A DNA stretch of 64,000 nucleotides from the IMG/VR virus record IMGVR_UViG_3300029911_000026, positions 768 through 64,767 of that record; one strand, written 5' to 3'. The DNA is from a virus (Duplodnaviria; Caudoviricetes). Within the stretch, counting starts at the first letter, position 1, and each line of letters begins with the position of its first letter. The notes beneath the pieces are model-generated. The model was given only the letters and a program-made list of their open reading frames with translations. It was not told the DNA's origin and did no database searches. Positions 1 through 64,000 of the stretch are shown here, one piece after another. Made by a program: the position numbers and the translations under genes.

Positions 1-379
1 CCATCGTGAGGCGAGCGGTATTCAGCGTCTTGGCCACATCGGCCAGCGTACCGCATGGCCCGGGAACGCATGGATGGTTGACGATGGCGAAGGCTGCCTT
101 TGCGGGTCCAGCGATGGAGCCCAGGTTCGCCGCGGCGGAGCCAACCTGCTTCACTGAGCCTTTCACTGTGGGCATGAGGCCGTCGACGTCGGACTTGATG
201 CCATCGACGTCGGCCTTCGATGCGTCGATGAGCTGGATGCTGTGGGCCGTGAGCTGGTCGGAGTTCTCGCGCTCCTGCAAGATGAGGAACACGATGCTGA
301 ATCCAATCACCATGAGCATGACCGAGGCCGTGAAGCATAGGACCGCTTTGCTGAACTCTTTCACGTCCTCAATTTTCAT
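1..379 (-). CDS. Partial lysis-cassette membrane protein, possible i-spanin (runs off window start)
   Basis: Own translation MKIEDVKEFSKAVLCFTASVMLMVIGFSIVFLILQ...: N-terminal TM helix then helical region; downstream of endolysin and holin-like genes. Confidence 0.5.
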   Translation of the reverse strand, partial: MKIEDVKEFSKAVLCFTASVMLMVIGFSIVFLILQERENSDQLTAHSIQLIDASKADVDGIKSDVDGLMPTVKGSVKQVGSAAANLGSIAGPAKAAFAIVNHPCVPGPCGTLADVAKTLNTARLTM

Positions 380-385
380 AGAGCC

Positions 386-637
386 TCAAGCTGTCGTGGT
401 GGGATTGTCCATCGTGATGTCGCCGGACCCGGTTGTAGCCGAGCGCATCCGGCTCGCGATCTGGTTGGTGAGCATGTTGATGCCGGCCCCAATGATGCCG
501 GAGGATGCGGTCGTGAGCTCGGCCCAATGGAAGCGGCAGCCAACGCCAACCGAGGCGGCGCCGAAGATCACCATGAACACGCCGATGTATTGTGACCGGG
601 TCGCCTGTTTCGTATCGGTCGTATCCGGAACTGTCAT
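386..637 (-). CDS. Small two-TM protein, holin candidate
   Basis: 83 aa, two hydrophobic segments, in lysis cassette. Confidence 0.5.
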   Translation of the reverse strand: MTVPDTTDTKQATRSQYIGVFMVIFGAASVGVGCRFHWAELTTASSGIIGAGINMLTNQIASRMRSATTGSGDITMDNPTTTA

Positions 638-975
638 GATTCCTTCCCTCTGATAACCTTCGCACTGGCGATCAGGCCCATCAGTTGGAGCACGCCTAAT
701 ACGCCGAGCGCGCCGGAGCCGATACCTTGAATTGTGCTTACTCGCTCATCCAATGCGTCGATGCGTGCGGCATTGTTCTCGATGGCCCTGTCGCGACGGT
801 CGGCAGCCTCGCTGCTATAACCCTGACCTTGACCTTGCAGAAATCCAGGCTGTGCGTTCGTCTGAGCGAATACGAATTGCCCACTACCCCCGCAGGAGTG
901 CAGGATGAGCGCTCCGCTAAAGGCGGAGAATGCGTACAGTATCCGCAGCCCTCTCAACACTCGATCCATCCTCAT
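634..975 (-). CDS. Lysis-associated membrane protein (N-terminal TM, coiled coil, C-terminal TM)
   Basis: Hydrophobic termini; adjacent to endolysin. Confidence 0.45.
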   Translation of the reverse strand: MRMDRVLRGLRILYAFSAFSGALILHSCGGSGQFVFAQTNAQPGFLQGQGQGYSSEAADRRDRAIENNAARIDALDERVSTIQGIGSGALGVLGVLQLMGLIASAKVIRGKES

Positions 976-1074
976 CTTCGACTCACCCCACGGCTATGAT
1001 GCCGATTTCCTACTAAGGCCATTTCTGGCTACGGGACAGGGGTCCGACCACTTCATTTTATGGGAGCACGCAAG

Positions 1075-1554
1075 CTAGCTGAATTGGTATTGCGCCCATA
1101 CATTCGAGAGGCCGCCTGCAGCGAAGGCCTTGCGGTCGGCGGGAGTTGGCGAAACCGGAACGCCGGCGAGCTGGAAGTGCGGTTTATCCGTGATGCTCTT
1201 CCAGTCGCCACCCCAGACGAGCCCTTGCGCTTTGAGCGCGGCGACCATCGCGAGAAACTCTGGGTCAGATCCGTTCCAGTCCAGGGCGCCGGCATCGCCC
1301 GCGGTGAAGGGATAGCAGTCCACTGCCATGCCGAAGTTGTGATTCGAGTAGCCGCCGGGCGCATTGGTGACGATCGAGCCGGGTTCGCTGCGTCCCTGCT
1401 CATAGAGCGCTTCCTGCTCGGCATATGTGCGGAGCCCTTGAGCCACGCGGAAGCCGTTACCGGTCGAAGCAATCAGAGCATCGTTCGCCGCGCGAACCTT
1501 GGCCGCCAAGACGGGGTGAACCTGCGCTAGCTTCTCTTCACTTGGTGCGTCCAT
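1075..1554 (-). CDS. Endolysin, M15 family L-Ala-D-Glu peptidase
   Basis: Motifs GLRTYAEQEALYEQGR, VTNA.GG.SNHNFGMAVD, WGGDW, DKPHFQL. Confidence 0.92.
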   Translation of the reverse strand: MDAPSEEKLAQVHPVLAAKVRAANDALIASTGNGFRVAQGLRTYAEQEALYEQGRSEPGSIVTNAPGGYSNHNFGMAVDCYPFTAGDAGALDWNGSDPEFLAMVAALKAQGLVWGGDWKSITDKPHFQLAGVPVSPTPADRKAFAAGGLSNVWAQYQFS

Positions 1555-1612
1555 GGTGCTCTCCTTAGTTTGCCGTCAACTGATTGAAGTAGTCATAGAG
1601 CGCCCTTACTCG

Positions 1613-1795
1613 CTACCGGTTGGATGCCGTGTAGTAGGGATACGCCAGAGCTTTGTTGCACATCAGGTAGCTCTTCCCGTCTTCGGACACGCCGATGATG
1701 TCCTCGCGCAGGCCTTCGACAGGCTTCCATCTGCGTCCTTCGGCTGGTGCGCCGCTCCTGTGCCGTACTTCGTCGTCCATCGTTGCGCTTTGCAT
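1613..1795 (-). CDS. Small hypothetical protein flanked by 22-bp direct repeats
   Basis: GGAG RBS, ATG at 1795; frame stays open past TAG 1613 to TAA 1565. Confidence 0.5.
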   Translation of the reverse strand: MQSATMDDEVRHRSGAPAEGRRWKPVEGLREDIIGVSEDGKSYLMCNKALAYPYYTASNR

Positions 1796-1805
1796 GATGC
1801 TCTCC

Positions 1806-4800
1806 TTAGTTTGCAATGTAGCTCCCGCCACCCTGAATTGCGGCTCCGGTCAACTGCACATTATTAAGCGAGGCATTGATATTGTAGAGATTGAAGGTAG
1901 TCGCGCTATATCCCCCCACCACGGTTATGAAGGCGCTCACAGAGGTTCCGTTGTATGTCAGAAAACCTTTGATAGGAGAGGCCGGCCCGGAGCTTGTGGA
2001 AGTAGTCGGCAATCCACCAATTAAGGCGGTTGCACCTGAAGCGGTGGTCGGATAAACAATTTGGAACGTGAAGGTGACCAACTTCCCGCATTTGACGTAG
2101 GCCCCAACCGCCGTGGAGAACGTTAGCGACGCGCCGGAAGAATCAATCGGCGTCCACGCAGCCTGTACATCGCAACCGCCATTGGCCGAGGGAAGTACGC
2201 CCGTCACCTGCGAAGTTAGGCTGACATTACCGACGCTCCACGTTCCAGAAGCAACTTGAGCCACGCCCGTAGAGGCCGATGTATTCAGGCCCGTGCCGCC
2301 ATATGTCGCGCCCACGGTGCCGGAGTTGATTTCGCTGCCAGCGATGCTCTTGCCTGTGATGGTCTGCGTCGCCGTAGTATCCACCAACGTAGAGGATGCC
2401 GTATTGGGGAAGGTGTAGGTATTGGCGGCAGGGAACGCCAGCGTTGGATTGAACGCGCCCGTGGTCGTCAGGTTCCCCGCGAGGGACAGTGTTCCCGTTC
2501 CGAAGGTCAAACTCGAACCGCTGCCATTTGTCGCCAGCAAGGTGCTGGTCGCGCTGGGCAGCGTGTAGGTGTAGGCTCCCGGCACAGTGAATTGCCATGA
2601 GAAAGCGCCGCTCGTGGTGAATGTGGAATTGTTCGCCAGCGTCAACGTCGCAGCCGTCGCGGGTGCGGTGATAGCCACCTTGTTGATGCTGGTCGCCGAA
2701 GCCGCTCCGAGTGTCGGCGTGACGAAGGTCATGCTCGTCCACGTTCCGGTCGGCGTGTAGGAACCGCCAAGCTCCAAGATTGTGTCCGCCGCATCACGCA
2801 CCGTCTTTATGCGGTTCGTGCTGGTCAAGCCCGTGAAGGAGAGTAAGCCTGTCTGCCCGGAGATGGAGAGCGAAGCCGCGCTTCCAGTGGTGTTCTGATT
2901 TAGCGTCGGGAAGCTGGTCATGTTCGCCGCACTTAGGGCTGGAGAATTGGTCAACGTCGGCGCGAGAGCCGCTGCACCCGTACCGTGACTCGTGTATACC
3001 TGGTCGGTCGCGGCTGTATTGCCAGCAAGGAAGGCCGTCGCTCCCGCCGCCGTCTGGTATGGCACCGATCCCACCGCGCCGCCCGCAAGGTTGGTTGCCG
3101 TGGTCGCTGAAGCTGGGACGCAGGCGTGTGCATTATCCGCCGTGCAGATGTAGCTCCCGTTGAGCTTCCCGAACGCCAGATTGCCAGCCGCGCCAGTCGC
3201 GCCAATCTCGTAGACCAACGTTCCGTCAGCCAGCTTCGCCCAGAACAGGTCGCCATAAACCCCATCGCTCACGCCCTGCTGTACGCCAATGCCCTTGTAG
3301 CTGGAGTTCAGTGGCGTCGCTGTACCCTCCCCGAAGGCATCCTCACAGAACCACAGATTCGGCGTTCCGAATCCCGCTACCCATTGACCAATGCAAGCTC
3401 CATATCCGGGCGCTCCGTCGAGTTGCAGCGTCGCGCGCCCGTTGATGCTCGTTCCCCCAAACGAGGCATTGTTCCACTGAATCATCGGAACCTTCGTCCC
3501 CGTCGTGTCGTACACGTTCAAGTCCTGCTCTGCGCTGTAGCCGCCAGAGGGAAACAGCGTTAGCGCAGGGATGTACACAATGCCATCGCTCCCGAACTTC
3601 ACTACTTCAGCCTCGGTGATGCTTCCGTTCGGCGTGGTTGCAATATCGCAGTAGGTTCCTCCCGCGCTGTCCGTCATGTTCTGGTTGGCATAGCATCGGA
3701 AAGCGCCCAGCGGATTCGCAACCCATCCTGTCGCGCCATAGCCTCTCGCGTTGAACCCGCCCAGCTCATCTCCGCTCTGCGTCGCTGTCGGTGAGGCTCC
3801 CGTCCCTCGCGCCGTGCCTACAGTGAAGTAGCTGGACACCGAAGACCCGAATGATTCGTTGAATACTCTTGTCGGGCTTCCATTTGCATTGACGAACTGG
3901 GCAACCGTATTCGTCGGCGGCGTTGGTAGCGTTCCATAAGCCCCAGCACCACCAATCAGCTTGGTTATATTGGCCGTATCCAGCACAAACGCCCCGCTAT
4001 GGTAGTAGCTCACGTACCCACTCGAAAAGGCAGGCTCGGCCACCGTTGCCACCGTGTCGTCTATAGGCGTACCACCCGCCGTTACGCCGCTATTTCTGAC
4101 TACAAATCCAGTTCCTGAATTCTTGAAGAAAATATCCGAAGACCCAAGTCCCGCTGTCGAGCCATTGAGTAGAGTGAGACCGTCAAACGAAGAGTTTGAA
4201 CTGCCACTGTCCACTAGAATCATCGGTGTTGTATCTGGAGTAGACGAAGCTGCGCTAAAGTCTTTCTCAAAGTAGTCGTTGCTTGCGTTGACACCGTAAA
4301 CCCCGCTGGCAATATGGATGAGCGGAACGTTGCAGCCATAAGTATTGAACGTAGAGTTTGTTATGGATATTGGGCCGTTATTGTCGCTCTGAATGTCGAG
4401 CGCGATGCCTTGTCCATTGCAGGCGGCGGGGGGATAGGTCGTTGCGCTGCGCTGTGCATTTTGGATTCTATCCATCACGAATCCGCAGCAGACATTGTTT
4501 ACTACAAAACCTTTGCCATTGAGGTTGTTACCTACCAAGTTGTAGAACTTTGATTGGTCTAACAAGTTTTGGGCATGGAACAGCCCATTAGCTGTCGTTC
4601 CGCCGGAAAAGTTGTAAACTTGTAGACCGCCAACAGATACATAGCTTCCTCCTCCCGCCGGAGAAGGGTCTGTCGTCACCGCCGCGTCGGATAGATTCGC
4701 GGAACTTCCAAGAACAATGTTGCAATCAACTCCGCCGCCCCCTGCCGAATTGCTCAGGTTTGTGATCGCGCTCCGATTGTTCACCTGAAACACAGATGTT

Positions 4801-5939
4801 CCAGTGAAGTTCGCTTGGATAGAACAAGCTTCAGGCAGCAGCGTCAGCACAAAGTAGCTTTCAGGCGAGGTGTTTGTGTACATCGTCTCACTCACCGTCA
4901 CCGAGCCATTGATGCCAAAGTCAAACAGTTTGCGAGTGTCCGCGATGCCGCCTTTAGCCGCTACAACTGCTGCCACGCAAGCATTGTATTTGTAGGAAGC
5001 ATCTGCGCCGGAAAACTGAGAACAGTCGAAACTCTTCAGTAGCGTGCATCCCGAACCCGTCGCTCCGTAAGAGCAAACGGGATTGCCGTTCAGAAGTAGC
5101 TGCCCTGTGCCGCTTGTTGTCACGCTGAAGTTCGTATTGATCGGCTGCGTAACAGTCTGCGAGCCTGTAGGTGCAAGCAGGACGGCTCCATCTGCCGCCA
5201 CCGCTGCTGCCACAAACGCATCATTTGCCACCTTTGTTGTTGTGTCTCCGGGGGACTGCGTTGTGGCTGTCGTGCCGTTGGGTAGGGCGTTCGTACCTGC
5301 GAGAGCTGTCCCGTTGCTGGGATAGTAGGCAAGTTGATTGGCGTTCCCAAAAGCCGCCCCATTCGCAACCCAGGTGCAGTCCTCGCGGAGATACCGCGTC
5401 GTGCCGGCCGAGCTTCCCGGATCTGGAACGATGCCCGCCGAGTGAGCGCCTCCGGAAGCTCCGCAGGGCGTGAGATTAGCCGCCGGGACCTGGCTCGCGC
5501 TATTGAGGGGAGCAACCCCATTGGCCGCTGCGACTGCCGATTGGAGCACAACCGCGGTGCAGAGGTAGGATGTTCCGTTGGATACCGGCGCGCAGCCGGA
5601 TGCTCCTGGAGCCGGCAGCCCACCCACGCCCAAGTTGACCCATGTCGAATCCGTCCCGGGCGTGTGATTGATATTGTTCACCGCCGCGATGTAGGTCACC
5701 CCGCCATAGGTCACAAACTGGCCGAGCAGATAGTTCGTCGTCGAATTCCATGCGCCCTGGTAGGTGTTCTGGAGCGCGCCGATGGAACTGTCGATCGTGA
5801 GCATCCCCGTGTAGTACGACTGCGCCCAATTCACGCTCCCAACCGGAGGCAGGGGGATGTGCAGGTTCGGCGTGTAGGTCGTCTGCGCCGAGGCGACGCC
5901 AGCGGCAAGCAAGAGGATGGCAGCGAGGCGTCGAATCAT
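1806..5939 (-). CDS. Long tail fibre/tailspike-like protein (carbohydrate-binding motif, beta-helix-like region) with signal-peptide-like N-terminus
   Basis: About 1377 aa, G/T/S/A-rich; GAWNSTTNY..GQFVTYGG motif; GGAG RBS before MIRRLAAILLLAAGVASAQ; follows baseplate genes. Confidence 0.75.
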   Translation of the reverse strand: MIRRLAAILLLAAGVASAQTTYTPNLHIPLPPVGSVNWAQSYYTGMLTIDSSIGALQNTYQGAWNSTTNYLLGQFVTYGGVTYIAAVNNINHTPGTDSTWVNLGVGGLPAPGASGCAPVSNGTSYLCTAVVLQSAVAAANGVAPLNSASQVPAANLTPCGASGGAHSAGIVPDPGSSAGTTRYLREDCTWVANGAAFGNANQLAYYPSNGTALAGTNALPNGTTATTQSPGDTTTKVANDAFVAAAVAADGAVLLAPTGSQTVTQPINTNFSVTTSGTGQLLLNGNPVCSYGATGSGCTLLKSFDCSQFSGADASYKYNACVAAVVAAKGGIADTRKLFDFGINGSVTVSETMYTNTSPESYFVLTLLPEACSIQANFTGTSVFQVNNRSAITNLSNSAGGGGVDCNIVLGSSANLSDAAVTTDPSPAGGGSYVSVGGLQVYNFSGGTTANGLFHAQNLLDQSKFYNLVGNNLNGKGFVVNNVCCGFVMDRIQNAQRSATTYPPAACNGQGIALDIQSDNNGPISITNSTFNTYGCNVPLIHIASGVYGVNASNDYFEKDFSAASSTPDTTPMILVDSGSSNSSFDGLTLLNGSTAGLGSSDIFFKNSGTGFVVRNSGVTAGGTPIDDTVATVAEPAFSSGYVSYYHSGAFVLDTANITKLIGGAGAYGTLPTPPTNTVAQFVNANGSPTRVFNESFGSSVSSYFTVGTARGTGASPTATQSGDELGGFNARGYGATGWVANPLGAFRCYANQNMTDSAGGTYCDIATTPNGSITEAEVVKFGSDGIVYIPALTLFPSGGYSAEQDLNVYDTTGTKVPMIQWNNASFGGTSINGRATLQLDGAPGYGACIGQWVAGFGTPNLWFCEDAFGEGTATPLNSSYKGIGVQQGVSDGVYGDLFWAKLADGTLVYEIGATGAAGNLAFGKLNGSYICTADNAHACVPASATTATNLAGGAVGSVPYQTAAGATAFLAGNTAATDQVYTSHGTGAAALAPTLTNSPALSAANMTSFPTLNQNTTGSAASLSISGQTGLLSFTGLTSTNRIKTVRDAADTILELGGSYTPTGTWTSMTFVTPTLGAASATSINKVAITAPATAATLTLANNSTFTTSGAFSWQFTVPGAYTYTLPSATSTLLATNGSGSSLTFGTGTLSLAGNLTTTGAFNPTLAFPAANTYTFPNTASSTLVDTTATQTITGKSIAGSEINSGTVGATYGGTGLNTSASTGVAQVASGTWSVGNVSLTSQVTGVLPSANGGCDVQAAWTPIDSSGASLTFSTAVGAYVKCGKLVTFTFQIVYPTTASGATALIGGLPTTSTSSGPASPIKGFLTYNGTSVSAFITVVGGYSATTFNLYNINASLNNVQLTGAAIQGGGSYIAN

Positions 5940-5947
5940 CGTTACTC

Positions 5948-6469
5948 CTATTGGTCGACGCGGAGATTGTAGATGGCCGCGTTCCACCCTTGGGGGGTGT
6001 CCCAGTTGTTACAGAAATCCACCTGAACCGTGGATCCGCTGACCGAATAAACGTAGGGGTCGATCATGCCGTTGCCGGAAATGGTATATCCCTGTGCGAC
6101 GCTGATGCCCACGACCGCCCCAGCCGGAACCGAAGCCGACATCGTGACGGAATAGGTGACACAGCTCGAACCGGCGATGGGGGACTGAGCGGCAACGGTC
6201 AGTGTGCCGGTGATGGGAGTCACGTCGGCATAGACCGAGCCGTTTCCGATGAGAGTGTGGTCGCTCGGCGCGGCAGAATTGACGGTGAGGGCCGTCGTAT
6301 TCACCGCAGCGGGTGTGGTTTGCCCGATGGGCGTGCTGTCGATGAGCGACAGGAAGATATGGCGGTAGGTCTCCTTGACGTAATTGCTCTGTGCGCCAGC
6401 CAGCGCGCAGAACAGGAAGCCCAGAATTAGGGCGATCTGGCCGCGGCGAGAGTTCGAGGGACGGTTCAT
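5948..6469 (-). CDS. Fibre-associated beta-rich protein with signal-peptide-like N-terminus
   Basis: RRGQIALILGFLFCALAGAQ; IDSTPIGQTTPAA fibre-type motif. Confidence 0.55.
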   Translation of the reverse strand: MNRPSNSRRGQIALILGFLFCALAGAQSNYVKETYRHIFLSLIDSTPIGQTTPAAVNTTALTVNSAAPSDHTLIGNGSVYADVTPITGTLTVAAQSPIAGSSCVTYSVTMSASVPAGAVVGISVAQGYTISGNGMIDPYVYSVSGSTVQVDFCNNWDTPQGWNAAIYNLRVDQ

Positions 6470-6499
6470 GATCATTCTCCGATTCCGGAATCCGGAAAG

Positions 6500-7087
6500 T
6501 TATCCGACGTTGGGCCCGCCGGCGATGTGCGGTGCGCCCGTCGAGTCGACGTAAATCAGGTAAGTGGTGGTCTGGTTCGCGGCTGGGTCCGGCGTGGGCA
6601 TCAGGCAGTTGGCGGGAGGGGTGAAGACTCGCCCGCCGGTTCCATCTTGCTTGAGCATGATCACCACGAAAGCGCCTTCGGCCAGGCTGAGGTTGGTGAA
6701 GCTCGCACTCGCGTTGTTCCCGGTGAGGGTCAGCTCGAAGCGGCGACCGAGAGAGAAGTCGAACACCAAGGCCGAGGCGTAGGTGACGGCGGTAACTGCT
6801 TCTGGAGCCTTGAGCGCCAGCGCTTGGATGCCCGTAGTCAGCAGCGCAATGAGTGTGGCGAGGTTCCCATCGTCAAAGACGTTGGCTCCGCCCAGCGCGA
6901 CGGAAACCACGTTCGCCAGCGCCGCGGCCATGATGGTTGCTTGACGCCAGGGCTTGTTCGCCTGTTGCGGGTAGGCCTCCCCTGTGGTGAAGCCGCCAGT
7001 CTGGTAGGCGGATCCGGCGTAGTCAGCCTGGTCGACGACGTTCGCACCACCGGCCGTTGCGAAGGGCAAAAATTCAATCGTCGCCAT
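6500..7087 (-). CDS. Tail fibre attachment/proximal fibre protein
   Basis: FLPFATAGGANVVDQADY...NKPWRQAT N-terminus typical of Bcep781-like fibres. Confidence 0.75.
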   Translation of the reverse strand: MATIEFLPFATAGGANVVDQADYAGSAYQTGGFTTGEAYPQQANKPWRQATIMAAALANVVSVALGGANVFDDGNLATLIALLTTGIQALALKAPEAVTAVTYASALVFDFSLGRRFELTLTGNNASASFTNLSLAEGAFVVIMLKQDGTGGRVFTPPANCLMPTPDPAANQTTTYLIYVDSTGAPHIAGGPNVG

Positions 7088-7096
7088 TCAAATCTC

Positions 7097-7759
7097 CTAG
7101 GCAGGTTCAAGCCAGCAACCGGTGCCCCATCCTGCGATCAGAGAGTTCTGCACTCCCCATCCGAAAATCGGCTGTCCTGGTACGGACGGCGTGAAGTATC
7201 CGGCAATCCTAACACCGGCGGGTTTCAGGGTGAGCTGTCCGTTGACCAGCAGACCGCGCATCACGGCGGAGAGTGGTGGGCCGATGATGATGTAGCTCAT
7301 CGACATATCCTGCCCGTCGCGAATGAGGATAGTGTACCCCGCTGGCCCAAACACAATCGAGAGGACCGCGTAGGCTCCGGGGATGCTTCCGTCCCAATGG
7401 TTCTTGGCGATCACCGCGCGGATGAGCGTGCGGAACAGTTCATCGGGGAGCAGGTAGAGTGTCGTGCCGCTGTCGTATGGCCCGAGCCAGATGCCTTGGC
7501 CCCATCCTTGGCCGGGCACGCCCCATGAGAAAAAAACGTTCGTGAGCGGAACCTGCAGTGCTCGGCTGGCGCCAACCCAGAGGGCGACCATGTCCTCTTG
7601 CTCACCAACCGCGAGATCCGGGTCGAAGAGGCTGGGCAGAGCGGCGTTCTGCGCTTGGATGTCGAGGAATGGCTGGGTGAGCGCGCCGACCCAGGCGAGC
7701 ATCTTCGGCTTGCGGTGCTCCGACGTGATGAGCGATTGGTACTTCGTGAGGTCGGCCAT
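7097..7759 (-). CDS. Baseplate protein DUF2612
   Basis: YQSLITSEH.KPK, FDPDLAVGEQ, NHWDGSI, DGQDMSM motifs. Confidence 0.85.
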   Translation of the reverse strand: MADLTKYQSLITSEHRKPKMLAWVGALTQPFLDIQAQNAALPSLFDPDLAVGEQEDMVALWVGASRALQVPLTNVFFSWGVPGQGWGQGIWLGPYDSGTTLYLLPDELFRTLIRAVIAKNHWDGSIPGAYAVLSIVFGPAGYTILIRDGQDMSMSYIIIGPPLSAVMRGLLVNGQLTLKPAGVRIAGYFTPSVPGQPIFGWGVQNSLIAGWGTGCWLEPA

Positions 7760-8946
7760 CAGAGTACCGTAACTGCCACGTTGCCGGTGGCGCAAGAGGC
7801 GGCGGCATTGAACGCGATGGTGACGTCGCCGTTGGTCGATGGGTTAGCGGCCAGTCCGATGTAGCAGTGCGTGATGACGAATGTCTGCTGGAGCGGGGTG
7901 TCGGCGAGGCCGGCGGCGGCGGCGCACCAGAACTGATAGACGTTCTCTCCGATGGCCAGGGCATTGATGAAGGCGACCAGCGCGGCGACCAGCGCGGTCT
8001 CGGTGCTGGAGACGTATCCCGCGAGCGGCTGAATCGTGATGGCCGCATAGATCGGTGTCTCGGCCAGCTCGTAGAACCGGATGGTGATGGGCAGACCTTC
8101 TGGGTCGTCGACCACAACCGCGGTGCTCCCATAGGTTCCGCATCCGCCGTCCTTCTGTTGTTCGATGGCCTGGGCGATGGCGGTCGAGTCGCCTCCGGAG
8201 ACCACCACCGAGATGGTGTGGCCGGGAATACCGTTTCCGTCTGGCGTCCCTGTGTCGTTCTGATAGACCTTCGAGCGCTGCACGCCGAGGATATTGGCGA
8301 TGGCCCCTTGGATGGCTTCGAGCTGGGTCCGCGAGCTGATGGCGGTGGAGATGGTCTGCTTCTGGCGGAGATCTCCGTCCTCTTCGACTGGTGCGCCGAT
8401 GGTGGCGGCGGCGGGGTTGGTCGCGCTGTCCCATCCGAGCACGGTCGTATAGGGCACGTTGATCGTGTTCTCCAGAGCGATGATGGCTCCGGGGGTTTGG
8501 CAGGTCGCGGTGACATCGATCGTTCCGGATTCCGGAATCGTGACCAGCGATGGGAGCGCCCAGAGGTTGTTCTGCTGGTCCTGCACCAGGCAGTTCAAGA
8601 GGACCGTGTAGGCGGTTCCTACCAGCGTCAGGATGGCAGTGCTGTAGCTGAGGGGGTCGCGCTGGATTCCGTTGATCTTGACATTCGAGGAGAGCGCCGC
8701 TCCGACCGCTGTCGCAGGGCTGAAAGACAGGTAGCCGGCAATCCCGCTGGCGTTGGTGTCGAAGATGGCTTGCGACACCGCGGCGAGAAGCTGCTCATCC
8801 TGCGCGTCCGGGGTGATGTAAATGTCCTCCCCGAAGATATTTTGCGCGGTCGCATTGAGGCTCCCGATGATGTCTTCGAGCGACGGCGCCGACGCACCCG
8901 TGGGTGTGATCTGGTAGGCGAGCGTGGGGAGCGGGTAGCTGGGCAT
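7759..8946 (-). CDS. Baseplate J/gp47 family protein
   Basis: FSPATAVGAALSSNVKINGIQR, EEDGDLRQKQ, GIPGHTISVVVSGG. Confidence 0.9.
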   Translation of the reverse strand: MPSYPLPTLAYQITPTGASAPSLEDIIGSLNATAQNIFGEDIYITPDAQDEQLLAAVSQAIFDTNASGIAGYLSFSPATAVGAALSSNVKINGIQRDPLSYSTAILTLVGTAYTVLLNCLVQDQQNNLWALPSLVTIPESGTIDVTATCQTPGAIIALENTINVPYTTVLGWDSATNPAAATIGAPVEEDGDLRQKQTISTAISSRTQLEAIQGAIANILGVQRSKVYQNDTGTPDGNGIPGHTISVVVSGGDSTAIAQAIEQQKDGGCGTYGSTAVVVDDPEGLPITIRFYELAETPIYAAITIQPLAGYVSSTETALVAALVAFINALAIGENVYQFWCAAAAGLADTPLQQTFVITHCYIGLAANPSTNGDVTIAFNAAASCATGNVAVTVL

Positions 8947-9368
8947 TAGACGGGCACCGGGTCACCGAAGGGGCGAAGGCCGAACGGGGAGATTCCAAAC
9001 CCGAAGAGCGACGTCGGCATGGTCAGGTTGAACGTGACGGAGCCGTAGATTGACTGCGCTGTCCCGACCACGGTGAGCGCGCGCGTCTTCGGGTCCAGCG
9101 AGGACGAATAAGAATTGAGGCCAGAGACGCCTTCGACACCGAGAATGGCCGTTTGGATGACTTGGTCGTAAAGCCCCGCTGTGCCATTGCCGATTACCTC
9201 CGTCAACCAGGGAACGCCTTGCGAGAGGTCGAGAAACCACTCGCCCGCGAACAGGAGTAGCGTCGTCTGGATCGCCTGGCGCACGGCCTGAGCGGAGTTG
9301 ACGAGGAAGTTCTGCCCGTTCTGCCCGAATGTGTAATCTCCATCAGCGTCAAGAGCACGGTAGCGCAT
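8946..9368 (-). CDS. Baseplate wedge protein (gp25/gp46-like)
   Basis: MRYRALDADGDYTFG, GEWFLDLSQGVPW. Confidence 0.85.
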   Translation of the reverse strand: MRYRALDADGDYTFGQNGQNFLVNSAQAVRQAIQTTLLLFAGEWFLDLSQGVPWLTEVIGNGTAGLYDQVIQTAILGVEGVSGLNSYSSSLDPKTRALTVVGTAQSIYGSVTFNLTMPTSLFGFGISPFGLRPFGDPVPV

Positions 9369-9393
9369 GGCTTCATCTTAGCGTGCGCGGCAA

Positions 9394-9984
9394 TTATGGC
9401 GGAACGACCGTGCCGGTGATGATGCCGGTCACCAGCAGGTTGCCAGTGATCGTGACCTTGCCAGGGGGCGGCGCCACAATTGCAATTGCGCCCATCGGCC
9501 CGATCCCGATAGAGGTCGTCCCGTCGTCCGACCGAAGCTGGACCTGGGTCATGCTCACTTCTGGCACGAGTAGCGCGCGCGGCTTCGATCTGGGGCCGAC
9601 CATGACGAAGCCGTCGCTGAGGTCATGGTGCCGCAGTTCGACCGGATTCTGAATTCCGCTGCTCTGCCACCAGAGATCGATCGCGCGAGAGGAGAACACG
9701 CATAGCCCCTCATCGTCGGGCTGGATGGGAAAGGTTAGAGTGTAGCCGCCGCCGCCAGGAAAGACCACCGGCACAAAGATGAGCGGCGGATATTGCATCC
9801 AGATGAAGGTGCCATCTTGCTGCTGGACCCGCGCGCGGATGGTGGGCTGGCAGGTCGCGGTGAGGGTGAGCGGGTCGAAGGCTATGATCTTGACCGGCAT
9901 CGAGGTCTGGAGCGCGAGCAACTGCGCGAGAATCTGCGCTTTGATCGCGGTTTCGTGGTCCTCGTAGCGATAGAGCTGGCTCAC
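9394..9984 (-). CDS. Baseplate central spike (Gp138 family)
   Basis: VPVVFPGGGGYTLTFPI..DDEGL.VFS.RAIDLWW, RHHDLSDG. Confidence 0.88.
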   Translation of the reverse strand: MSQLYRYEDHETAIKAQILAQLLALQTSMPVKIIAFDPLTLTATCQPTIRARVQQQDGTFIWMQYPPLIFVPVVFPGGGGYTLTFPIQPDDEGLCVFSSRAIDLWWQSSGIQNPVELRHHDLSDGFVMVGPRSKPRALLVPEVSMTQVQLRSDDGTTSIGIGPMGAIAIVAPPPGKVTITGNLLVTGIITGTVVPP

Positions 9985-18358: not shown

Positions 18359-18748
18359 CTAAGTCCCCGTGGGCGCGTCCTGCGTATCCTGGCTCGTGCA
18401 GATCGCCTCTATCCATCCTGCACCATAGCTGGTAGCGTCCTCGACGGTGATCACCAGAAAGTCGTCGTTGTGCCAGGTCACGATGTCTTGCAGTAAGCCC
18501 GCGACCTGGCCCTGGAGACGGAACCGCGTGATGACCGAGATGGTCTTGCGGCCGATCGCCCCCTCATCGTCGCGCGAACTGTCATTGTCGCCGTCCGGCT
18601 CGACGATGGCGCCGACGCGGAACGTCTCATCGGAGTTCCGACCAATCCCGGTGCTGTCGACGAACGAGGTCCGCCGCCGCACGCTGATCATATCCACCAG
18701 CATAGGGCTGGAGAGCACGATGACTCCGGGGTCGATAAGAGGCGGCAT
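18359..18748 (-). CDS. Head-tail adaptor
   Basis: Synteny; YGAGWIEAIC C-terminal motif. Confidence 0.7.
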   Translation of the reverse strand: MPPLIDPGVIVLSSPMLVDMISVRRRTSFVDSTGIGRNSDETFRVGAIVEPDGDNDSSRDDEGAIGRKTISVITRFRLQGQVAGLLQDIVTWHNDDFLVITVEDATSYGAGWIEAICTSQDTQDAPTGT

Positions 18749-19260
18749 TAGTGAGGCTCCCGCGTGCGCACAACGCTGGTCACGGCGGCAAGCATCTGGC
18801 CGGTGGCGTCGAGAGGTTCGGTGCGCGTCATGCCTTGGCGCTGGCGCGCTCTGATGGTCGATGGTGCCAGTGCTTGGAAGGGACCGGCAACGATCTTGCT
18901 CTTGATGCCGGCCTCTGCTATCAACCCCACCCCGATCAAGCCCTTCTCGACTGCATCCTTGTCACCTTCGAGCGCCTTGCGGCCGGTCGATTCCATGCGC
19001 GCGGTGATGTCCGTCTCGACCTCGCGGATGCCGGGCTCCATAAACTCGCGCTGCGGGATGCCGTTCACCGGGCTGCCCTGGTTGTGGATGTAGGCCAGCT
19101 CCGCGTTGGTGATCGGGTCGCCCTTCTCTCGGGGTTTGCCGTCTGAGGGGAAGCCGACCAGAACCTCGCGATTCTCCAGCGCGTCGAGCGCGGCCATGAG
19201 CTGCGGGATGTTATTCACCGCGAGGACCAGGTTCACGGTGATGTTCGTCTTGCGCGCCAT
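18748..19260 (-). CDS. Neck/virion morphogenesis protein
   Basis: VLVGFP, NAELAYIHNQGSP..GIP.R.FM, PLDATGQM. Confidence 0.8.
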   Translation of the reverse strand: MARKTNITVNLVLAVNNIPQLMAALDALENREVLVGFPSDGKPREKGDPITNAELAYIHNQGSPVNGIPQREFMEPGIREVETDITARMESTGRKALEGDKDAVEKGLIGVGLIAEAGIKSKIVAGPFQALAPSTIRARQRQGMTRTEPLDATGQMLAAVTSVVRTREPH

Positions 19261-19805
19261 TAGGCACCGCCCTCATAGAAGCCTTCGACCGGTCCAGCCC
19301 ATGCACCGATCGCGTAGCCATTGCCGCACAGTATAGCCACGCACTCCATGAGGAAAAGCTGGTTCGCTGCAAGGCAGGGTCCGGAGATGCCCACCTGGAT
19401 AGGTCCGGCGCCCATCATGCGCATCAGGTTCCAGAACCGCGTGCCGTAGATCGTCAGGTTGAAGTTGCCCGCGCCTTCTTCGCCAGCAAGGGCCGTGTCG
19501 TATCCCACGCTGAGGGACTTCCCCGCTTCCGAGGCCACCACGCCGCGGGAGATGCCAGGGATGCCGCCAGCGTCCGCCGCGCTCATGGCGAAGGCTTCCA
19601 GCGCAACGTTGTGCGCGATGAACAGCTCCATGCCGAGGTTGATGAGCGCCGGGTCCCACCGGCACGGATTGAGCAGGTAGGCCGCGATGGTCGCCCAGAA
19701 CGTGATCTGCGAGACGGGGAAGAGGGTCGAGTTTCCGAATTCCGGAAAGTCGAGCACAAACTGCGCGGGGAGGATGGGCGTGTTAGGCGGTGCTGGTAGC
19801 GACAT
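19260..19805 (-). CDS. Head-tail connector DUF4054
   Basis: F..DFPEF, ELFIAHN, SVGYD, NLTIYGTRF. Confidence 0.85.
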   Translation of the reverse strand: MSLPAPPNTPILPAQFVLDFPEFGNSTLFPVSQITFWATIAAYLLNPCRWDPALINLGMELFIAHNVALEAFAMSAADAGGIPGISRGVVASEAGKSLSVGYDTALAGEEGAGNFNLTIYGTRFWNLMRMMGAGPIQVGISGPCLAANQLFLMECVAILCGNGYAIGAWAGPVEGFYEGGA

Positions 19806-19873
19806 CTTGCCCCTCAAATTGAGAAGGCCCACCGACCTAAGCCGGTAGGCCTCTCCGTGACAGATTCCAGAAC

Positions 19874-20329
19874 TTACCGATCGTCGCGTGGTGCCGACTG
19901 GTTGTATGCCTTCACGCCATTGGCGATCAAGTAGGGGTGTGTGGACAGACCGGTCTCCACTGGCTGCACACCGGCCTGGAACTGAATCTGGCGCCCGTGC
20001 GTGACGGTCAGCTTGACCGGGTGCGGGAAGAGCATCAGCACCGTATCCTGCGCGGCGGCGGCGGCCTTGTCAGCCGTCTCCAGATTCGCGCTCGGATGCA
20101 GGGCGATTGGATCGATCACGCCGGGAGCATAGCCAGGCTTGACCTGTTGCCCAACCGGCAGCTCCGAGACGTCCTTCGCCTTGTCCTTCGTGAAGTCGGG
20201 CGAGCCTTCAATGCGGCCGTCGGCGTCAATCACGTTCGCGGCCTTGGCGTCTGCAGCTACCTTCGCAGCGTTCGCGTTTTGCTCGTCGGTCAGCGATGGA
20301 TCATTCTCGTATGGCATCGGATACCTCAA
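19874..20329 (-). CDS. Hypothetical virion-module protein
   Basis: ORF between capsid and connector; F.AG.Q.V....S.HPY..ANG C-terminal motif. Confidence 0.55.
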   Translation of the reverse strand: MRYPMPYENDPSLTDEQNANAAKVAADAKAANVIDADGRIEGSPDFTKDKAKDVSELPVGQQVKPGYAPGVIDPIALHPSANLETADKAAAAAQDTVLMLFPHPVKLTVTHGRQIQFQAGVQPVETGLSTHPYLIANGVKAYNQSAPRDDR

Positions 20330-20355
20330 AAGTGTTGGGCCGTAGCCCTTTTCGC

Positions 20356-21153
20356 TTACCCTTCCGTTATACCAGTGTCCGCAAGCGCGCGGCGCGCATC
20401 CTGGCGTCTCTTCTGTCCAATTCTCAACTTCTCAAGGTGCTCGGGGCTGAATACTCGACCCTTCAATGCCTTCGATATCTTCAACCTTTCTGCTGGGTCC
20501 TGCGTTCGCGCACGGTTCGCCGCTGCGATCTTGGCCTTAGTCTCCTCCGAGAGCACGTTCCCGGCCTTGATGTGGTGTCGGCCTTCCGCCGCGCGTCGCT
20601 GCGCGGAATCGCGCATCTTCGCCTTAGTCTCTTCGCTCAAGGGCTTGCCCTTATTGGCTGTGCCGTAGGTGTTGCCTTTGAGGCGCTCGGAATTGTCTGG
20701 TCGAGGTCGGCCAAGTAAAGCCGCCCTCTGTTTAGCTCGAACCTCCGGTGGAGTAATAGTGCCTCGTCTATTTCGGTTGCCCGTGGCCCATTTCGTGGCT
20801 CGCGCTGACATTGCAGCGCGAAGCTCTGGGGATGGCTCCCGAACGCCATCTCCCCCACTGGTCGCGTTGACCAAGGGACCGTTAGGTTCGCGGCCGAGCT
20901 TGGCGATAGTCGCGATCTCCAGAGCGGCAGCCTCAGCCTTAGTCAGACCCTCGGCCAGCTTGCGCTTTGGAACCGAGATTCCAGCTCGCTTCATCGCCCG
21001 GATTATGTTGTTCTTGTGGGTCCGCGGATTCTTGGAGTTGCAACATGCCTCGTGCTGGAGCCAGCGGTCGCCCTTGCCGAAGCCGATGTAGAACGGTGTT
21101 CCGTCCTCGCGCTCTAACTGGTAGACGTAGTAAATTGCCTCTGACGTAGAAAT
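20356..21153 (-). CDS. Free-standing GIY-YIG homing endonuclease with NUMOD3 repeats (probable ATT start)
   Basis: Frame extends upstream of annotated Met to IYYVYQLEREDGTPFYIGFGKGDR; GPLVNATSGGDG; LSEETKAK repeats. Confidence 0.8.
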   Translation of the reverse strand: MSTSEAIYYVYQLEREDGTPFYIGFGKGDRWLQHEACCNSKNPRTHKNNIIRAMKRAGISVPKRKLAEGLTKAEAAALEIATIAKLGREPNGPLVNATSGGDGVREPSPELRAAMSARATKWATGNRNRRGTITPPEVRAKQRAALLGRPRPDNSERLKGNTYGTANKGKPLSEETKAKMRDSAQRRAAEGRHHIKAGNVLSEETKAKIAAANRARTQDPAERLKISKALKGRVFSPEHLEKLRIGQKRRQDARRALADTGITEG

Positions 21154-21210
21154 GGGTGAGCCCCTTTCGGATACTCACCCATTCTATCAGATGCTACACT
21201 CCATTGAAAA

Positions 21211-22275
21211 TCAGAGCCCGTCAAAGTACCCCACAGTATTTCCATAGGGGAATTCGACGCCACCCATGCGGTGGTAGTAGTAGGTCTTGTGCCACAGGCC
21301 GTCGTACTGAATCGGCGTGCGGTTCTGGAGGGTGAGCGGGAAGCGCACGAATTTGTATTCCTTCGTGTAGACGACCATGCGGTCGACCGTTCCCTGGACG
21401 CCGATGGTGCCGCCGGCGCCGGTTCCGAAGCCCCACTTGCAGGCCTCGATGGTGAGCTTGCCTCCACCGTTCGCGGTGAGCAGGTTGTTCTGCTCGATGT
21501 AGGTCTTGATCGAGACCAGGCCAGCCTGGGTCGCCACCTTGGCAGTCGAGATGAATCCGAACTGCGTGGGGGGGAGCAGGATGCGGTTCGGCTTCACAGC
21601 CCAGCCGCTTGCAGACCACACCGAGGTCAGCGCGAGGTTGAAGTCCGCGAGGATCTCGTCGGGCGTCTTGTAGAGCCACTGCGAATAGCCCTGCGCGCCA
21701 ATCGGGAGGTTCGTGACGTTGGTCACGGCGCTAGAGTTGTACAGGCCGCCGATGTTCAGCGTGATGTCGCCGATGTAGACCTGCTCATCGATGTCCATCT
21801 GGCGCTTGAGTTCCATGCCGTCGACCTTCGATGCGTCGATGGGACGGCCGAGCTTGGCGGCGGAGGCGAGCTCCAGGATGTCGTACTTGACCTCCATGCC
21901 CCAGACGTTCAGCGGGTTCGGCGTCTTCTTGATGTCGAGCCCAACGCCAGCGATCTGCGTGGAGTCCTTACCCATCCATGCCTTGCCGGTGCCGACGGCG
22001 TTGCCGGTGCCGAGGCCACCCTGCGACGCGACGGTCGAGTTCGTGAAGCTGGAGAACTCATCCGCGATCGTGATGTCCTCACGGAGGTCCATGTCGCGCA
22101 TCCATGTGATGTCGACGAGCGGCATGTTCAGCGTCTGGTCGATACGCTCCAGCTCGCCATGCAGGAACGCGCCCGTCGAGTCAACGGTCTTGCCGTCATG
22201 GGTGCGGCAGCTCCCCAGCCGCTGGCCCGGCTGATATGCGGGTTCATCATTGCGAAGATGGTCGAAGCTGAGCAT
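21211..22275 (-). CDS. Major capsid protein (DUF2184)
   Basis: GAFL.GELERIDQTL..PL..ITW.RD..LRED; GRPIDASK; IDEQVYIGD; DRMVVY. Confidence 0.92.
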   Translation of the reverse strand: MLSFDHLRNDEPAYQPGQRLGSCRTHDGKTVDSTGAFLHGELERIDQTLNMPLVDITWMRDMDLREDITIADEFSSFTNSTVASQGGLGTGNAVGTGKAWMGKDSTQIAGVGLDIKKTPNPLNVWGMEVKYDILELASAAKLGRPIDASKVDGMELKRQMDIDEQVYIGDITLNIGGLYNSSAVTNVTNLPIGAQGYSQWLYKTPDEILADFNLALTSVWSASGWAVKPNRILLPPTQFGFISTAKVATQAGLVSIKTYIEQNNLLTANGGGKLTIEACKWGFGTGAGGTIGVQGTVDRMVVYTKEYKFVRFPLTLQNRTPIQYDGLWHKTYYYHRMGGVEFPYGNTVGYFDGL

Positions 22276-22365
22276 TTCCGTTCCTCCCGCCCTTGTGTGG
22301 CGACCTTCTAAACTTTGCCGGGTACTTCTACCGCCCGGTCGGCCTTGCCATGCGCCTTGCGCGGT

Positions 22366-22929
22366 TTAGACCTCGAAGATGAGCTCACCGATGCCGAGCG
22401 TGTCCGCCGGGCCGTTGAACGTGGTCCGAGCCGATGAGAGGGTGATGGTATTTCCGCCCGAGCTTGCCGACTCAAAGCCGCCCTGGATATGGCTGCCGGA
22501 AGCGGCGGCAATCCAGACGTTGACGGCCTGGCCCTTGGTCACAGCTCCAACGATCGGGACCATGATGTAGCCGAAGCGGAGGATGTCGACGATGGGACCG
22601 GGGACGTTGGCTGCGCCAAACGAAGCGCTCATGCCGCCCGTGGTCTGCTGCGTCGGATAGACGCGGACGACGACGCCGTAGATGGAGGTCAGGGCCGAGT
22701 CGCTCGACTGGAGCACCCGCACGCCATTGACCGAAGTGTCCACTACCACCGCGAGGCCAGGCTGCAAGGGGACCGCCGTATTCGGCGAGATGTAGCAGGG
22801 CTCGACTATGGCGCGCGGGAAGCGAGCAATGTCGCCAGCGAAGCCAGCGCCCATGCGGTAGGTGAACGCGCCGTCGTGCGTCATGCGGCGGCCGAGCCGG
22901 CGGGGAAACTGAGGGTTCACGCTGATCAT
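22366..22929 (-). CDS. Capsid cement/decoration protein
   Basis: AFTYRMGAGFAGDI.R, YGVVVRVYPTQ, DILRFGYI. Confidence 0.8.
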   Translation of the reverse strand: MISVNPQFPRRLGRRMTHDGAFTYRMGAGFAGDIARFPRAIVEPCYISPNTAVPLQPGLAVVVDTSVNGVRVLQSSDSALTSIYGVVVRVYPTQQTTGGMSASFGAANVPGPIVDILRFGYIMVPIVGAVTKGQAVNVWIAAASGSHIQGGFESASSGGNTITLSSARTTFNGPADTLGIGELIFEV

Positions 22930-22993
22930 GACTAACTGCTCCTTCCGGTCGGGCTGTTGCCCGGGTGCTGCGGAACTGCGTAACTGCGAGCGC

Positions 22994-24997
22994 TTACTTG
23001 TTATCCGGGAACAACGCCCGGTTGCGCTTGTTGAGGTCTGCAAGGGTCAACGTCGGCTTGGCATCGTGAGTGCGCGTCGCGCTGATGCGTTCGGGCTCCG
23101 AGTTGCTGCGGCCCTTGGCGGCGACAGCGCCGCGGAAGATGGTGCGAACGTCGTCGCAGGTCATCTTTGTAAGGCCGTCCTGGGTGAGCACCTTGCCGCC
23201 GCGGAGTGCGGCAACCGTGCCAGCACCGTCCATGGTCGAGGCGAAGACGCCCAGCGCGCGGCGCCGGAGAGCGCAGATGGTGTCGAGGGTCTTGCGACGC
23301 GGCGTGGCGCTGTCGAAGGTGGGGTAGTGGAGGCCCGGGGCGATGATCTCGCAGCCGGAGATGGTGGCCTGGACTGACTCCTCCAGATAGGCGCTGTCCT
23401 TGGACTTCCGGGCCTTGTCGCCGGTGCCCTCGGGAGCTTCCTCCTCCATCGCGTCCTCGGTTTTCTTCTCCTCTTCCTTGGACTCTTCGTCGTGCGTGGT
23501 CGCTTCCTCGCAAGCCTTGATGCGGCCTTCGAGGCCTTCCATCGCGGAATCGTGAGCCTTGAACTTGGCGTCGTGCGCCTCGAAGCGTGCGGAGATCTTC
23601 TCCGGCGTCCATTCCTCTTCGCCGTCGGCGTCCTTGGACTTCTTCTTGTCCTTGGCCTCTTCCTTCGCCTTCTTCTCGGCCTCTTCGACCTCTTCGTCCT
23701 TGGCCTTGTCGAGTTCCTTCATGGCCGCGTCGATCTCCTTGGCGTCCTTGGAGTCGAGAGCCTTGCGTAGGTTGCGCTTCGCGGCGTCGAAAGTCATTGG
23801 TCCTGCCTCCTGGCATCGGCACGTCTTTGTGGACGGCAGAGCTGAATCCCTTACTGCGCATCGGGCGCCGCAGCGACCCGAATCTACAAGGGCAACGTGG
23901 TTCACCACGATGTCCTCTTGATGGCCTATGCCGGGAGCGTCTTCGACATACTCGCAGTCGTATCCCAGCGACAACTCGACCTTATCATCCACTGCAAGCC
24001 CTGTTTCCCGGTCGTAAAGCAGCCCGATGATCGCCTGGTCGCAGATGAGCAGGTCGGCCACCAGGAGCATCTCGTCCGGCGGGGACCCGCGGCGGGCCTG
24101 GATCATGATGCCAGCGGCGAGCTCTTTCCAGTTGGCGGGATTGACCTCGCCATCGGGGTAGAGTTCCGGGTCCGGGTGCTCGTTGATGAGCGGCTTGCCG
24201 TTGGCGCTATCGATGACGACGGACTTGAATACGTCCTCTGGACGGCGGTCGATATGTACCAACCCGTCCGGGCCGGGCTTGAGCGGAGTCTCATCCGGCC
24301 CGTAGATCTGGATACCGGTGCGGGCGATGGGCGTGTTTTGGCAGTAGAGGAAGCCTTCGGGGGTGAGGAAGCGGTTCGGGCCGATCTTCTCGGTTGTGTA
24401 GAACCGCATATCGGTGGTCTTGCCGTCGAGAGAGCCAGGAAACATCTCACGAAGAACTTCCCGCACTACATAAGAAGGGAGCCCCGTAGCTTGGCTAAGC
24501 TCAGAAGGCGTCTTGCGACCTTCCTTCATGGCTGCTTGAACGAGCTCCTTAGAAGTCTTCGTGTCCTGCGTCTTTCCGAGCGCTTCGCGAGCCTTGGCTT
24601 GCTTCTCCTGCGGAGAGAGCTTCTCCCAGGACTCAAGGCTCAGGCCAAGCTTCTCCCGGATCTCGCTCGCCATGATGTCGTGGGTTGAGTCGTGCGTACC
24701 CTCGTGCGGCCCTTTCTCTTTGCTCTGCCCGCAATGTACGCAACGATCAGGCTGGGCCGGATGGCCGAGATACGAGCCGGTCGGCTCGAACTTGTGAGGC
24801 AAATGCGGCTGCGGGAAGGCGTCTTCTGTCCTGCTCAACAGGCGGTTGGCTTCTTCAAGGGCCTGGCCGCGCGTCAGGCGCTCTTCTTTCTCAAAATAGG
24901 CCACAAGCTCCGCGCGTTTCACGTTCTCCGGGATTCGCTTGGTAAGAATGGCCTGTGCCGGGGTGTATGAATCGACCGTGAAGGCAAGCGACTTCAT
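22994..24997 (-). CDS. Prohead protease/scaffold DUF2213 with 196-aa N-terminal extension
   Basis: TPEGFL.C...PIARTG.Q.Y, ELSLGYDCEY, NHVALVDSGRCG.RC; acidic scaffold C-terminus. Confidence 0.9.
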   Translation of the reverse strand: MKSLAFTVDSYTPAQAILTKRIPENVKRAELVAYFEKEERLTRGQALEEANRLLSRTEDAFPQPHLPHKFEPTGSYLGHPAQPDRCVHCGQSKEKGPHEGTHDSTHDIMASEIREKLGLSLESWEKLSPQEKQAKAREALGKTQDTKTSKELVQAAMKEGRKTPSELSQATGLPSYVVREVLREMFPGSLDGKTTDMRFYTTEKIGPNRFLTPEGFLYCQNTPIARTGIQIYGPDETPLKPGPDGLVHIDRRPEDVFKSVVIDSANGKPLINEHPDPELYPDGEVNPANWKELAAGIMIQARRGSPPDEMLLVADLLICDQAIIGLLYDRETGLAVDDKVELSLGYDCEYVEDAPGIGHQEDIVVNHVALVDSGRCGARCAVRDSALPSTKTCRCQEAGPMTFDAAKRNLRKALDSKDAKEIDAAMKELDKAKDEEVEEAEKKAKEEAKDKKKSKDADGEEEWTPEKISARFEAHDAKFKAHDSAMEGLEGRIKACEEATTHDEESKEEEKKTEDAMEEEAPEGTGDKARKSKDSAYLEESVQATISGCEIIAPGLHYPTFDSATPRRKTLDTICALRRRALGVFASTMDGAGTVAALRGGKVLTQDGLTKMTCDDVRTIFRGAVAAKGRSNSEPERISATRTHDAKPTLTLADLNKRNRALFPDNK

Positions 24998-25008
24998 GGA
25001 CTCCCCTT

Positions 25009-25596
25009 TTAGAGCAAGCCCTTGTTGGCGGATACGACGAGGCGGACGGATGCGCTGGTCCCGGTGAAGGTGCCAGAGGTCACGAATCGAACGCCCGTAA
25101 GCCCACTCAGGTTCACTATGAACAGGCCAGTGGTGGTCACGGTCTGGGTCGTGGCGAGGGTGCCGGCCGCGGTGATCGCTGCGCTATTCAGCGCGAACCA
25201 ATGCACGTTGTCATTCGTGCCCTGGATACCGAGGGTGACGGTCGTCAGGGAGGTTCCGTAGACGGTGAAGGTTCCGTAGCTGGCGCCGCCGAGGACCATG
25301 GTCGAGCTGGTCTGGCTGGTCGCGGTGAAGCTCTGAACCGGATAGGCTATGTTCGGGGAGATGGTAGGCGTGGCTCCGGAGACGACCTGAGCGTGGGAGG
25401 GCCGCGCGGCCAGGAAGCACATGCAGAGGCAGAACGCCAAGGCGATGCGGGGCGTTCGCTTGGGCGATTCGCCGCTGGAGGCATAGGCCAGGAGCGCGCA
25501 GACGACCAGCGCCGGGATGAGCAGGGCAGGGATGAAAATGCCGAGCACGACGGCGGCAACAGTGAGGACGATGGAGAGGGTGCGAAGCTTGCGCAT
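25009..25596 (-). CDS. Beta-rich protein with TM/signal-peptide N-terminus
   Basis: Hydrophobic N-terminus ending AARPSHA-Q; LGIQGTNDNVHWFAL motif. Confidence 0.55.
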   Translation of the reverse strand: MRKLRTLSIVLTVAAVVLGIFIPALLIPALVVCALLAYASSGESPKRTPRIALAFCLCMCFLAARPSHAQVVSGATPTISPNIAYPVQSFTATSQTSSTMVLGGASYGTFTVYGTSLTTVTLGIQGTNDNVHWFALNSAAITAAGTLATTQTVTTTGLFIVNLSGLTGVRFVTSGTFTGTSASVRLVVSANKGLL

Positions 25597-25876
25597 TGGC
25601 GGTGACTCCTGAAAGCAGGTTACCGTATGCGTCAAGCCGCCTTTCCGGATTCCGGAATCGTGAGGACCAGCGGGCCGGTTTCCCGGAGGCAGATGCACTC
25701 ACCTTCATGCCCTTGCTGGAGAAGACACCGCTGCCACCGAGCCCATGGTCCAACCGATGACTTGCAGCGGCCTTCGTTGACCGGTCGAGCGTGGATCCGC
25801 CCGTAGGTGTGTGGGATGGCGGCCATCGCCGCGGTAGCGCGGTCGGTGAACTCGCGGCGGGTTATGGAGACTCCGC

Positions 25877-26176
25877 TCATGCGTAGCTGAGGAACTGGAG
25901 CAGGAAGGTCGCAACGTAGGTGATCAGGTTGCTCGACCCGTCGAGCTTGGGCGGAGCCGTCATGAAGGTCAGCCGGAGGATGGAGCCCGCAATCGTAGCC
26001 GTGACGCCTGTAACAACCGCGCTGGCCGCTCCGAGGACGACAAGGCTCTGGATACCCTGCGGTTGCTGGCCGGTGAAGTTCAACCCGAGCGGGAGCGTCG
26101 AGAGGTCCACCGCGAAGGTGGTCGAAGTGCCATCTACCGTGAAGTCGAGCGTCGTCGAGCGGACGGGCGTGATCAT
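25877..26176 (-). CDS. Hypothetical beta-rich protein
   Basis: ORF with RBS in head module. Confidence 0.5.
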   Translation of the reverse strand: MITPVRSTTLDFTVDGTSTTFAVDLSTLPLGLNFTGQQPQGIQSLVVLGAASAVVTGVTATIAGSILRLTFMTAPPKLDGSSNLITYVATFLLQFLSYA

Positions 26177-27129
26177 GGGTCTATGGTATCCCTTCCCCGA
26201 AATCAGCTTCGGTGAAGCCAAGGCTTTCGGCGTAGCGCGGCTTCGGGATGGCCGGTGTTACTGCGGCGAGAGCGGCGGTGCGAAGGAAGCTGCGGCGGTT
26301 CATGCTCTATCTCCGTATCGCAAAGTGTCCCATCGAGCGATGCTGTCCAATGCCGATTCTACTCGGGCGTTCGGGCCAAGCGCTTGCTCGATGCGCGACT
26401 TGTGGTGAATCTCCATCGGGAAGCGATCGTAGCCACCGCGGGCGAGGTCGCGGCAGATCGAGCCTGGTGCGGCCTGGCAGGTCGGACAGCGGGTGTCGAG
26501 CGGCTTCATGCCCGGACCCAATAGGTCAGGTACTTATCGTTCACGTTCACGTTCACGTCCTCAAATCGTAAAGGAAATTATTCTAAAGGCCACTGCCACC
26601 AACATCCAACGGTATCTCTGTGGACTCCTGCGTGGCCTTTTGGCAGGATGCAATCGGAAATTGGTCCAGTCCAAGGCTGCATATTATTACCGCAAGACTC
26701 TGAAAATAAGGGAGGCTTCGGCGACTGCTCAATTGGGTTGTCCATCTGGCCTCGCCATTCTGCGCGTCTGCGCGTCGATCGTTGCCTCGTCCAATTCTCT
26801 CCCGCGTGACCACATGCCAGCAACCGAGCAGTGGTCGCCTTCGTGACCGATGGGCAGGTAGCAGAGAAAGCGCGGGTCGCGGCCAGCATCGCGGTTCGCC
26901 AGCCAGGCCATGCCGAAGTTTACCGCATCGCAGGGGTTGTTCCGATGAACCGCGTGCGCGAAGGTTTTGGCCAACAGGATCAGGATGTTCCAGAGGCAGC
27001 CCGCCGCGCAGAATAGCGCGATCACGATGCCAGCCAAGCGGAAGGGCCGGCTGAAATGCTGCACGAAGGTTCCGCAAACAAAGATCACGATGCAGTTCCC
27101 GATGATGGTGCCGATGCGCACGACTGGAT

Positions 27130-28161
27130 TCATTTGGATCCCTTCTTCTCCGGCTCCAGCCAGAGGTAAAGCATAGACCCGACCTTGCGCTCCAAAAGCA
27201 CGCGACCAGCTTCCTTGGCCCGGCGCCGGATGTGGACCAGCGTGTTCCCCGCATGGCGCTCGTCGCGGTTCTCCACTTCCTCAGCGTGGCCAGGGGCGAG
27301 CGCGAGCAGCTTGGCCCAGAGCGCTCCGGAGCGGCCCATGGGAGGGCGGAGGCGGGGCTTCTCCGGTGGGAGATCTTCGATCTTGATCGTGCGCGATGTC
27401 AGCTTGTCCAAGTGGCCTCCCATGACGTTTGCCTCGACTGTCAGGGTAACCTCTTCTGGGGCTGTGCTTTCCGTGGAAATATCGGGCGCTTTCTGGACAA
27501 TTCCCCAATGGATGAGCCGACCCTCCATCTGGACAATTTGGATGGCTCCGGCACCGCGCAAAAGCGAGCAGATGGCCGAACAGGTCTCAATGCCGAGGCC
27601 GGTTCTTTCGGCAAGCTCCCGAGAGGTTCTTGCGCCGTTTTTGATGGCGTCGAGGACGATCACCTTCTGCGGCCGGTCATCCAAGGCGACCCTGTGAGCT
27701 GGACCGATGCCAAAGGTGCGTGGTGCCGCATTGCGCTTCGGAGCCTTCTCGTTGACCCAGAGCGTCCCGTCCTTCATCTTCGTGCCGTTGCAGATGTAGC
27801 CGTGGAACCGGGTGCATCTCCCACTCTTGTTCTCCCAGCTCAATTGCTGGTCGCACCCGGCCACAATGCAAGTCTTTCCGCTGTAGCGCGAGATGGGTGT
27901 CGCATAGGGCCGTCGTCCCGGTTCAACTTTCCGGATTCCGGAAAGCATCGAGCGAGGGGAGGGGGTTGGCCTCTCGACCGGCAGCGACTTTCTATCGCGC
28001 TTCTGGCAGGGGTTGCACTGATCCTCATGGTTGTACTGCGAGAGGATCGTGGGGCAGGTCGCGCAGCGGCGAACGGGCGCGCCGATTGGCACCACTGACA
28101 AGTCCTCTTCCTCGTGCGGAGCCACCGAGGATTCCGTGCGCATCGGGAAATGGTGAGCCAT
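27130..28161 (-). CDS. Multi-domain protein with Cys clusters and wHTH-like motif
   Basis: C..C..ILS.YN....C..C; VLDAIKNGARTSRELAERTGL; own leaderless promoter. Confidence 0.55.
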   Translation of the reverse strand: MAHHFPMRTESSVAPHEEEDLSVVPIGAPVRRCATCPTILSQYNHEDQCNPCQKRDRKSLPVERPTPSPRSMLSGIRKVEPGRRPYATPISRYSGKTCIVAGCDQQLSWENKSGRCTRFHGYICNGTKMKDGTLWVNEKAPKRNAAPRTFGIGPAHRVALDDRPQKVIVLDAIKNGARTSRELAERTGLGIETCSAICSLLRGAGAIQIVQMEGRLIHWGIVQKAPDISTESTAPEEVTLTVEANVMGGHLDKLTSRTIKIEDLPPEKPRLRPPMGRSGALWAKLLALAPGHAEEVENRDERHAGNTLVHIRRRAKEAGRVLLERKVGSMLYLWLEPEKKGSK

Positions 28162-28168
28162 AGGCGTA

Positions 28169-28197
28169 ACACTAACACAATAACAATAGACATGCAA
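28169..28197 (-). promoter_or_regulatory. Promoter, leaderless
   Basis: TTGCAT-N17-TAGTGT, ATG 7 nt downstream. Confidence 0.6.
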
Positions 28198-28241
28198 CCT
28201 GCTGCGAACCGCCCGCCTCTAAGCCCGCTGAGGTACTTCCA

Positions 28242-28424
28242 ATGCCGCCCTACGTCAACATCGTCCTGCTCGCCTTCGCCGTGCTCTGCTTCTTCATCGC
28301 TGCCTTCTTCTGGAGTTCGGCGCCCGCGGGTCCGGCACCGACAACCTGGCAGTCGCGCATCTCGTTCGGATGGCTCGGGATGTTCTTCCTCGCGCTGGCA
28401 TTGCTGTTCGGCCAGCGGCTATAG
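28242..28424 (+). CDS. 60-aa two-TM membrane protein on the opposite strand
   Basis: GAGGT RBS; two hydrophobic helices; fills a gap with no good minus-strand gene. Confidence 0.6.
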   Translation: MPPYVNIVLLAFAVLCFFIAAFFWSSAPAGPAPTTWQSRISFGWLGMFFLALALLFGQRL

Positions 28425-29255
28425 GTCCGGAATCTGTGGCTCTGGCCAACATCTGCAGTTGAAAATCTGGCCGGCATGTGCCCTCTGTCCGCCTGACCCT
28501 GAGATGGGCGGGTCGTCCCAACGAATGAACCTGCCTTCCAGGGCGCGGTGGGAGCCGATGAAGCGCGCGCGCTCGGCGGGCGGCATACTCAGGGCCGGTC
28601 TTACGTCCGAGTCTTTGCGGGTGCGCCAAACGTAACCCTCGGAGCCGATATGCTGCGCGCGCGCCTGGACCAGCAGGGATGACGTGCGCGCTACTTCCGT
28701 CCGAGCAATGAGCTTGGCGCGGCCGATGGTGACGTTGCCGCTCTCTCGGATCTCGTCTGCGATCTCTGCTGCCCGGCGGCCGGTGAGCTGGGCCTCGCGG
28801 GTGAGATGGTGGACGCGCTGGGCGGCTTCGAGCGGGAGGCTCTTGATCAAGAGGACTTGCTCGTCCATCAGGTTGCGGCGGAGTAGGCCGGTGGGGGCTT
28901 CTTCTACCTCGCGGTGGAGTGCGCGACCTATCTCCGCACCGAATTGACGCCATGCTCGGAGGTCCTGCTGGGAAACCTGCGCTTGCATCCGTTCGGCGAT
29001 TGACTTTGCCCACGGCGCAAGGGCCTCGGCGTAAGCGAGCAGGGAAGCCCGTAGGCTAGCGGGGTCAACGATGACGCCCGCCTCCTCAAAGCCGCGTACG
29101 AGCTGGCCAACCTGCCGTCCTACTCCGACCAACTTCATGCCGAACTCGCGCTCTGCGATTGCCTTCATGCGGAAGCGCTCGCGGGTCTGCTTTCGGATGT
29201 CGGCGATCTCTTTGAGCGTTGGGCGCGCGGGCGGGGGTGTGGGCTTTGGGGCCAT
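28419..29255 (-). CDS. Minor head protein (phage Mu F family)
   Basis: LIKSLPLEAA.RV, AKLIARTE, GSEGYVWRT..D.DVR, HAGQIFNCRCWPEP. Confidence 0.92.
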   Translation of the reverse strand: MAPKPTPPPARPTLKEIADIRKQTRERFRMKAIAEREFGMKLVGVGRQVGQLVRGFEEAGVIVDPASLRASLLAYAEALAPWAKSIAERMQAQVSQQDLRAWRQFGAEIGRALHREVEEAPTGLLRRNLMDEQVLLIKSLPLEAAQRVHHLTREAQLTGRRAAEIADEIRESGNVTIGRAKLIARTEVARTSSLLVQARAQHIGSEGYVWRTRKDSDVRPALSMPPAERARFIGSHRALEGRFIRWDDPPISGSGGQRAHAGQIFNCRCWPEPQIPDL

Positions 29256-29626
29256 CAGGCTGTCTCGAAGCGGTTGGGCTTGAATTCATAGCCGGGCCAG
29301 GGAGCCTTGTGCGGGTCGATGATGGGCCGGCGGTGACGGATGGGAGAGATGGGAGCGGCGGGGCGGGGGTCCGGCTCGACCTCATCCTTATGCTCGCGGA
29401 GAAGCTGAATCAGGTAGGAGAGTGAGACGGTCTGCGGTCGCTCGTCCATCGGTAAGGGCTGGTCGAGGCACTTAGGGCAGTCGCGGCGCCCGCTCCCGAT
29501 CTTGCGAGTGAAGTTGTCTCCGCACCGCTCGCAGACTTTCAGCTCCAGCCGGTTCGGGTCTATGCGGCGGGTCGTCCCTGACAACTCGAAGATGGCGACG
29601 GAGGCTGCGCAGGGTCGGCGTGGCAT
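29255..29626 (-). CDS. Zn-ribbon hypothetical protein
   Basis: ELKVCERCG...R.....DCPKC. Confidence 0.5.
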   Translation of the reverse strand: MPRRPCAASVAIFELSGTTRRIDPNRLELKVCERCGDNFTRKIGSGRRDCPKCLDQPLPMDERPQTVSLSYLIQLLREHKDEVEPDPRPAAPISPIRHRRPIIDPHKAPWPGYEFKPNRFETA

Positions 29627-31143
29627 CAGGGCTTCGCTCCAGGCTTCGGGGCGGGCTCCTCAACTCCTGGCTCCTCGCCGGCATTGACTTCGGCAACTTC
29701 GACCTTCGTCGCGGTGGGAACCTGCGCCTCTGCCTCGGCGTCCTCAATCACCTGGTCAGGAATCATGGTCCAGCGGCCGGTGCGCGTTCCGCTGTTACGC
29801 ATCTCGCGCATGGCGACAACCGGGGTCACCACGCCCTTCTCGACCGCGTCGGTGAAGGTGCGGGTGTCGCGCTCGGCAATCTCGCTCTTCTCATTCTCGG
29901 TCAACTGCCAGAGCGACCGGAACTGGATACCGAAGCCGTCCGGAACTTTGATGCCCTCGCTCTGTGCGAGCATCCGGTACGTCATGGTCATGCCGATCTT
30001 GAGCTGGCGGTTCTGCTTCTGGAGGATGCCGTCATAGTACGTCCGGAGGTCGGACTCGCCGCTGGAGTTCAAGCCGGCCGGTGACTGGCCGAGCAGCCGG
30101 ACCAGGGGAACCTGCAGCGCTCCGCTGATCTGCATGGCGAACTGCATCAGGACGTCGGCGAGGCCGGTATAGGCGGTCGTGCCGCCTTCTTTGTATTCGT
30201 CCTCGGCGTCGAGTAAGGTGATGCCCTCAGAGCTTGCGAACTGGCGCATCAGCTCGATTTGCTTGATGAGCCCTTCCATCGCCTTGCCGCCGGCGGCGGC
30301 GATCTCGCGGAGGCCCTTGATGGCGTAGGTGCGGATGTAGGCCTTGTATACCAACTGCCCAGCGCCGGTCGTCGCTGAGTCGAAGATGACCAGGCGGTCG
30401 AAGAGGCGCTCGAGAACTGAGATGCCCCACATGTTCTCGGCGACGCGCTGCCAGTAGGGGAGCCTGACGCCTTCCAGCCGGATGACCCGGGTGTAGTGAA
30501 TCTTCTTCGTGCGGAGCCCGGGAGCGTTGGCGTCGACCGTGTAGAACTTCGGGAGGCCCATGAAGGGACCTTCCTCGGTGACCAGATCCTCCAGCGATGG
30601 TCGCACCATCCAGCGGTCGAGAACGATCTGCCCGCAGTATTGGCCCTTCCCTACGGTGTTGATCTTGAGCGGTGTCGAGTAATCCTGACCCTTGACCAGG
30701 TGTACGGCGATGCACCCGCCATAGAGTCTTGACCATGCGACGTTGTCGGCTGTGGCTCCCCAGACATCGAGGCTGGTCGCGGCCTCTTCGATCTTGGTGC
30801 GGTCCTCGGCCTTGAGCTCGCCCAGGATGTCGACGCCCGCGCGGGTCATGTCCTCCGCTACGACATCGATCGCCAGGCCGCCTATCCAGCTCCCGCGGTG
30901 TATCCATTCGAGCAGCGTGCGGATGCGGGTGATCGGGTTGAAGCCATACGTACTCGAACTGAGCAGGTTGTCAGCGCCGACTCCGAGCTTCGCGGCGAAA
31001 TTGTTGAAGCTGTCGAAGGTCTTGCCTGTAGCGGCGGAGCGGCCCTTGCGTTTCCTCGTCTGGGTCTGGAGAGCGTCGAGGGTTGCGGCCTCATCGGCCA
31101 GCGCTTGATCCCTCGTCTTAGTTGCGCTGCGCTTCGGCGGCAT
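29626..31143 (-). CDS. Portal protein (DUF1073)
   Basis: SWIGG.AID.VAEDMTRAG, WSRLYGG, IHYTRVIRL.G, PLVRLLGQSPAGLNSSGESDLRTYYD. Confidence 0.92.
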   Translation of the reverse strand: MPPKRSATKTRDQALADEAATLDALQTQTRKRKGRSAATGKTFDSFNNFAAKLGVGADNLLSSSTYGFNPITRIRTLLEWIHRGSWIGGLAIDVVAEDMTRAGVDILGELKAEDRTKIEEAATSLDVWGATADNVAWSRLYGGCIAVHLVKGQDYSTPLKINTVGKGQYCGQIVLDRWMVRPSLEDLVTEEGPFMGLPKFYTVDANAPGLRTKKIHYTRVIRLEGVRLPYWQRVAENMWGISVLERLFDRLVIFDSATTGAGQLVYKAYIRTYAIKGLREIAAAGGKAMEGLIKQIELMRQFASSEGITLLDAEDEYKEGGTTAYTGLADVLMQFAMQISGALQVPLVRLLGQSPAGLNSSGESDLRTYYDGILQKQNRQLKIGMTMTYRMLAQSEGIKVPDGFGIQFRSLWQLTENEKSEIAERDTRTFTDAVEKGVVTPVVAMREMRNSGTRTGRWTMIPDQVIEDAEAEAQVPTATKVEVAEVNAGEEPGVEEPAPKPGAKP

Positions 31144-31179
31144 CGAGACTCTCCGGATGAGCGATGGTAGCACGAAGTC

Positions 31180-32553
31180 TCATGCTCCCAATCTTTCCCA
31201 CATGCCCAGCAGCCCGCGGCGCTGGATAAAGCCGTCGAGCGCGTAGCGTTCAGCATCGGGGCAATGGTTGTGTTTGTCAACTGCCATCGGCAAGATTTGG
31301 CCGGTGGCCTTGTCGATCTTGTAGCTGTAGAGCTTGAACTCGTCGGCGGTGTGCCGGCAGCGGGTGTGGATGTGGATCTTCCGGAAGGCGCGGAGATGGG
31401 CGATGCCGTCCTCGACGCACCCCTCCCACTTCTCAGCGGCTTCGATGTTGAATCCCTGGCGACGCATGTAGGAGATGAGTTCCGGACGGGCGCTGTCCGC
31501 TTTGATGGGCCACTTGCGCGCGGTGGGCACGGTCTGATCCCACATTGCAGCCGTGTCGTTGATCTCCAGGCCAACCTGCCAGCCCTCCCGGTCAATCCAG
31601 AGTTCCTCTTCCCCAATGCTGCCGGTGATGTAGGAGCGGAGGATGACCTGCGGGTCGATGGCGAAGCCCCAATCGACGCCATGGTGGAACACGGCATCAG
31701 CCGGGGTGTCGAAGTCATGCACGATGTACTTGTCTTTGAAGATGCAAGCGTCGGCGTGCATCCGGAGATGGCCGTCCCAGATATGGGCTGCGGCCTCTGG
31801 GTCCGTGAGGAAGGCGTGATCTTTCTCGAAGCGCATCTCATCGGTGAACCAGAGGTTCTCTCGCCAGTTCAGCTCGATCACCGCGGCGCCGGCCGGTATG
31901 CCCGTGCCGTCAGGATGGAAGCGCTGATAGGTCGCATCGCTGGCCAGGTTCGGGTTGTAGCTGATCCAGATCTCCGAGCCCTTCTTGCGGATGGTCGGGA
32001 TGATGACTTCCCAGGTGCGGTCGGTGACGCTCTCTGCTTCTTCGACCCAGAGGATGTCAAAGCTCTCGAAGGATTTCAGCTTGGTCCGGCTGGCGCCGGT
32101 GCTCATGTCGCCCAGCCCAACGAAGCGGAACATCGTGCCGTTTGGTGCGGTGATGCTCTTCGCGGTGACGTGGTACCAGTCGCTTAGGCCGAGAAGCTCG
32201 ATCTGGTCTTTCAGCAGCCGGTGTACCGAGTCCTCCATCGTGTTCATGAACTCGCGACCACAGAGGATGCGGAGGCGCTTCTGCTGGCCGAGGATGAGCA
32301 GGGCCCGGGCTATGGACCAGGACTTTACCCCACCGCGGCCTCCGTACAGGATCTTGTACCGGTGTGGCTCGAACAGAGGCGCGAGCTTCTCATGGAACTG
32401 AATCCGGTTGGCCCGGACTGGCGGGAGCATGGAGCCGCCATACTTGACGAAGCAGTCGATCTCCGCGATGTGCCCGCCATAGTGGGAGAAGGGGTCATCT
32501 GCGGCCTGGTAGACCTGGACTAAGGGTGGGCGGTCGAAGTGCGGCGGGATCAT
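31180..32553 (-). CDS. terL: Terminase large subunit, PBSX family
   Basis: YGGRGGVKS, CGREFMN, WVEEAE, IPTIRK, GVDWGF, ADSARPE, DKHNHC.DA.RYA. Confidence 0.95.
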   Translation of the reverse strand: MIPPHFDRPPLVQVYQAADDPFSHYGGHIAEIDCFVKYGGSMLPPVRANRIQFHEKLAPLFEPHRYKILYGGRGGVKSWSIARALLILGQQKRLRILCGREFMNTMEDSVHRLLKDQIELLGLSDWYHVTAKSITAPNGTMFRFVGLGDMSTGASRTKLKSFESFDILWVEEAESVTDRTWEVIIPTIRKKGSEIWISYNPNLASDATYQRFHPDGTGIPAGAAVIELNWRENLWFTDEMRFEKDHAFLTDPEAAAHIWDGHLRMHADACIFKDKYIVHDFDTPADAVFHHGVDWGFAIDPQVILRSYITGSIGEEELWIDREGWQVGLEINDTAAMWDQTVPTARKWPIKADSARPELISYMRRQGFNIEAAEKWEGCVEDGIAHLRAFRKIHIHTRCRHTADEFKLYSYKIDKATGQILPMAVDKHNHCPDAERYALDGFIQRRGLLGMWERLGA

Positions 32554-33164
32554 GCGATTACCACCGTCCCCTCCGGGTGATCGATCTTGAACTGCGGCAG
32601 CGCGTCCTCTGGGATGTAGCCGCTCACCCCGTTCGGCATCCGTACCAGGACCATCGTTGGCGGCTTGGCCGGCAGGAACTCAATCGTGAACATCGGCGTG
32701 TCGTACCGCTCGTGGGACTCGATCTCCTCCGGCTTGACCGTCCGGGCCCGGGCTTCCATGTCGGAGCCGACCTTGCCCAGCGCCATCAACTGCTGGACGC
32801 TCATCTTGTCGAGGTCGGCGTCTGTGAGCTTGCGCAGGGCGTTGACAGCCCGGTTCTGGAAGGCGATGCCGAGGGATGCCTGACGGCGGCGCATCTCGGC
32901 CGTGCCGTTGAGGACTTCTTCGTTGATTACGCGGTTCTGATGGCGGTCCCATGCGGAGCAGCGGCGGACCCAGCCATGCTTGCTGGACCACTGTTCGAGC
33001 AGGGTATCGCTCTTCCCCTGTCCGTCCCTCAGCTTTGCCGCAGCCTTGGGTATAGAACGCTCGGCGCCGAGATCCCGGTAGGCGAGAAAGGCCTCGAAGG
33101 CTTGGGCGCTTTCATTTTCCTGCATGTCCCATGGTTTTAGGGCATCTGGGGCGAGACTCGGCAT
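32550..33164 (-). CDS. Terminase small subunit-like protein
   Basis: Directly upstream of terL; ES.QAFEAF..YRDLG..RS, WS.KH.WV.R..AWD. Confidence 0.7.
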   Translation of the reverse strand: MPSLAPDALKPWDMQENESAQAFEAFLAYRDLGAERSIPKAAAKLRDGQGKSDTLLEQWSSKHGWVRRCSAWDRHQNRVINEEVLNGTAEMRRRQASLGIAFQNRAVNALRKLTDADLDKMSVQQLMALGKVGSDMEARARTVKPEEIESHERYDTPMFTIEFLPAKPPTMVLVRMPNGVSGYIPEDALPQFKIDHPEGTVVIA

Positions 33165-33416
33165 GGGATAGAGTATGGGCCTGGAGGGGGGTTGGGTGCA
33201 AGCTCAATCGGCCAGCCCCGGGGAGCCGCTGAAGGTGTGGCTTCCCCTTCGTGCAATTCAGGGTAGCGGGTGCAAAGGCACATAGGGTCTGTGCACGGGC
33301 CGCTGTGCTGAGGGTGTGGGCACGTCACGCACTTGCGGCGGTCTGCGGGGGAACGTAGGAAGGCTCAGGAATCGGGTCTGCATCTTCGTACTCGTCCATG
33401 TTATCTGCTGGCATGT

Positions 33417-33959
33417 CTACTCCTCCATTGCGGCGCGTATGGCCGCTTCAATGTCTGGAAAGTTGCAAAAGAATGGGTACTTCTTTGCGGCAGAAGTCCA
33501 GGCTCCGCGCGCAATCTCAATCGCCTTCTCCATCCCCTTGCGCTCGGCTGCTTTGGCTGATTCTTCAGCCTTCTCCAGTCTTTTGATGAACTCAACGCCC
33601 TTCCCTGACTGCTTAAGGAATTCTCCCAGTGTTGCCCAATTCTGCTTGGCGTTGCTGGCAACCTCTTCACCTAGAAAACCGTCCGCCCACCAGTTGACCC
33701 ATCCCTTGTGTGAGGCCATGAACTCAAGCGTTGCCGCGACCTCAGCAGCAGCAATCTTGGCTGATTCACGCAAGGCCGCGTTCTTCTCTTCGTATTTCTC
33801 TGCGCGGGCCTTCCATTCAAGAGCCTCTTCCAGACACCTGTCGCGGTCGAGTTCCAATGCAGCGTGACGATCCTTCCATGCGTCACGGTCGGCAATCATC
33901 TCATCCAATGCGGCGCTCAACAGGACTTTGGATGGGAGTGGCTTCAGTGTGTCGTTCAT
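33417..33959 (-). CDS. Hypothetical coiled-coil protein
   Basis: ORF overlapping neighbour start/stop. Confidence 0.55.
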   Translation of the reverse strand: MNDTLKPLPSKVLLSAALDEMIADRDAWKDRHAALELDRDRCLEEALEWKARAEKYEEKNAALRESAKIAAAEVAATLEFMASHKGWVNWWADGFLGEEVASNAKQNWATLGEFLKQSGKGVEFIKRLEKAEESAKAAERKGMEKAIEIARGAWTSAAKKYPFFCNFPDIEAAIRAAMEE

Positions 33960-34303
33960 CGCTCTGCCTCCAGAAATGCCTTCGCCTCAGCGTGAGCGCA
34001 ATTCGCGGGGTCGCCACACTCACCGTCGCAGTCGCTTTGTATCACACATCCGCCTAGCAACTCTTCGGCCTTCTCCAGCCGCGTGATGAGGTTAAGCACG
34101 GCTGCGGGGTTGGCGGCGGCGATGTAGGCTGCGTCTTCCTCCGTTCCCCAATCTGAATTGAAGAGAACGTGGATTGCGTTCGGGCCAGCCTTTTCGAGCG
34201 GCAGCTTGGTGTAGACAAAGGCATCATCCTTTTCCTCGTCGTAACCAGAAAACCACTCATCTTGATTGGCCTTCAATGCGAGTTCCTTTAGCTTACTGTC
34301 CAT
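33956..34303 (-). CDS. Ead/Ea22-like protein
   Basis: LKELALKA...DAAYIAAANP..VL.LI. Confidence 0.7.
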   Translation of the reverse strand: MDSKLKELALKANQDEWFSGYDEEKDDAFVYTKLPLEKAGPNAIHVLFNSDWGTEEDAAYIAAANPAAVLNLITRLEKAEELLGGCVIQSDCDGECGDPANCAHAEAKAFLEAER

Positions 34304-34535
34304 GTGTCTCCTTCCGGGGAGTGGCTGGAGGATCGGGCAACGGCTGCCAGTGGGTAATCTCCTGCATAATTTCGTCCGTGCCGGGTGAACCGAAGAAGTA
34401 CCAGTGTCCGGGGCAATGGCGACAGATGCAATTTCGCCAATAAGCCGTAAACTCGTTCTGACGTTCCGGCTCCCATACGAGCACCGCACCGCTGCACTCC
34501 GGTATACGATCCTTTACGTCAATCCAAACTGCCAT
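34293..34535 (-). CDS. DUF551 protein
   Basis: WIDVKDRIPE...ITHWQPLPDPP. Confidence 0.8.
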   Translation of the reverse strand: MAVWIDVKDRIPECSGAVLVWEPERQNEFTAYWRNCICRHCPGHWYFFGSPGTDEIMQEITHWQPLPDPPATPRKETHGQ

Positions 34536-34755
34536 CTCTGCTCTCCTTCCTAAACTTCGGCGGGGCTGGTTTGTCTTCGCGTGGCATCCAATATCGAACG
34601 CTTGGCCCGTCTCCGCTAAATGGAAAATCTTCGATATCCGGGTTGTAGACGGCTTCATGCACAACGTATTCCTTGTGCCTGTTACGATAGCAAGCGACCC
34701 ATACCATCTGTCCCGACTTCGGCTTGCGCCGCTTCACGCTGATCCACTCTGCCAT
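34519..34755 (-). CDS. DUF551-like paralog
   Basis: EWISVKRRKP...VRYWMP. Confidence 0.65.
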   Translation of the reverse strand: MAEWISVKRRKPKSGQMVWVACYRNRHKEYVVHEAVYNPDIEDFPFSGDGPSVRYWMPREDKPAPPKFRKESRDGSLD

Positions 34756-35575
34756 GCTCTTCTCCTTCGGCCTGGGCCGTGTTGGGGCTACTTCAATCCA
34801 GCCTTCTTCCTACATGTTTCGCAGGTGACTTTGGTGTCGTTCCAGACGAAGTTGCTTTCCATACCTCCCTTGACATAGGGAAGCACACCTACGCGCCCGA
34901 CTCCACAATAGGTATGCGTGTAGAACGGCCCGCTGAGTTTATGTAGCTTCTTCACGGCTTCCCTTCCTTCCTTCCTTACTTCGTTCCGGTCACAGAGCAG
35001 CTACCTTGGGGCAGAGCCGCGCATCCGGTTGGCGTTGCTTTGGTGGGGCAGCAAGAGCAGCAGACGGAAATCCAGTCGCAGAACTCGGTGCGCTCTTCTA
35101 GCTCTTCGGCGAGACGTTGGTCCAATTCGGTGTTCATGGTGTGCCTTTCTGGTTGGTGGTGCGTGGGTGTCTATATATTGCGCGGTTGAATGTTGCTGCG
35201 GTCGATGGGCTTCAGGACGCTTTTCTGTTTCACAACGGCGGCTTCATGCGCTCTCTGGCGTTCGGCTTTGCGCTGAATCTCGGCTTGGACGCGAGCGGCT
35301 TTGCATGAGCAACAGTCGCACCATTCGTCATAGCCGATATAGCGGTCGCAGATGTCGTACATCACTTCTCCTTTCCAGTAACCGGAACCTTGCACGTCCT
35401 CACCTTGGCTTGCGTTCGCCAAACTTCTTTTGCCACTGACGGTCAAGATGCCAGCGCAATAGTAATACGGCGGGGATTGTTCCCCAGCAGATAACGGCCA
35501 TCACCGTGTCTTGCCAGTTCCATGCGTTAGGATCGTATGCCATCACTTACCTACTTTCTTCACGCTGCACGTCCG

Positions 35576-36436
35576 CTACGCCTCTACGAACTTCGCGTTG
35601 CCCTTGCCGTCCACGTTGATCCTGTACGCCACATCCGGCTTGATACCATCTTCGCCAACGTAGCCGACTAGGATACGGTCACGCTTGCCGTCTGAGTACG
35701 CAGACGCAAAGCATCCATCCTTCCCCGCTTGCACAATGCAGCCACGGCCTGCCGCCATAGCGATAGTCTTGTCCCCTGAGGATGCCGCCGTGCTGGAGTT
35801 CCCTGAGGATGCCGCCGTGCTGGAGTACCCTGAGGATGCCGCCGTGCTGGAGTTCCCTGAGGATGCCGCCGTGCTGGAGTCCCCTGAGGATGCCGCCTTG
35901 CTGTAGTCCCCTGAGGATGCCGCCGTGCTGGAGTCCCCTGAGGATGCCGCCGTGCTGTAGTTCCCTGAGGATGCCGCCGTGCTGGAGTACCCTGAGGATG
36001 CCGCCGTGCTGGAGTCCCCTGAGGATGCCGCCGTGCTGGAGTCCCCTGAGGAGATATTGGTAGGCTCCCCCTTCTTGGCGTTCGCCTTGACCTCAGTAAG
36101 CATATCCTTGAAATGCTGCTGATGATTGAGCACCATCGTTACCGCTTCAGCCATACCGCCGCTGTAGACGACTACGCCACGCGGGAACTTCACCTTTTGC
36201 TCGTCGATCTTGACGATGGCCTCCGACTCAACCTCCACTACCTGCCAGATTGCATCGTGAGACTGATTGAGTAACGACCAATCGCCGTCACCCCACAGAA
36301 GCCCATGCAGACCTCCTCCACAGCGCGGGGTAGCATCCCAATCAGGGCACTCCACCGGGCCGGAAGTAGGCCACTGAAAACCACTGTGCGACGTTCCATC
36401 TGCTCTGCACGTCCGAATCACTAAGACCTTTGCCAT
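35576..36436 (-). CDS. Phage protein with SSGxSSTAA repeat solenoid
   Basis: GFQWP.SG.VE.PDW....CGGGLHG, KVKFPRG, GYVGEDGIKP...Y. Confidence 0.75.
   Translation of the reverse strand: MAKVLVIRTCRADGTSHSGFQWPTSGPVECPDWDATPRCGGGLHGLLWGDGDWSLLNQSHDAIWQVVEVESEAIVKIDEQKVKFPRGVVVYSGGMAEAVTMVLNHQQHFKDMLTEVKANAKKGEPTNISSGDSSTAASSGDSSTAASSGYSSTAASSGNYSTAASSGDSSTAASSGDYSKAASSGDSSTAASSGNSSTAASSGYSSTAASSGNSSTAASSGDKTIAMAAGRGCIVQAGKDGCFASAYSDGKRDRILVGYVGEDGIKPDVAYRINVDGKGNAKFVEA
35771..36052. repeat. About 10 tandem 27-bp in-frame repeats
   Basis: Unit CCTGAGGATGCCGCCGTGCTGGAGTCC with few substitutions. Confidence 0.95.
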
Positions 36437-36446
36437 GACAATCTCC

Positions 36447-36803
36447 TTAGAATGTTCCCCAAAACTGTTTATCGGTTGGAAGGTACTCGCGCCACGCCTC
36501 ATCAAAAAGGCAGTTGGTGGGAGCGTCTACGAATAGCGGGGCGATCTCCGCATCCTTGAAACCTGCAATACCGCAGCCCAGGCGCGTGACCTGAAAACTG
36601 AGGTCTTCGTGGTTCCGGGCGAAGTCCTTGAATTGCTGCACGGCCTCAAAGGTATCGCCAAAGGTTCCCATTGTAGGCACGGCGTAGGAGTCACCTTGCA
36701 AGCCTTCGCCCACGCCCCAGACAGCACCCTTTGAGTGGTGAGCGTAACGGGCCGCGCCGCCTGCATGATGGCCGTCTTTGTTTGAGCCGAAAACGAAAAT
36801 CAT
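36447..36803 (-). CDS. A1S_2505-family phage protein
   Basis: IFVFGSN..G.H.GGAA, G.GEGLQG.SYAVPT, F.VT..GCGIAG. Confidence 0.75.
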   Translation of the reverse strand: MIFVFGSNKDGHHAGGAARYAHHSKGAVWGVGEGLQGDSYAVPTMGTFGDTFEAVQQFKDFARNHEDLSFQVTRLGCGIAGFKDAEIAPLFVDAPTNCLFDEAWREYLPTDKQFWGTF

Positions 36804-37294
36804 CTGCTTTCTCCTTTGTGAACCTTGCACGTCCTCACCTTGTAGTGCTTGTGCATGTGGCAGTGCTTCACGGGTGCATCGGTTGAAATTGTTGCCGTCC
36901 CGCCGCTCTGCATCTTGTACGAAACATCGGGCCAAGTGAACTCGCTCTGCGCTTCGGGGAACAGGATGCACAGCGCGATTCCGGCCTCAGTCGTCACGAG
37001 GACGCGGCGCTTATCGAGGCAGGTAAAGCGACTCTTCTGGTACGTGTAGAGGCCCGGTGGGTCATACTTCGGATTGGCCTCAATCCACGTACACGCGCCC
37101 ATGTCGCACACCTGATAGCCGGGGTTGCCGTAGAACTCGGTCACGGCAGGGACGACCATCGGCGGGACTACTACGCCCTGCGTCTGCAAGGGAGGAGAGT
37201 GTTGCATGGATACCTCACCGCATGGTGTGGCGAGAGTGCATGGAATTGCTACCTGCGGGTGCATCAGGGCGAGTATCAGAGCGAGATGAATCAT
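36800..37294 (-). CDS. Hypothetical Cys-containing protein with hydrophobic N-terminus
   Basis: MIHLALILALMHPQVA. Confidence 0.45.
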   Translation of the reverse strand: MIHLALILALMHPQVAIPCTLATPCGEVSMQHSPPLQTQGVVVPPMVVPAVTEFYGNPGYQVCDMGACTWIEANPKYDPPGLYTYQKSRFTCLDKRRVLVTTEAGIALCILFPEAQSEFTWPDVSYKMQSGGTATISTDAPVKHCHMHKHYKVRTCKVHKGESR

Positions 37295-37843
37295 GCGGAT
37301 TTCCTCCCGATGAGTTCAGTTCTGGCCGGCATGACCAGAACGGTTTTGGTCTCTCCCGGCGGTGGCGGGTTGACGGGAACGCGGCGCCCGAAGAGTGTGA
37401 GCCAGATCATTCCGCAGAGCCAGGCGAGGCGTTGCAAGAGGTAGGTTGCGAGCCAGACGATTCCGAGGATGGCGAGGTAGGTCATGCAGCCCTCGATTCC
37501 GGATTCCGGAAAAGCTGGAGCATGGCGCGATCGTAATCGGCTTTCAGATCGGAGCGGGTGAGCCCTTCCGCTTTCATGCGCTGGAGGATGAGCTGGACGG
37601 TTTCCGCGGAGCTGTCCCGGGCCGGTTGCGGGAGCCGCGTGTTCTTTACGCGCTCCTCGGCTTCGGTGAGGCATTGGTGGAGGGTCGCGTAGGTCATTGG
37701 CCAGCCTCCATTTCGTCCGCCTCGGAATAGCTTGCCACGTCGGAGCGAACATCTGCCGGAAGAGATGCGAAGGAACCTGCGGCGACCTGCTCGGCGATTA
37801 TGGGATCGAGCCAGCCGGTTTGTGTCGGTGTTTCCATATACAA

Positions 37844-37872
37844 ATACTATCAAAGTATTAGCGTGATGTACA
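37844..37872 (-). promoter_or_regulatory. Phage promoter (TGTACA class)
   Basis: TGTACA-N17-TAGTAT. Confidence 0.7.
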
Positions 37873-37877
37873 GGGAA

Positions 37878-38444
37878 TTATAGCGCTCCATCGACGGCGC
37901 GCAGGACATCCTTGACCAGCAGGTCGAGGTCCAGGCCATCCTTACAGCAGCATTGGAGGACGTGGCGGACGGCTCTGGCTTTTCCGGATTCCGGAATCTG
38001 CGGGCTGCAAGGTTCCACCATGCTTTCGTCGACGAGCAGCGCCTGGAGCTTGTCGAATTTCACTTCGGCTATCTGATCAGGACCTACCGTCCGGACCTGC
38101 CCGATCATGCCGATGAACCTCTGCGACTCTGGCCTTGGCGACGAGACAATCCGCACCCATGCACCTTCGACCAGCGCCTTCTTCGGGTTGGCTGCGCGAT
38201 AGGCTTTGACCTCGTCGCAGTCGTGCGCGAGCTGGTTGATCTCCGAGCAGATGGTGACCCGATTGCAGATGGAGCATTGCCAGCCAGCGAGAAGGACGCC
38301 TCGGATTTCATCGGGAAGGTTGATCTTGGCGAGCTCGGATTGGTTCGACTGCGCCCAGAGGACGCGCAGATAGAGGCGTGGACGAAGTCCACCGGACTTG
38401 TCCCATACGTAGTCTGTAGTGAACTCCACTTTGGAGTCGATCAT
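37878..38444 (-). CDS. Hypothetical protein
   Basis: ORF coupled to upstream gene. Confidence 0.5.
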   Translation of the reverse strand: MIDSKVEFTTDYVWDKSGGLRPRLYLRVLWAQSNQSELAKINLPDEIRGVLLAGWQCSICNRVTICSEINQLAHDCDEVKAYRAANPKKALVEGAWVRIVSSPRPESQRFIGMIGQVRTVGPDQIAEVKFDKLQALLVDESMVEPCSPQIPESGKARAVRHVLQCCCKDGLDLDLLVKDVLRAVDGAL

Positions 38445-39586
38445 GCCGCAACCTCCTGTCGAACCGGCATCTCCTGGTGGACCTTGCCGTCGAGGAGATG
38501 GCCGGCGCGAAGCTTGCCGATGCGCGCGAACTGTTCCGTTGGCTCATCCGAGCAGAGTTCCATGAGACTTTCCGAGCCAGGGTAATTGCCTTGCTCGTGC
38601 GGCCACCAGTCTCCCCATTGCTTGAAGAAAAATGGGACCTTCGCAGCCTTGCAGTCGTCGCGGATGACGCGCGCCCAAGTTGGGTCCATCGGGGTAGGAA
38701 CATCCTTAGTTTTGCTGGATTCACCGCCAACGATCACCCAATCCAACTTACCCAGGAGTGGGACTTCTCCATCGGGAGCTGTGCTGAGGGAGCCGTTCTC
38801 ATCGTCGAAGGCTTCGCCGGTGAGCGCGTTGATGCAGAATCCGCTCTGGGTGGGAAAGTCCGGGTCGGAGCGGTCGATTTCGCCGTCGTTGTATTCCAGC
38901 CGTTCGAGGTCAAGTGGTCCGAGCAGCGGTTCCGCGCTGATCATGCGGTAAGCAGCGGGAGTCTGGAGCAGGTAGAGGATGCGCTCTGCGGCCGTCTCCT
39001 TGTTCTCGGTGGATACGCCCCACACAACGTTCGGCAGTGGGAAGTGGAATGTCGTCCGAACCTTCCATCCGTCCGGGCCGAGCGTGCCGGCGATTGGGCG
39101 GTCGTCGAAGAAGTTCAGGTATGCCCGAGGGTGTGCGGACAACCAATCCTTGGTGATGTCGATCGCGGCGAGATGGATGCCGATAGGGTGACTGGCAAGG
39201 TAGCGGTGCATGTCCTTCGCACGCTTTGTCAGCACGATGAATGTATGGTGAGGGCATAGCGCCATGACCGCGCAGATGCGGTCGCGTGCCACGTCGCCAA
39301 GGTTCTCATGGAACAGGTCGCTCATCGCGTTGACGAAGTAGGTTCTGGGCTCGCTGACGGTTAGCGGTTCCAGCAGCGTCTTTTCGTCGATGTTGACTTT
39401 GCCAGTCCATACGACGTGCGAGCCCTGGAGGATGGTGATGCCCTGATATTTCTTCTGCCCCATCGCCGCCAATCGGTGGCTCATCCCGCGGGCATAGCAG
39501 ATGCGACAGCCAGGGCTCACGTTCGAGCATCCGGCTATTACGTTCCACGTGTCTTGCGCCCATTGGATCTTCGTGTTTCGACTCAT
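38441..39586 (-). CDS. Gp37/Gp68 (DUF5131) family protein
   Basis: TKIQW...TWN...GC..VSPGC..CYA, FVNAMSDLFHE, LTKR, SAEPLLG, DWVIVGGES, PFFFKQWG. Confidence 0.9.
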   Translation of the reverse strand: MSRNTKIQWAQDTWNVIAGCSNVSPGCRICYARGMSHRLAAMGQKKYQGITILQGSHVVWTGKVNIDEKTLLEPLTVSEPRTYFVNAMSDLFHENLGDVARDRICAVMALCPHHTFIVLTKRAKDMHRYLASHPIGIHLAAIDITKDWLSAHPRAYLNFFDDRPIAGTLGPDGWKVRTTFHFPLPNVVWGVSTENKETAAERILYLLQTPAAYRMISAEPLLGPLDLERLEYNDGEIDRSDPDFPTQSGFCINALTGEAFDDENGSLSTAPDGEVPLLGKLDWVIVGGESSKTKDVPTPMDPTWARVIRDDCKAAKVPFFFKQWGDWWPHEQGNYPGSESLMELCSDEPTEQFARIGKLRAGHLLDGKVHQEMPVRQEVAA

Positions 39587-40373
39587 TCGAGTGCCAACTT
39601 TCCGGATTCCGGAATCTTTCTCCGGTTCGTTCCGCGCGCCTTGAGCGCCTTGCGGTGATGGGAGCAGAGTGCCAGGGACGTTCCCCGGAAGTCTACGATC
39701 TTGGCCTTGCCGATGCCGCATGGCTCATGCCGGTGGGCCGGTGGTCGCTTGCGCCGCATGGTGGAAAGGCGATGCGTGATGAGCCATTTGCAGACCACGC
39801 ATCGCCTCCGGATTAGCTCTGGTGCGGTTCGCCATTCGCCGGTTCGCGGATGACCCGCGCAACAGTGATGTCGCTATCCATCTCATGAACATCGACGACG
39901 GAATCGACATCGACGTTGAACACCCTCGCGAGTGCCGCCTTCTTGTCGTTCGGCGAGAGGTCGTCGTCGTGTTCGATCTCGCGACGTTTCGCTTCCATGT
40001 CGCGGTTGACCTTGGAGATGGCCGTCACCAGCGCACCCGAGACGTTCCGTGCACACACGTTGACCGGCGTCAAGTTTTGAATCCGATCCCCGTCCATCAG
40101 GGGGTAGCGGAACTTCACCGACCATAGCCGCACATTGCCGAGCGGGATAGCCAGGCCGAGTGCGACCTTGCCGGCCTCCTGCATCTTTTCTGCGGCACCC
40201 TCCATTGCGTGAGCGCCAGCGTGGAGCTTGGCGACCTGAGCGTCGAACTCCGAGGTATCGAAGTGAACCCCAACCTTGATAACGTCTACCCTTTCCTTCT
40301 TGCCCTTCTTCTTCATCTGTCCTGCCTCCTTCGCCCTGCGTAGCAGGGGAACTTTGCCCACCGCGCAATGCGG

Positions 40374-40955
40374 TCAGGTAATCTTTGCGTTGAACGCCCG
40401 TTGCCTAGCGTCACTGAGCTCTTGAAACTCCGCCTGGGAGCCGCCCCTCATGTCTGGGTGCCGGGTCCGTGCGAGCCTCTTGAACTGTGCCTCAATCTGA
40501 GGGATGGTGGCCGTAGCTTCGTCGAGGTCGAGAACCTCACCCCACGGGCGTTGCGTGCCAGTGCCGAGCGCCTTGAATCCAGAGAAGGCGCGCTCCATCA
40601 TGTCCGAGGCTCCCCAACGCTCGATGCCGCGAAGGCTATCGATGGTCTTACCGATGGCGGTCAGGTTCTCCCGGATGGTGTCGAAGCGGTCACAGGCGAA
40701 TACAACCTGCTTACCGTTGCGGGTGAAATAGACGGCGACGCCAGCGTCCAGAGGGTCGCGGTCCATGCGCATCTTACCGTCTGCGCGGAGCGGAGCGTTG
40801 CTGGAGATGACGATGGCTGTGCCATCCATGCGCTGGACTTCGGCCTCCACCAGCCGGTGAGCCTTGTCGGTTCCGATCTTGAAGCGGGAGGCGCTCGGGT
40901 ACTTAGTGCGCTCCCAGCCAGACGGCCATTGCAGCGGAAAGGCGGCGACATTCAT
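40374..40955 (-). CDS. Phage J-domain protein
   Basis: FPLQWP.GW.RT N-domain; C-terminal HPD motif. Confidence 0.85.
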   Translation of the reverse strand: MNVAAFPLQWPSGWERTKYPSASRFKIGTDKAHRLVEAEVQRMDGTAIVISSNAPLRADGKMRMDRDPLDAGVAVYFTRNGKQVVFACDRFDTIRENLTAIGKTIDSLRGIERWGASDMMERAFSGFKALGTGTQRPWGEVLDLDEATATIPQIEAQFKRLARTRHPDMRGGSQAEFQELSDARQRAFNAKIT

Positions 40956-41363
40956 CGGCTGACCTCTGAGAACTCCACCGGGAGCCGGAGGCGTGAGCCG
41001 CGGATGGTCACGTCGGCGTACCATTCGTTCGGTGCGGGGTGCGTACCTGGTTCAATGGTCTTTTCCAGAGCGCAGCGGGTGTGCGGGACGACGGATGAGT
41101 TGCGGGTGTCGATGACGACGGTCTGGGAGCCGGTGTCCCAATCGTTCGCGCGCGTAGGGGTGATGACCACCTTCAAATCAGGCAGCTTGGTCGAGCGCAC
41201 GGTTCTGAGCTTAGTCGTCATAGGATTCCGGATTCCGGAAAGAATGGCCGGGCACGATACGCCCGTAACGTCCCGGCCTCGGGTAAGGTGGCAGCTTGGA
41301 CGAGGAGCCCGCTGTCTCCCGGAGACGCCCATGAGCGCGTCCTCGCTGGGTGCTCCACCAAAG

Positions 41364-41861
41364 TTAGTCGATCTTCTCGCCCGCTCCCATGTTGAACTCG
41401 GGCTGGATCTCCTGCATCCGCAGGTAGAACGTCTCGGTATTGTTCTTCGTGGCCCAGCAGACCAAGGGGATGAGCAGCTTGTCGTCCGGCTTGATCGTGG
41501 TCGAGAAGGTGAGGTAGCGGGTCGTGGGCGAGCCGTCTGCCGGGGTGGGACGGAATACCTGGAGGTTCTGGAGATGGCACTGACCGAGGGCGATGACCGC
41601 CACCTTGCTGTCACTCTTCTCGAAGACGTCGAGCCATTGATCAAAGCTGAGGTCGATCGTGGCTTCGGTAATGCCGTTCGCCAGGACTCCGAGCGTATCG
41701 GCTGCGGCGAGGATGGTCGGAGGGGCAACTTCCAGCACTTCATCTGTCAGGGGAACCTCGAAGTCGAGGCGCACGCGCTTTTCCTTCTGGCTATTGCAGA
41801 GCGGGACCCACTTGGCCAGGGTTACCGCGATGGCGTTGTCGGTTGTGTCGATGAACTTCAT
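41364..41861 (-). CDS. Hypothetical protein
   Basis: AAGGAG RBS; promoter TTGACG-N17-TATGGT at 41891-41919. Confidence 0.55.
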   Translation of the reverse strand: MKFIDTTDNAIAVTLAKWVPLCNSQKEKRVRLDFEVPLTDEVLEVAPPTILAAADTLGVLANGITEATIDLSFDQWLDVFEKSDSKVAVIALGQCHLQNLQVFRPTPADGSPTTRYLTFSTTIKPDDKLLIPLVCWATKNNTETFYLRMQEIQPEFNMGAGEKID

Positions 41862-41934
41862 GGGGTGAGTCTCCTTATGTTCGTACCAAGACCATAGCAG
41901 CATATTGTTAGTACGTCAATGTGGACATTTGGGC

Positions 41935-42207
41935 GTGGTTGTGGATTTCCAGTGGAAGGGGAGGCAAGAGGCGCAAGTCCTCTGTAATCGAACGGATTCG
42001 CCCGGAAAACATGCCGTAGGATGCCCGTGGTGCGGCTAACGCAAGTGGACCTGTGGGGTAGGTATCTTCCAGACGAGAACGCCGCCGGAGACAGTCTCCG
42101 ACGGCGGCCTGAATCTCGTCAGGCTCATGCCAGGGTGTGTGCTGGCGCTCTATGAAGTCTGCGGCACTTCGCCTTTGGCTTTCGCCTACTGCCGCAGTCA
42201 GGCATCT
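41935..42207 (-). ncRNA. Putative structured ncRNA downstream of tRNA-like gene
   Basis: Series of GC-rich hairpins, one GAAA-capped; no convincing ORF. Confidence 0.45.
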
Positions 42208-42301
42208 TGGAGCGGGGTTCCGGGTTCGAACCGGCGGCCTCCGGGCTGGAGCCAACCTTGCGGCTGACCTGACCGACGCTCTACCACTGAGCTACCCCCG
42301 C
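42208..42301 (-). tRNA. tRNA-Gly(UCC)-like RNA with about 19-nt hairpin inserted in anticodon loop
   Basis: GCGGGGGTAGCTCAGTGGTAGAGC 5' end, GGTTCGAACCC T arm, U73-CCA; 94 nt. Confidence 0.7.
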
Positions 42302-42368
42302 GGTAGCGTGGCGGCAACGTTCTGGGCCCAGCCACCACGACTCGTCAACAGTAGCAGGGTCGGGCTGC

Positions 42369-43280
42369 TCAGTCAATGGCATCCTTGGCGAGTAGTTCCA
42401 GCGCCTTCAAGGGGTTTGGGGCCTTGCCGGAATCGACCAGCCTGGAGAGCGCTGCGGTAAGCAGCTTGGCGGTTGCGGCTGGGATGCGGTCGGCGCCGAA
42501 CACGGCTGCGAGCGGGAAGTATTCGCGGTCGCGGCGGGCGGGCAGATACTCCTGCAGGTCGTCCAGATGCCGGCTGAACACGTCGAGCAGGACCATCAGG
42601 GAGGTAGCAGCGTTGCTGACGCCCTTGGATCCTCCAGCCGCGGCCATCAGGTCGAGCCATGAGTCGTATTCGGCGTGGCGCAGCAGCCAGGTCCGGTCGC
42701 CGCTTACCTGCTTCAAGAGACCTTCGATGATCGTCTGCGCGCGTTCGAGCTCGTCCGGCAGGAAATACATCGTCAGGGTCTTGGCCTCGAGCGCTGCCTC
42801 GGAGAAGGCGATCGGGGACACCTTCTCCAGCAGTTCGAGCGTGCGGTCGTCGAGGCCGCAGTAGACTTTCAGATCCACGGTTCCAACCTGCTCGTAGAGC
42901 TTGCGGAGCGTTGCCGGGTCGTCCTGGCCGGTGATGGCGTTGTGGGAGAGCTGAATAGCTATCTTCTGCTCCTCGGTGAGCGGGTCGTGCGTGACCATGA
43001 CCCAGATCTCGTCGAGGCCGGCGGCAATCGCGGCTTTCGTGCGATGGTTCCCGGAGAGGACTTCGTAGACCCATTCGCCAGCTTCCTTGACGCCGAAGGC
43101 GAAGGGAACGGAGCTGAGGCATCCGTCGCGGCGCACGTTGGCGACCAGGAGCTGGAACTGCTCGTGCGTCATGTAGCGCGCGTTCAGCTCGCGGAGGCGG
43201 AGCTTACGCGGGTCGATTTGGACCAGCTTCGTGCTTACTGTTCCGCTCGCTTGCCCTTTGTCGAGAATCGCTTCTTCCAT
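42369..43280 (-). CDS. ParB/Srx-like N-terminal domain protein
   Basis: NARYM....F..LV.N...DG, VLSGNHR..AA, QLSHNAI.GQDD. Confidence 0.8.
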   Translation of the reverse strand: MEEAILDKGQASGTVSTKLVQIDPRKLRLRELNARYMTHEQFQLLVANVRRDGCLSSVPFAFGVKEAGEWVYEVLSGNHRTKAAIAAGLDEIWVMVTHDPLTEEQKIAIQLSHNAITGQDDPATLRKLYEQVGTVDLKVYCGLDDRTLELLEKVSPIAFSEAALEAKTLTMYFLPDELERAQTIIEGLLKQVSGDRTWLLRHAEYDSWLDLMAAAGGSKGVSNAATSLMVLLDVFSRHLDDLQEYLPARRDREYFPLAAVFGADRIPAATAKLLTAALSRLVDSGKAPNPLKALELLAKDAID

Positions 43281-43745
43281 TCCGCAAGCCCCTCCTGGAG
43301 CGTCCATCGTCCATAGTCGGCGAGATAGTTCAGCATGAATCCGCCGGCCGCGTAGCCATTCATCGGGTCGTCGGCATCGATGTTCTGACGGCTGGTGAGC
43401 CGGAACAGGCCGCGGTACTTCATCGACACCGGGCGCTTCGAGAAGGCGGTCGTCGCAACTGCGCTGACGCGGCGCTTGAGCATCTCTTCGGCAATTCCCT
43501 GCCCTTCGCGGGAGAGCGCGGCGTAGAGTACCAGCTTCGCGAGCTTGTCATAGCTGGCCGGTGCAACCGGGAAGTCGGAGAGTAGGTAGACGTAGGAGAC
43601 GCCGTTATCGACTTGGATTGTGGAGGAGGTCGCGTTCGATCGTGAAGTTGCCGGAGCAAGCCACGCGGATGTCGTCGGTCTGCCACTTCTCTACGACTTC
43701 ATGGATGATAGAGAGGACGGAGCTGGGGAGGGAGCCGCGGAACAT
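43235..43745 (-). pseudogene. Internally deleted DNA-modification gene (putative antirestriction adenine methyltransferase type)
   Basis: MFRGSLP...CSGNFTIER N-terminus joined out of frame to YLLSDFPVAP...TTAFSKRPVSMKYRG C-terminus. Confidence 0.65.
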
Positions 43746-43938
43746 GGGGGGAGTTTACCACCATAAGCTGTCCAGAGTAGCGGCATATATCTCACCGCCC
43801 CTGTGAACGTGAAGAACGGTAGCGCCATGATGACTTCGCCTGTAGTAGCTCCAGTGGGAACGAAAATCCATAGCTCCCAAGGCTCGTGATTGGGGCCGGA
43901 CTTCCTGATTCTCATTCTCATTCCGGATTCCGGAAAGT

Positions 43939-44313
43939 TCATAGCAACCTCTGTTGTCTGGGCTCGGCTTTGGCCGCTGGGAGCAGCTCGCGCACCGGGA
44001 CGCCAAGCTGCTTCTCGAACCATGCCGCCGCCAGGTGCCGGTGGCAGAACTCGCCTGGACCTTCCCAGCAGAGCAGGATGGCCTTCTCTCCGAGTTCCTT
44101 GGCGATCTTCTTGGCGTCGAGGCCGGCGAGCTGCTTCGTGTAGATTTCAGTGAACTCGGCCTCGGTCATCTCGCCAGCGCGGATGCGCTTGACTGCCCAC
44201 ATGGGCGGAGCGAGAGCGCGGCACTTCCGGATAGGGTCGTAGCCCCTGGTGCCGTTGGAGATGGCGACCGCATCGGGGTGACGGCCAGACGTTTTGAAGT
44301 TCGATGTAAACAT
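43939..44313 (-). CDS. DUF488-family protein
   Basis: AVAIS, LAP.W-like, AILLCWEGPGEFCHRHL; leaderless promoter TTGACG-N18-TAGTAT at 44320-44349. Confidence 0.75.
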   Translation of the reverse strand: MFTSNFKTSGRHPDAVAISNGTRGYDPIRKCRALAPPMWAVKRIRAGEMTEAEFTEIYTKQLAGLDAKKIAKELGEKAILLCWEGPGEFCHRHLAAAWFEKQLGVPVRELLPAAKAEPRQQRLL

Positions 44314-44658
44314 ATCTCTATACTATCAGACTGTTAGCGCTTTCGTCAAGCTTCAAACGTCTCGAATCCGGCCAGTTCCATACCCGCGCAATCCCAATAG
44401 CCTTCGTCTGCGGCGCAACCGAAGCAGACCCAACCGGCGGGACCGACCCAGATAGACTCTCCCTTGGTAACCGGGCGCGAGCAGGTTGGGCAGTCGCCGA
44501 AGGCTTCGACCGGAGGCGGTGGAGGGGGAGGCGGGAGGTTCGCTGGGTTCTGCGTGCATTTGGCCAGGTGCTTCTCTATGCCAGCGATTGTCTTCCATTT
44601 CGGCTGGGGCCAATCTGGGTCGCCGCAAACGTAGGGGCATCGGTAGAAGCCGCGGCGA

Positions 44659-45204
44659 TCAGGTTCCATGTCGGGCCTTCGAGTGACGCTTCCACATCAT
44701 CTTGGCACCCTCGCCGCCGGTGGCCAGACGGGTGAGGATGTCGCTCACGTCGCGCGGGTCGAGGCCCATCGGTCGTCCCATGCTTTGGCCGGTGGTGAGG
44801 AAGTCGATCAGGGCGCGGAAGCCTTCGGCGGAGCATTTTCCCTTGCGGTTATTGCAGTCGGCGCAAGCTGGGCATAGGTTCTCCAGGCCGAGCGAGCCGA
44901 GCCAGGGAGCCGCCGCCGGGATCTTGTGGTCGAGCCGGATGGTCTTGACGTTCAGGAACGTGTTGCAGTAGGAGCACTGCACGACGTTGTCCCAGGAGCC
45001 CTTGAATACTTCGGGGCCGAGCAGCCATTGGCGGAACTCGTAGAGGGTGAAGGGAAGCTCGCGGCCGGGGGAGATGACGACATTGTTCTCGTTCCGCTTC
45101 GGGCCGAAGCGCTGGGCCATCGAGTTGTAGCGGTCGCGGGAGACTTGCTCGAACAGCTCCTGTAGTCCGACCTTGGGGATGCGCGTGGCGGGGCGTCTAC
45201 CCAT
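44659..45204 (-). CDS. HNH endonuclease
   Basis: CSYC...LDHKIP...NL..AC..CN..KG. Confidence 0.85.
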   Translation of the reverse strand: MGRRPATRIPKVGLQELFEQVSRDRYNSMAQRFGPKRNENNVVISPGRELPFTLYEFRQWLLGPEVFKGSWDNVVQCSYCNTFLNVKTIRLDHKIPAAAPWLGSLGLENLCPACADCNNRKGKCSAEGFRALIDFLTTGQSMGRPMGLDPRDVSDILTRLATGGEGAKMMWKRHSKARHGT

Positions 45205-45955
45205 GGAGTGCATCCTTCGATTCGAGTGCATCCTTCGATTCGTTGGCGAGTTTCTGGATAAGATTTACAGAGCGCAGCCTTTCCAGCTCTTCGGCCACGC
45301 GCTTTGCCGTATTGATTGCGCCGTCCAGATTGAGCCAACGAGTGCTCCGCACGACATGAACAGCCTCGCCAAGTTCCTTGCCGTCGCAATACTGGTTTAT
45401 TTTGATACCACTGGCGAGTTCGAAAGCGGCGACCTCCTCACTGAGTTCCTTCAATTTCTTGGCGGCTCTAGAGTTCTCGTGTCCAGTTTGCTCGCCTTCG
45501 GCCCTCGCCCTGTCCAACGCAGCTTTGTCGCTTACTAAAACGTTGCGAAGAATCGACGCGACCAGTTCCGGCGTGAAGGGTTGGGGAGCGAGCTTGGGCG
45601 CTTCCTTGACGATCGCCATACGACCGCCCTTCGCAGCCATCAATCCCCAGGTTTCGGGTAGTTCTCCCGGCTGGACAATCTTCTCGTCGCTGACGGCGAG
45701 ATACCAGCCGTTGCAATACTTCATAAGCGCATCAGCCTTTGCTGGCTTCCGCAGCTCATTGAGCCAATCAGAACGGCTTATCTTGACCTCGAAACCGAGC
45801 AGGTTGTAGCCGCGAGATGGCCATACACCCATGACTAGAGCATCGGCCCAACGGTAGTGGCGAGCGCCCGTACCATCGGCGACCTGCTCAAGCAATGCAA
45901 AGGCTGGAAGCGGATACTTCGCTCTAAGCAAATCAATTACATCATCCGCTTTCAT
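45197..45955 (-). CDS. MmcB-like PD-(D/E)XK protein
   Basis: ADAL...WPSRG...GFEVKISRSDWLNEL..P.K, ELPETWGLM. Confidence 0.75.
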   Translation of the reverse strand: MKADDVIDLLRAKYPLPAFALLEQVADGTGARHYRWADALVMGVWPSRGYNLLGFEVKISRSDWLNELRKPAKADALMKYCNGWYLAVSDEKIVQPGELPETWGLMAAKGGRMAIVKEAPKLAPQPFTPELVASILRNVLVSDKAALDRARAEGEQTGHENSRAAKKLKELSEEVAAFELASGIKINQYCDGKELGEAVHVVRSTRWLNLDGAINTAKRVAEELERLRSVNLIQKLANESKDALESKDALHG

Positions 45956-46749
45956 ACCAGCTTCAATCCTTCCGGCTCCTCGATCAGGTTGGTGCGGCGG
46001 CGGCGCATGTAGACCGCGCGGTCGGCAGCGCCAGCGGCGATCTGGGAAATCGAGTCCAGGACCCTCGGCAGCTCATCCATCGGGACACCAGCGCAGGTCG
46101 CGGCCAAAGTGACCGAGATACCGCCGTTGACGTCATCCCAAACCTTCTGCTCCTCCGGCTTGTCGATCGTGATCTTCATCTTGTGACTTCTCCTTTTTCC
46201 GGATTCCGGAATCGATGTGGACTTGCTTGAGCGGTAGTTCCTGAAAGGCGCGGCAGATCTCGGCCTCTTCGACCGTTAGGGGCCGAGTCGCTTTCAGGTA
46301 GACCTTCCGCGACCTGTATCCGGCTCCACAATGGCTGCACTTGCGGTTCCGCAGCTCCTCGCGCTTCATGCGGCGCTTGTCGGACTGGCACTCCGGGGAG
46401 CAGGTATCGGCTGGAGGGTTGCGCCGGATGCGCGCTGGGGGGATATCACCCAGGCAGAGGCCGTTTGCGACGCGCTCTGCGGTGGACATGACGCAGCGTT
46501 GGATTACGTCGCCGCCAGCCTTGATGCGTGCAATCTCGTTCTTCTGCCACCAGTCGCGGGTGAGAAGAAGTGGGGGAAGGACTGAGCCGGTCTCCGCCCA
46601 GCCGTCACAAGCCGCCTCGCCGAAGGCGCGTTCATGTTCTCCGTAATGTCGTTTGCACGTTCCCAGCGGTCTGACAAGGCACGCGGCGCATAATGGGCAT
46701 CGTTCGGCCTTCTCGTTGTCGTACGCGCCATGAATCGAGCAGTAAACGA

Positions 46750-47376
46750 TCATGAGCGCTCCTTCGTCCAACGATCTTCGAGCCCGCCGACGTGCTGATC
46801 GACGTAGCGGTTCATATAGTCAGCGACGCGCTCGTGCCAGATCCGAGGGTCGTCGGTGTGCTGGTCGGCATGGTCCTGCTCGCTCATGTATCCGGCCAGC
46901 TCGCCCGTAGCTTGGACCATCGGCAGGTAGAGCCAGGCCGGGGTGAGCGCGAAAGCCAGCTTGTCGGCAAAGCAGAGCTTCGATGGCTTCTCCCCGTAGC
47001 GCTTCGCGAGGTAGCGGGAGTGGCAGAGGCAGAAGTCTCGCCAGGTCGTATCATCCTTGCGGTCGAACAGATGGTGCATGATCTGTGCGCCGAGCCAGGG
47101 GTGGAGTTCGCCGCGTTCATCGTCCATTGCTTCCTTGCCCCAATATCCCCAATCGTGGACGATGAAGGCGATCCAGAGGCGAGGGTCGAAAGGAAAGCCA
47201 TAGAGCTTGCACCATCCCGCCGCCACAAACCACGGGTGCAGGAAGAAACAATGCGCGCCCAGCAGGACCGAGCGGGTGCCGAGGGGAATATTCTCCCAGA
47301 CCGTACGTCGATACCAGCCCACAAGCGCTCCTATGCCCATAGCGAGCAGGGTGTCCCAATGCTTCCAGTGAATCAT
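46750..47376 (-). CDS. HD-domain-like protein
   Basis: H...HP, VHDWGY, HS, ADKL. Confidence 0.55.
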   Translation of the reverse strand: MIHWKHWDTLLAMGIGALVGWYRRTVWENIPLGTRSVLLGAHCFFLHPWFVAAGWCKLYGFPFDPRLWIAFIVHDWGYWGKEAMDDERGELHPWLGAQIMHHLFDRKDDTTWRDFCLCHSRYLAKRYGEKPSKLCFADKLAFALTPAWLYLPMVQATGELAGYMSEQDHADQHTDDPRIWHERVADYMNRYVDQHVGGLEDRWTKERS

Positions 47377-47581
47377 GCGGATGCTCCTGTGGGTAGCTGG
47401 TGGCAGAAACAGCGGCAGTTTTGAATCGGACATCCTTCGCCTAAAAGGGTTGCATCGCAGCACAGTTGGATGGTGTGGCGTTCGCGGTCGGCCTTTGCTT
47501 TGGCGAACGTTTCGAGAACGCTTTTGGGCCATTCTGAACGCGGAATGTGAACTATATCAATCTCGACCGAATGGGTATCGC

Positions 47582-47884
47582 TCATCGTTGCTTCCTCGGA
47601 ACTGACTTTGGCCGGTGCTCGTAAACCTGATGGCAGATCGGATGCTTCGGCACCACGTTCTCCGGTTTGTCCCCGAAATTGCGCTTGCCGCGGATGTGGG
47701 CCATCTCCCAAGCCAGCGGGTTGCAAGGCTGGCCGCATCCAAGCGGCTTGCCGTGCCGGTCTGTCTTGCCGCCTCCACAGATGCCCTTGTGGTAATCGAA
47801 GCAAGCATCCCGGAGGGCTGTCAGGTCATCGCCTTTCAGCCGACCGGGCCTGGGCTTGCTTCGTGGCCGGATGCGCGTTCTCAC
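47582..47884 (-). CDS. Small HNH-like protein
   Basis: EMAHIRGKR..GD...NV...H..CH..YEH. Confidence 0.55.
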   Translation of the reverse strand: MRTRIRPRSKPRPGRLKGDDLTALRDACFDYHKGICGGGKTDRHGKPLGCGQPCNPLAWEMAHIRGKRNFGDKPENVVPKHPICHQVYEHRPKSVPRKQR

Positions 47885-48840
47885 TCCTGTTCGGCCTCTT
47901 CCTCCAGTTCGTCGTCCTCGGCGTCAAGATGGCCTTCGTCCTCGTCGAGGATGGACTCGTCCTGATCGTCGGCAATCGGGGTGAGGCGCTCGTTGGCATC
48001 CTCTTCCAGCGCGGCGTGAACGCCCTTGGCCTCTTCCTCGCGCTTGGCCTCTTCGTATGCGGCCTCGTTCGCCGAGAGGTACTCGGCACACATGGACTGG
48101 AGGAACTTGTCCTGGAACGAGGTCTGGCGGTCGTCGTCGCGGGTGACGTACTTGGCGACTTCCGCGCAGCGATTGAGCTGGGCAACCGTCTCAGCCTCCA
48201 GGTCGTAGACCACGCGCAGTCGAATCGACTCGGCTCCGGCGATGGTGCGACCGGCAGCAGCTTCCGACTTCGCAACCGACTTCGGGTCGTGCTTGAGCAC
48301 AATCTCCGTCTGGAAGCGAGCGATCGGGAGTTCCTTTGCGGCTCCGACCAGTTGTGGGGTGAGCTTGATGCCCTTGCCCTTGAGCTTGGCGAGGCCCGAG
48401 GCGTTGGCCGCGGTCATCTGGCCAAGATCCTCAGTCGTCACCGCCGGGTCGTCGCCGGTGGTGAGTTCCTTGACGATGCGCATCGCCTCGTAGACCTGAG
48501 TCTTGCTCTTCTCCGGGTAGCGTGCGGCGAGGTAGTCGGTGAAGCTGTTGAATCCGAGCGCCACATGGTAGCCCTTATCCTTCGCCTCTCCGAAATACTC
48601 GCCCAGCTTTACGAAGCTGGAGCCGATGGTCGCGATGGTTTTCACGATCTTGCTGTCGAGCGCTTCGGCCTTCTTCTTGAAGCCTTCCGACAGTTGGTCG
48701 GTTGGCGAGTGGCTGAGGTTTGCCGGCTTGTCGCCGGGTTTGATGATAGTCATCTTGCTCCTCCGCGCCGCGTGCTTATCGACGCGCTTCTTGGGCTGTT
48801 TGGGTTGGGCTTCTGCCTTCGTTACTGCGTTGCTTCGCAT
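47881..48840 (-). CDS. Hypothetical helical protein with acidic tail
   Basis: 319 aa, own promoter, GGAG RBS. Confidence 0.6.
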   Translation of the reverse strand: MRSNAVTKAEAQPKQPKKRVDKHAARRSKMTIIKPGDKPANLSHSPTDQLSEGFKKKAEALDSKIVKTIATIGSSFVKLGEYFGEAKDKGYHVALGFNSFTDYLAARYPEKSKTQVYEAMRIVKELTTGDDPAVTTEDLGQMTAANASGLAKLKGKGIKLTPQLVGAAKELPIARFQTEIVLKHDPKSVAKSEAAAGRTIAGAESIRLRVVYDLEAETVAQLNRCAEVAKYVTRDDDRQTSFQDKFLQSMCAEYLSANEAAYEEAKREEEAKGVHAALEEDANERLTPIADDQDESILDEDEGHLDAEDDELEEEAEQE

Positions 48841-48884
48841 GGTGGTGTCTCCTGTGTTGGGCGTGGTGCTAACAATCTACTTTC

Positions 48885-48914
48885 ATTCTAATTGTTAGTA
48901 CCGCCCGTTGTACA
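48885..48914 (-). promoter_or_regulatory. Phage promoter (TGTACA class) with TACTAACAAT in spacer
   Basis: TGTACA-N18-TAGAAT. Confidence 0.6.
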
Positions 48915-48920
48915 CAAGAA

Positions 48921-49712
48921 TCAACCGGGCGCGAGCAATTTTTCGCGCACTCCCGCAAGTTCCACCTTCGGGCTGGAAAGTCCGTGCCGCAGGTCGGTGT
49001 CGAGGCGACGCCCTTCGTTCGCGGGGAGATTGAGCCGAACCTGCTCGACCTTCTCCCATGCGGTGAATTCGGCCGCAAATTGCTTCTTCACGAAGTGGTG
49101 CTTGTCGATCTCCGCGAAGGTGCCCCAGCCGCCCATGCGCTTCACCACGTCGAGGATGCGTTGGGACATGTCCGGAATCGGGGTGATGGGCTTGCAGCCG
49201 CACTCCCGCGCCATCGTGACCGGCTTTTGACCGTGGATTGTCTCGACGACCTTCTCGCCCATGATCATGCCCTGGCCTTGGCACTCGGCGCAGTCCGGAG
49301 CCGGTGGACCGACGCGCCGGGTGAGCACCCATGAGCCATCGCGCCAGCGTGCGTGAACCTCAGCGACGGCGACGACCAGATCCCATGCCGCAATCGCCTC
49401 CAGCTTGGTCGCTTCCTCGCCGTGGAAGATGCCAGCCCGTTCCAGGATGTCCGGCGTGGTCAGCCGCGGGGGGAATCCGTTCGTGCCGCGCATCTCCAAC
49501 CTGCAGCGCTCCAGAGCGCGGGCGATCTGCTCGATGCTGAGGGGTTGGCGAGCAATGTCTGCCGTCATGACCGCAAGGCCGGCGGAGATGTCACAGCCCA
49601 TCGCATCCGCGGTGCGCATGAGCAAGTCAGTAATCGTCTTGAGATGCTGCGCGGTCGATTTCCGCGATGATTGCGTCTCGGGCTGCTGCGTTTCGGCTAA
49701 CTGGTTTGACAT
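48921..49712 (-). CDS. Putative helicase loader/inhibitor
   Basis: Follows initiator; A..AW..V and V..MGGW motifs. Confidence 0.55.
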   Translation of the reverse strand: MSNQLAETQQPETQSSRKSTAQHLKTITDLLMRTADAMGCDISAGLAVMTADIARQPLSIEQIARALERCRLEMRGTNGFPPRLTTPDILERAGIFHGEEATKLEAIAAWDLVVAVAEVHARWRDGSWVLTRRVGPPAPDCAECQGQGMIMGEKVVETIHGQKPVTMARECGCKPITPIPDMSQRILDVVKRMGGWGTFAEIDKHHFVKKQFAAEFTAWEKVEQVRLNLPANEGRRLDTDLRHGLSSPKVELAGVREKLLAPG

Positions 49713-50508
49713 CCTGGGCCTCCCTTCTCGGTCTGCTGAACTCGCTCAGGGCGCCGCTCACGTAGCGCTTGAGCCCGGGGATGAAGTTCTCTGGCGGGTC
49801 CCCTGGGACGATATTATCCGACTGGAACCGGAAGCGCACGCATTTTAGCCACTGCTCCGCGGTCCACTTCGGAGCCGAGCCCAAGAGCTTCTTGAGCCGA
49901 CCGAACGCCAGACCGTTCCATGGGCAATCCACGCCGGGGTTGGCCAGCTCGTATAGCCGGTCGATTTCCGCGACGACCTGGGTGTGGATACTTTTCTCCG
50001 CTCCCGTCTCGAAGAGGCGGGGAGAATCTTTCTCTTTCTTGGTAGTATTCTCTTTCTTCCTTATTGTTTGGGCGTCATTGTCATACCCTATTGCTTCGGT
50101 AGGCATACCCCCTGGGACTAGAGAGTCATACCCTGCCACTGGAATATCGAGGCCATCTTCCTTGTTTTCCGCGCCTTCCACACTTTCGGCAACCGGTGGA
50201 TAAGGGGTGTCGAATACTTCGTACACGTTCTCCTGCCCTTCGGATTTCCCGGAGATGCGTCGCAATAGTCTTACCTCCACCAACTTGTCCAGTTCGCGTG
50301 AAACCTGCCGACGCGAGCAGTTGATGAGTGCGGCGATCTTGCCGATGCCAATGAAGGTCGTCCGGTCGTTCACGCGGCGGTCGATGTAGAGACGCAGGAC
50401 GACATATACCGCTAGGCCATAGGTTCCGAGGGTATGAAGTAACTGCTCCACGATCACCGCATCGACCATTGCGAATCTGCGGCCTCGATTTTGAATCCCG
50501 ATATTCAT
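49627..50508 (-). CDS. Replication initiator, HTH N-terminus
   Basis: GLAVYVVL, IA..INCSRRQVSR.L.KL....LL, N.Y. Confidence 0.75.
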   Translation of the reverse strand: MNIGIQNRGRRFAMVDAVIVEQLLHTLGTYGLAVYVVLRLYIDRRVNDRTTFIGIGKIAALINCSRRQVSRELDKLVEVRLLRRISGKSEGQENVYEVFDTPYPPVAESVEGAENKEDGLDIPVAGYDSLVPGGMPTEAIGYDNDAQTIRKKENTTKKEKDSPRLFETGAEKSIHTQVVAEIDRLYELANPGVDCPWNGLAFGRLKKLLGSAPKWTAEQWLKCVRFRFQSDNIVPGDPPENFIPGLKRYVSGALSEFSRPRREAQDVKPVSRNAAARDAIIAEIDRAASQDDY

Positions 50509-50569
50509 GGTGCCTCAATGTAGCCGCGCCGGGGCTGAGGATGCCCGGCGCGGATTGTGCAAACGTGGA

Positions 50570-51112
50570 TTACTTGATGACCAGGTAGCGCTTGCCGGGA
50601 TGGTCCTCGATGGCAACCTCTGGGGGGATGGCTTCTCCAGCCGCAAGACGGCGCTGGATCTCCGACTTGTTCAATTCGTGCGTCGTGCGCACGATGCTGG
50701 GGTCGGTGATGGCGATCGTGTTCAGATCCGCGTCCGCCGCCAGCCCGACGGTGACGGTGTTCGCTCCGGTGACGCCATAGGCGCTGGTCTTGGCGGTCTT
50801 GATCTTGCCGCCGTGGACCTCGTCGATGAGCATGAGCATCCGGGAGCGCAGGTTGTCAGCGTCGCGCTGGAACATCTTCTTGCGGTCGGCCATGCGCTTG
50901 CTCTCTTCGTCGGCCATCTCAGCCTCGGCCTTGATGCGGCGCCAGACGGCGGCAGCGGCGTCGAGCTTATCGGGACTGGAGCGGAGACAGGCGTCGAGAC
51001 GGGCTTCCAGCTCAGGCGTGAGTTCGCCTTCCGTCTCCTGGAGGATGAGCATGATGTCCTGATGTTCCTGGACGATAGCGAAGATCGTCGGGCGGTTCGG
51101 TTTGTCCGTCAT
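50570..51112 (-). CDS. Gp157-family protein
   Basis: GELTPE, KLD, EESKRM..RKK, KIKT, K..I...L.AGE.I. Confidence 0.75.
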   Translation of the reverse strand: MTDKPNRPTIFAIVQEHQDIMLILQETEGELTPELEARLDACLRSSPDKLDAAAAVWRRIKAEAEMADEESKRMADRKKMFQRDADNLRSRMLMLIDEVHGGKIKTAKTSAYGVTGANTVTVGLAADADLNTIAITDPSIVRTTHELNKSEIQRRLAAGEAIPPEVAIEDHPGKRYLVIK

Positions 51113-51327
51113 AAGGCTCCCTTTTGGTTGCGGGTTGGGGTTTGGGCGCACAGGCCGAGCAGAGCTCGACCTCCATGCCGTTGATCATGGTCCACTGGCC
51201 CTTGCAGCAGGGTTTCATGAAGGCTTTCTCTTGCCGCACCAGAAACATTCATTGGCCGGTCTGGTCGGGCCGTCGTCGTAAACATGGCCTCCATGGCGTA
51301 TCGAGCACCACAATTCTCTTAGCCAGG

Positions 51328-52779
51328 TCATTCTGCGGCCTCCAGCTCTTCGGTAAGCGTCTGCGAGCCTGGGAGGATGTTCTCCGGGTCGATCGTGAGC
51401 GGCACTTCGGAGATGATCTTTCCCTTCATGTAGTGCTTCGTACCGACGCAGGTCACGTCCTCGATGCTCACGTAGTTATCCTTGGCCGGCTTGAGTACCA
51501 TGTTGCACGTCTGGCCCTTCGCCTCTGATAGGGCCGGGAACAGCGACTTGTGCCAGCATGTAGCGGTGTTGGTTCCAAAGGCAACGCCGTTCATTGTGAC
51601 CTTGAAGAACTCGCGGCCGCCAGCGGCTTCGTGGCGGGTCGCATCGAGCACAACGCATTGCACGTCGCCGTTATCGAAGAAGAACTCCCCAGCTTCGCCC
51701 TGGTTCTCATCCTCAGCCGCGGCGAATCCAGCACCAGCATCGGCCAGCAGTTCAAGCTCGCGGTTGATGGATGGCCAGTCGCTACGATGCTTCTGGATGA
51801 GCAAGGCGCGGGCTCCAGCGTCCATGCGCAGAGCGTCCATCGACTGCCGAGCGATCTTCTCATCGTTCGAGACGCGCGTGCGGTCGAGCCAGCTTGTCAG
51901 CTCGAATAGGCGTGAGCGCGGGACCAAGCGGGAGGACTCGTAGCCCAAGCCCTTGACGTGTTCGGCGAACACTTCGCGGGTAATGCTGTTGGCCTTCATC
52001 ATGCCGGCCAGGTTTAGGATGTCCGCTTCGGTGAGAAGTTCGACGGGGGGAACGATGCCGGAACTTAGCCACTTCCAGATCTTCCGCGCCGTCTCCGGGT
52101 CCAGCAGATCAACCGGTGGCCCTCCGGCGAACAGCTCAGTCCGGTCCTTACTCACAAAGGCGCGGTGCTCGCTGTCCAGGTCGAACACCAGCGAAAACTC
52201 GTAGTCGACGCCCTCGCGCTGGATAGGGGCAAGGCCGACCTTGCGGGGAACCTTCTTACCGTCCCGCTCCTCCAGCACGTATTCCATCTTCGAGCGCATC
52301 GTGCAGATCGTGTGGACGTCGAGCGCTTTGATGAACTCGATGAACTCGGTGTGCTCTGGCGAGAGCTTCGACCAATTGGCGAAGCCGTTACCTCCAGCCG
52401 CGTCGAGAGCGTCCTTGCGCGAGCGTATGCCCCCTGCGCCTTCCCATTGGTGGGAGATGGAGTCCACTACCAGCACGTCATAGCCCTGGGTCACAGCAAT
52501 CTGCATGGCGCGCTTGTAGCGGTCGCTCGTATAGGGCGAGGTCAGATGGATGTGATCGAAGGGGTAGATGTCGGCGTAGAGCTCCATGGTGCGGTTCTCG
52601 GTATCGACTCCGAGGACCTTCCAATCTCCGGGCTTGCCGCGGTCAACGGCCATCTGCTGTGCGATTGCGACGGCCAGCGCGAGAGCGCCTTTGGTCTTGC
52701 CTGAGCCGCTTGCACCATCTACGGCCATCTTGAGCTTTACGCGGGACTTGACCGCGCGGCGGGGGGTGAACTCGTCCAT
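51328..52779 (-). CDS. AAA_24 ATPase (Sak4-like recombination protein)
   Basis: GASGSGKT, DTEN, VVDSISHQWEG.GG, ICTMRSK, QREG..YEF. Confidence 0.85.
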   Translation of the reverse strand: MDEFTPRRAVKSRVKLKMAVDGASGSGKTKGALALAVAIAQQMAVDRGKPGDWKVLGVDTENRTMELYADIYPFDHIHLTSPYTSDRYKRAMQIAVTQGYDVLVVDSISHQWEGAGGIRSRKDALDAAGGNGFANWSKLSPEHTEFIEFIKALDVHTICTMRSKMEYVLEERDGKKVPRKVGLAPIQREGVDYEFSLVFDLDSEHRAFVSKDRTELFAGGPPVDLLDPETARKIWKWLSSGIVPPVELLTEADILNLAGMMKANSITREVFAEHVKGLGYESSRLVPRSRLFELTSWLDRTRVSNDEKIARQSMDALRMDAGARALLIQKHRSDWPSINRELELLADAGAGFAAAEDENQGEAGEFFFDNGDVQCVVLDATRHEAAGGREFFKVTMNGVAFGTNTATCWHKSLFPALSEAKGQTCNMVLKPAKDNYVSIEDVTCVGTKHYMKGKIISEVPLTIDPENILPGSQTLTEELEAAE

Positions 52780-52867
52780 CTTCGTCTCCATTCCGGAATC
52801 CGGAAAACACGGGGCCGAAAAGGGCACCCTCTCGGGTGCCCTCGCGGTGCTCATCTGCCAGAGCTGG

Positions 52868-53080
52868 CTAGGCGGCTTTCGCCTTCTCTTGCGATCGGAT
52901 GTGACTGAGCACGACATCCATGATGAAGCTAGACATCGAGCGTCGGTCTGCGGTAGCCGCTGCCACTATAGCCTCCCGCTCCTGTGGTGTGGAGGGATAA
53001 ACCATAATGGGACCGGTTTTCAACTTTCCACCGCGAGGCAGTTTCTCCGTCTCGGTAGCTTCCTGTGTCGCAGTGCTCAT
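52868..53080 (-). CDS. Ribbon-helix-helix regulator
   Basis: ERE.I..AA..D.RSMSSFI; leaderless promoter TTGACA-N17-TAATGT at 53088-53116; hairpin at 52820-52842. Confidence 0.65.
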   Translation of the reverse strand: MSTATQEATETEKLPRGGKLKTGPIMVYPSTPQEREAIVAAATADRRSMSSFIMDVVLSHIRSQEKAKAA

Positions 53081-53168
53081 AAGCACTACATTAGCGGGTT
53101 CACTGCGTTGTGTCAACACCGGGGCTGTGGACGGTTTGGGACTTGACGTGGAAAACTCGGTCACAGCG

Positions 53169-53909
53169 TTAGGCTGCGGCCGATATGGCTTCTGGGGAGA
53201 CATTGCTCTCCTCCTCTTCTGACCCTTCGGTCGGGAACTCGTGAACCTCGGCCTTGGCGAGATTCTCTTCGGCCTTCTGCTGGTTCTTGAGCAGGTCGTC
53301 AACGGCCTTGACCGAAGTCAGCCACTTGCCCTTCTCGGAGTCTGACCGCATCGGCATCATCACACCGAGCGCGCCGTTGGGATGGGTCTTGACCAGGTAG
53401 GCTCCATCCTTTGCACCTGGCCAGATGGCGACGAAGTTGCTGCGATCTGCGCCGCTGCCGCTGGGCCGACCGAGCGCGTCAACGATGCGCTGGAGCAACG
53501 TGATGTCGAAGGTGATGATCGGGTCGCCCGTGACCTTCGGCATGACCGCCTCGAAGTTGGGGAAGTTGCCCTTCTCCGGCCGGCGGAACGTGACCGTCTT
53601 TCCGTCGAAGTGATTGGCGACGATGATCTTGTCGTCGATCGCTTGGATGCTGACGTACTTGCCGGGGTTGGAGTCGTAGATGGGAACCGTTTTGAGCGCC
53701 TTGCGGTACTCCTGCAGCGCCTCCGCGGTTATCCATCCGCTCGTCTCTCCGGTGTCCGGGATGACGTGGGTGATGACGAGCGCGTTTCCGTTGGTTGCGG
53801 CCAGGTGACCCTTGTCCGCGTCGAAGTAGACGTGATTGATGGTGTACCGGCTCTGTTCTTTCGAGCAGACCTTCTCGATCAGGCCGCTCCCGAGATTCGT
53901 AAAGTGCAT
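53169..53909 (-). CDS. Beta sliding-clamp-like protein
   Basis: SRYTIN.V, ATNG..L, G.FPNFE.VMP, GVMMPMR. Confidence 0.7.
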   Translation of the reverse strand: MHFTNLGSGLIEKVCSKEQSRYTINHVYFDADKGHLAATNGNALVITHVIPDTGETSGWITAEALQEYRKALKTVPIYDSNPGKYVSIQAIDDKIIVANHFDGKTVTFRRPEKGNFPNFEAVMPKVTGDPIITFDITLLQRIVDALGRPSGSGADRSNFVAIWPGAKDGAYLVKTHPNGALGVMMPMRSDSEKGKWLTSVKAVDDLLKNQQKAEENLAKAEVHEFPTEGSEEEESNVSPEAISAAA

Positions 53910-54007
53910 GGCGTGTCTCCTGTGTTGCTTTGGGCGTTGGGTTGTGGCAGCATAAAGGCTGCTCGTTTGTCCACCGCTGGGCTTCTGCGAGAGGCCCAGC
54001 GGACTCC

Positions 54008-54574
54008 TCAGAACGGGTAGTCGGTAGTCTCCCCTCCAATCTCCTGATCGTGTTCCGCTTGCTCTGTGGATGGGTCCGGCGGTTCAAGCTGTAGGCTCGC
54101 GGGAGCCCCAAGCTCGTTCGTGGCGTCCATGACGATTGAGGCGCCCGCTCCAAGTAGGCTGGGGCAATCCCATTCGATGACGTCCTCCTCGCGTTCGGGT
54201 TGTGCCTCTACGAACTTGGCTGGCTGGGCTGGGATGACGCGCTTCCCGACAACCTTCGGCATACAGACCGTCGCGCGGATGGCGACAAACTTCAACTCGA
54301 CGCCATCGCCAAAATCCTTCACCAGTCGGAAGTAGCTTTCATCGACTTGCTTCTCGCAAGCTCCGAGCCGGAGCCGAGCCAGCGCCATGAACGCCAGCGA
54401 GTCGATGGAATGGTTGACGCCAGACTGGTCTGGCAACGAGCCTCCATAAACGCTGATGCTGATGGCGTCCGGCATCGGCAGATCGGTTGTGGCCATGAGG
54501 TCGGCCAACTGGTGTAGCTTGGCGCATATCGCTGCGCGCCGCTCAGGGGTAGGGTTCATCGTGAATCTCCTCAT
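54008..54574 (-). CDS. Hypothetical protein
   Basis: R..VC...VVG......EWDCPSLL. Confidence 0.55.
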   Translation of the reverse strand: MRRFTMNPTPERRAAICAKLHQLADLMATTDLPMPDAISISVYGGSLPDQSGVNHSIDSLAFMALARLRLGACEKQVDESYFRLVKDFGDGVELKFVAIRATVCMPKVVGKRVIPAQPAKFVEAQPEREEDVIEWDCPSLLGAGASIVMDATNELGAPASLQLEPPDPSTEQAEHDQEIGGETTDYPF

Positions 54575-55004
54575 CGTGGATTTGGTTTTCCGGAATCCGG
54601 AAAGGGTTAGAGGTTGAACGAAGCTGCGGTTAGAACGACGGTCACAGCGTAATAGGCGATCAGCAAGGTGATGCCGGTCAGCATGGCGTAGTCATTGATC
54701 TTCTCGTTTAGGGTCTGCATGGCGTTTCTCCTCTTCTATCAGAATGATGGTGCGAAAACGTCGAACTCGGTTGCGGGCCGCGCGGCATCTTGCTCTGCGG
54801 CCAGTTGGCGGAAGTGAAGCTCGCGCTCGTGGCAGATGGGCTTGCCGGTGCGCCTGTAGAGGTTGCCCCAGCGGAACGCCAGGTGGTGAGGGCCATACTT
54901 ATCGGCCCGGGCCTTCTTCGTGCTGACGAAAACTCCATCGTCAACCTCGACGGTGCGGCCACCGGCGGAGCGGGGATATCCTCTCGGACGCTGCCAGATG
55001 CCTT

Positions 55005-55853
55005 TCATGCAACCTTCTTTCTGGACACGGCCTCGACGGATGCGGTGAGCGCGGCGAGCATGTCCTGTTTCTCTGGGGCCGCGCGGCGGATGGGAATGAC
55101 TGGAGCCTTGCCGTCGATCTTGGCGGCGACCAGGGCTTTGACGTTCACGACGTAGCCATCGGAGAAGTCCTCCGGGTTGAACGTGCCGGCCATGCCCTGC
55201 ACCAACTGAGTGCCGAGCTTGACCTCTGCGGTCGAGAGGGTGAGCTGGTCAATCGGGAACGGAGCCGACTTGAGTTCCGACTGGTAGAACAGCGAGTGCA
55301 GCGCGATGCCCTGCTCAAAGGGACGGATGAGGATGATCTGCTCACTGGACCCGAACGCTGCGCGCCCGATACCGACCTTGCCGGTCTTGCGAAGGATGTC
55401 GCGGATGAGCATGTAGGGCTTGGAACCGCCGTCGCCTGGGGCAACGTAGTGGCTAGTCTCGAAGTAGATAGGGTCAACGTCCGAGGCGTCGACGAAGCGG
55501 TCGATCTCGATGATGGTCGAGCTTTCCGGCTTCTGGGCTTCCAACTCTTCGGCGGAGATGACAACAAACTGGCCCTTGCGGTACTCGTAGCCCTTCACAA
55601 TCTCGTCGCTGGCCACGTCCTCATTGCATTGTGGGCAGGTCATGGACTGCTGTTTCAGGGTGCCGAGGCACTTCGCATGAAGCTGGCGGAAGCGGATGCG
55701 GTCGGCGCGCGCGCCGGTGTGGAGCTTGATAGGGAAGGTGAGAAGCCCGATCTGGAGCGTCAGATTCGTTCCAGATGAGCGCTTAGGCTCGCTGATAGGC
55801 GAGACGTTGGACGGGGCGGGGAGTGCGGTAGGCTTAGCGGCTGATCTTGCCAT
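55005..55853 (-). CDS. ku: Ku protein (NHEJ DNA end binding)
   Basis: GLL.FPIKL, FRQLH, EIVKGYEY.KG.FVV, FV...DVDPIYFE.S.YV.P, D..AAL.ASV. Confidence 0.92.
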   Translation of the reverse strand: MARSAAKPTALPAPSNVSPISEPKRSSGTNLTLQIGLLTFPIKLHTGARADRIRFRQLHAKCLGTLKQQSMTCPQCNEDVASDEIVKGYEYRKGQFVVISAEELEAQKPESSTIIEIDRFVDASDVDPIYFETSHYVAPGDGGSKPYMLIRDILRKTGKVGIGRAAFGSSEQIILIRPFEQGIALHSLFYQSELKSAPFPIDQLTLSTAEVKLGTQLVQGMAGTFNPEDFSDGYVVNVKALVAAKIDGKAPVIPIRRAAPEKQDMLAALTASVEAVSRKKVA

Positions 55854-56013
55854 AAGGCTCCTGTAACTGCTCGAATGGTTCGGTGTAGCGCTGGTCGCGT
55901 TCCGCAATTCGGAAAGCAACCGCGCCCACGGTGGTTTGGAACCGGAAGGCCAGATATTCGAGCATGAGCTCGGTATGGTCGGTCGCGGTGATGGGCATAA
56001 TGTCCATGAACTA

Positions 56014-56042
56014 ATACTAACATTGTACTAGTGTACTGTCCA
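56014..56042 (-). promoter_or_regulatory. Phage promoter
   Basis: TGGACA-N17-TAGTAT, extended TG. Confidence 0.7.
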
Positions 56043-56062
56043 CAAAATTCAGCATGGCGAGC

Positions 56063-56093
56063 AAAGAAAATGGGCCGGTTTCCCGGCCCAAAA
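56063..56093. terminator. Intrinsic terminator
   Basis: TGGGCCGG-GAAA-CCGGCCCA-TTTTCTTT on minus strand. Confidence 0.7.
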
Positions 56094-56174
56094 GTTCCTT
56101 CAATCGCTACAAACTGAGGTAGACGGACTTCCGGCGCCGGGCGAGCCGCTAATCGTTTTCCGGATTCCGGAAAG

Positions 56175-57227
56175 TTAGACGGTCGCCAGCTCCAGTCCGG
56201 CGATCTCCGCCGCCGCGATGATGGCGCGCTGCTTCAAGCGCTCTCCCTCACCGAACCATGCGGCTGTCATGCGGCTTTCCTGGGTCCGCCCGCGCTGGTG
56301 GTCAGCGTAGTACGTCACTCCATTGACAGCTCCCCAGAGGGTGCCCTTGGCCGATGAAAGCTCGGAGCCCGGTGAGTTGATGGTGGCCTGTTGGATGGTG
56401 CGCGCGACGTAGGTCAGATCGGCCTTCTTTGGGTCGATGACCTTTGCCTCGTCTCCGCCCATGAGACGGTTCATGAAGTCCATCCAGCCGGACTCGTCGA
56501 TTGTGACCTTGGCCAACTGCTCGGCCAGATCGTTCGTGGCGATGACCTGCTGGCCGGCCATGCCCATGATGCTCTTGGCCTCGTCGCGACGTGCCGGTGT
56601 CCACTCTCCGCCGTGGGAGAACTTGAACCCGTGCTGGAGTGACGTCTTACTGCGGTTGCCCCAGAGCGCCGCGCTGAGGGTGTTCCAGCAGACGACCCGG
56701 ACCTGAGTGGCCCGGCCCATCGTACTCAGCTTGCCGTCGTGAGACGTGGTGAGCAAGAGGTAGCCGCGGAGCTCGTCAGTTCCCTGGAGCGTCTTGGTCG
56801 TCCCGCCATTCAACCGGGCAAGAGCCCAGACGATGGCACCGCCATTGAGTCCGCCGACCGTCTCCATGGTGGCGTGACCAGCCTCGCAGTACTCATTGAA
56901 GAAGTTGACGACTTCCTCGTTCTGCACCGGATGGTAGAACGGTGAGGCGATCTGGAACACCTTGCCGGTGTCGCTGCGGGTGATGGCCGAGAAGTTCTTG
57001 CCGGCCGCGGGGTCGAACGCACTGTGGGGATTCTCCATCGCGGAGATCTCGTCCTGCGTGTAGGGAGCGGTTGCAATCGCCACAGGGCGCTTCTCAACCG
57101 TCCAGTCCAGTCCGGCCAGCTTCAACATCTCCGGACCCTTCGTACCGGGAGCAACTTCCACTCCCAGACCATGCCAGGGCCGCTCACCCTGATAAGCGAT
57201 CATGTTCTCTTCGATCATGTGTGCCAT
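56175..57227 (-). CDS. DUF932 protein
   Basis: MAH, PWHGLG, AGLDW.V, YLLL.TSHDG, VRVVC.NTL, GTLWG..N.VT.Y.DH. Confidence 0.9.
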   Translation of the reverse strand: MAHMIEENMIAYQGERPWHGLGVEVAPGTKGPEMLKLAGLDWTVEKRPVAIATAPYTQDEISAMENPHSAFDPAAGKNFSAITRSDTGKVFQIASPFYHPVQNEEVVNFFNEYCEAGHATMETVGGLNGGAIVWALARLNGGTTKTLQGTDELRGYLLLTTSHDGKLSTMGRATQVRVVCWNTLSAALWGNRSKTSLQHGFKFSHGGEWTPARRDEAKSIMGMAGQQVIATNDLAEQLAKVTIDESGWMDFMNRLMGGDEAKVIDPKKADLTYVARTIQQATINSPGSELSSAKGTLWGAVNGVTYYADHQRGRTQESRMTAAWFGEGERLKQRAIIAAAEIAGLELATV

Positions 57228-57870
57228 TTGCTCGTCTCTCCTGTGGCGCTGCGAGCGCCGTTGGCCCAGGGACCGCTGGGGCGGTGTGAGTTTCTATAGA
57301 GTCAATACTAACATTGTGACTGCGTGGCGTACAGGAGTTTTCGAGCTTTATTTGCTCGACCGTGACGCCGTTAGCGAGCCTGGCTTGGCAGCTATGCCGA
57401 ACCTTCTTCGCCTCGCGGTCGCACCATTCGTTGACGAAAGAGCGCGGCTGGTCGATGCCTGTATGGGCGCGGATGTGCTTCAACCAGACCTTGAGGCCGG
57501 CGGCGTTGGCGGCATCCATGGCCAGCTTCGCGAATTCTCGGCTGGTGCGACTCCCATGGTTCTCGCAGATGGGATGGTCGGTAGTTTTAGCCGGTCTAGC
57601 GCCGAGGGTCATTAGGACGCCGAGCGCGCGTAGGCTGTCGGACTGTGCGACGATGGCGCCGCCTGGTTGCGTCTCGAAGCCATTGATCGCGGCGAGTATG
57701 GCGCAACAGAGGCCCACCGTCTCCGCTTCGTGATTGTTCGGGCATGGCCATTCGCCAGAGGCGCAGATGCGCTTGGAGCCATCACCGCGGACCCAATAGG
57801 CAAAGCCTCCAGCTTGCTTGCCGCGCCTGTCCCATGAGGCGTCTGCGAAAACAGTCAGGAGCCGGTTCAT
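57184..57870 (-). CDS. RNase HI-like protein (C-terminal tail overlaps next promoter)
   Basis: FADAS, NNHEAE, QSDS, HIRAH, N..CD..AK. Confidence 0.75.
   Translation of the reverse strand: MNRLLTVFADASWDRRGKQAGGFAYWVRGDGSKRICASGEWPCPNNHEAETVGLCCAILAAINGFETQPGGAIVAQSDSLRALGVLMTLGARPAKTTDHPICENHGSRTSREFAKLAMDAANAAGLKVWLKHIRAHTGIDQPRSFVNEWCDREAKKVRHSCQARLANGVTVEQIKLENSCTPRSHNVSIDSIETHTAPAVPGPTALAAPQERRANGTHDRREHDRLSG
57305..57333 (-). promoter_or_regulatory. Phage promoter
   Basis: TGTACG-N17-TAGTAT. Confidence 0.7.
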
Positions 57871-59544
57871 CTGATCTTGCCCTCCGTCCGCAGCTTGTTC
57901 TCCATCTTCATCATCATGTCCGGGAGCGCGGCGACGCACTTCGCCTCGGTCGCCAGGATGCGAAGACACTCGTCTGTGACGCGCAGCCGGTCGGCGAGCT
58001 GGAACGTAAGGCGCGTCTGCTTATCTGGCTTCGTCGAGGCCCGTCGCCGGAGAAGCGCTTTGAGCTCGGAGATTCTGGCGTCGGTGATCAATGGACTGGA
58101 CCCCTGTCTGCCATGTCGAGTAGCGCCGAGAGGTTGTAAGCGACTCGGTCCTTTTCGTCGCCAGGATGGATGGTCGCCCCGCGGGAGATGCGGCGCATGA
58201 GATCTCCGGAGCTGCGGCCCGTCTCGTAGGCCCATGCGAGGAATTCCTCTATGTTCGGCTCGTAGGCAACGATGATGTCTACTGCGCTGATAGGGACGCC
58301 GGGGTTGTGCGGGAGGAACGGGCTGGAGGCGACCAGTAGAGGCGCGAGCATGGCACCGCGAACGGCCTGTGGGTCGCTGGCGGCGATGCGCTCCATGTTC
58401 TGCTGCGACATGATGATGACGATGGTCAGGCCGCCGTCGAGCTTCGGGAGGGGGATGACTATGGGCATGTGAGGCGCTCCGATTCCTTGGGCGCGGCCGT
58501 CTCGCCCAATATGAAGGCTACATCGACGACTTGACCGTCGGTGATGGAGTCGAAATTCTTCTGCACCCATTCATGCGCGATGGGGATTGTGCGTGGGCCC
58601 TTGCCGAGCACTCCCCATCCGTAAGTGTCGGACGTAGCGGCCTGGTCGCCCAGAAGCATCAGCACGATGGTCGAGTCGGACCCATCGAACCCAACGCGAC
58701 GAAGGTAGTAAGCCTGGTTCGGGTTGCTTGGCGTCATGCGGATGGCCATGGCTCCAATGAAAGTGCCGTGGTCACGAATCTCTACGATCTTGATTTCCAT
58801 TAGTACTTACCTCCGAGCAGAAAGAGTACCGCCAAGCCGATGAACAGCACGGCCAGCGTTTTGAAGATGAATGGGTTGACCTCGGGACCGCTGCGCGGCT
58901 GGCGCTCCCAATCCGATTTGCGAAAGTCTGCCTTTTGAAACTTCATCCGAGCCCTCCCCGATCGTCGCATTCTTCGCGGTTCTTGCAAGTGCATCTCTCG
59001 TCTGGCGTCGAGTAGAAGCCTGACTTGTCGCACCACCAGCAATGGTCGCAGAGGTTCCAGTCGTCGTTACCGGGGAAACAATCGCGACAAATGGAGCACC
59101 ATACGGAATCGCTTTCGATGCCGTTGCTCTGGAGCCAGTCGAGCATGTCCTGTCCCGGCTTGAGGTCGATAGCCTTGGGTAGTTTGGTGAGGCGCCGCGT
59201 CCGGTTGCGCTTCCGTACCGCGATGGTCCTCGGCTTGTCGTCGAATGGCTCGCTGTCCCGCGCATCAACCCATTGCGGCTCTTTCTCGACGATCTTAGGA
59301 TTACCGATGCCGCTTACGTGATAGATGCCCCGGACTTCGATGGTGCTGCGCCCGCCAGCTCCGCTCATGTGGAGCAGATAGCCGAACTTGCGCGAGTAGT
59401 CAACGTCCCAGAGTTGCTTGCAAACGTAGACCCTGCCTTCGTAGCCCTTCTCCTCTTGAAGCACGGTGAGGTTGTTGACTCTGACGATGCCACGGCCATC
59501 CTTGAAGAACTCCGCTACGACGCTTCGGGTGAGAATTTGCTCTT

Positions 59545-60372
59545 TCATGACGGCCTCTCCAGTACGACCAGCACGGCGTTGACCGCCGTTCCGGACTCGA
59601 TGAATGAACCGGCCGGCAAGTCCATGATGTTGCCGTGCCCGCTGTTGACCAGTTCGCGGATCTGAACGTATTCCGTCTCGCGGCGGAACTTGACGCTCGA
59701 GGCCGCGACGCTGACCAGTATGCCTCCGGGCCGGAGCAGCATGTAGGCGCGAAGGATATGCTGCGCGTCCTGCCGGTTCTCGAAAGGGGGGTTGGCGAGT
59801 ATCCGGTCGAACTCGGTATCGCCCTTCTCGTAGACCCATGTGTCGCCCATGAAATCGGACTGGCAGATAACGGCTCCGGGGAGCGCCTTGAGGGCCTGTG
59901 AGGCGCGTTGCTCGTCAATCTCGATGCCCAGGATGGAGAAGGTGTCGAAGGCTGGCTCCAGCTCTTCGAGATGCTTGAGTAGCGCACCGTCTCCGCAGCT
60001 CGGCTCCAGAATCCGGTTGCCGGGGGTGAGCTGGGCGAAGTCGAGCATCCGCTCTACGACCGCCTTGGGGGTGCGGAAGAAGCCGTTCTTGCGTGGCGGA
60101 GCGATCTCGCCGGTGCGGATGCACTCGTCCAGCTTGGCGCGGACTTCCTCGACCGACTGCGGGAAGAGATGGCCTCCGGTGTGGCGGCTCCATTTGCCGC
60201 CTAGGTCTACCAGGACGGAGTTCACTCGGAGATAGAGCTTGCGCTCCAGTTGCCCATCGCGGATGCGTACGATGGTATCAACGGCTGTGCCCTCGAAGTG
60301 GCGCTCCTCGATGTAACATCCGCTGAGGACTGCCAAAGCGTCGTCTGCGATGGTGAGCGTTACGGTTTTCAT
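59545..60372 (-). CDS. SAM-dependent N6-adenine-type DNA methyltransferase
   Basis: GFFRTP, ILEPSCGDG, ILANPPF, LRPGG.LV, GSF.ESGT.V. Confidence 0.85.
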   Translation of the reverse strand: MKTVTLTIADDALAVLSGCYIEERHFEGTAVDTIVRIRDGQLERKLYLRVNSVLVDLGGKWSRHTGGHLFPQSVEEVRAKLDECIRTGEIAPPRKNGFFRTPKAVVERMLDFAQLTPGNRILEPSCGDGALLKHLEELEPAFDTFSILGIEIDEQRASQALKALPGAVICQSDFMGDTWVYEKGDTEFDRILANPPFENRQDAQHILRAYMLLRPGGILVSVAASSVKFRRETEYVQIRELVNSGHGNIMDLPAGSFIESGTAVNAVLVVLERPS

Positions 60373-61678
60373 GCTGCCAACCTCCGTACTTCCTGCTTCT
60401 GTTTGAGTTGCGCCCAGGTGCAATCCGAGGCGTCTACGTCCGTGCGCGGCCCGAGGTCCTCCGGCTGGTAGAGACGCCCGCCGGCGCCCACATAAAGATA
60501 TTTGATCTCTCGGTACGTTCCGGATTCCGGAATCTCGGCCGTCTTGGTGAGGGTCACGGTGCCCACCGGATACCACTGGCCGAGCCGGTCGCAGTCGCAG
60601 ACCTGGCAGGTCTGGGTGCGCTCGTCGAAGCTGGACATCTTCCACACGGCCTTGTGCGCTGGAACCGAGATGCCGTCCTCTCGCAGATGGGAGCCGATCT
60701 GGGGATGGTCGTCGCTCGCCCAGACCGAATAGGCGTCGAAGCGGAGAACCTCCACCGCGAAGCTCGCATGGCCGTCCTGCTTCTTCTTGTCGCAGACCCG
60801 AACGGTGGCGCTCTCCCAGAACTTGATCTTGACGTTCGTTCCCTTCCGGCCCGGCATGTAGGGAGCGTCGAGGCGCTTGAATACGACGCCCTCACCGTTG
60901 GCCTCGCGCTCACCGAGCAGCATGGCGAACTTTGCATCCGCTCCCTGATAGAGCGGAGCGATCTTGACGATGCCCTGCAGACGGCTCCACAACCGGCCGT
61001 AACGCTCGATGTAGGGGATGGAGCGCAGATCTTCGCCGTCCAGCTCCAGCAGGTCGAACGCGACGTACTCGCCCAACTGAGGAGCCACTCGCCGTCCAGC
61101 ATGACGCTTATGCCGGCCTCGCGGAGCTTGGCGAGGACGTTCGATGGAATCTCCATCGGCTCGCCCTTGCGGTTGTAGGCAATGGCCCGGTGCGTCTCTA
61201 CCGCGGTGAACGCAACCTCGATGGCCATGCGGTGACCGTCGTATTTCTTCTGGCCTCCGAAGGCATCGTTTTCAACGTACCTGGTAGCCTGACCGTCTGC
61301 CGGTTCGAGCAGTTCCGGCTCAAAGCGCCGCGCGGCTGGTTTCGGGAGGGTGATGGGCTCGGTGACGATCACGTTTGCCCGGTGTGCAACCGGGCTTGCG
61401 ATGGCGGGAGTGTACTCGGTGGGGACATAGGTCCCCATGCAGCACTCGCAGCGCTTCCCGGTCTTTTCCGCAACCAGGCGTTCGTAGATGCGGAGAGCTT
61501 CGCCGTAGGGCAGAGGCGTCTTGGTCTTGGTGCCGAGGGTGAGAGCCTTTCCAATCGCCCCATATTGGAAGTTGACCAGCCAGAGGTCCGGAACTGGAAT
61601 GTAGGGTGCCAGCTCCACGTTGTACTGCTTTGAGTGTCTGTCGTTCTGGAGGACCAGCGTGATGCTCTTTGGTTCCAT
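60369..61678 (-). pseudogene. WGR-like domain + ATP-dependent DNA ligase split by frameshift near 61080
   Basis: KYDGHR and LDGE in one frame; YVAFDLLE, EGVVFKR, KIKF, EIKYLY in another. Confidence 0.75.
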
Positions 61679-61726
61679 GTCGTTTCTCCTGAGATTCGGC
61701 GGGTGCCGAGATTCGGTTCTATTTCA

Positions 61727-61755
61727 ATACTAATAGAGTGCTAGCTGAATGTACA
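61727..61755 (-). promoter_or_regulatory. Phage promoter
   Basis: TGTACA-N17-TAGTAT. Confidence 0.7.
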
Positions 61756-61764
61756 CCGAAATCG

Positions 61765-62298
61765 TCATGGCTTTTCCGGCTGAATCTTGAACTTGACGCC
61801 CATATCGAGCAGAACTTTCTTCGATAGAACGTCGCAGATGTCGTTCTCTTCGCGGGGGACCCAATCGAGCGTGATGCGCTTGCCGTGGATTCCCATGAGT
61901 CGCTTCGCTTCCTGGTAGTAGGGCAGGTAAAGCCCGCCGTTCATCTTCCAGAGAGCGTGGTAGCCGAGCCGCTTGGCTGCATCCAGGGACAGATGGCAGA
62001 TCACCAGCCGCGAGTCGCCACGGATGTAGATTGCGCCCTCATGCTTGACGGCCTCGGTGAGCGCCGCGACAAATCCGGAGTATTCAGCGACGTTGTTCGA
62101 CATGCCAGCGCCAAAGCCGCAATAGCCGCCCTCGCGGTAGACCCATTCGCCATTGACTCTAACGCACGCGCCCCATGCGGCGTGACCACCTGGATTCTGA
62201 GGTTCGCAGCAGCCATCGAACCATGCGCATACCGGGCTCATCAGATCCAGCTTTTCGCGGAGCCGCGGGTCGCCGTTCTTGCTCGCTCGGCTCATCAT
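61765..62298 (-). CDS. RNase HI family protein
   Basis: WFDG.C...NPG, SNNVAEY.G, GDSRLVI, WVPREEN..CD.LS. Confidence 0.88.
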   Translation of the reverse strand: MMSRASKNGDPRLREKLDLMSPVCAWFDGCCEPQNPGGHAAWGACVRVNGEWVYREGGYCGFGAGMSNNVAEYSGFVAALTEAVKHEGAIYIRGDSRLVICHLSLDAAKRLGYHALWKMNGGLYLPYYQEAKRLMGIHGKRITLDWVPREENDICDVLSKKVLLDMGVKFKIQPEKP

Positions 62299-62811
62299 CC
62301 GACCTGCACAATCTTGTGGCAATGGACGCATATCCAGTGGTGCTTGCTTATTGCCGCGCCTGGAGTGTTGTCGGCAACGTAGATGGCCGATTCGCCTTTA
62401 TCGCAGTGGCACCAAAGATCATCGAGCGCCTTGCTCGCGACCAGTTTTCCGGATTCCGGAATCTTGTCGAAGTCCCGTGCGTAGTCGATTAGCTGCTGAG
62501 AGAAGGGAAGGCCCGCCCGCTGGCGAGCCTCCTCGATCTCTGCTTTGGCGATGGCTTCGGTGTGCGCTTTGACGTTCATGAGCTACGACCTTTCAGCCAT
62601 TCCTTCACCTTATGGGGCGAGCCCCAGCAAGCGGCAGGAACATGCCAGTAGAGATGCTGCACGATGTCAAAGAGAAGGTAGCGGTTCTGAGTATCCGCAC
62701 GACTACAAGCATCTCGCAGATCATTGGATAGAACCGCCTCAAGAAAACCGCCCGTAGGGATGCGGTGTTCAACGTACCTGTCGATGCTGGGAATGATGTG
62801 GCTGATGTCGT

Positions 62812-63120
62812 TCATGCGAAGTCCTCATCGTTCACGATGGCCACGTCGCCGTGGATGGTGCCATCTTGACGATCTGGCCGGCAGACCGAGCGGTAGAGCG
62901 CGGTCGCCTTGGGGTTGATGGGTTTCCCGTCGATCAGGCCGGTATCGTCCACCATCATTACGGTGGACGCCAGCCCGTGTATGCCGCGGGTGAGGGTTAC
63001 CGTATCCAGGCACGTCACCTTGAGCGCGGCGTGGATGCGGTCGATTGTGGGACGGCCCAAGATTGTTCTCTCGGTGCCGTCCACACAGATGACTTTGAAG
63101 GAACCGCGCGACTGCTCCAT
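62812..63120 (-). CDS. DUF3846-like protein
   Basis: M.VDD.G....PIN.KAT.LY, I.GDV. Confidence 0.55.
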   Translation of the reverse strand: MEQSRGSFKVICVDGTERTILGRPTIDRIHAALKVTCLDTVTLTRGIHGLASTVMMVDDTGLIDGKPINPKATALYRSVCRPDRQDGTIHGDVAIVNDEDFA

Positions 63121-63378
63121 TAGGACTCCTCCATCGGAACGCCGAACAGAACGTGCTCGACGAGAGAGCTGGTAGAGAACTCGGCGATCTTTCCTGCGAA
63201 ATGCCACCGGGTTATGTGCTCAAGGAGTTGCAGGGCCAACATAATCCCTGCAACGATCAAGACCTTGCGAGTGATGTACTTGCGCCAATGGACGCGCTTC
63301 ATTACCTTCATGCTTCCCTCCTGAGATTCGGCAAGAGCCGACGTTCGGATGTAGCCACGGTGTTATGTGACTATCAGA

Positions 63379-63407
63379 ATACTAACATTATGGCGGCGTG
63401 AAGTACA
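63379..63407 (-). promoter_or_regulatory. First early-region promoter
   Basis: TGTACT-N17-TAGTAT, extended TG. Confidence 0.7.
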
Positions 63408-63756
63408 CCGAAAAATTATCGGTGCATAATCTCCCAAACTGTGGATTTCGCTTAGGTTCGCTTAGGACGCGCTAACGGAAAGACCTGTGGGTAGGAAGCT
63501 TTCGAGCGCGAAACCACTGGAATCCAGCCTGATCGCCCGGAAAGGGCACCGTAGGATTGCGTATAACGAATCGGAACACGGGCTCTGGTGTGATTATATG
63601 TCCGGATTTTACTCCGCAAACTATTGATAATAAAGGGTCGTCTCTCCGAAAAAGCCGCTAAAAACGCGAGCAAGGTTTGAAAATGAAATCGTGACTGAAA
63701 AAATAATCCTGAATTTTCTGGACACGGCGCTTGGAGCGTGTCTCATTTCCAAACAG

Positions 63757-63784
63757 CAATGGCCCCTCCGAAGAGAGGCCATTG
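63757..63784 (-). terminator. Hairpin after last CDS
   Basis: CAATGGCC-TCTC-TTCG-GAGG-GGCCATTG. Confidence 0.6.
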
Positions 63785-63805
63785 TGCGTCCGGTCGAGAA
63801 GCGGA

Positions 63806-64000
63806 CTAGCTGGTAGCGCCCTCCGCAGCAGCTTCGGTTCCCACGGCTTCCGGGGGAGCGGGAGCCGCAGGAGTCGGAACTGCCGGAACTGCCGGGGTAG
63901 GCAGAACCGAGCCGGTGCCCTCCGCGGCGTTGACGGACGAAACCGCGTTGAGGATGGAGGCGGTAACGGCGCTGGCCGTAGCGGCATCCGCTTGCTCTGC
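63806..64000 (-). CDS. Partial Ala/Pro-rich C-terminus of a gene starting beyond the window
   Basis: ...AEQADAATASAVTASILNAV...EGATS-stop. Confidence 0.5.
   Translation of the reverse strand, partial: AEQADAATASAVTASILNAVSSVNAAEGTGSVLPTPAVPAVPTPAAPAPPEAVGTEAAAEGATS

Follow-up and report, generated by a model that had tools for sequence, protein, structure and literature searches.

The circular genome of a phage from peat (64.6 kb record; labelled G000 among the records compared here) carries 18 exact copies of the palindrome TTCCGGAWTCCGGAA, spread along an array of genes that all lie on one strand. We propose that selection maintains this palindrome as a site on double-stranded DNA to which a dimeric protein encoded by the phage binds, and we put the probability of this reading at roughly 0.6, with the predicted binder encoded at 47884-48840 as the best candidate. 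In its favour speak the repeat, the motif family to which it belongs, the phylogenetic limits of that family, the positions of the sites and the fold similarity of the candidate. The repeat is of the same kind as one already described in Corndog-like mycobacteriophages, where it is still unexplained.

Results

The original prediction had listed 17 exact copies of TTCCGGAWTCCGGAA in the window, the 64,000-nt stretch of DNA analysed here, and all of them were found at the coordinates given; an 18th copy lies beyond the window, at base 401 of the complete record (64,767 bases). Markov models of order 0 to order 3 yield an expectation of 1e-4 to 4e-4 copies, in line with the earlier estimate of about 1e-4, and none of 100 dinucleotide shuffles of the window contained a copy. 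Only two near-copies with at most two mismatches exist, at 19733 (one mismatch) and 55900 (two mismatches). The lone hexamer TCCGGA occurs 28 times against 26 expected, hence the enrichment is limited to the dyad. Including their flanks, the copies at 15752 and 27927 form 19-bp palindromes, as described before. The absence of sites from 33.3-37.3 kb, also remarked upon earlier, is real but not significant, as a given 4-kb block is free of sites with a probability of 0.32; the largest gap between sites measures 9.9 kb (P = 0.78 for a maximum gap of that size arising by chance).

Codon log-likelihood and local context place about 12 of the 18 sites at gene boundaries or in intergenic regions and five within coding sequence, and leave one ambiguous. 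With a non-coding fraction of about 12%, the enrichment at boundaries is strong (P = 8e-8), which bears out the claim that most sites sit at gene junctions. Five of the boundary sites lie 2-4 nt past a stop codon. The motif copies in the window, given without strand, and the two near-copies are:

6483-6497: boundary between minus-strand genes; stop TAA, 2 nt, motif, GGAGA, ATG of gene 5951-6475
8523-8537: within the baseplate J gene 7762-8946; encodes I-P-E-S-G
13254-13268: within the tape-measure gene 12587-14302; encodes S-G-F-R-K
15754-15768: 2 nt past the stop of gene 15774-16235; 19-bp palindrome with flanks
25643-25657: boundary; likely ATG of gene 25012-25590 about 47 nt downstream
27929-27943: 19-bp palindrome with flanks; ambiguous, in the longest ORF 27133-28197, where the coding signal is weak
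37497-37511: frame switch between two genes; GAGGG and ATG 11 nt downstream
37982-37996: within ORF 37881-38444; encodes I-P-E-S-G
39600-39614: likely start of the DUF5131 gene 13 nt downstream (Pfam match begins at residue 49 of the longest ORF)
41226-41240: directly past the terminator-like hairpin 41265-41249; ATG 4 nt on
43921-43935: 3 nt past stop TGA of gene 43942-44313; the following ATG overlaps the motif end
46197-46211: 3' tail of the Cys-rich ORF 46136-46771, ATG 46179 17 nt on; encodes S-G-I-R-K
52791-52805: flanked by a hairpin on one side and, on the other, the GGAGA-ATG of the AAA_24 gene, the first gene of the replication operon that includes 47884-48840
54588-54602: 4 nt past a stop codon, 28 nt ahead of ATG 54574
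56158-56172: 2 nt past the stop of the DUF932 gene
60518-60532: N-terminal part of the methyltransferase-like ORF 59548-60645; encodes I-P-E-S-G; coding by codon score
62447-62461: within ORF 62298-62579; encodes I-P-E-S-G
19733-19747: near-copy, one mismatch; encodes a conserved F-P-E-F-G
55900-55914: near-copy, two mismatches; start of the Ku gene

The intergenic region of the site at 15754 also contains a promoter-like site (15485-15457) and three tRNA genes; 67 nt beyond the site at 56158 there is a strong terminator-like hairpin (56090-56071), together with a promoter-like site and the Ku gene.

The five intragenic sites lie in the baseplate J and tape-measure genes, ORF 37881-38444, the methyltransferase-like ORF and ORF 62298-62579. 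Of the conserved genes named earlier as carrying copies, baseplate J and tape measure thus proved correct, while no ligase was found. The peptides said to be forced by the motif are indeed encoded: IPESG arises independently at four of the five intragenic sites and SGFRK at 13254, while the tail of ORF 46136-46771 contains SGIRK. At the baseplate J site (8523), the protein aligns without gaps to nine homologues, which have IPSSG, IPANG, IPLSG and similar peptides instead. Taken together with the fourfold use of IPESG, this points to sites arising by substitution under selection, also within genes, rather than by insertion. The near-copy at 19733 is probably not a working site, judging from homologues of motif-bearing and motif-less phages that encode F-P-E-F-G on the same codons.

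Twelve of the 18 sites fall in the interval from a stop codon to the following ribosome-binding site, which would also suit an element acting in RNA: an intercistronic hairpin with a 6-bp stem and a 3-nt loop that stabilises or processes mRNA or couples translation, possibly with the help of an RNA-binding protein. As all genes lie on a single strand, every copy would be transcribed in the same sense, and in the phages G020-22 the innermost stem pair has changed from G-C to A-T in a compensatory manner. On its own, the motif has a folding energy of -6.5 kcal/mol, and its 21-nt counterpart in phage G033 one of -9.3. The hairpin is weak, however. Beyond the one pair, the stem does not covary across phages whose proteins are 35-65% identical, which favours recognition of sequence over structure. 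Moreover, both loop orientations occur within one genome. Read on the coding strand, the centre base of G000 is A at 13 sites and T at five (8:4 at boundary sites), and G069 has both TTT and AAA centres; there is thus no strand rule, as expected of a symmetric site on duplex DNA. The five intragenic sites apparently made by substitution, the position of one site in a promoter spacer, ahead of any transcript start, and the lack of a match to any Rfam family at any site likewise speak against an RNA element, which we consider unlikely.

The promoter just mentioned lies slightly beyond the window (record bases 385-415), where the motif occupies the 17-nt spacer of a strong sigma-70-like promoter. 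The arrangement recurs in related phages (G000 TTGCTT-17-TATAGT, G004 TTGATT-17-TATAGT, G022 TTGATT-17-CATACT; all high-scoring promoters).

A search of related phages had been suggested as a check on the motif, and it revealed a family of motifs with invariant arms in 14 of 92 related virus records, with some positions conserved. The family pattern is TTCCGG-WWW-CCGGAA or, if the centres of all lineages are included, TTCCG-N5-CGGAA. It is restricted to one clade of myoviruses from metagenomes; in a capsid-protein tree, all 13 motif-bearing rows fall on one side of a single branch (SH-aLRT 92, quick tree). The centres differ by lineage, with GAWTC in G000-G004, AAWTT in G020-22, GAAAC in G062 and G069 and mostly GTWAC in G032-35, and the palindrome is lengthened to 21 bp in the G033 group. 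GAWTC occurs in both subclades of the tree. Upstream of the capsid gene, the centre of the site is GAATC in G003, GAAAC in G062, G033 and G035, GTTTC in G069 and GTAAC in G032 and G034. Likewise, G000 46197 corresponds to G033 44731, a position also kept in G035, with a GTTAC centre in both, and G000 52791 corresponds to G033 38944, where the centre is GAAAC. The same positions with different centres indicate concerted change in place, as expected if the sites co-evolve with a trans-acting factor. An oddity is the asymmetric centre (GAAAC/GTTTC) at all six sites of G062 and G069, which would be unexpected of a strictly symmetric homodimer.

Which genes accompany the motif? Six complete motif-less relatives have only structural genes in common with G000, whereas the motif-bearing G033, G035 and G004 also have the early/replication module in common with it, so that the proposed correlation of motif and gene families holds for this module. 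Among the long records, the 47884 family occurs in all four that carry the motif and in none of the 23 that lack it. This pattern does not single out 47884, as it is matched equally by the HNH gene 44662-45231, by 48924-49712 and by the initiator-like 49630-50508. As the motif-bearing phages form one clade, the co-occurrence counts as a single evolutionary event.

The pattern of the HNH gene also fits a motif that serves as a nuclease or recombination target, at which an endonuclease such as 44662-45231 nicks, processes replication or packaging intermediates or aids the exchange of modules between co-infecting relatives. The phage genome contains two more HNH-like ORFs as well as genes for a ParB-like nuclease-domain protein, for Ku and for a Gam/Gp157-like protein, and repeats flank some indels in Cluster O phages, as stated in the excerpted part of PMC4351075. 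A palindromic site would, however, suffer cuts on both strands, the population data (contigs from four runs, low power) contain neither ends nor joints at motifs, and positions are kept between diverged genomes and are not tied to the synteny breaks examined. We therefore regard a nuclease target as very improbable.

Sampled bacterial genomes contain 0-3 copies of the motif each, so the repeat does not turn out to be a generic chromosomal one there. The numbers are 0-1 copy in each of 20 genomes with distant capsid relatives, at most one in each of 401 Burkholderiales genomes and at most three in each of 101 Acidobacteriota genomes. Exact G000-type copies are found in 10 of the 101 Acidobacteriota but only 3 of the 401 Burkholderiales genomes. 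Acidobacteriota are common in peat, and the phage was found in peat metagenomes. The sites could hence belong to a host nucleoid-associated protein or global regulator recruited by the phage, in which case the centres would mirror different hosts. We grant this only a slim chance, as the motif follows a phage gene module and changes stepwise inside one phage clade, no sampled genome has more than three copies, and 18 motif loci in bacterial genomes have no common neighbouring gene and so do not represent a conserved host operator.

The best candidate for a phage-encoded binder is the following gene:

47884-48840, minus strand: 319 aa, predicted ParB/Noc/KorB-type helix-turn-helix domain

Its product has a disordered Lys-rich N-terminus, a DNA-binding domain at about residues 50-190, long C-terminal helices and an acidic tail. 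The structure model is of medium confidence (core pLDDT 78-88, mean 66). Compared with 48,161 chains, its top three matches are the DNA-binding domains of ParB, Spo0J and KorB (Z 7.6, 7.5 and 6.9; for KorB, 1r71_A, rmsd 3.2 A over 108/114 residues). In a second comparison with 669 chains, the top six are Noc/ParB domains, led by Noc bound to its site (Z 8.6, rmsd 2.8 A, 112/116 residues); the next unrelated fold reaches Z 7.1 and others at most 4.5, and values of 7-8.6 lie in the range where the tool warns of chance matches among helical proteins. A sequence profile (A2) has no match in the PDB at E<=10, Pfam finds neither a ParB nor an HTH family in eight family members, and a ParB N-terminal (CTPase) domain was not detected in the protein. 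The model suggests that 47884-48840 folds like a ParB/Noc/KorB DNA-binding domain. Together with the presence pattern, this predicted fold supports the protein, which had been named among several possible binders (as 47881-48840). The others are disfavoured, as neither the ParB_N protein 42372-43307 nor the wHTH ORF 27133-28197 nor the protease's N-terminal extension has a homologue in the complete motif-bearing genome G033.

A ParB-type fold also brings to mind centromere-like sites for the ParB-parS-style partition of a plasmid-type prophage, the more so as a second G000 protein has a weak ParB_N match and no integrase was found despite the complete genome. Nevertheless, we give partition very little credence: no ParA was found, the candidate has no CTPase domain, the ParB_N protein is absent from G033, and the sites are scattered rather than clustered and resemble parS neither in sequence nor in half-site spacing.

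Discussion

The original idea of a selected genome-wide site for a dimeric protein is partly supported: it fits the dyad symmetry, the concerted change, the origin by substitution, the co-occurrence and the bacterial counts, while protein binding, the identity of the binder and the effect of binding are inferred. According to the binding-site reading, one monomer would contact each outer arm TTCCGG, while the 3-bp A/T centre would be read weakly or via DNA shape and could drift along with the protein. The site in the promoter spacer would act as a classical operator, and the remaining sites would lodge in the little non-coding sequence left between genes or in loops of proteins that tolerate them. 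The bound protein may modulate transcription along the single-strand gene array, either as a roadblock or by a KorB-like action at a distance; alternatively, it may organise the phage chromosome. Since predicted promoters coincide with only one of the 18 sites, the transcriptional role is a guess. Genes for a repressor, an integrase or ParA were not found in the phage genome, which weakens the analogies to immunity and partition systems.

Among known systems, the stoperators of Cluster A mycobacteriophages likewise comprise many copies (>20) of a single short sequence, situated at an early promoter and in small gaps between genes throughout the genome, and are bound by a silencing phage protein, the immunity repressor of these temperate phages (excerpted part of PMC9283540). 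Stoperators are, according to the same excerpt, asymmetric 13-mers bound by a monomer, with an orientation that follows transcription and is needed for function. In contrast, the G000 site is symmetric and follows no orientation rule, and neither repressor nor integrase was found.

The IncP plasmid RK2 has 12 OB sites. Its KorB, a ParB-family helix-turn-helix protein that represses promoters near and distant, reads a palindromic operator that is scattered, like the G000 motif, over a replicon of about 60 kb (PMC11790492, in part), and the structure of its DNA-binding domain is one of those that match the candidate best. As far as that source goes, KorB differs in operator sequence and in its ParB N-terminal CTPase domain, which makes it a sliding clamp, and in its partners KorA and IncC; neither domain nor partners were found in G000. 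Noc sites (NBS) are palindromes read by a ParB-type domain, predicted in the case of our candidate, and occur chromosome-wide (excerpted part of PMC7383237). TTTCC, in the same orientation, is part of both the NBS half-site TATTTCCC and the arm ATTTTCCGG of the G033 type, which may be a coincidence. According to the same excerpt, NBS and parS are 16-bp sites with abutting half-sites, whereas the TTCC...GGAA blocks of G000 are 5 bp further apart; the candidate, unlike Noc and ParB, lacks a CTPase domain, and its sequence has no detectable similarity to theirs.

The closest known system is the 17-bp dyad repeat TGTTCGG-NNN-CCGAACA of Cluster O mycobacteriophages (Corndog, Catdawg and others; genomes of 65-70 kb, 34 copies in Corndog), whose binder and function are unknown according to the excerpted part of PMC4351075; our literature search found no later study of it. 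G000 is a peat myovirus and Cluster O phages are Mycobacterium siphoviruses, otherwise unrelated: Ku is the only detectably common protein of G000 and Corndog (24% identity), tblastn of 47884-48840 found no similar Corndog protein, and profile comparison with Corndog gp90 and gp76 gave probabilities below 1%. The outer arms differ, with no Corndog motif in G000 and no G000 motif in an 18.9-kb Corndog stretch, while the two motif families agree fully in the inner 9 bp, CGG-WWW-CCG, as checked on 11 copies from Corndog (L319). As far as the excerpt describes them, both repeats have invariant inverted arms around a 3-bp A/T-rich centre (mostly AAA/TTT in Cluster O), and the Cluster O repeat is not found in host genomes, just as the G000 motif does not occur as a repeat in the sampled bacteria. 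Both occur in tens of copies across the genome and follow no orientation rule with respect to transcription; in the non-structural region they are enriched at intergenic positions, with about a third of the copies intragenic and few near promoters.

Results

A selected dyad at gene boundaries

The 15-bp palindrome TTCCGGAWTCCGGAA is present in 17 copies in the window and in 18 copies in the full record, all of which read TTCCGG-AWT-CCGGAA. Between 1e-4 and 4e-4 copies are expected by chance, and not one copy arose in 100 shuffles. Both the count of 17 and the chance expectation of about 1e-4 given in the original prediction were confirmed. Allowing up to two mismatches added only two sites. 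The isolated hexamer TCCGGA occurs at its expected frequency, indicating that selection acts on the dyad and ruling out a mere effect of TCCGGA restriction sites. Methylation of the CcrM/GANTC type was also rejected: the GAWTC centre (the inner five letters) is a GANTC site, but GANTC is found 240 times in the genome, as expected. A literature search for the exact motif strings gave no match.

Most copies had been assigned to gene junctions by eye, and indeed 12 of the 18 lie at gene boundaries (P = 8e-8 given approximately 12% non-coding DNA), 5 lie within genes and 1 is ambiguous. Five of the boundary copies are located 2-4 nt past a stop codon and several directly 5' of a Shine-Dalgarno sequence and ATG. 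The 26-kb early region holds 11 of the 18 copies; the gap at 33.3-37.3 kb noticed beforehand is present, but not significant. Read on the coding strand, the centre carries A at 13 sites and T at 5 (8:4 at boundary sites), and motif orientation follows no meaningful rule relative to transcription. Contigs from four runs contained 37 variant places in window positions 37400-57300, none of them in the nine motifs, where only 0.25 would be expected, so that this test of variation has no power. A contig of one peat run (X5) keeps the motif at 54588-54602 intact, with one extra base 13 nt before it (position 54575) and one base missing 2 nt after it (54604).

The phage and its genome

CheckV rates the IMG/VR record of 64,767 bases, of which the window spans 768-64767, as complete. 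Its ends (bases 1-164 and the last 164, window 63837-64000) overlap by approximately 120-164 bases in a Pro/Ala-coding (PAVPAV) repeat, the count of which differs between the two ends. Hence, the assembly is circular and the genome is circular or circularly permuted, though classed as 'linear'. The gene spanning the end junction codes for a 125-residue Ala/Pro-rich protein and lies downstream of a promoter with the 18th motif in its spacer. PHROGs and Pfam scans revealed the gene content of a myovirus, nearly all of it on the minus strand, with structural and lysis genes in the order lysin, large tail fibre, baseplate, tape measure, sheath, capsid, protease, portal and terminase, followed by the early region. 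In the ORFs scanned against PHROGs and Pfam, integrase, excisionase and repressor families were not matched, although a missing match is not a proof; neither a ParA/IncC ATPase nor a KorA-like co-repressor was found among 101 ORFs compared with PHROGs and 53 ORFs compared with Pfam. Cultured relatives are all distant (best capsid match 57% identical). Near-identical DNA occurs in 24 peat-metagenome DNA runs, and no RNA run with the phage stretch was found among the listed sequencing runs.

Features of the window and content of the early region
15067-15320 and 42208-42301, coding strand: tRNA genes Ser-GCT, Leu-TAG, Leu-CAA and Thr-GGT
15485-15457: strong promoter-like site directly upstream of the tRNA cluster
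35771-36052: 27-bp tandem repeat, 10.4 copies, 94% identity, within ORF 35579-36505 (DUF7666, phrog_18079)
40368-41903, plus strand: 509-codon ORF overlapping three minus-strand ORFs
47884-48840, minus strand: gene for a 319-residue product, putative binder of the motif
55008-55919: Ku-like gene
60557-61678 and 59548-60645: ORFs with an 89-nt overlap, compared by codon scores
Early region: replication-initiator-like protein and AAA_24 ATPase
Early region: two RNase H-like proteins and HNH proteins
Early region: Gp157/Gam-like and Ku-like proteins
Early region: DUF932 and DUF5131 proteins
Early region, others: methyltransferase-like protein; weak ParB_N match in one protein

Three of the four tRNA genes form a cluster flanked by the tail-tube and tail-chaperone genes. 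The 27-bp tandem repeat belongs to the lower-GC accessory block and corresponds to a 9-residue repeat at the protein level. A tblastn search with the Ku-like protein matched 87 of 50,697 phage records, 86 of which are Mycobacterium phages (Omega-like and Corndog-like); a Ku gene is unusual in a peat myovirus of 61% G+C. The plus-strand ORF 40368-41903 is probably not a gene, since its GC content by codon position resembles the antisense shadow of minus-strand genes and two of the three ORFs opposite are conserved in the relatives G033 and G035. In the 89-nt overlap, codon scores are better for the reading frame of 59548-60645, the downstream methyltransferase-like ORF, leaving the end of 60557-61678 or the start of 59548-60645 uncertain. 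Several palindromic hexamers are strongly avoided in the record, namely CAGCTG (0 copies, 25 expected), GCATGC (0, 23 expected) and CTCGAG (3, 31 expected), with AAGCTT, TTCGAA and GTCGAC likewise low. Restriction sites of the host seem to be avoided in this way, which could be a clue to host identity.

The motif in bacterial genomes

We counted the family pattern TTCCGGWWWCCGGAA in 522 sampled bacterial genomes and found 0-3 copies per genome. Twenty genomes with distant capsid relatives carry 0-1 copy each. Among 401 Burkholderiales, 20 genomes have exactly one copy (12 genomes for the reversed control), and among 101 Acidobacteriota 17 genomes have 1-3 copies (2 genomes for the control), 10 of these 17 with one exact copy of the type found in the phage. 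The 18 bacterial loci with a motif that we examined have no neighbouring gene in common. Motif density is thousands of times greater in the phage than in the sampled bacteria. The repeat is genuine and under strong selection, and it is phage-specific as far as the sampled genomes show.

A family of motifs among related viruses

Scanning IMG/VR for the exact motif matched at least 113 stretches. The matches listed were mostly single chance ones, but four records with 2-3 copies each turned out to be collinear relatives of the phage (G000) with 40-65% protein identity. The exact 13-mer core was found in 0 of 15 portal relatives and in 0 of the 77 capsid relatives searched (80 loci minus the three known carriers G001-G003). 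The looser pattern TTCCGNNWNNCGGAA was matched in 17 of 92 records, three of which (G046, G056 and G064) were set aside as they contain a single match with no palindromic centre. In the 14 motif-bearing records that remain the arms TTCCG are unchanged and the 3-bp middle is WWW.

Centres of the motif in the 14 motif-bearing records
GAWTC: G000-G004
AAWTT: G020-G022
GAAAC/GTTTC only, three sites each: G062 and G069
Mostly GTWAC, some GAAAC: G032-G035

In G032-G035 the palindrome is lengthened to the 21-bp ATTTTCCGGTWACCGGAAAAT, and G069 carries TTT and AAA middles alike. A coding by-product is the probable explanation for the 1-mismatch site of G000 at 19733 and for a 'hybrid' site found once in each of G020-G022, because all of them encode the conserved peptide FPEFG at the same codon positions. 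A k-mer and palindrome scan of the relatives' loci found three TTCCG-family variants and a few unrelated repeats, and no relative with an analogous motif of its own beyond the TTCCG-family variants. A quick maximum-likelihood tree built from 81 capsid rows separates the 13 rows with a motif from all others by a single branch (SH-aLRT 92); these 13 fall into two well-supported subclades, with GAWTC in both. The simplest history suggested by this tree would be a single origin with GAWTC as the ancestral centre, followed by stepwise change.

Certain places carry a site recurrently across lineages: directly upstream of the protease, capsid, baseplate-W and small-terminase genes. Two more are common to G000 and relatives (the 3' tail of the Cys-rich ORF 46136-46771 and the leader of the AAA_24 gene), and the position of the remaining sites is not kept between lineages. 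At conserved places the centre depends on the lineage.

Centre of the site upstream of the capsid gene
GAATC: G003
GAAAC: G062, G033 and G035
GTTTC: G069
GTAAC: G032 and G034

The site within the baseplate J gene, encoding IPESG, aligns without gaps to IPSSG, IPANG, IPLSG and others in nine homologues, which rules out a mobile 15-bp insertion element, and IPESG is encoded independently by four of the five within-gene sites. Both observations argue for point substitution rather than insertion of a mobile element; judged from these alignments, sites are made and remade in place via point substitution under selection.

DNA or RNA

Most likely, the motif serves as a DNA site to which a protein binds. 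An RNA-level element, i.e. an intercistronic hairpin, would suit the location between cistrons and the predicted folding energy of -6.5 kcal/mol. However, the arms show no covariation even between deeply diverged phages, the centre is found in either sense within a single genome (13 A and 5 T in G000; TTT and AAA in G069), some copies lie within genes, and in G000, G004 and G022 the motif occupies the 17-nt spacer of high-scoring sigma-70-like promoters. All four features favour a symmetric protein that recognises duplex DNA. Rfam 15 gave no family match at motif sites, its only matches in the window being the four tRNAs, all off-motif.

The promoter with the motif as spacer in G000, TTGCTT-17-TATAGT, is the fourth-best promoter candidate in the genome, and in G033 and G035 two sites adjoin -35-like hexamers. 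Most sites lie away from predicted promoters. A fixed promoter element was rejected, as there is no conserved -10 or -35 at constant distance and only 1 of 18 sites has a strong promoter candidate. G004 (L132-L134) additionally contains four copies of CGATTTTTGTTGAC, a separate 14-mer repeat including the -35-like TTGAC.

A candidate binder

Six complete motif-less relatives have only structural genes in common with G000, whereas the motif-bearing G033, G035 and G004 additionally have the terminase genes and the early module in common with it. Every motif-bearing record extending over this region contains four of the early genes:

44662-45231: HNH gene
47884-48840: putative binder
48924-49712: early gene
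49630-50508: early gene

The 47884 family is rare, with five clusters among 5.8 billion proteins. Its profile matched all 4 long records with a motif and none of the 23 long records without one, 14 of these 23 being at least 90% complete. IMG/VR contains three homologues, each already known; none were found in cultured phages or in two metagenome scans. In G004, a motif lies approximately 185 nt upstream of the 47884-family gene.

PDB searches by sequence gave no match for the products of 47884, 48924 or 46136. An AlphaFold2 model of the 47884-48840 product (8 sequences) reached a mean pLDDT of 66, with 78-88 for residues 50-190, and residues 1-44 are predicted to be disordered. Foldseek returned nothing at E<=0.001. 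In an unbiased structure alignment against 48,161 chains, the top three were ParB-family DNA-binding domains, and in a second look at 669 chains Noc or ParB domains took the top six places.

Structural matches of the model
ParB on parS: Z 7.6
Spo0J: Z 7.5, rmsd 3.3 A over 107 residues
KorB on operator: Z 6.9, rmsd 3.2 A, 108 of 114 residues
Noc on binding site (best of the second look): Z 8.6, rmsd 2.8 A, 112 of 116 residues

The protein is thus predicted to contain a ParB-type helix-turn-helix DNA-binding domain, a match at the level of the fold with moderate Z scores (6.9-8.6). Sequence profiles gave no support for this fold, and none of the 8 family members matched ParB_N, the N-terminal (CTP-binding) domain of ParB. 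The modelled ParB/Noc-like fold together with the co-occurrence of 4/4 versus 0/23 strengthens the case for 47881-48840, which had been named beforehand among the candidate binders. At one position of the putative recognition helix, G000 and G004 (GAWTC) have E where G033 and G035 (GTWAC) have Q; with just two related pairs, a link between this residue and the type of centre is only a lead.

Discussion

How might these observations fit together? A joint reading, to which we give a probability of roughly one in four, combines a CTPase-less ParB/Noc-type binder that organises the genome with recurrence of the element in Cluster O mycobacteriophages and stepwise change of specificity. A ParB/Noc-type DNA-binding protein that lost its CTPase domain would nucleate at the approximately 18 dispersed palindromes. 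As for what binding does there, we infer that the bound protein may mark the phage chromosome in its entirety, silence it or organise it, making the system the phage equivalent of Noc-NBS or KorB-OB. Unrelated actinobacterial phages (Cluster O) would show the recurrence of arms around CGG-WWW-CCG, again alongside Ku. Specificity would shift in single-letter steps of the centre, taken at all sites, from GAWTC via GAAAC to GTWAC, every site being asymmetric at the intermediate GAAAC stage.

The natural series of motif variants at conserved positions suits the study of joint change in protein and site specificity, and the candidate allows a cheap, concrete test with a single 319-residue protein of predicted ParB/Noc-like fold and a single 15-bp site. 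Should the binder prove correct, the pair would provide a compact orthogonal module for DNA labelling or repression, like ParB-parS and Noc-NBS.

Conserved inverted repeats are also a feature of phiC31. KorB-OB, Noc-NBS/ParB-parS and stoperators may be regarded as functional analogues, and each differs from the repeat described here in at least one defining feature. Unlike ParB, KorB and Noc, the candidate binder has no ParB N-terminal domain, and no ParA/IncC/KorA-like partner was found in G000. Cluster A stoperators, as described in the accessible text of PMC9283540, resemble our sites in that copies lie both at an early promoter and within short gaps between genes; in G000, one copy fills the spacer of TTGCTT-17-TATAGT and 11 more are at gene boundaries. 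In contrast to those asymmetric, transcription-oriented sites bound by the immunity repressor of temperate phages (accessible text of PMC9283540), the G000 site is a perfect palindrome with its centre in both senses, and no repressor, integrase or excisionase family was matched.

Among published cases, the nearest is the 17-bp repeat found in Cluster O mycobacteriophages, TGTTCGG-NNN-CCGAACA. According to the accessible text of PMC4351075, its arms are invariant, its centre is mostly AAA or TTT without an orientation rule, and Corndog has 34 copies, 14 between genes, 10 near gene starts and 10-11 within genes. They lie mainly in the non-structural region, few by promoters, and none occur in host genomes; the phages are not temperate and encode proteins with Ku-like, AAA-ATPase and ParB-like domains. 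The authors predicted a dimeric DNA-binding protein and did not find the function; genome-wide phage dyad repeats have been in print since that paper with neither binder nor function reported, and the accessible part of a later Cluster O genome note restates only the repeat count. As far as these accounts reach, the G000 repeat is alike in its invariant arms inverted around a 3-bp A/T-rich middle, its genome-wide spread with intergenic enrichment in the non-structural region and a minority of copies within genes, and its lack of a meaningful orientation to transcription. In contrast, the Cluster O repeat TGTTCGGNNNCCGAACA has 0 copies in G000. In an 18.9-kb Corndog stretch we counted 11 repeat copies, whose inner CGG-WWW-CCG is identical to the core of our motif family; since only this inner part is common to both, the two are alike in kind but belong to different repeat families. 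By sequence, G000 and Corndog have Ku alone in common, and profile comparison of Corndog gp90 and gp76 with the candidate gave probabilities below 1%. The kind of repeat has thus been described before, its function has not. New are a second, unrelated phage clade with a genome-wide dyad repeat, a series of co-evolving motif variants and a specific candidate binder with a predicted ParB/Noc-like fold. The genome-wide dyad repeat is hence not peculiar to one mycobacteriophage cluster, as environmental myoviruses carry one with the same layout and inner core.

Follow-up and report, generated by a model that had tools for sequence, protein, structure and literature searches.

A gene shaped like a glycine tRNA lies on the minus strand of this phage genome with a hairpin inserted into its anticodon loop, which raises the question of whether its product is a decoding tRNA, the precursor of one, a decoy, or a carrier that delivers glycine to something other than the ribosome. 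We addressed this question in the window, by which we mean the whole 64,000-nt stretch of DNA that was analysed. The virus record to which it belongs is complete at 64.8 kb (CheckV 100%), with a G+C content of about 60%. Its structural genes resemble those of tailed phages of Gram-negative bacteria in the Pfam and PHROG scan and in comparison, the capsid being 50-57% identical to the capsids of Edwardsiella and Burkholderia phages, and no similar DNA was found in cultured phages. The phage occurs in peat metagenomes, and no RNA run is among the listed sequencing runs that contain it. Contigs of other peat runs that cover the tRNA-like gene carry the identical sequence under thin cover: X9 record 25 spans the gene except for its last base, and in X19 and X6 the cover is limited to a part of its 5′ end. 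No variant or insert-free form was found in the thinly covering contigs of four peat runs, a comparison that ended at position 43350, short of the gene remnants described below. The window also carries a Ser/Leu/Leu tRNA cluster. A reading of the tRNA-like gene as an attP or integration site was set aside, given that no integrase was present among the scanned ORFs (57 and 49).

The gene occupies positions 42208..42301 on the minus strand and was recovered by Rfam (RF00005), by ARAGORN and by direct reading as an RNA of 94 nt, including an encoded CCA. Read directly from 42301 to 42208, it opens with the acceptor 5′ strand GCGGGGG and continues through the D arm GCTC-AGTGGTA-GAGC, the anticodon region TCGGT-CA-[GGTCAGCC-GCAA-GGTTGGC]-TCC-AG-CCCGG, the variable loop AGGCC, the T arm GCCGG-TTCGAAC-CCGGA and the acceptor 3′ strand ACCCCGC, ending with the discriminator T and CCA. 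The Rfam tRNA model recognised the cloverleaf of a canonical tRNA at 38.2 bits against a gathering score of 29 (E = 1.8e-4 in the whole window and 1.9e-6 in a 701-nt search), and its alignment placed 28 nt where the model has 9, leaving 19 nt extra. The D and T arms are intact, U73-CCA is present, and the acceptor end is of the Gly type (G1-C72, C2-G71, G3-C70, U73, CCA). Rfam flagged non-standard pairs at the junction of the T stem and the acceptor stem, which direct reading identified as G7.A66 and G49.A65; a third stem mismatch, U31.C39, was read directly, and all three are located at helix ends. Direct reading further found the residues of the tertiary contacts intact, namely U8-A14, G15-C48, G18, G19, G26-A44 and T54-A58. 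The folding z-score of the whole RNA was -0.47, a value that is uninformative for a tRNA. An earlier note, made from the sequence alone, had described an RNA with intact D and T arms, U73-CCA and mismatches at the acceptor/T-stem junction; direct reading and Rfam bore this out, and its description of the RNA proved correct at every point, positions included.

The gene starts 67 nt after the stop codon of an intact ParB-like gene of 312 aa on the same strand (42369..43307, minus strand; a weak Pfam ParB_N match and PHROG 7405 at 1.6e-58). Between that stop codon and the 5′ end of the tRNA-like gene lies a 9-bp hairpin, CGTGGTGGC...GCCGCCACG, at 42307..42339 on the minus strand, the further upstream hairpin that had been pointed out before; a terminator scan called no terminator there, and no U tract follows the hairpin. 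An intact DUF488 gene is located at 43939..44313, also on the minus strand (Pfam DUF488 and DUF488-N3a).

The inserted sequence is 19 nt long, lies between positions 33 and 34 (42251..42269, minus strand) and, with U34, forms an 8-bp stem that includes three G.U pairs and is capped by GCAA. Direct reading and the folded structure place the triplet UCC (42248..42250, minus strand) at the anticodon position. In the predicted fold, the eight pairs of the hairpin have probabilities of 0.79-1.0, U34 pairs with the first inserted G, and C35 and C36 stand free within a 3x5 internal loop, on its 3′ side; together with A37 and G38 they form an unpaired stretch that keeps its usual spacing from the 3′ strand of the stem. 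Only 12 of 5,000 shuffles of the 20-nt insert folded as well as the native sequence, as did 92 of 5,000 shuffles of the 26-nt loop plus insert; the insert hairpin is not a product of chance. Since three of its eight pairs are G.U, the hairpin can work only as RNA of the tRNA strand. A canonical anticodon loop of 7 nt, with U33 and purine 37, is absent, its place being taken by a region of 26 nt with the 8-bp hairpin, and a GNRA hairpin of 19 nt between A33 and U34 makes a 7-nt decoding loop impossible. Deleting the 19 nt leaves the loop CAUCCAG, which still has A33. The GNRA-capped hairpin in the anticodon loop and the 75-nt tRNA with TCC that results from removing about 19 nt, both noticed earlier, are thus really there. 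A K-turn reading of the internal loop was rejected upon direct reading, which found no tandem G.A pairs. The 3′ part of the insert region matches the T arm at 11 of 14 positions, a resemblance that is not interpretable. As a separate observation, a hairpin confined to the RNA strand, mismatches at helix ends and intact tertiary residues argue for selection on the RNA as opposed to decay.

To place the gene in a genomic context, we collected relatives of the adjacent ParB-like protein from viral, metagenome and genome collections; these were 46-51% identical, and none above 51% was found in these collections. Among 12 ParB-like loci with at least 1.5 kb of upstream sequence, several of which are copies of the same contig, 11 have a normal-sized tRNA-Gly(TCC) at a distance of 1.4-1.9 kb upstream, the tRNA of L065 being found by Rfam only and L055 having no tRNA. 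The gene between the tRNA and the ParB-like gene encodes a fusion of the Pfam domains DAM-like-phage1 (1e-83) and GNAT-phage-like (PF22559, 2.5e-52), and in L003 a DUF488 gene precedes the tRNA. This fusion family is large, with 905 cluster representatives at E <=0.001 and 303 at E <=1e-30. A profile search for the DAM-like/GNAT protein yielded 80 viral loci, the best of 167, at 33-100% identity. In these best 80 of 167, a ParB-like homologue directly follows the fusion gene in 76 and a DUF488 homologue lies upstream of the tRNA and DAM-like/GNAT genes in 28, while ARAGORN found a tRNA within 2 kb in 53 (54 genes), which at 48 loci is at most 400 nt upstream on the same strand. All 54 linked tRNA genes are Gly or Gly-like; by locus, the anticodons are TCC in 30, CCC in 11 (one with two copies), ACC in 8 and GCC in 1, and 3 loci have loops of the wrong length. 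A relaxed scan added six aberrant Gly-like RNAs that ARAGORN had missed (L139, L148, L154, L157, L158 and L175), and it revealed one in Gordonia phage Jollymon, where no tRNA is annotated; neither ARAGORN nor the relaxed scan found a tRNA within 2 kb in 21 of the best 80 of 167 loci. The cassette is also present in cultured phages of Mycobacterium smegmatis and Gordonia, and in the cultured Mycobacterium phage Taptic an annotated tRNA-Gly(tcc) abuts the DAM-like/GNAT homologue. Collectively, tRNA-Gly genes are tightly linked to a pair of DAM-like/GNAT and ParB-like genes, often with a DUF488 gene before them, and the earlier remark that the RNA lies just downstream of a ParB/DNA-modification cluster holds up within a linkage that extends across a family of cassettes.

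We then compared 47 distinct cassette tRNAs (44 of them with a 3-nt anticodon) with 76 distinct control phage tRNAs, a small set from few genomes that was drawn only from the tRNA arrays of three huge-phage fragments and from the Ser/Leu/Leu cluster of the window. Against these few-genome controls, the cassette tRNAs less often have U33 (37 of 44 versus 74 of 76; Fisher p 0.012), a purine at 37 (31 of 44 versus 73 of 76; p 1.3e-4) and GG in the D loop (20 of 47 versus 74 of 76; p 2e-12). Their anticodon loops may be 5, 6 or 8 nt long, and position 34 is U, A, C or G; A34 is very unusual in a bacterial Gly tRNA. What they retain is a different set of features: 46 of 47 start with GCG, all 33 that end in CCA have a T discriminator, and 44 of the 47 have NCC at positions 34-36, which in the window RNA is UCC. 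This retained set, namely the acceptor end, the discriminator and CC at 35-36, is what E. coli GlyRS reads. Given that the cassette tRNAs keep the signals for GlyRS and often lose U33, purine 37 or G18G19, they look like dedicated non-ribosomal glycine carriers, and their pattern appears to fit charging and the hand-over of glycine, not the reading of codons.

The window RNA shares the Gly acceptor end, the NCC triplet and a same-strand position beside the gene pair, of which the fusion gene survives only as remnants. Its place after the ParB-like gene recurs in L140 and L179, and the tRNA of L179 has the acceptor strand GCGGGGG, as in the window. Moreover, the sequences flanking the insert, CA...UCC-AG, resemble the loops CA-UCC-UG (L059, L174 and L194) and CA-UCC-GC (L176) of the family, so that the window RNA looks like a tRNA of this family into which 19 nt have been inserted between A33 and U34. 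As far as the sequences can tell, position and identity elements support its membership in the cassette tRNA-Gly family, of which it is the most extreme form. It is the only member with an insert among the cassette loci examined (the best 80 of 167), and two pattern scans of viral contigs likewise returned no hairpin-bearing homologue. Homologues that retain the insert, the lack of which the earlier note had counted toward a decayed tRNA, were not found in the collections, in which all relatives are distant (ParB-like identity <=51%). One of the scans, for the same D arm with a long anticodon region, gave 43 viral loci, a mixed set that includes eukaryote-type 37/38 introns, Gly(GCC) tRNAs of huge phages whose hairpin follows the anticodon, and long variable arms; nothing among them resembles the insert in the window. 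The other, for a Gly-type acceptor with a long middle region, gave 29 loci that were mostly ordinary tRNAs after a chance TAGAGC, or had long variable arms. The possibility that the hairpin is a repeated mobile element was also rejected, as no second copy occurs within the window at up to 3 mismatches. The exact 19-mer has five matches in viral contigs, four of them within a single family of protein-coding genes; the fifth lies elsewhere, no tRNA is involved, and we regard all five as chance matches.

To consider what such a carrier might serve, we turned to the fusion protein of the cassette. An AlphaFold model built from a 66-sequence alignment (pLDDT 92.8) is matched by E. coli Dam over the first half and by many GNATs over the second. 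The GNAT fold in the relatives of the window gene is thus indicated both by PF22559 and by the model, and the window keeps only residues 342-464. The Mom structure 8bv8_A ranked 37th among the matches to the model (E 5.9e-4), no closer than other GNATs; Pfam at E up to 0.001 gave no match of the fusion protein to the Mom family, and a sequence search of the PDB with the DAM-like/GNAT protein returned none. Mom of phage Mu is a GNAT enzyme that, according to the portion of its description available here, moves glycine from Gly-tRNA(Gly) to the N6 of adenine in double-stranded DNA and accepts all three E. coli isoacceptors, Gly-tRNA(Ala) being inactive (PMC13219725). In the same portion, its authors suggest recognition of the acceptor end and cite a precedent of the non-proteinogenic tRNA-Gly type as well as FemX (PMC13219725). 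The two systems share a GNAT fold, DNA adenine and Gly-tRNA(Gly) in Mom, and a GNAT joined to a Dam-like adenine-binding domain with a linked tRNA-Gly in the cassette. They differ in that Mom is a single GNAT domain that uses host tRNAs, whereas the cassette enzyme fuses a Dam-like domain to its GNAT and comes with a tRNA-Gly and a ParB-like partner encoded alongside. Its two domains, together with the linkage to tRNA genes, suggest that the fusion enzyme may work like Mom, and we make no claim that it belongs to the Mom family.

In the window phage, the DAM-like/GNAT gene is broken. One remnant, at 43626..43745 on the minus strand, corresponds to the DAM-like N-terminus, residues 1-40 of a 465-aa homologue (tblastn, 58% identity, E 3e-10, frame -3), and ends at a stop codon. 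The other, at 43241..43591 on the minus strand, corresponds to residues 342-464 of that homologue, within the GNAT domain (53% identity, E 3e-32), and lies in a different frame (-1). About 300 codons are absent between them, a gap that takes away the greater part of the Dam-like domain and the initial third of the GNAT domain (its first ~60 residues), and the first start codon in the frame of the GNAT remnant is at 43483 in the ORF listing. No further piece of the gene beyond residues 1-40 and 342-464 was found in the whole 64.8-kb genome, nor was any other GNAT, Mom or Fem-like gene present among the 57 and 49 ORFs scanned with Pfam and PHROG. The GNAT remnant keeps many of the invariant residues of the family and an open frame of 151 codons; as it is still well conserved, the deletion may be recent, and the hairpin form may then have worked with an intact enzyme.

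We favour, at a probability of roughly 60%, the reading that the window RNA is a cassette glycine carrier in an extreme, non-decoding form that was orphaned by the loss of its transferase and is drifting toward a pseudogene. In the proposed mechanism, host GlyRS would charge the cassette tRNA through G1-C72, C2-G71, G3-C70, U73 and C35-C36, and the GNAT domain would pass the glycine to an adenine presented by the DAM-like domain, in a reaction resembling that of Mu Mom. A tRNA that serves as carrier and not as decoder would be free to drift in its anticodon, D and T loops. The window RNA would then be a case in which the tRNA body and the Gly identity set were kept, with C35-C36 single-stranded and decoding blocked, and it is perhaps still made and charged, although without its enzyme. 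With the transferase gene frameshifted and deprived of about 300 codons, the RNA is most likely an orphan, and a relic is likelier than an active donor. The earlier suggestion of a non-ribosomal Gly donor consequently stands in part: the cassette linkage, the Gly identity and the lost decoding features favour it, while the break in the candidate glycyl-transferase gene tells against it in this phage.

The alternative that survives best, which we nonetheless consider unlikely, is that the RNA is a still-active glycine carrier with an occluded anticodon, the hairpin being an adaptation that keeps it off the ribosome. GlyRS would continue to recognise the acceptor end together with C35-C36, the two G.A mismatches (G49.A65 and G7.A66) would perhaps keep the RNA off EF-Tu, and the putative transferase would be supplied by the phage, the host or a co-resident element. 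A hairpin that is specific to the RNA strand by virtue of its three G.U pairs and far more stable than shuffled sequences, with C35-C36 unpaired at their native distance from the 3′ strand of the stem, speaks for such a carrier, but the RNA would present GlyRS with a 12-bp extension. The confinement of mismatches to helix ends, the intact tertiary core and the identical sequence in the covering contigs of other peat runs point the same way, as do the intact ParB-like and DUF488 genes and the tolerance of the family for loops of 5 to 8 nt beside intact enzymes. The sole candidate transferase in the genome, however, is the frameshifted remnant without some 300 codons, with no other GNAT, Mom or Fem-like match among the 57 and 49 ORFs, and the hairpin has no second instance among the best 80 of 167 cassette loci or in the two scans of viral contigs.

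Very unlikely, in our judgement, is a decoy role, in which the tRNA would soak up a host anti-phage factor directed at tRNA-Gly or Gly-tRNA(Gly), for instance an anticodon nuclease or a toxin of the GNAT type. A tRNA-shaped body that bears the Gly identity set and is incapable of decoding would suit this role, and phage tRNAs that counter tRNA-targeting defences are described in the part of a recent report drawn on here (PMC13096335). Nevertheless, no feature of the locus points to a decoy, an anticodon nuclease would hardly be deceived by an anticodon loop that is occluded, and the conserved linkage to DAM-like/GNAT genes already explains the presence of the RNA, so that a decoy role is not needed.

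We give even less credence to the proposal, also raised in the earlier note, that the 19 nt are a mini-intron removed by protein, leaving a 75-nt tRNA-Gly(UCC) that decodes GGA and GGG. Removal would give the loop CAUCCAG, similar to the loops of intact family members; the product would nonetheless have A33, and no excision yields a loop with U33. Archaeal and eukaryal bulge-helix-bulge introns and bacterial group I introns also interrupt the anticodon loop. A bulge-helix-bulge consists of two 3-nt bulges on opposite strands with a 4-bp helix between them, usually at 37/38, and the ribozyme core of a group I intron usually exceeds 200 nt. In contrast, the window insert is at 33/34 and not at 37/38, lacks the 3-nt/4-bp/3-nt stagger, its two sides UCA and CCAGC being opposed as 3x5, and at 19 nt is far too small for a group I intron, as had been recognised before; no ribozyme core is present, and Rfam gave no intron match. 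Splicing enzymes are equally lacking, with no RtcB, RNA ligase or splicing endonuclease among the 57 and 49 ORFs in the Pfam and PHROG scans. The structural genes are of the kind found in tailed phages of Gram-negative hosts, and a tRNA splicing endonuclease is not known from bacteria. In favour of excision are other viral tRNAs with short anticodon-loop hairpins (for example, L016, L017 and L035) and the short 'enigmatic introns' reported, in the accessible part of that paper, in tRNAs of Lak megaphages, including tRNA-Gly(TCC) (PMC6784885). The tRNA-Thr(GGU) with a class II-like, 24-nt variable arm that ARAGORN called is of practically negligible probability, given that its fold is about 10.6 kcal/mol less stable than the tRNA-Gly-like fold (-26.9 versus -37.5 kcal/mol), that its loop CAGGUCA would have A33 and C37, that the acceptor end is of the Gly type and that every relative is Gly.

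Among known systems, Staphylococcus has non-proteinogenic tRNA-Gly isoacceptors that serve the Fem transferases in building the peptidoglycan bridge; they have lost G18G19, and changes in their T arm lower binding to EF-Tu. The cassette tRNAs resemble them in the proposed reservation for non-ribosomal transfer and in often being without the GG of the D loop. They differ in the anticodon arm: the staphylococcal tRNAs keep a normal 7-nt loop with UCC, whereas the cassette tRNAs vary at 33, 34, 37 and in loop length, and the window RNA has a hairpin. A structural likeness is offered by engineered tRNA scaffold RNAs, which carry a foreign hairpin in place of the anticodon loop and have a tRNA body with an extended anticodon arm; an RNA of this form would be expected to be processed and stable and not to decode. 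The scaffold is artificial, however, and the window RNA is natural and carries the Gly identity set. As for short inserts in phage tRNAs, the only report that our literature search found is that on the Lak megaphages, 540-kb phages with at least 30 tRNAs, whose inserts are short and predicted at eukaryote-like sites (PMC6784885, accessible part). The likeness lies in short inserts in phage tRNA genes, tRNA-Gly(TCC) among them; unlike the window RNA, the Lak inserts have no link to a DNA-modification cassette reported in that part of the paper (PMC6784885). A comparative paper on jumbo phages treats enzymes of the Mom family as users of acyl-CoA and, in the sections available here, mentions no link to tRNA (PMC7824862). 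Our literature search found nothing on Dam-like/GNAT fusions linked to tRNA-Gly genes, a link that the authors of the two Pfam families may have noted.

DNA modification that depends on tRNA was shown only recently, for Mu Mom, and with host tRNAs. As far as we searched, it is new that a Dam-like/GNAT family travels with its own tRNA-Gly, which has shed features of decoding. We tentatively extend this to the possible, though not probable, generalisation that numerous phages possess a glycine carrier of their own that does not decode and serves a Dam-like/GNAT enzyme, which would aminoacylate DNA, that this carrier retains only the features required by GlyRS and the transferase, and that the window RNA is chargeable, never decodes and functions, or once functioned, in this manner. 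If true, Mom-like chemistry would gain a second enzyme architecture, there would be an explanation for many of the tRNA-Gly genes that stand alone in phage genomes, and natural tRNAs that are charged but not translated would be at hand. The main interest of the copy in the window is that it is an extreme form of this tRNA, in a cassette caught in decay.

The 19-nt hairpin insert in the anticodon loop of the window's tRNA-Gly-like gene carries two features that may be traces of its origin, as judged from the nucleotide sequence. At window positions 42219-42253, read on the minus strand, 11 of 14 nucleotides agree between the 3′ portion of the insert region (GGCTCCAGCCCGGA) and the T arm (GGTTCGAACCCGGA). 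Moreover, the opening 5 nt of the insert copy the 5 nt that precede it, producing the tandem repeat GGTCA GGTCA. On the 3′ side of the gene lies a stretch without genes (window 41904-42207, minus strand), which holds, on the same strand, an 8-bp hairpin enclosing a GGC-GAAA-GCC mini-hairpin (42197-42159) and a 13-bp hairpin lacking a U tract (42106-42080). The window also has an ordinary tRNA cluster: tRNA-Ser(GCT), tRNA-Leu(TAG) and tRNA-Leu(CAA) lie together on the minus strand at 15067-15320, within the tail gene region.

Among other viral tRNAs, a distinct type of short insert in the anticodon loop is represented by the tRNA-Gly(GCC) genes of three fragments of very large phage genomes (L016, L017 and L035; positions 201-273 in each), which carry 17-21 tRNAs. 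Each gene has a 22-nt hairpin of 9 bp plus a tetraloop immediately 3′ of the anticodon, and compensatory changes distinguish the L016 stem from that of L017. Short introns at position 37/38 were also observed in viral tRNA-Tyr(GTA) and tRNA-Ile(TAT) (L013, L023, L033, L040, L044 and L053); two of these, found in giant-virus records, belong to the eukaryote type. A further group of tRNA-Gly(TCC) genes, from viral contigs of 87-476 kb (L024, L025, L046, L076, L080, L083, L086, L092 and L095), combines a normal anticodon arm with a variable region of about 15 nt that starts AGGCGAATAG.

Within the cassette, which comprises a DAM-like/GNAT fusion gene and a ParB-like gene, often with a linked tRNA-Gly, the tRNA-Gly genes of L130, L131, L140, L177, L179, L181, L189 and L195 have the anticodon ACC. 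A34 is very unusual in a bacterial Gly tRNA. In the cultured Gordonia phage Jollymon (PV467702.1), we identified an unannotated and highly aberrant tRNA-Gly-like RNA (L202, 1621-1694), with the loop CCCCCGG, the T loop TAACCAC, a perfect acceptor stem and U73-CCA; ARAGORN, run on this locus, did not call it. Gene 29, annotated as 'methyltransferase' and located 59 nt downstream of this RNA, is a DAM-like/GNAT homolog. In loci L185 and L186 (2001-2864), the homolog match was confined to the DAM-like part (residues 1-279), no GNAT part was found downstream of it, and tRNA detection returned none in either locus. The joint absence of the GNAT part and the tRNA, seen in these two near-identical loci only, is consistent with the tRNA being linked to the GNAT domain.
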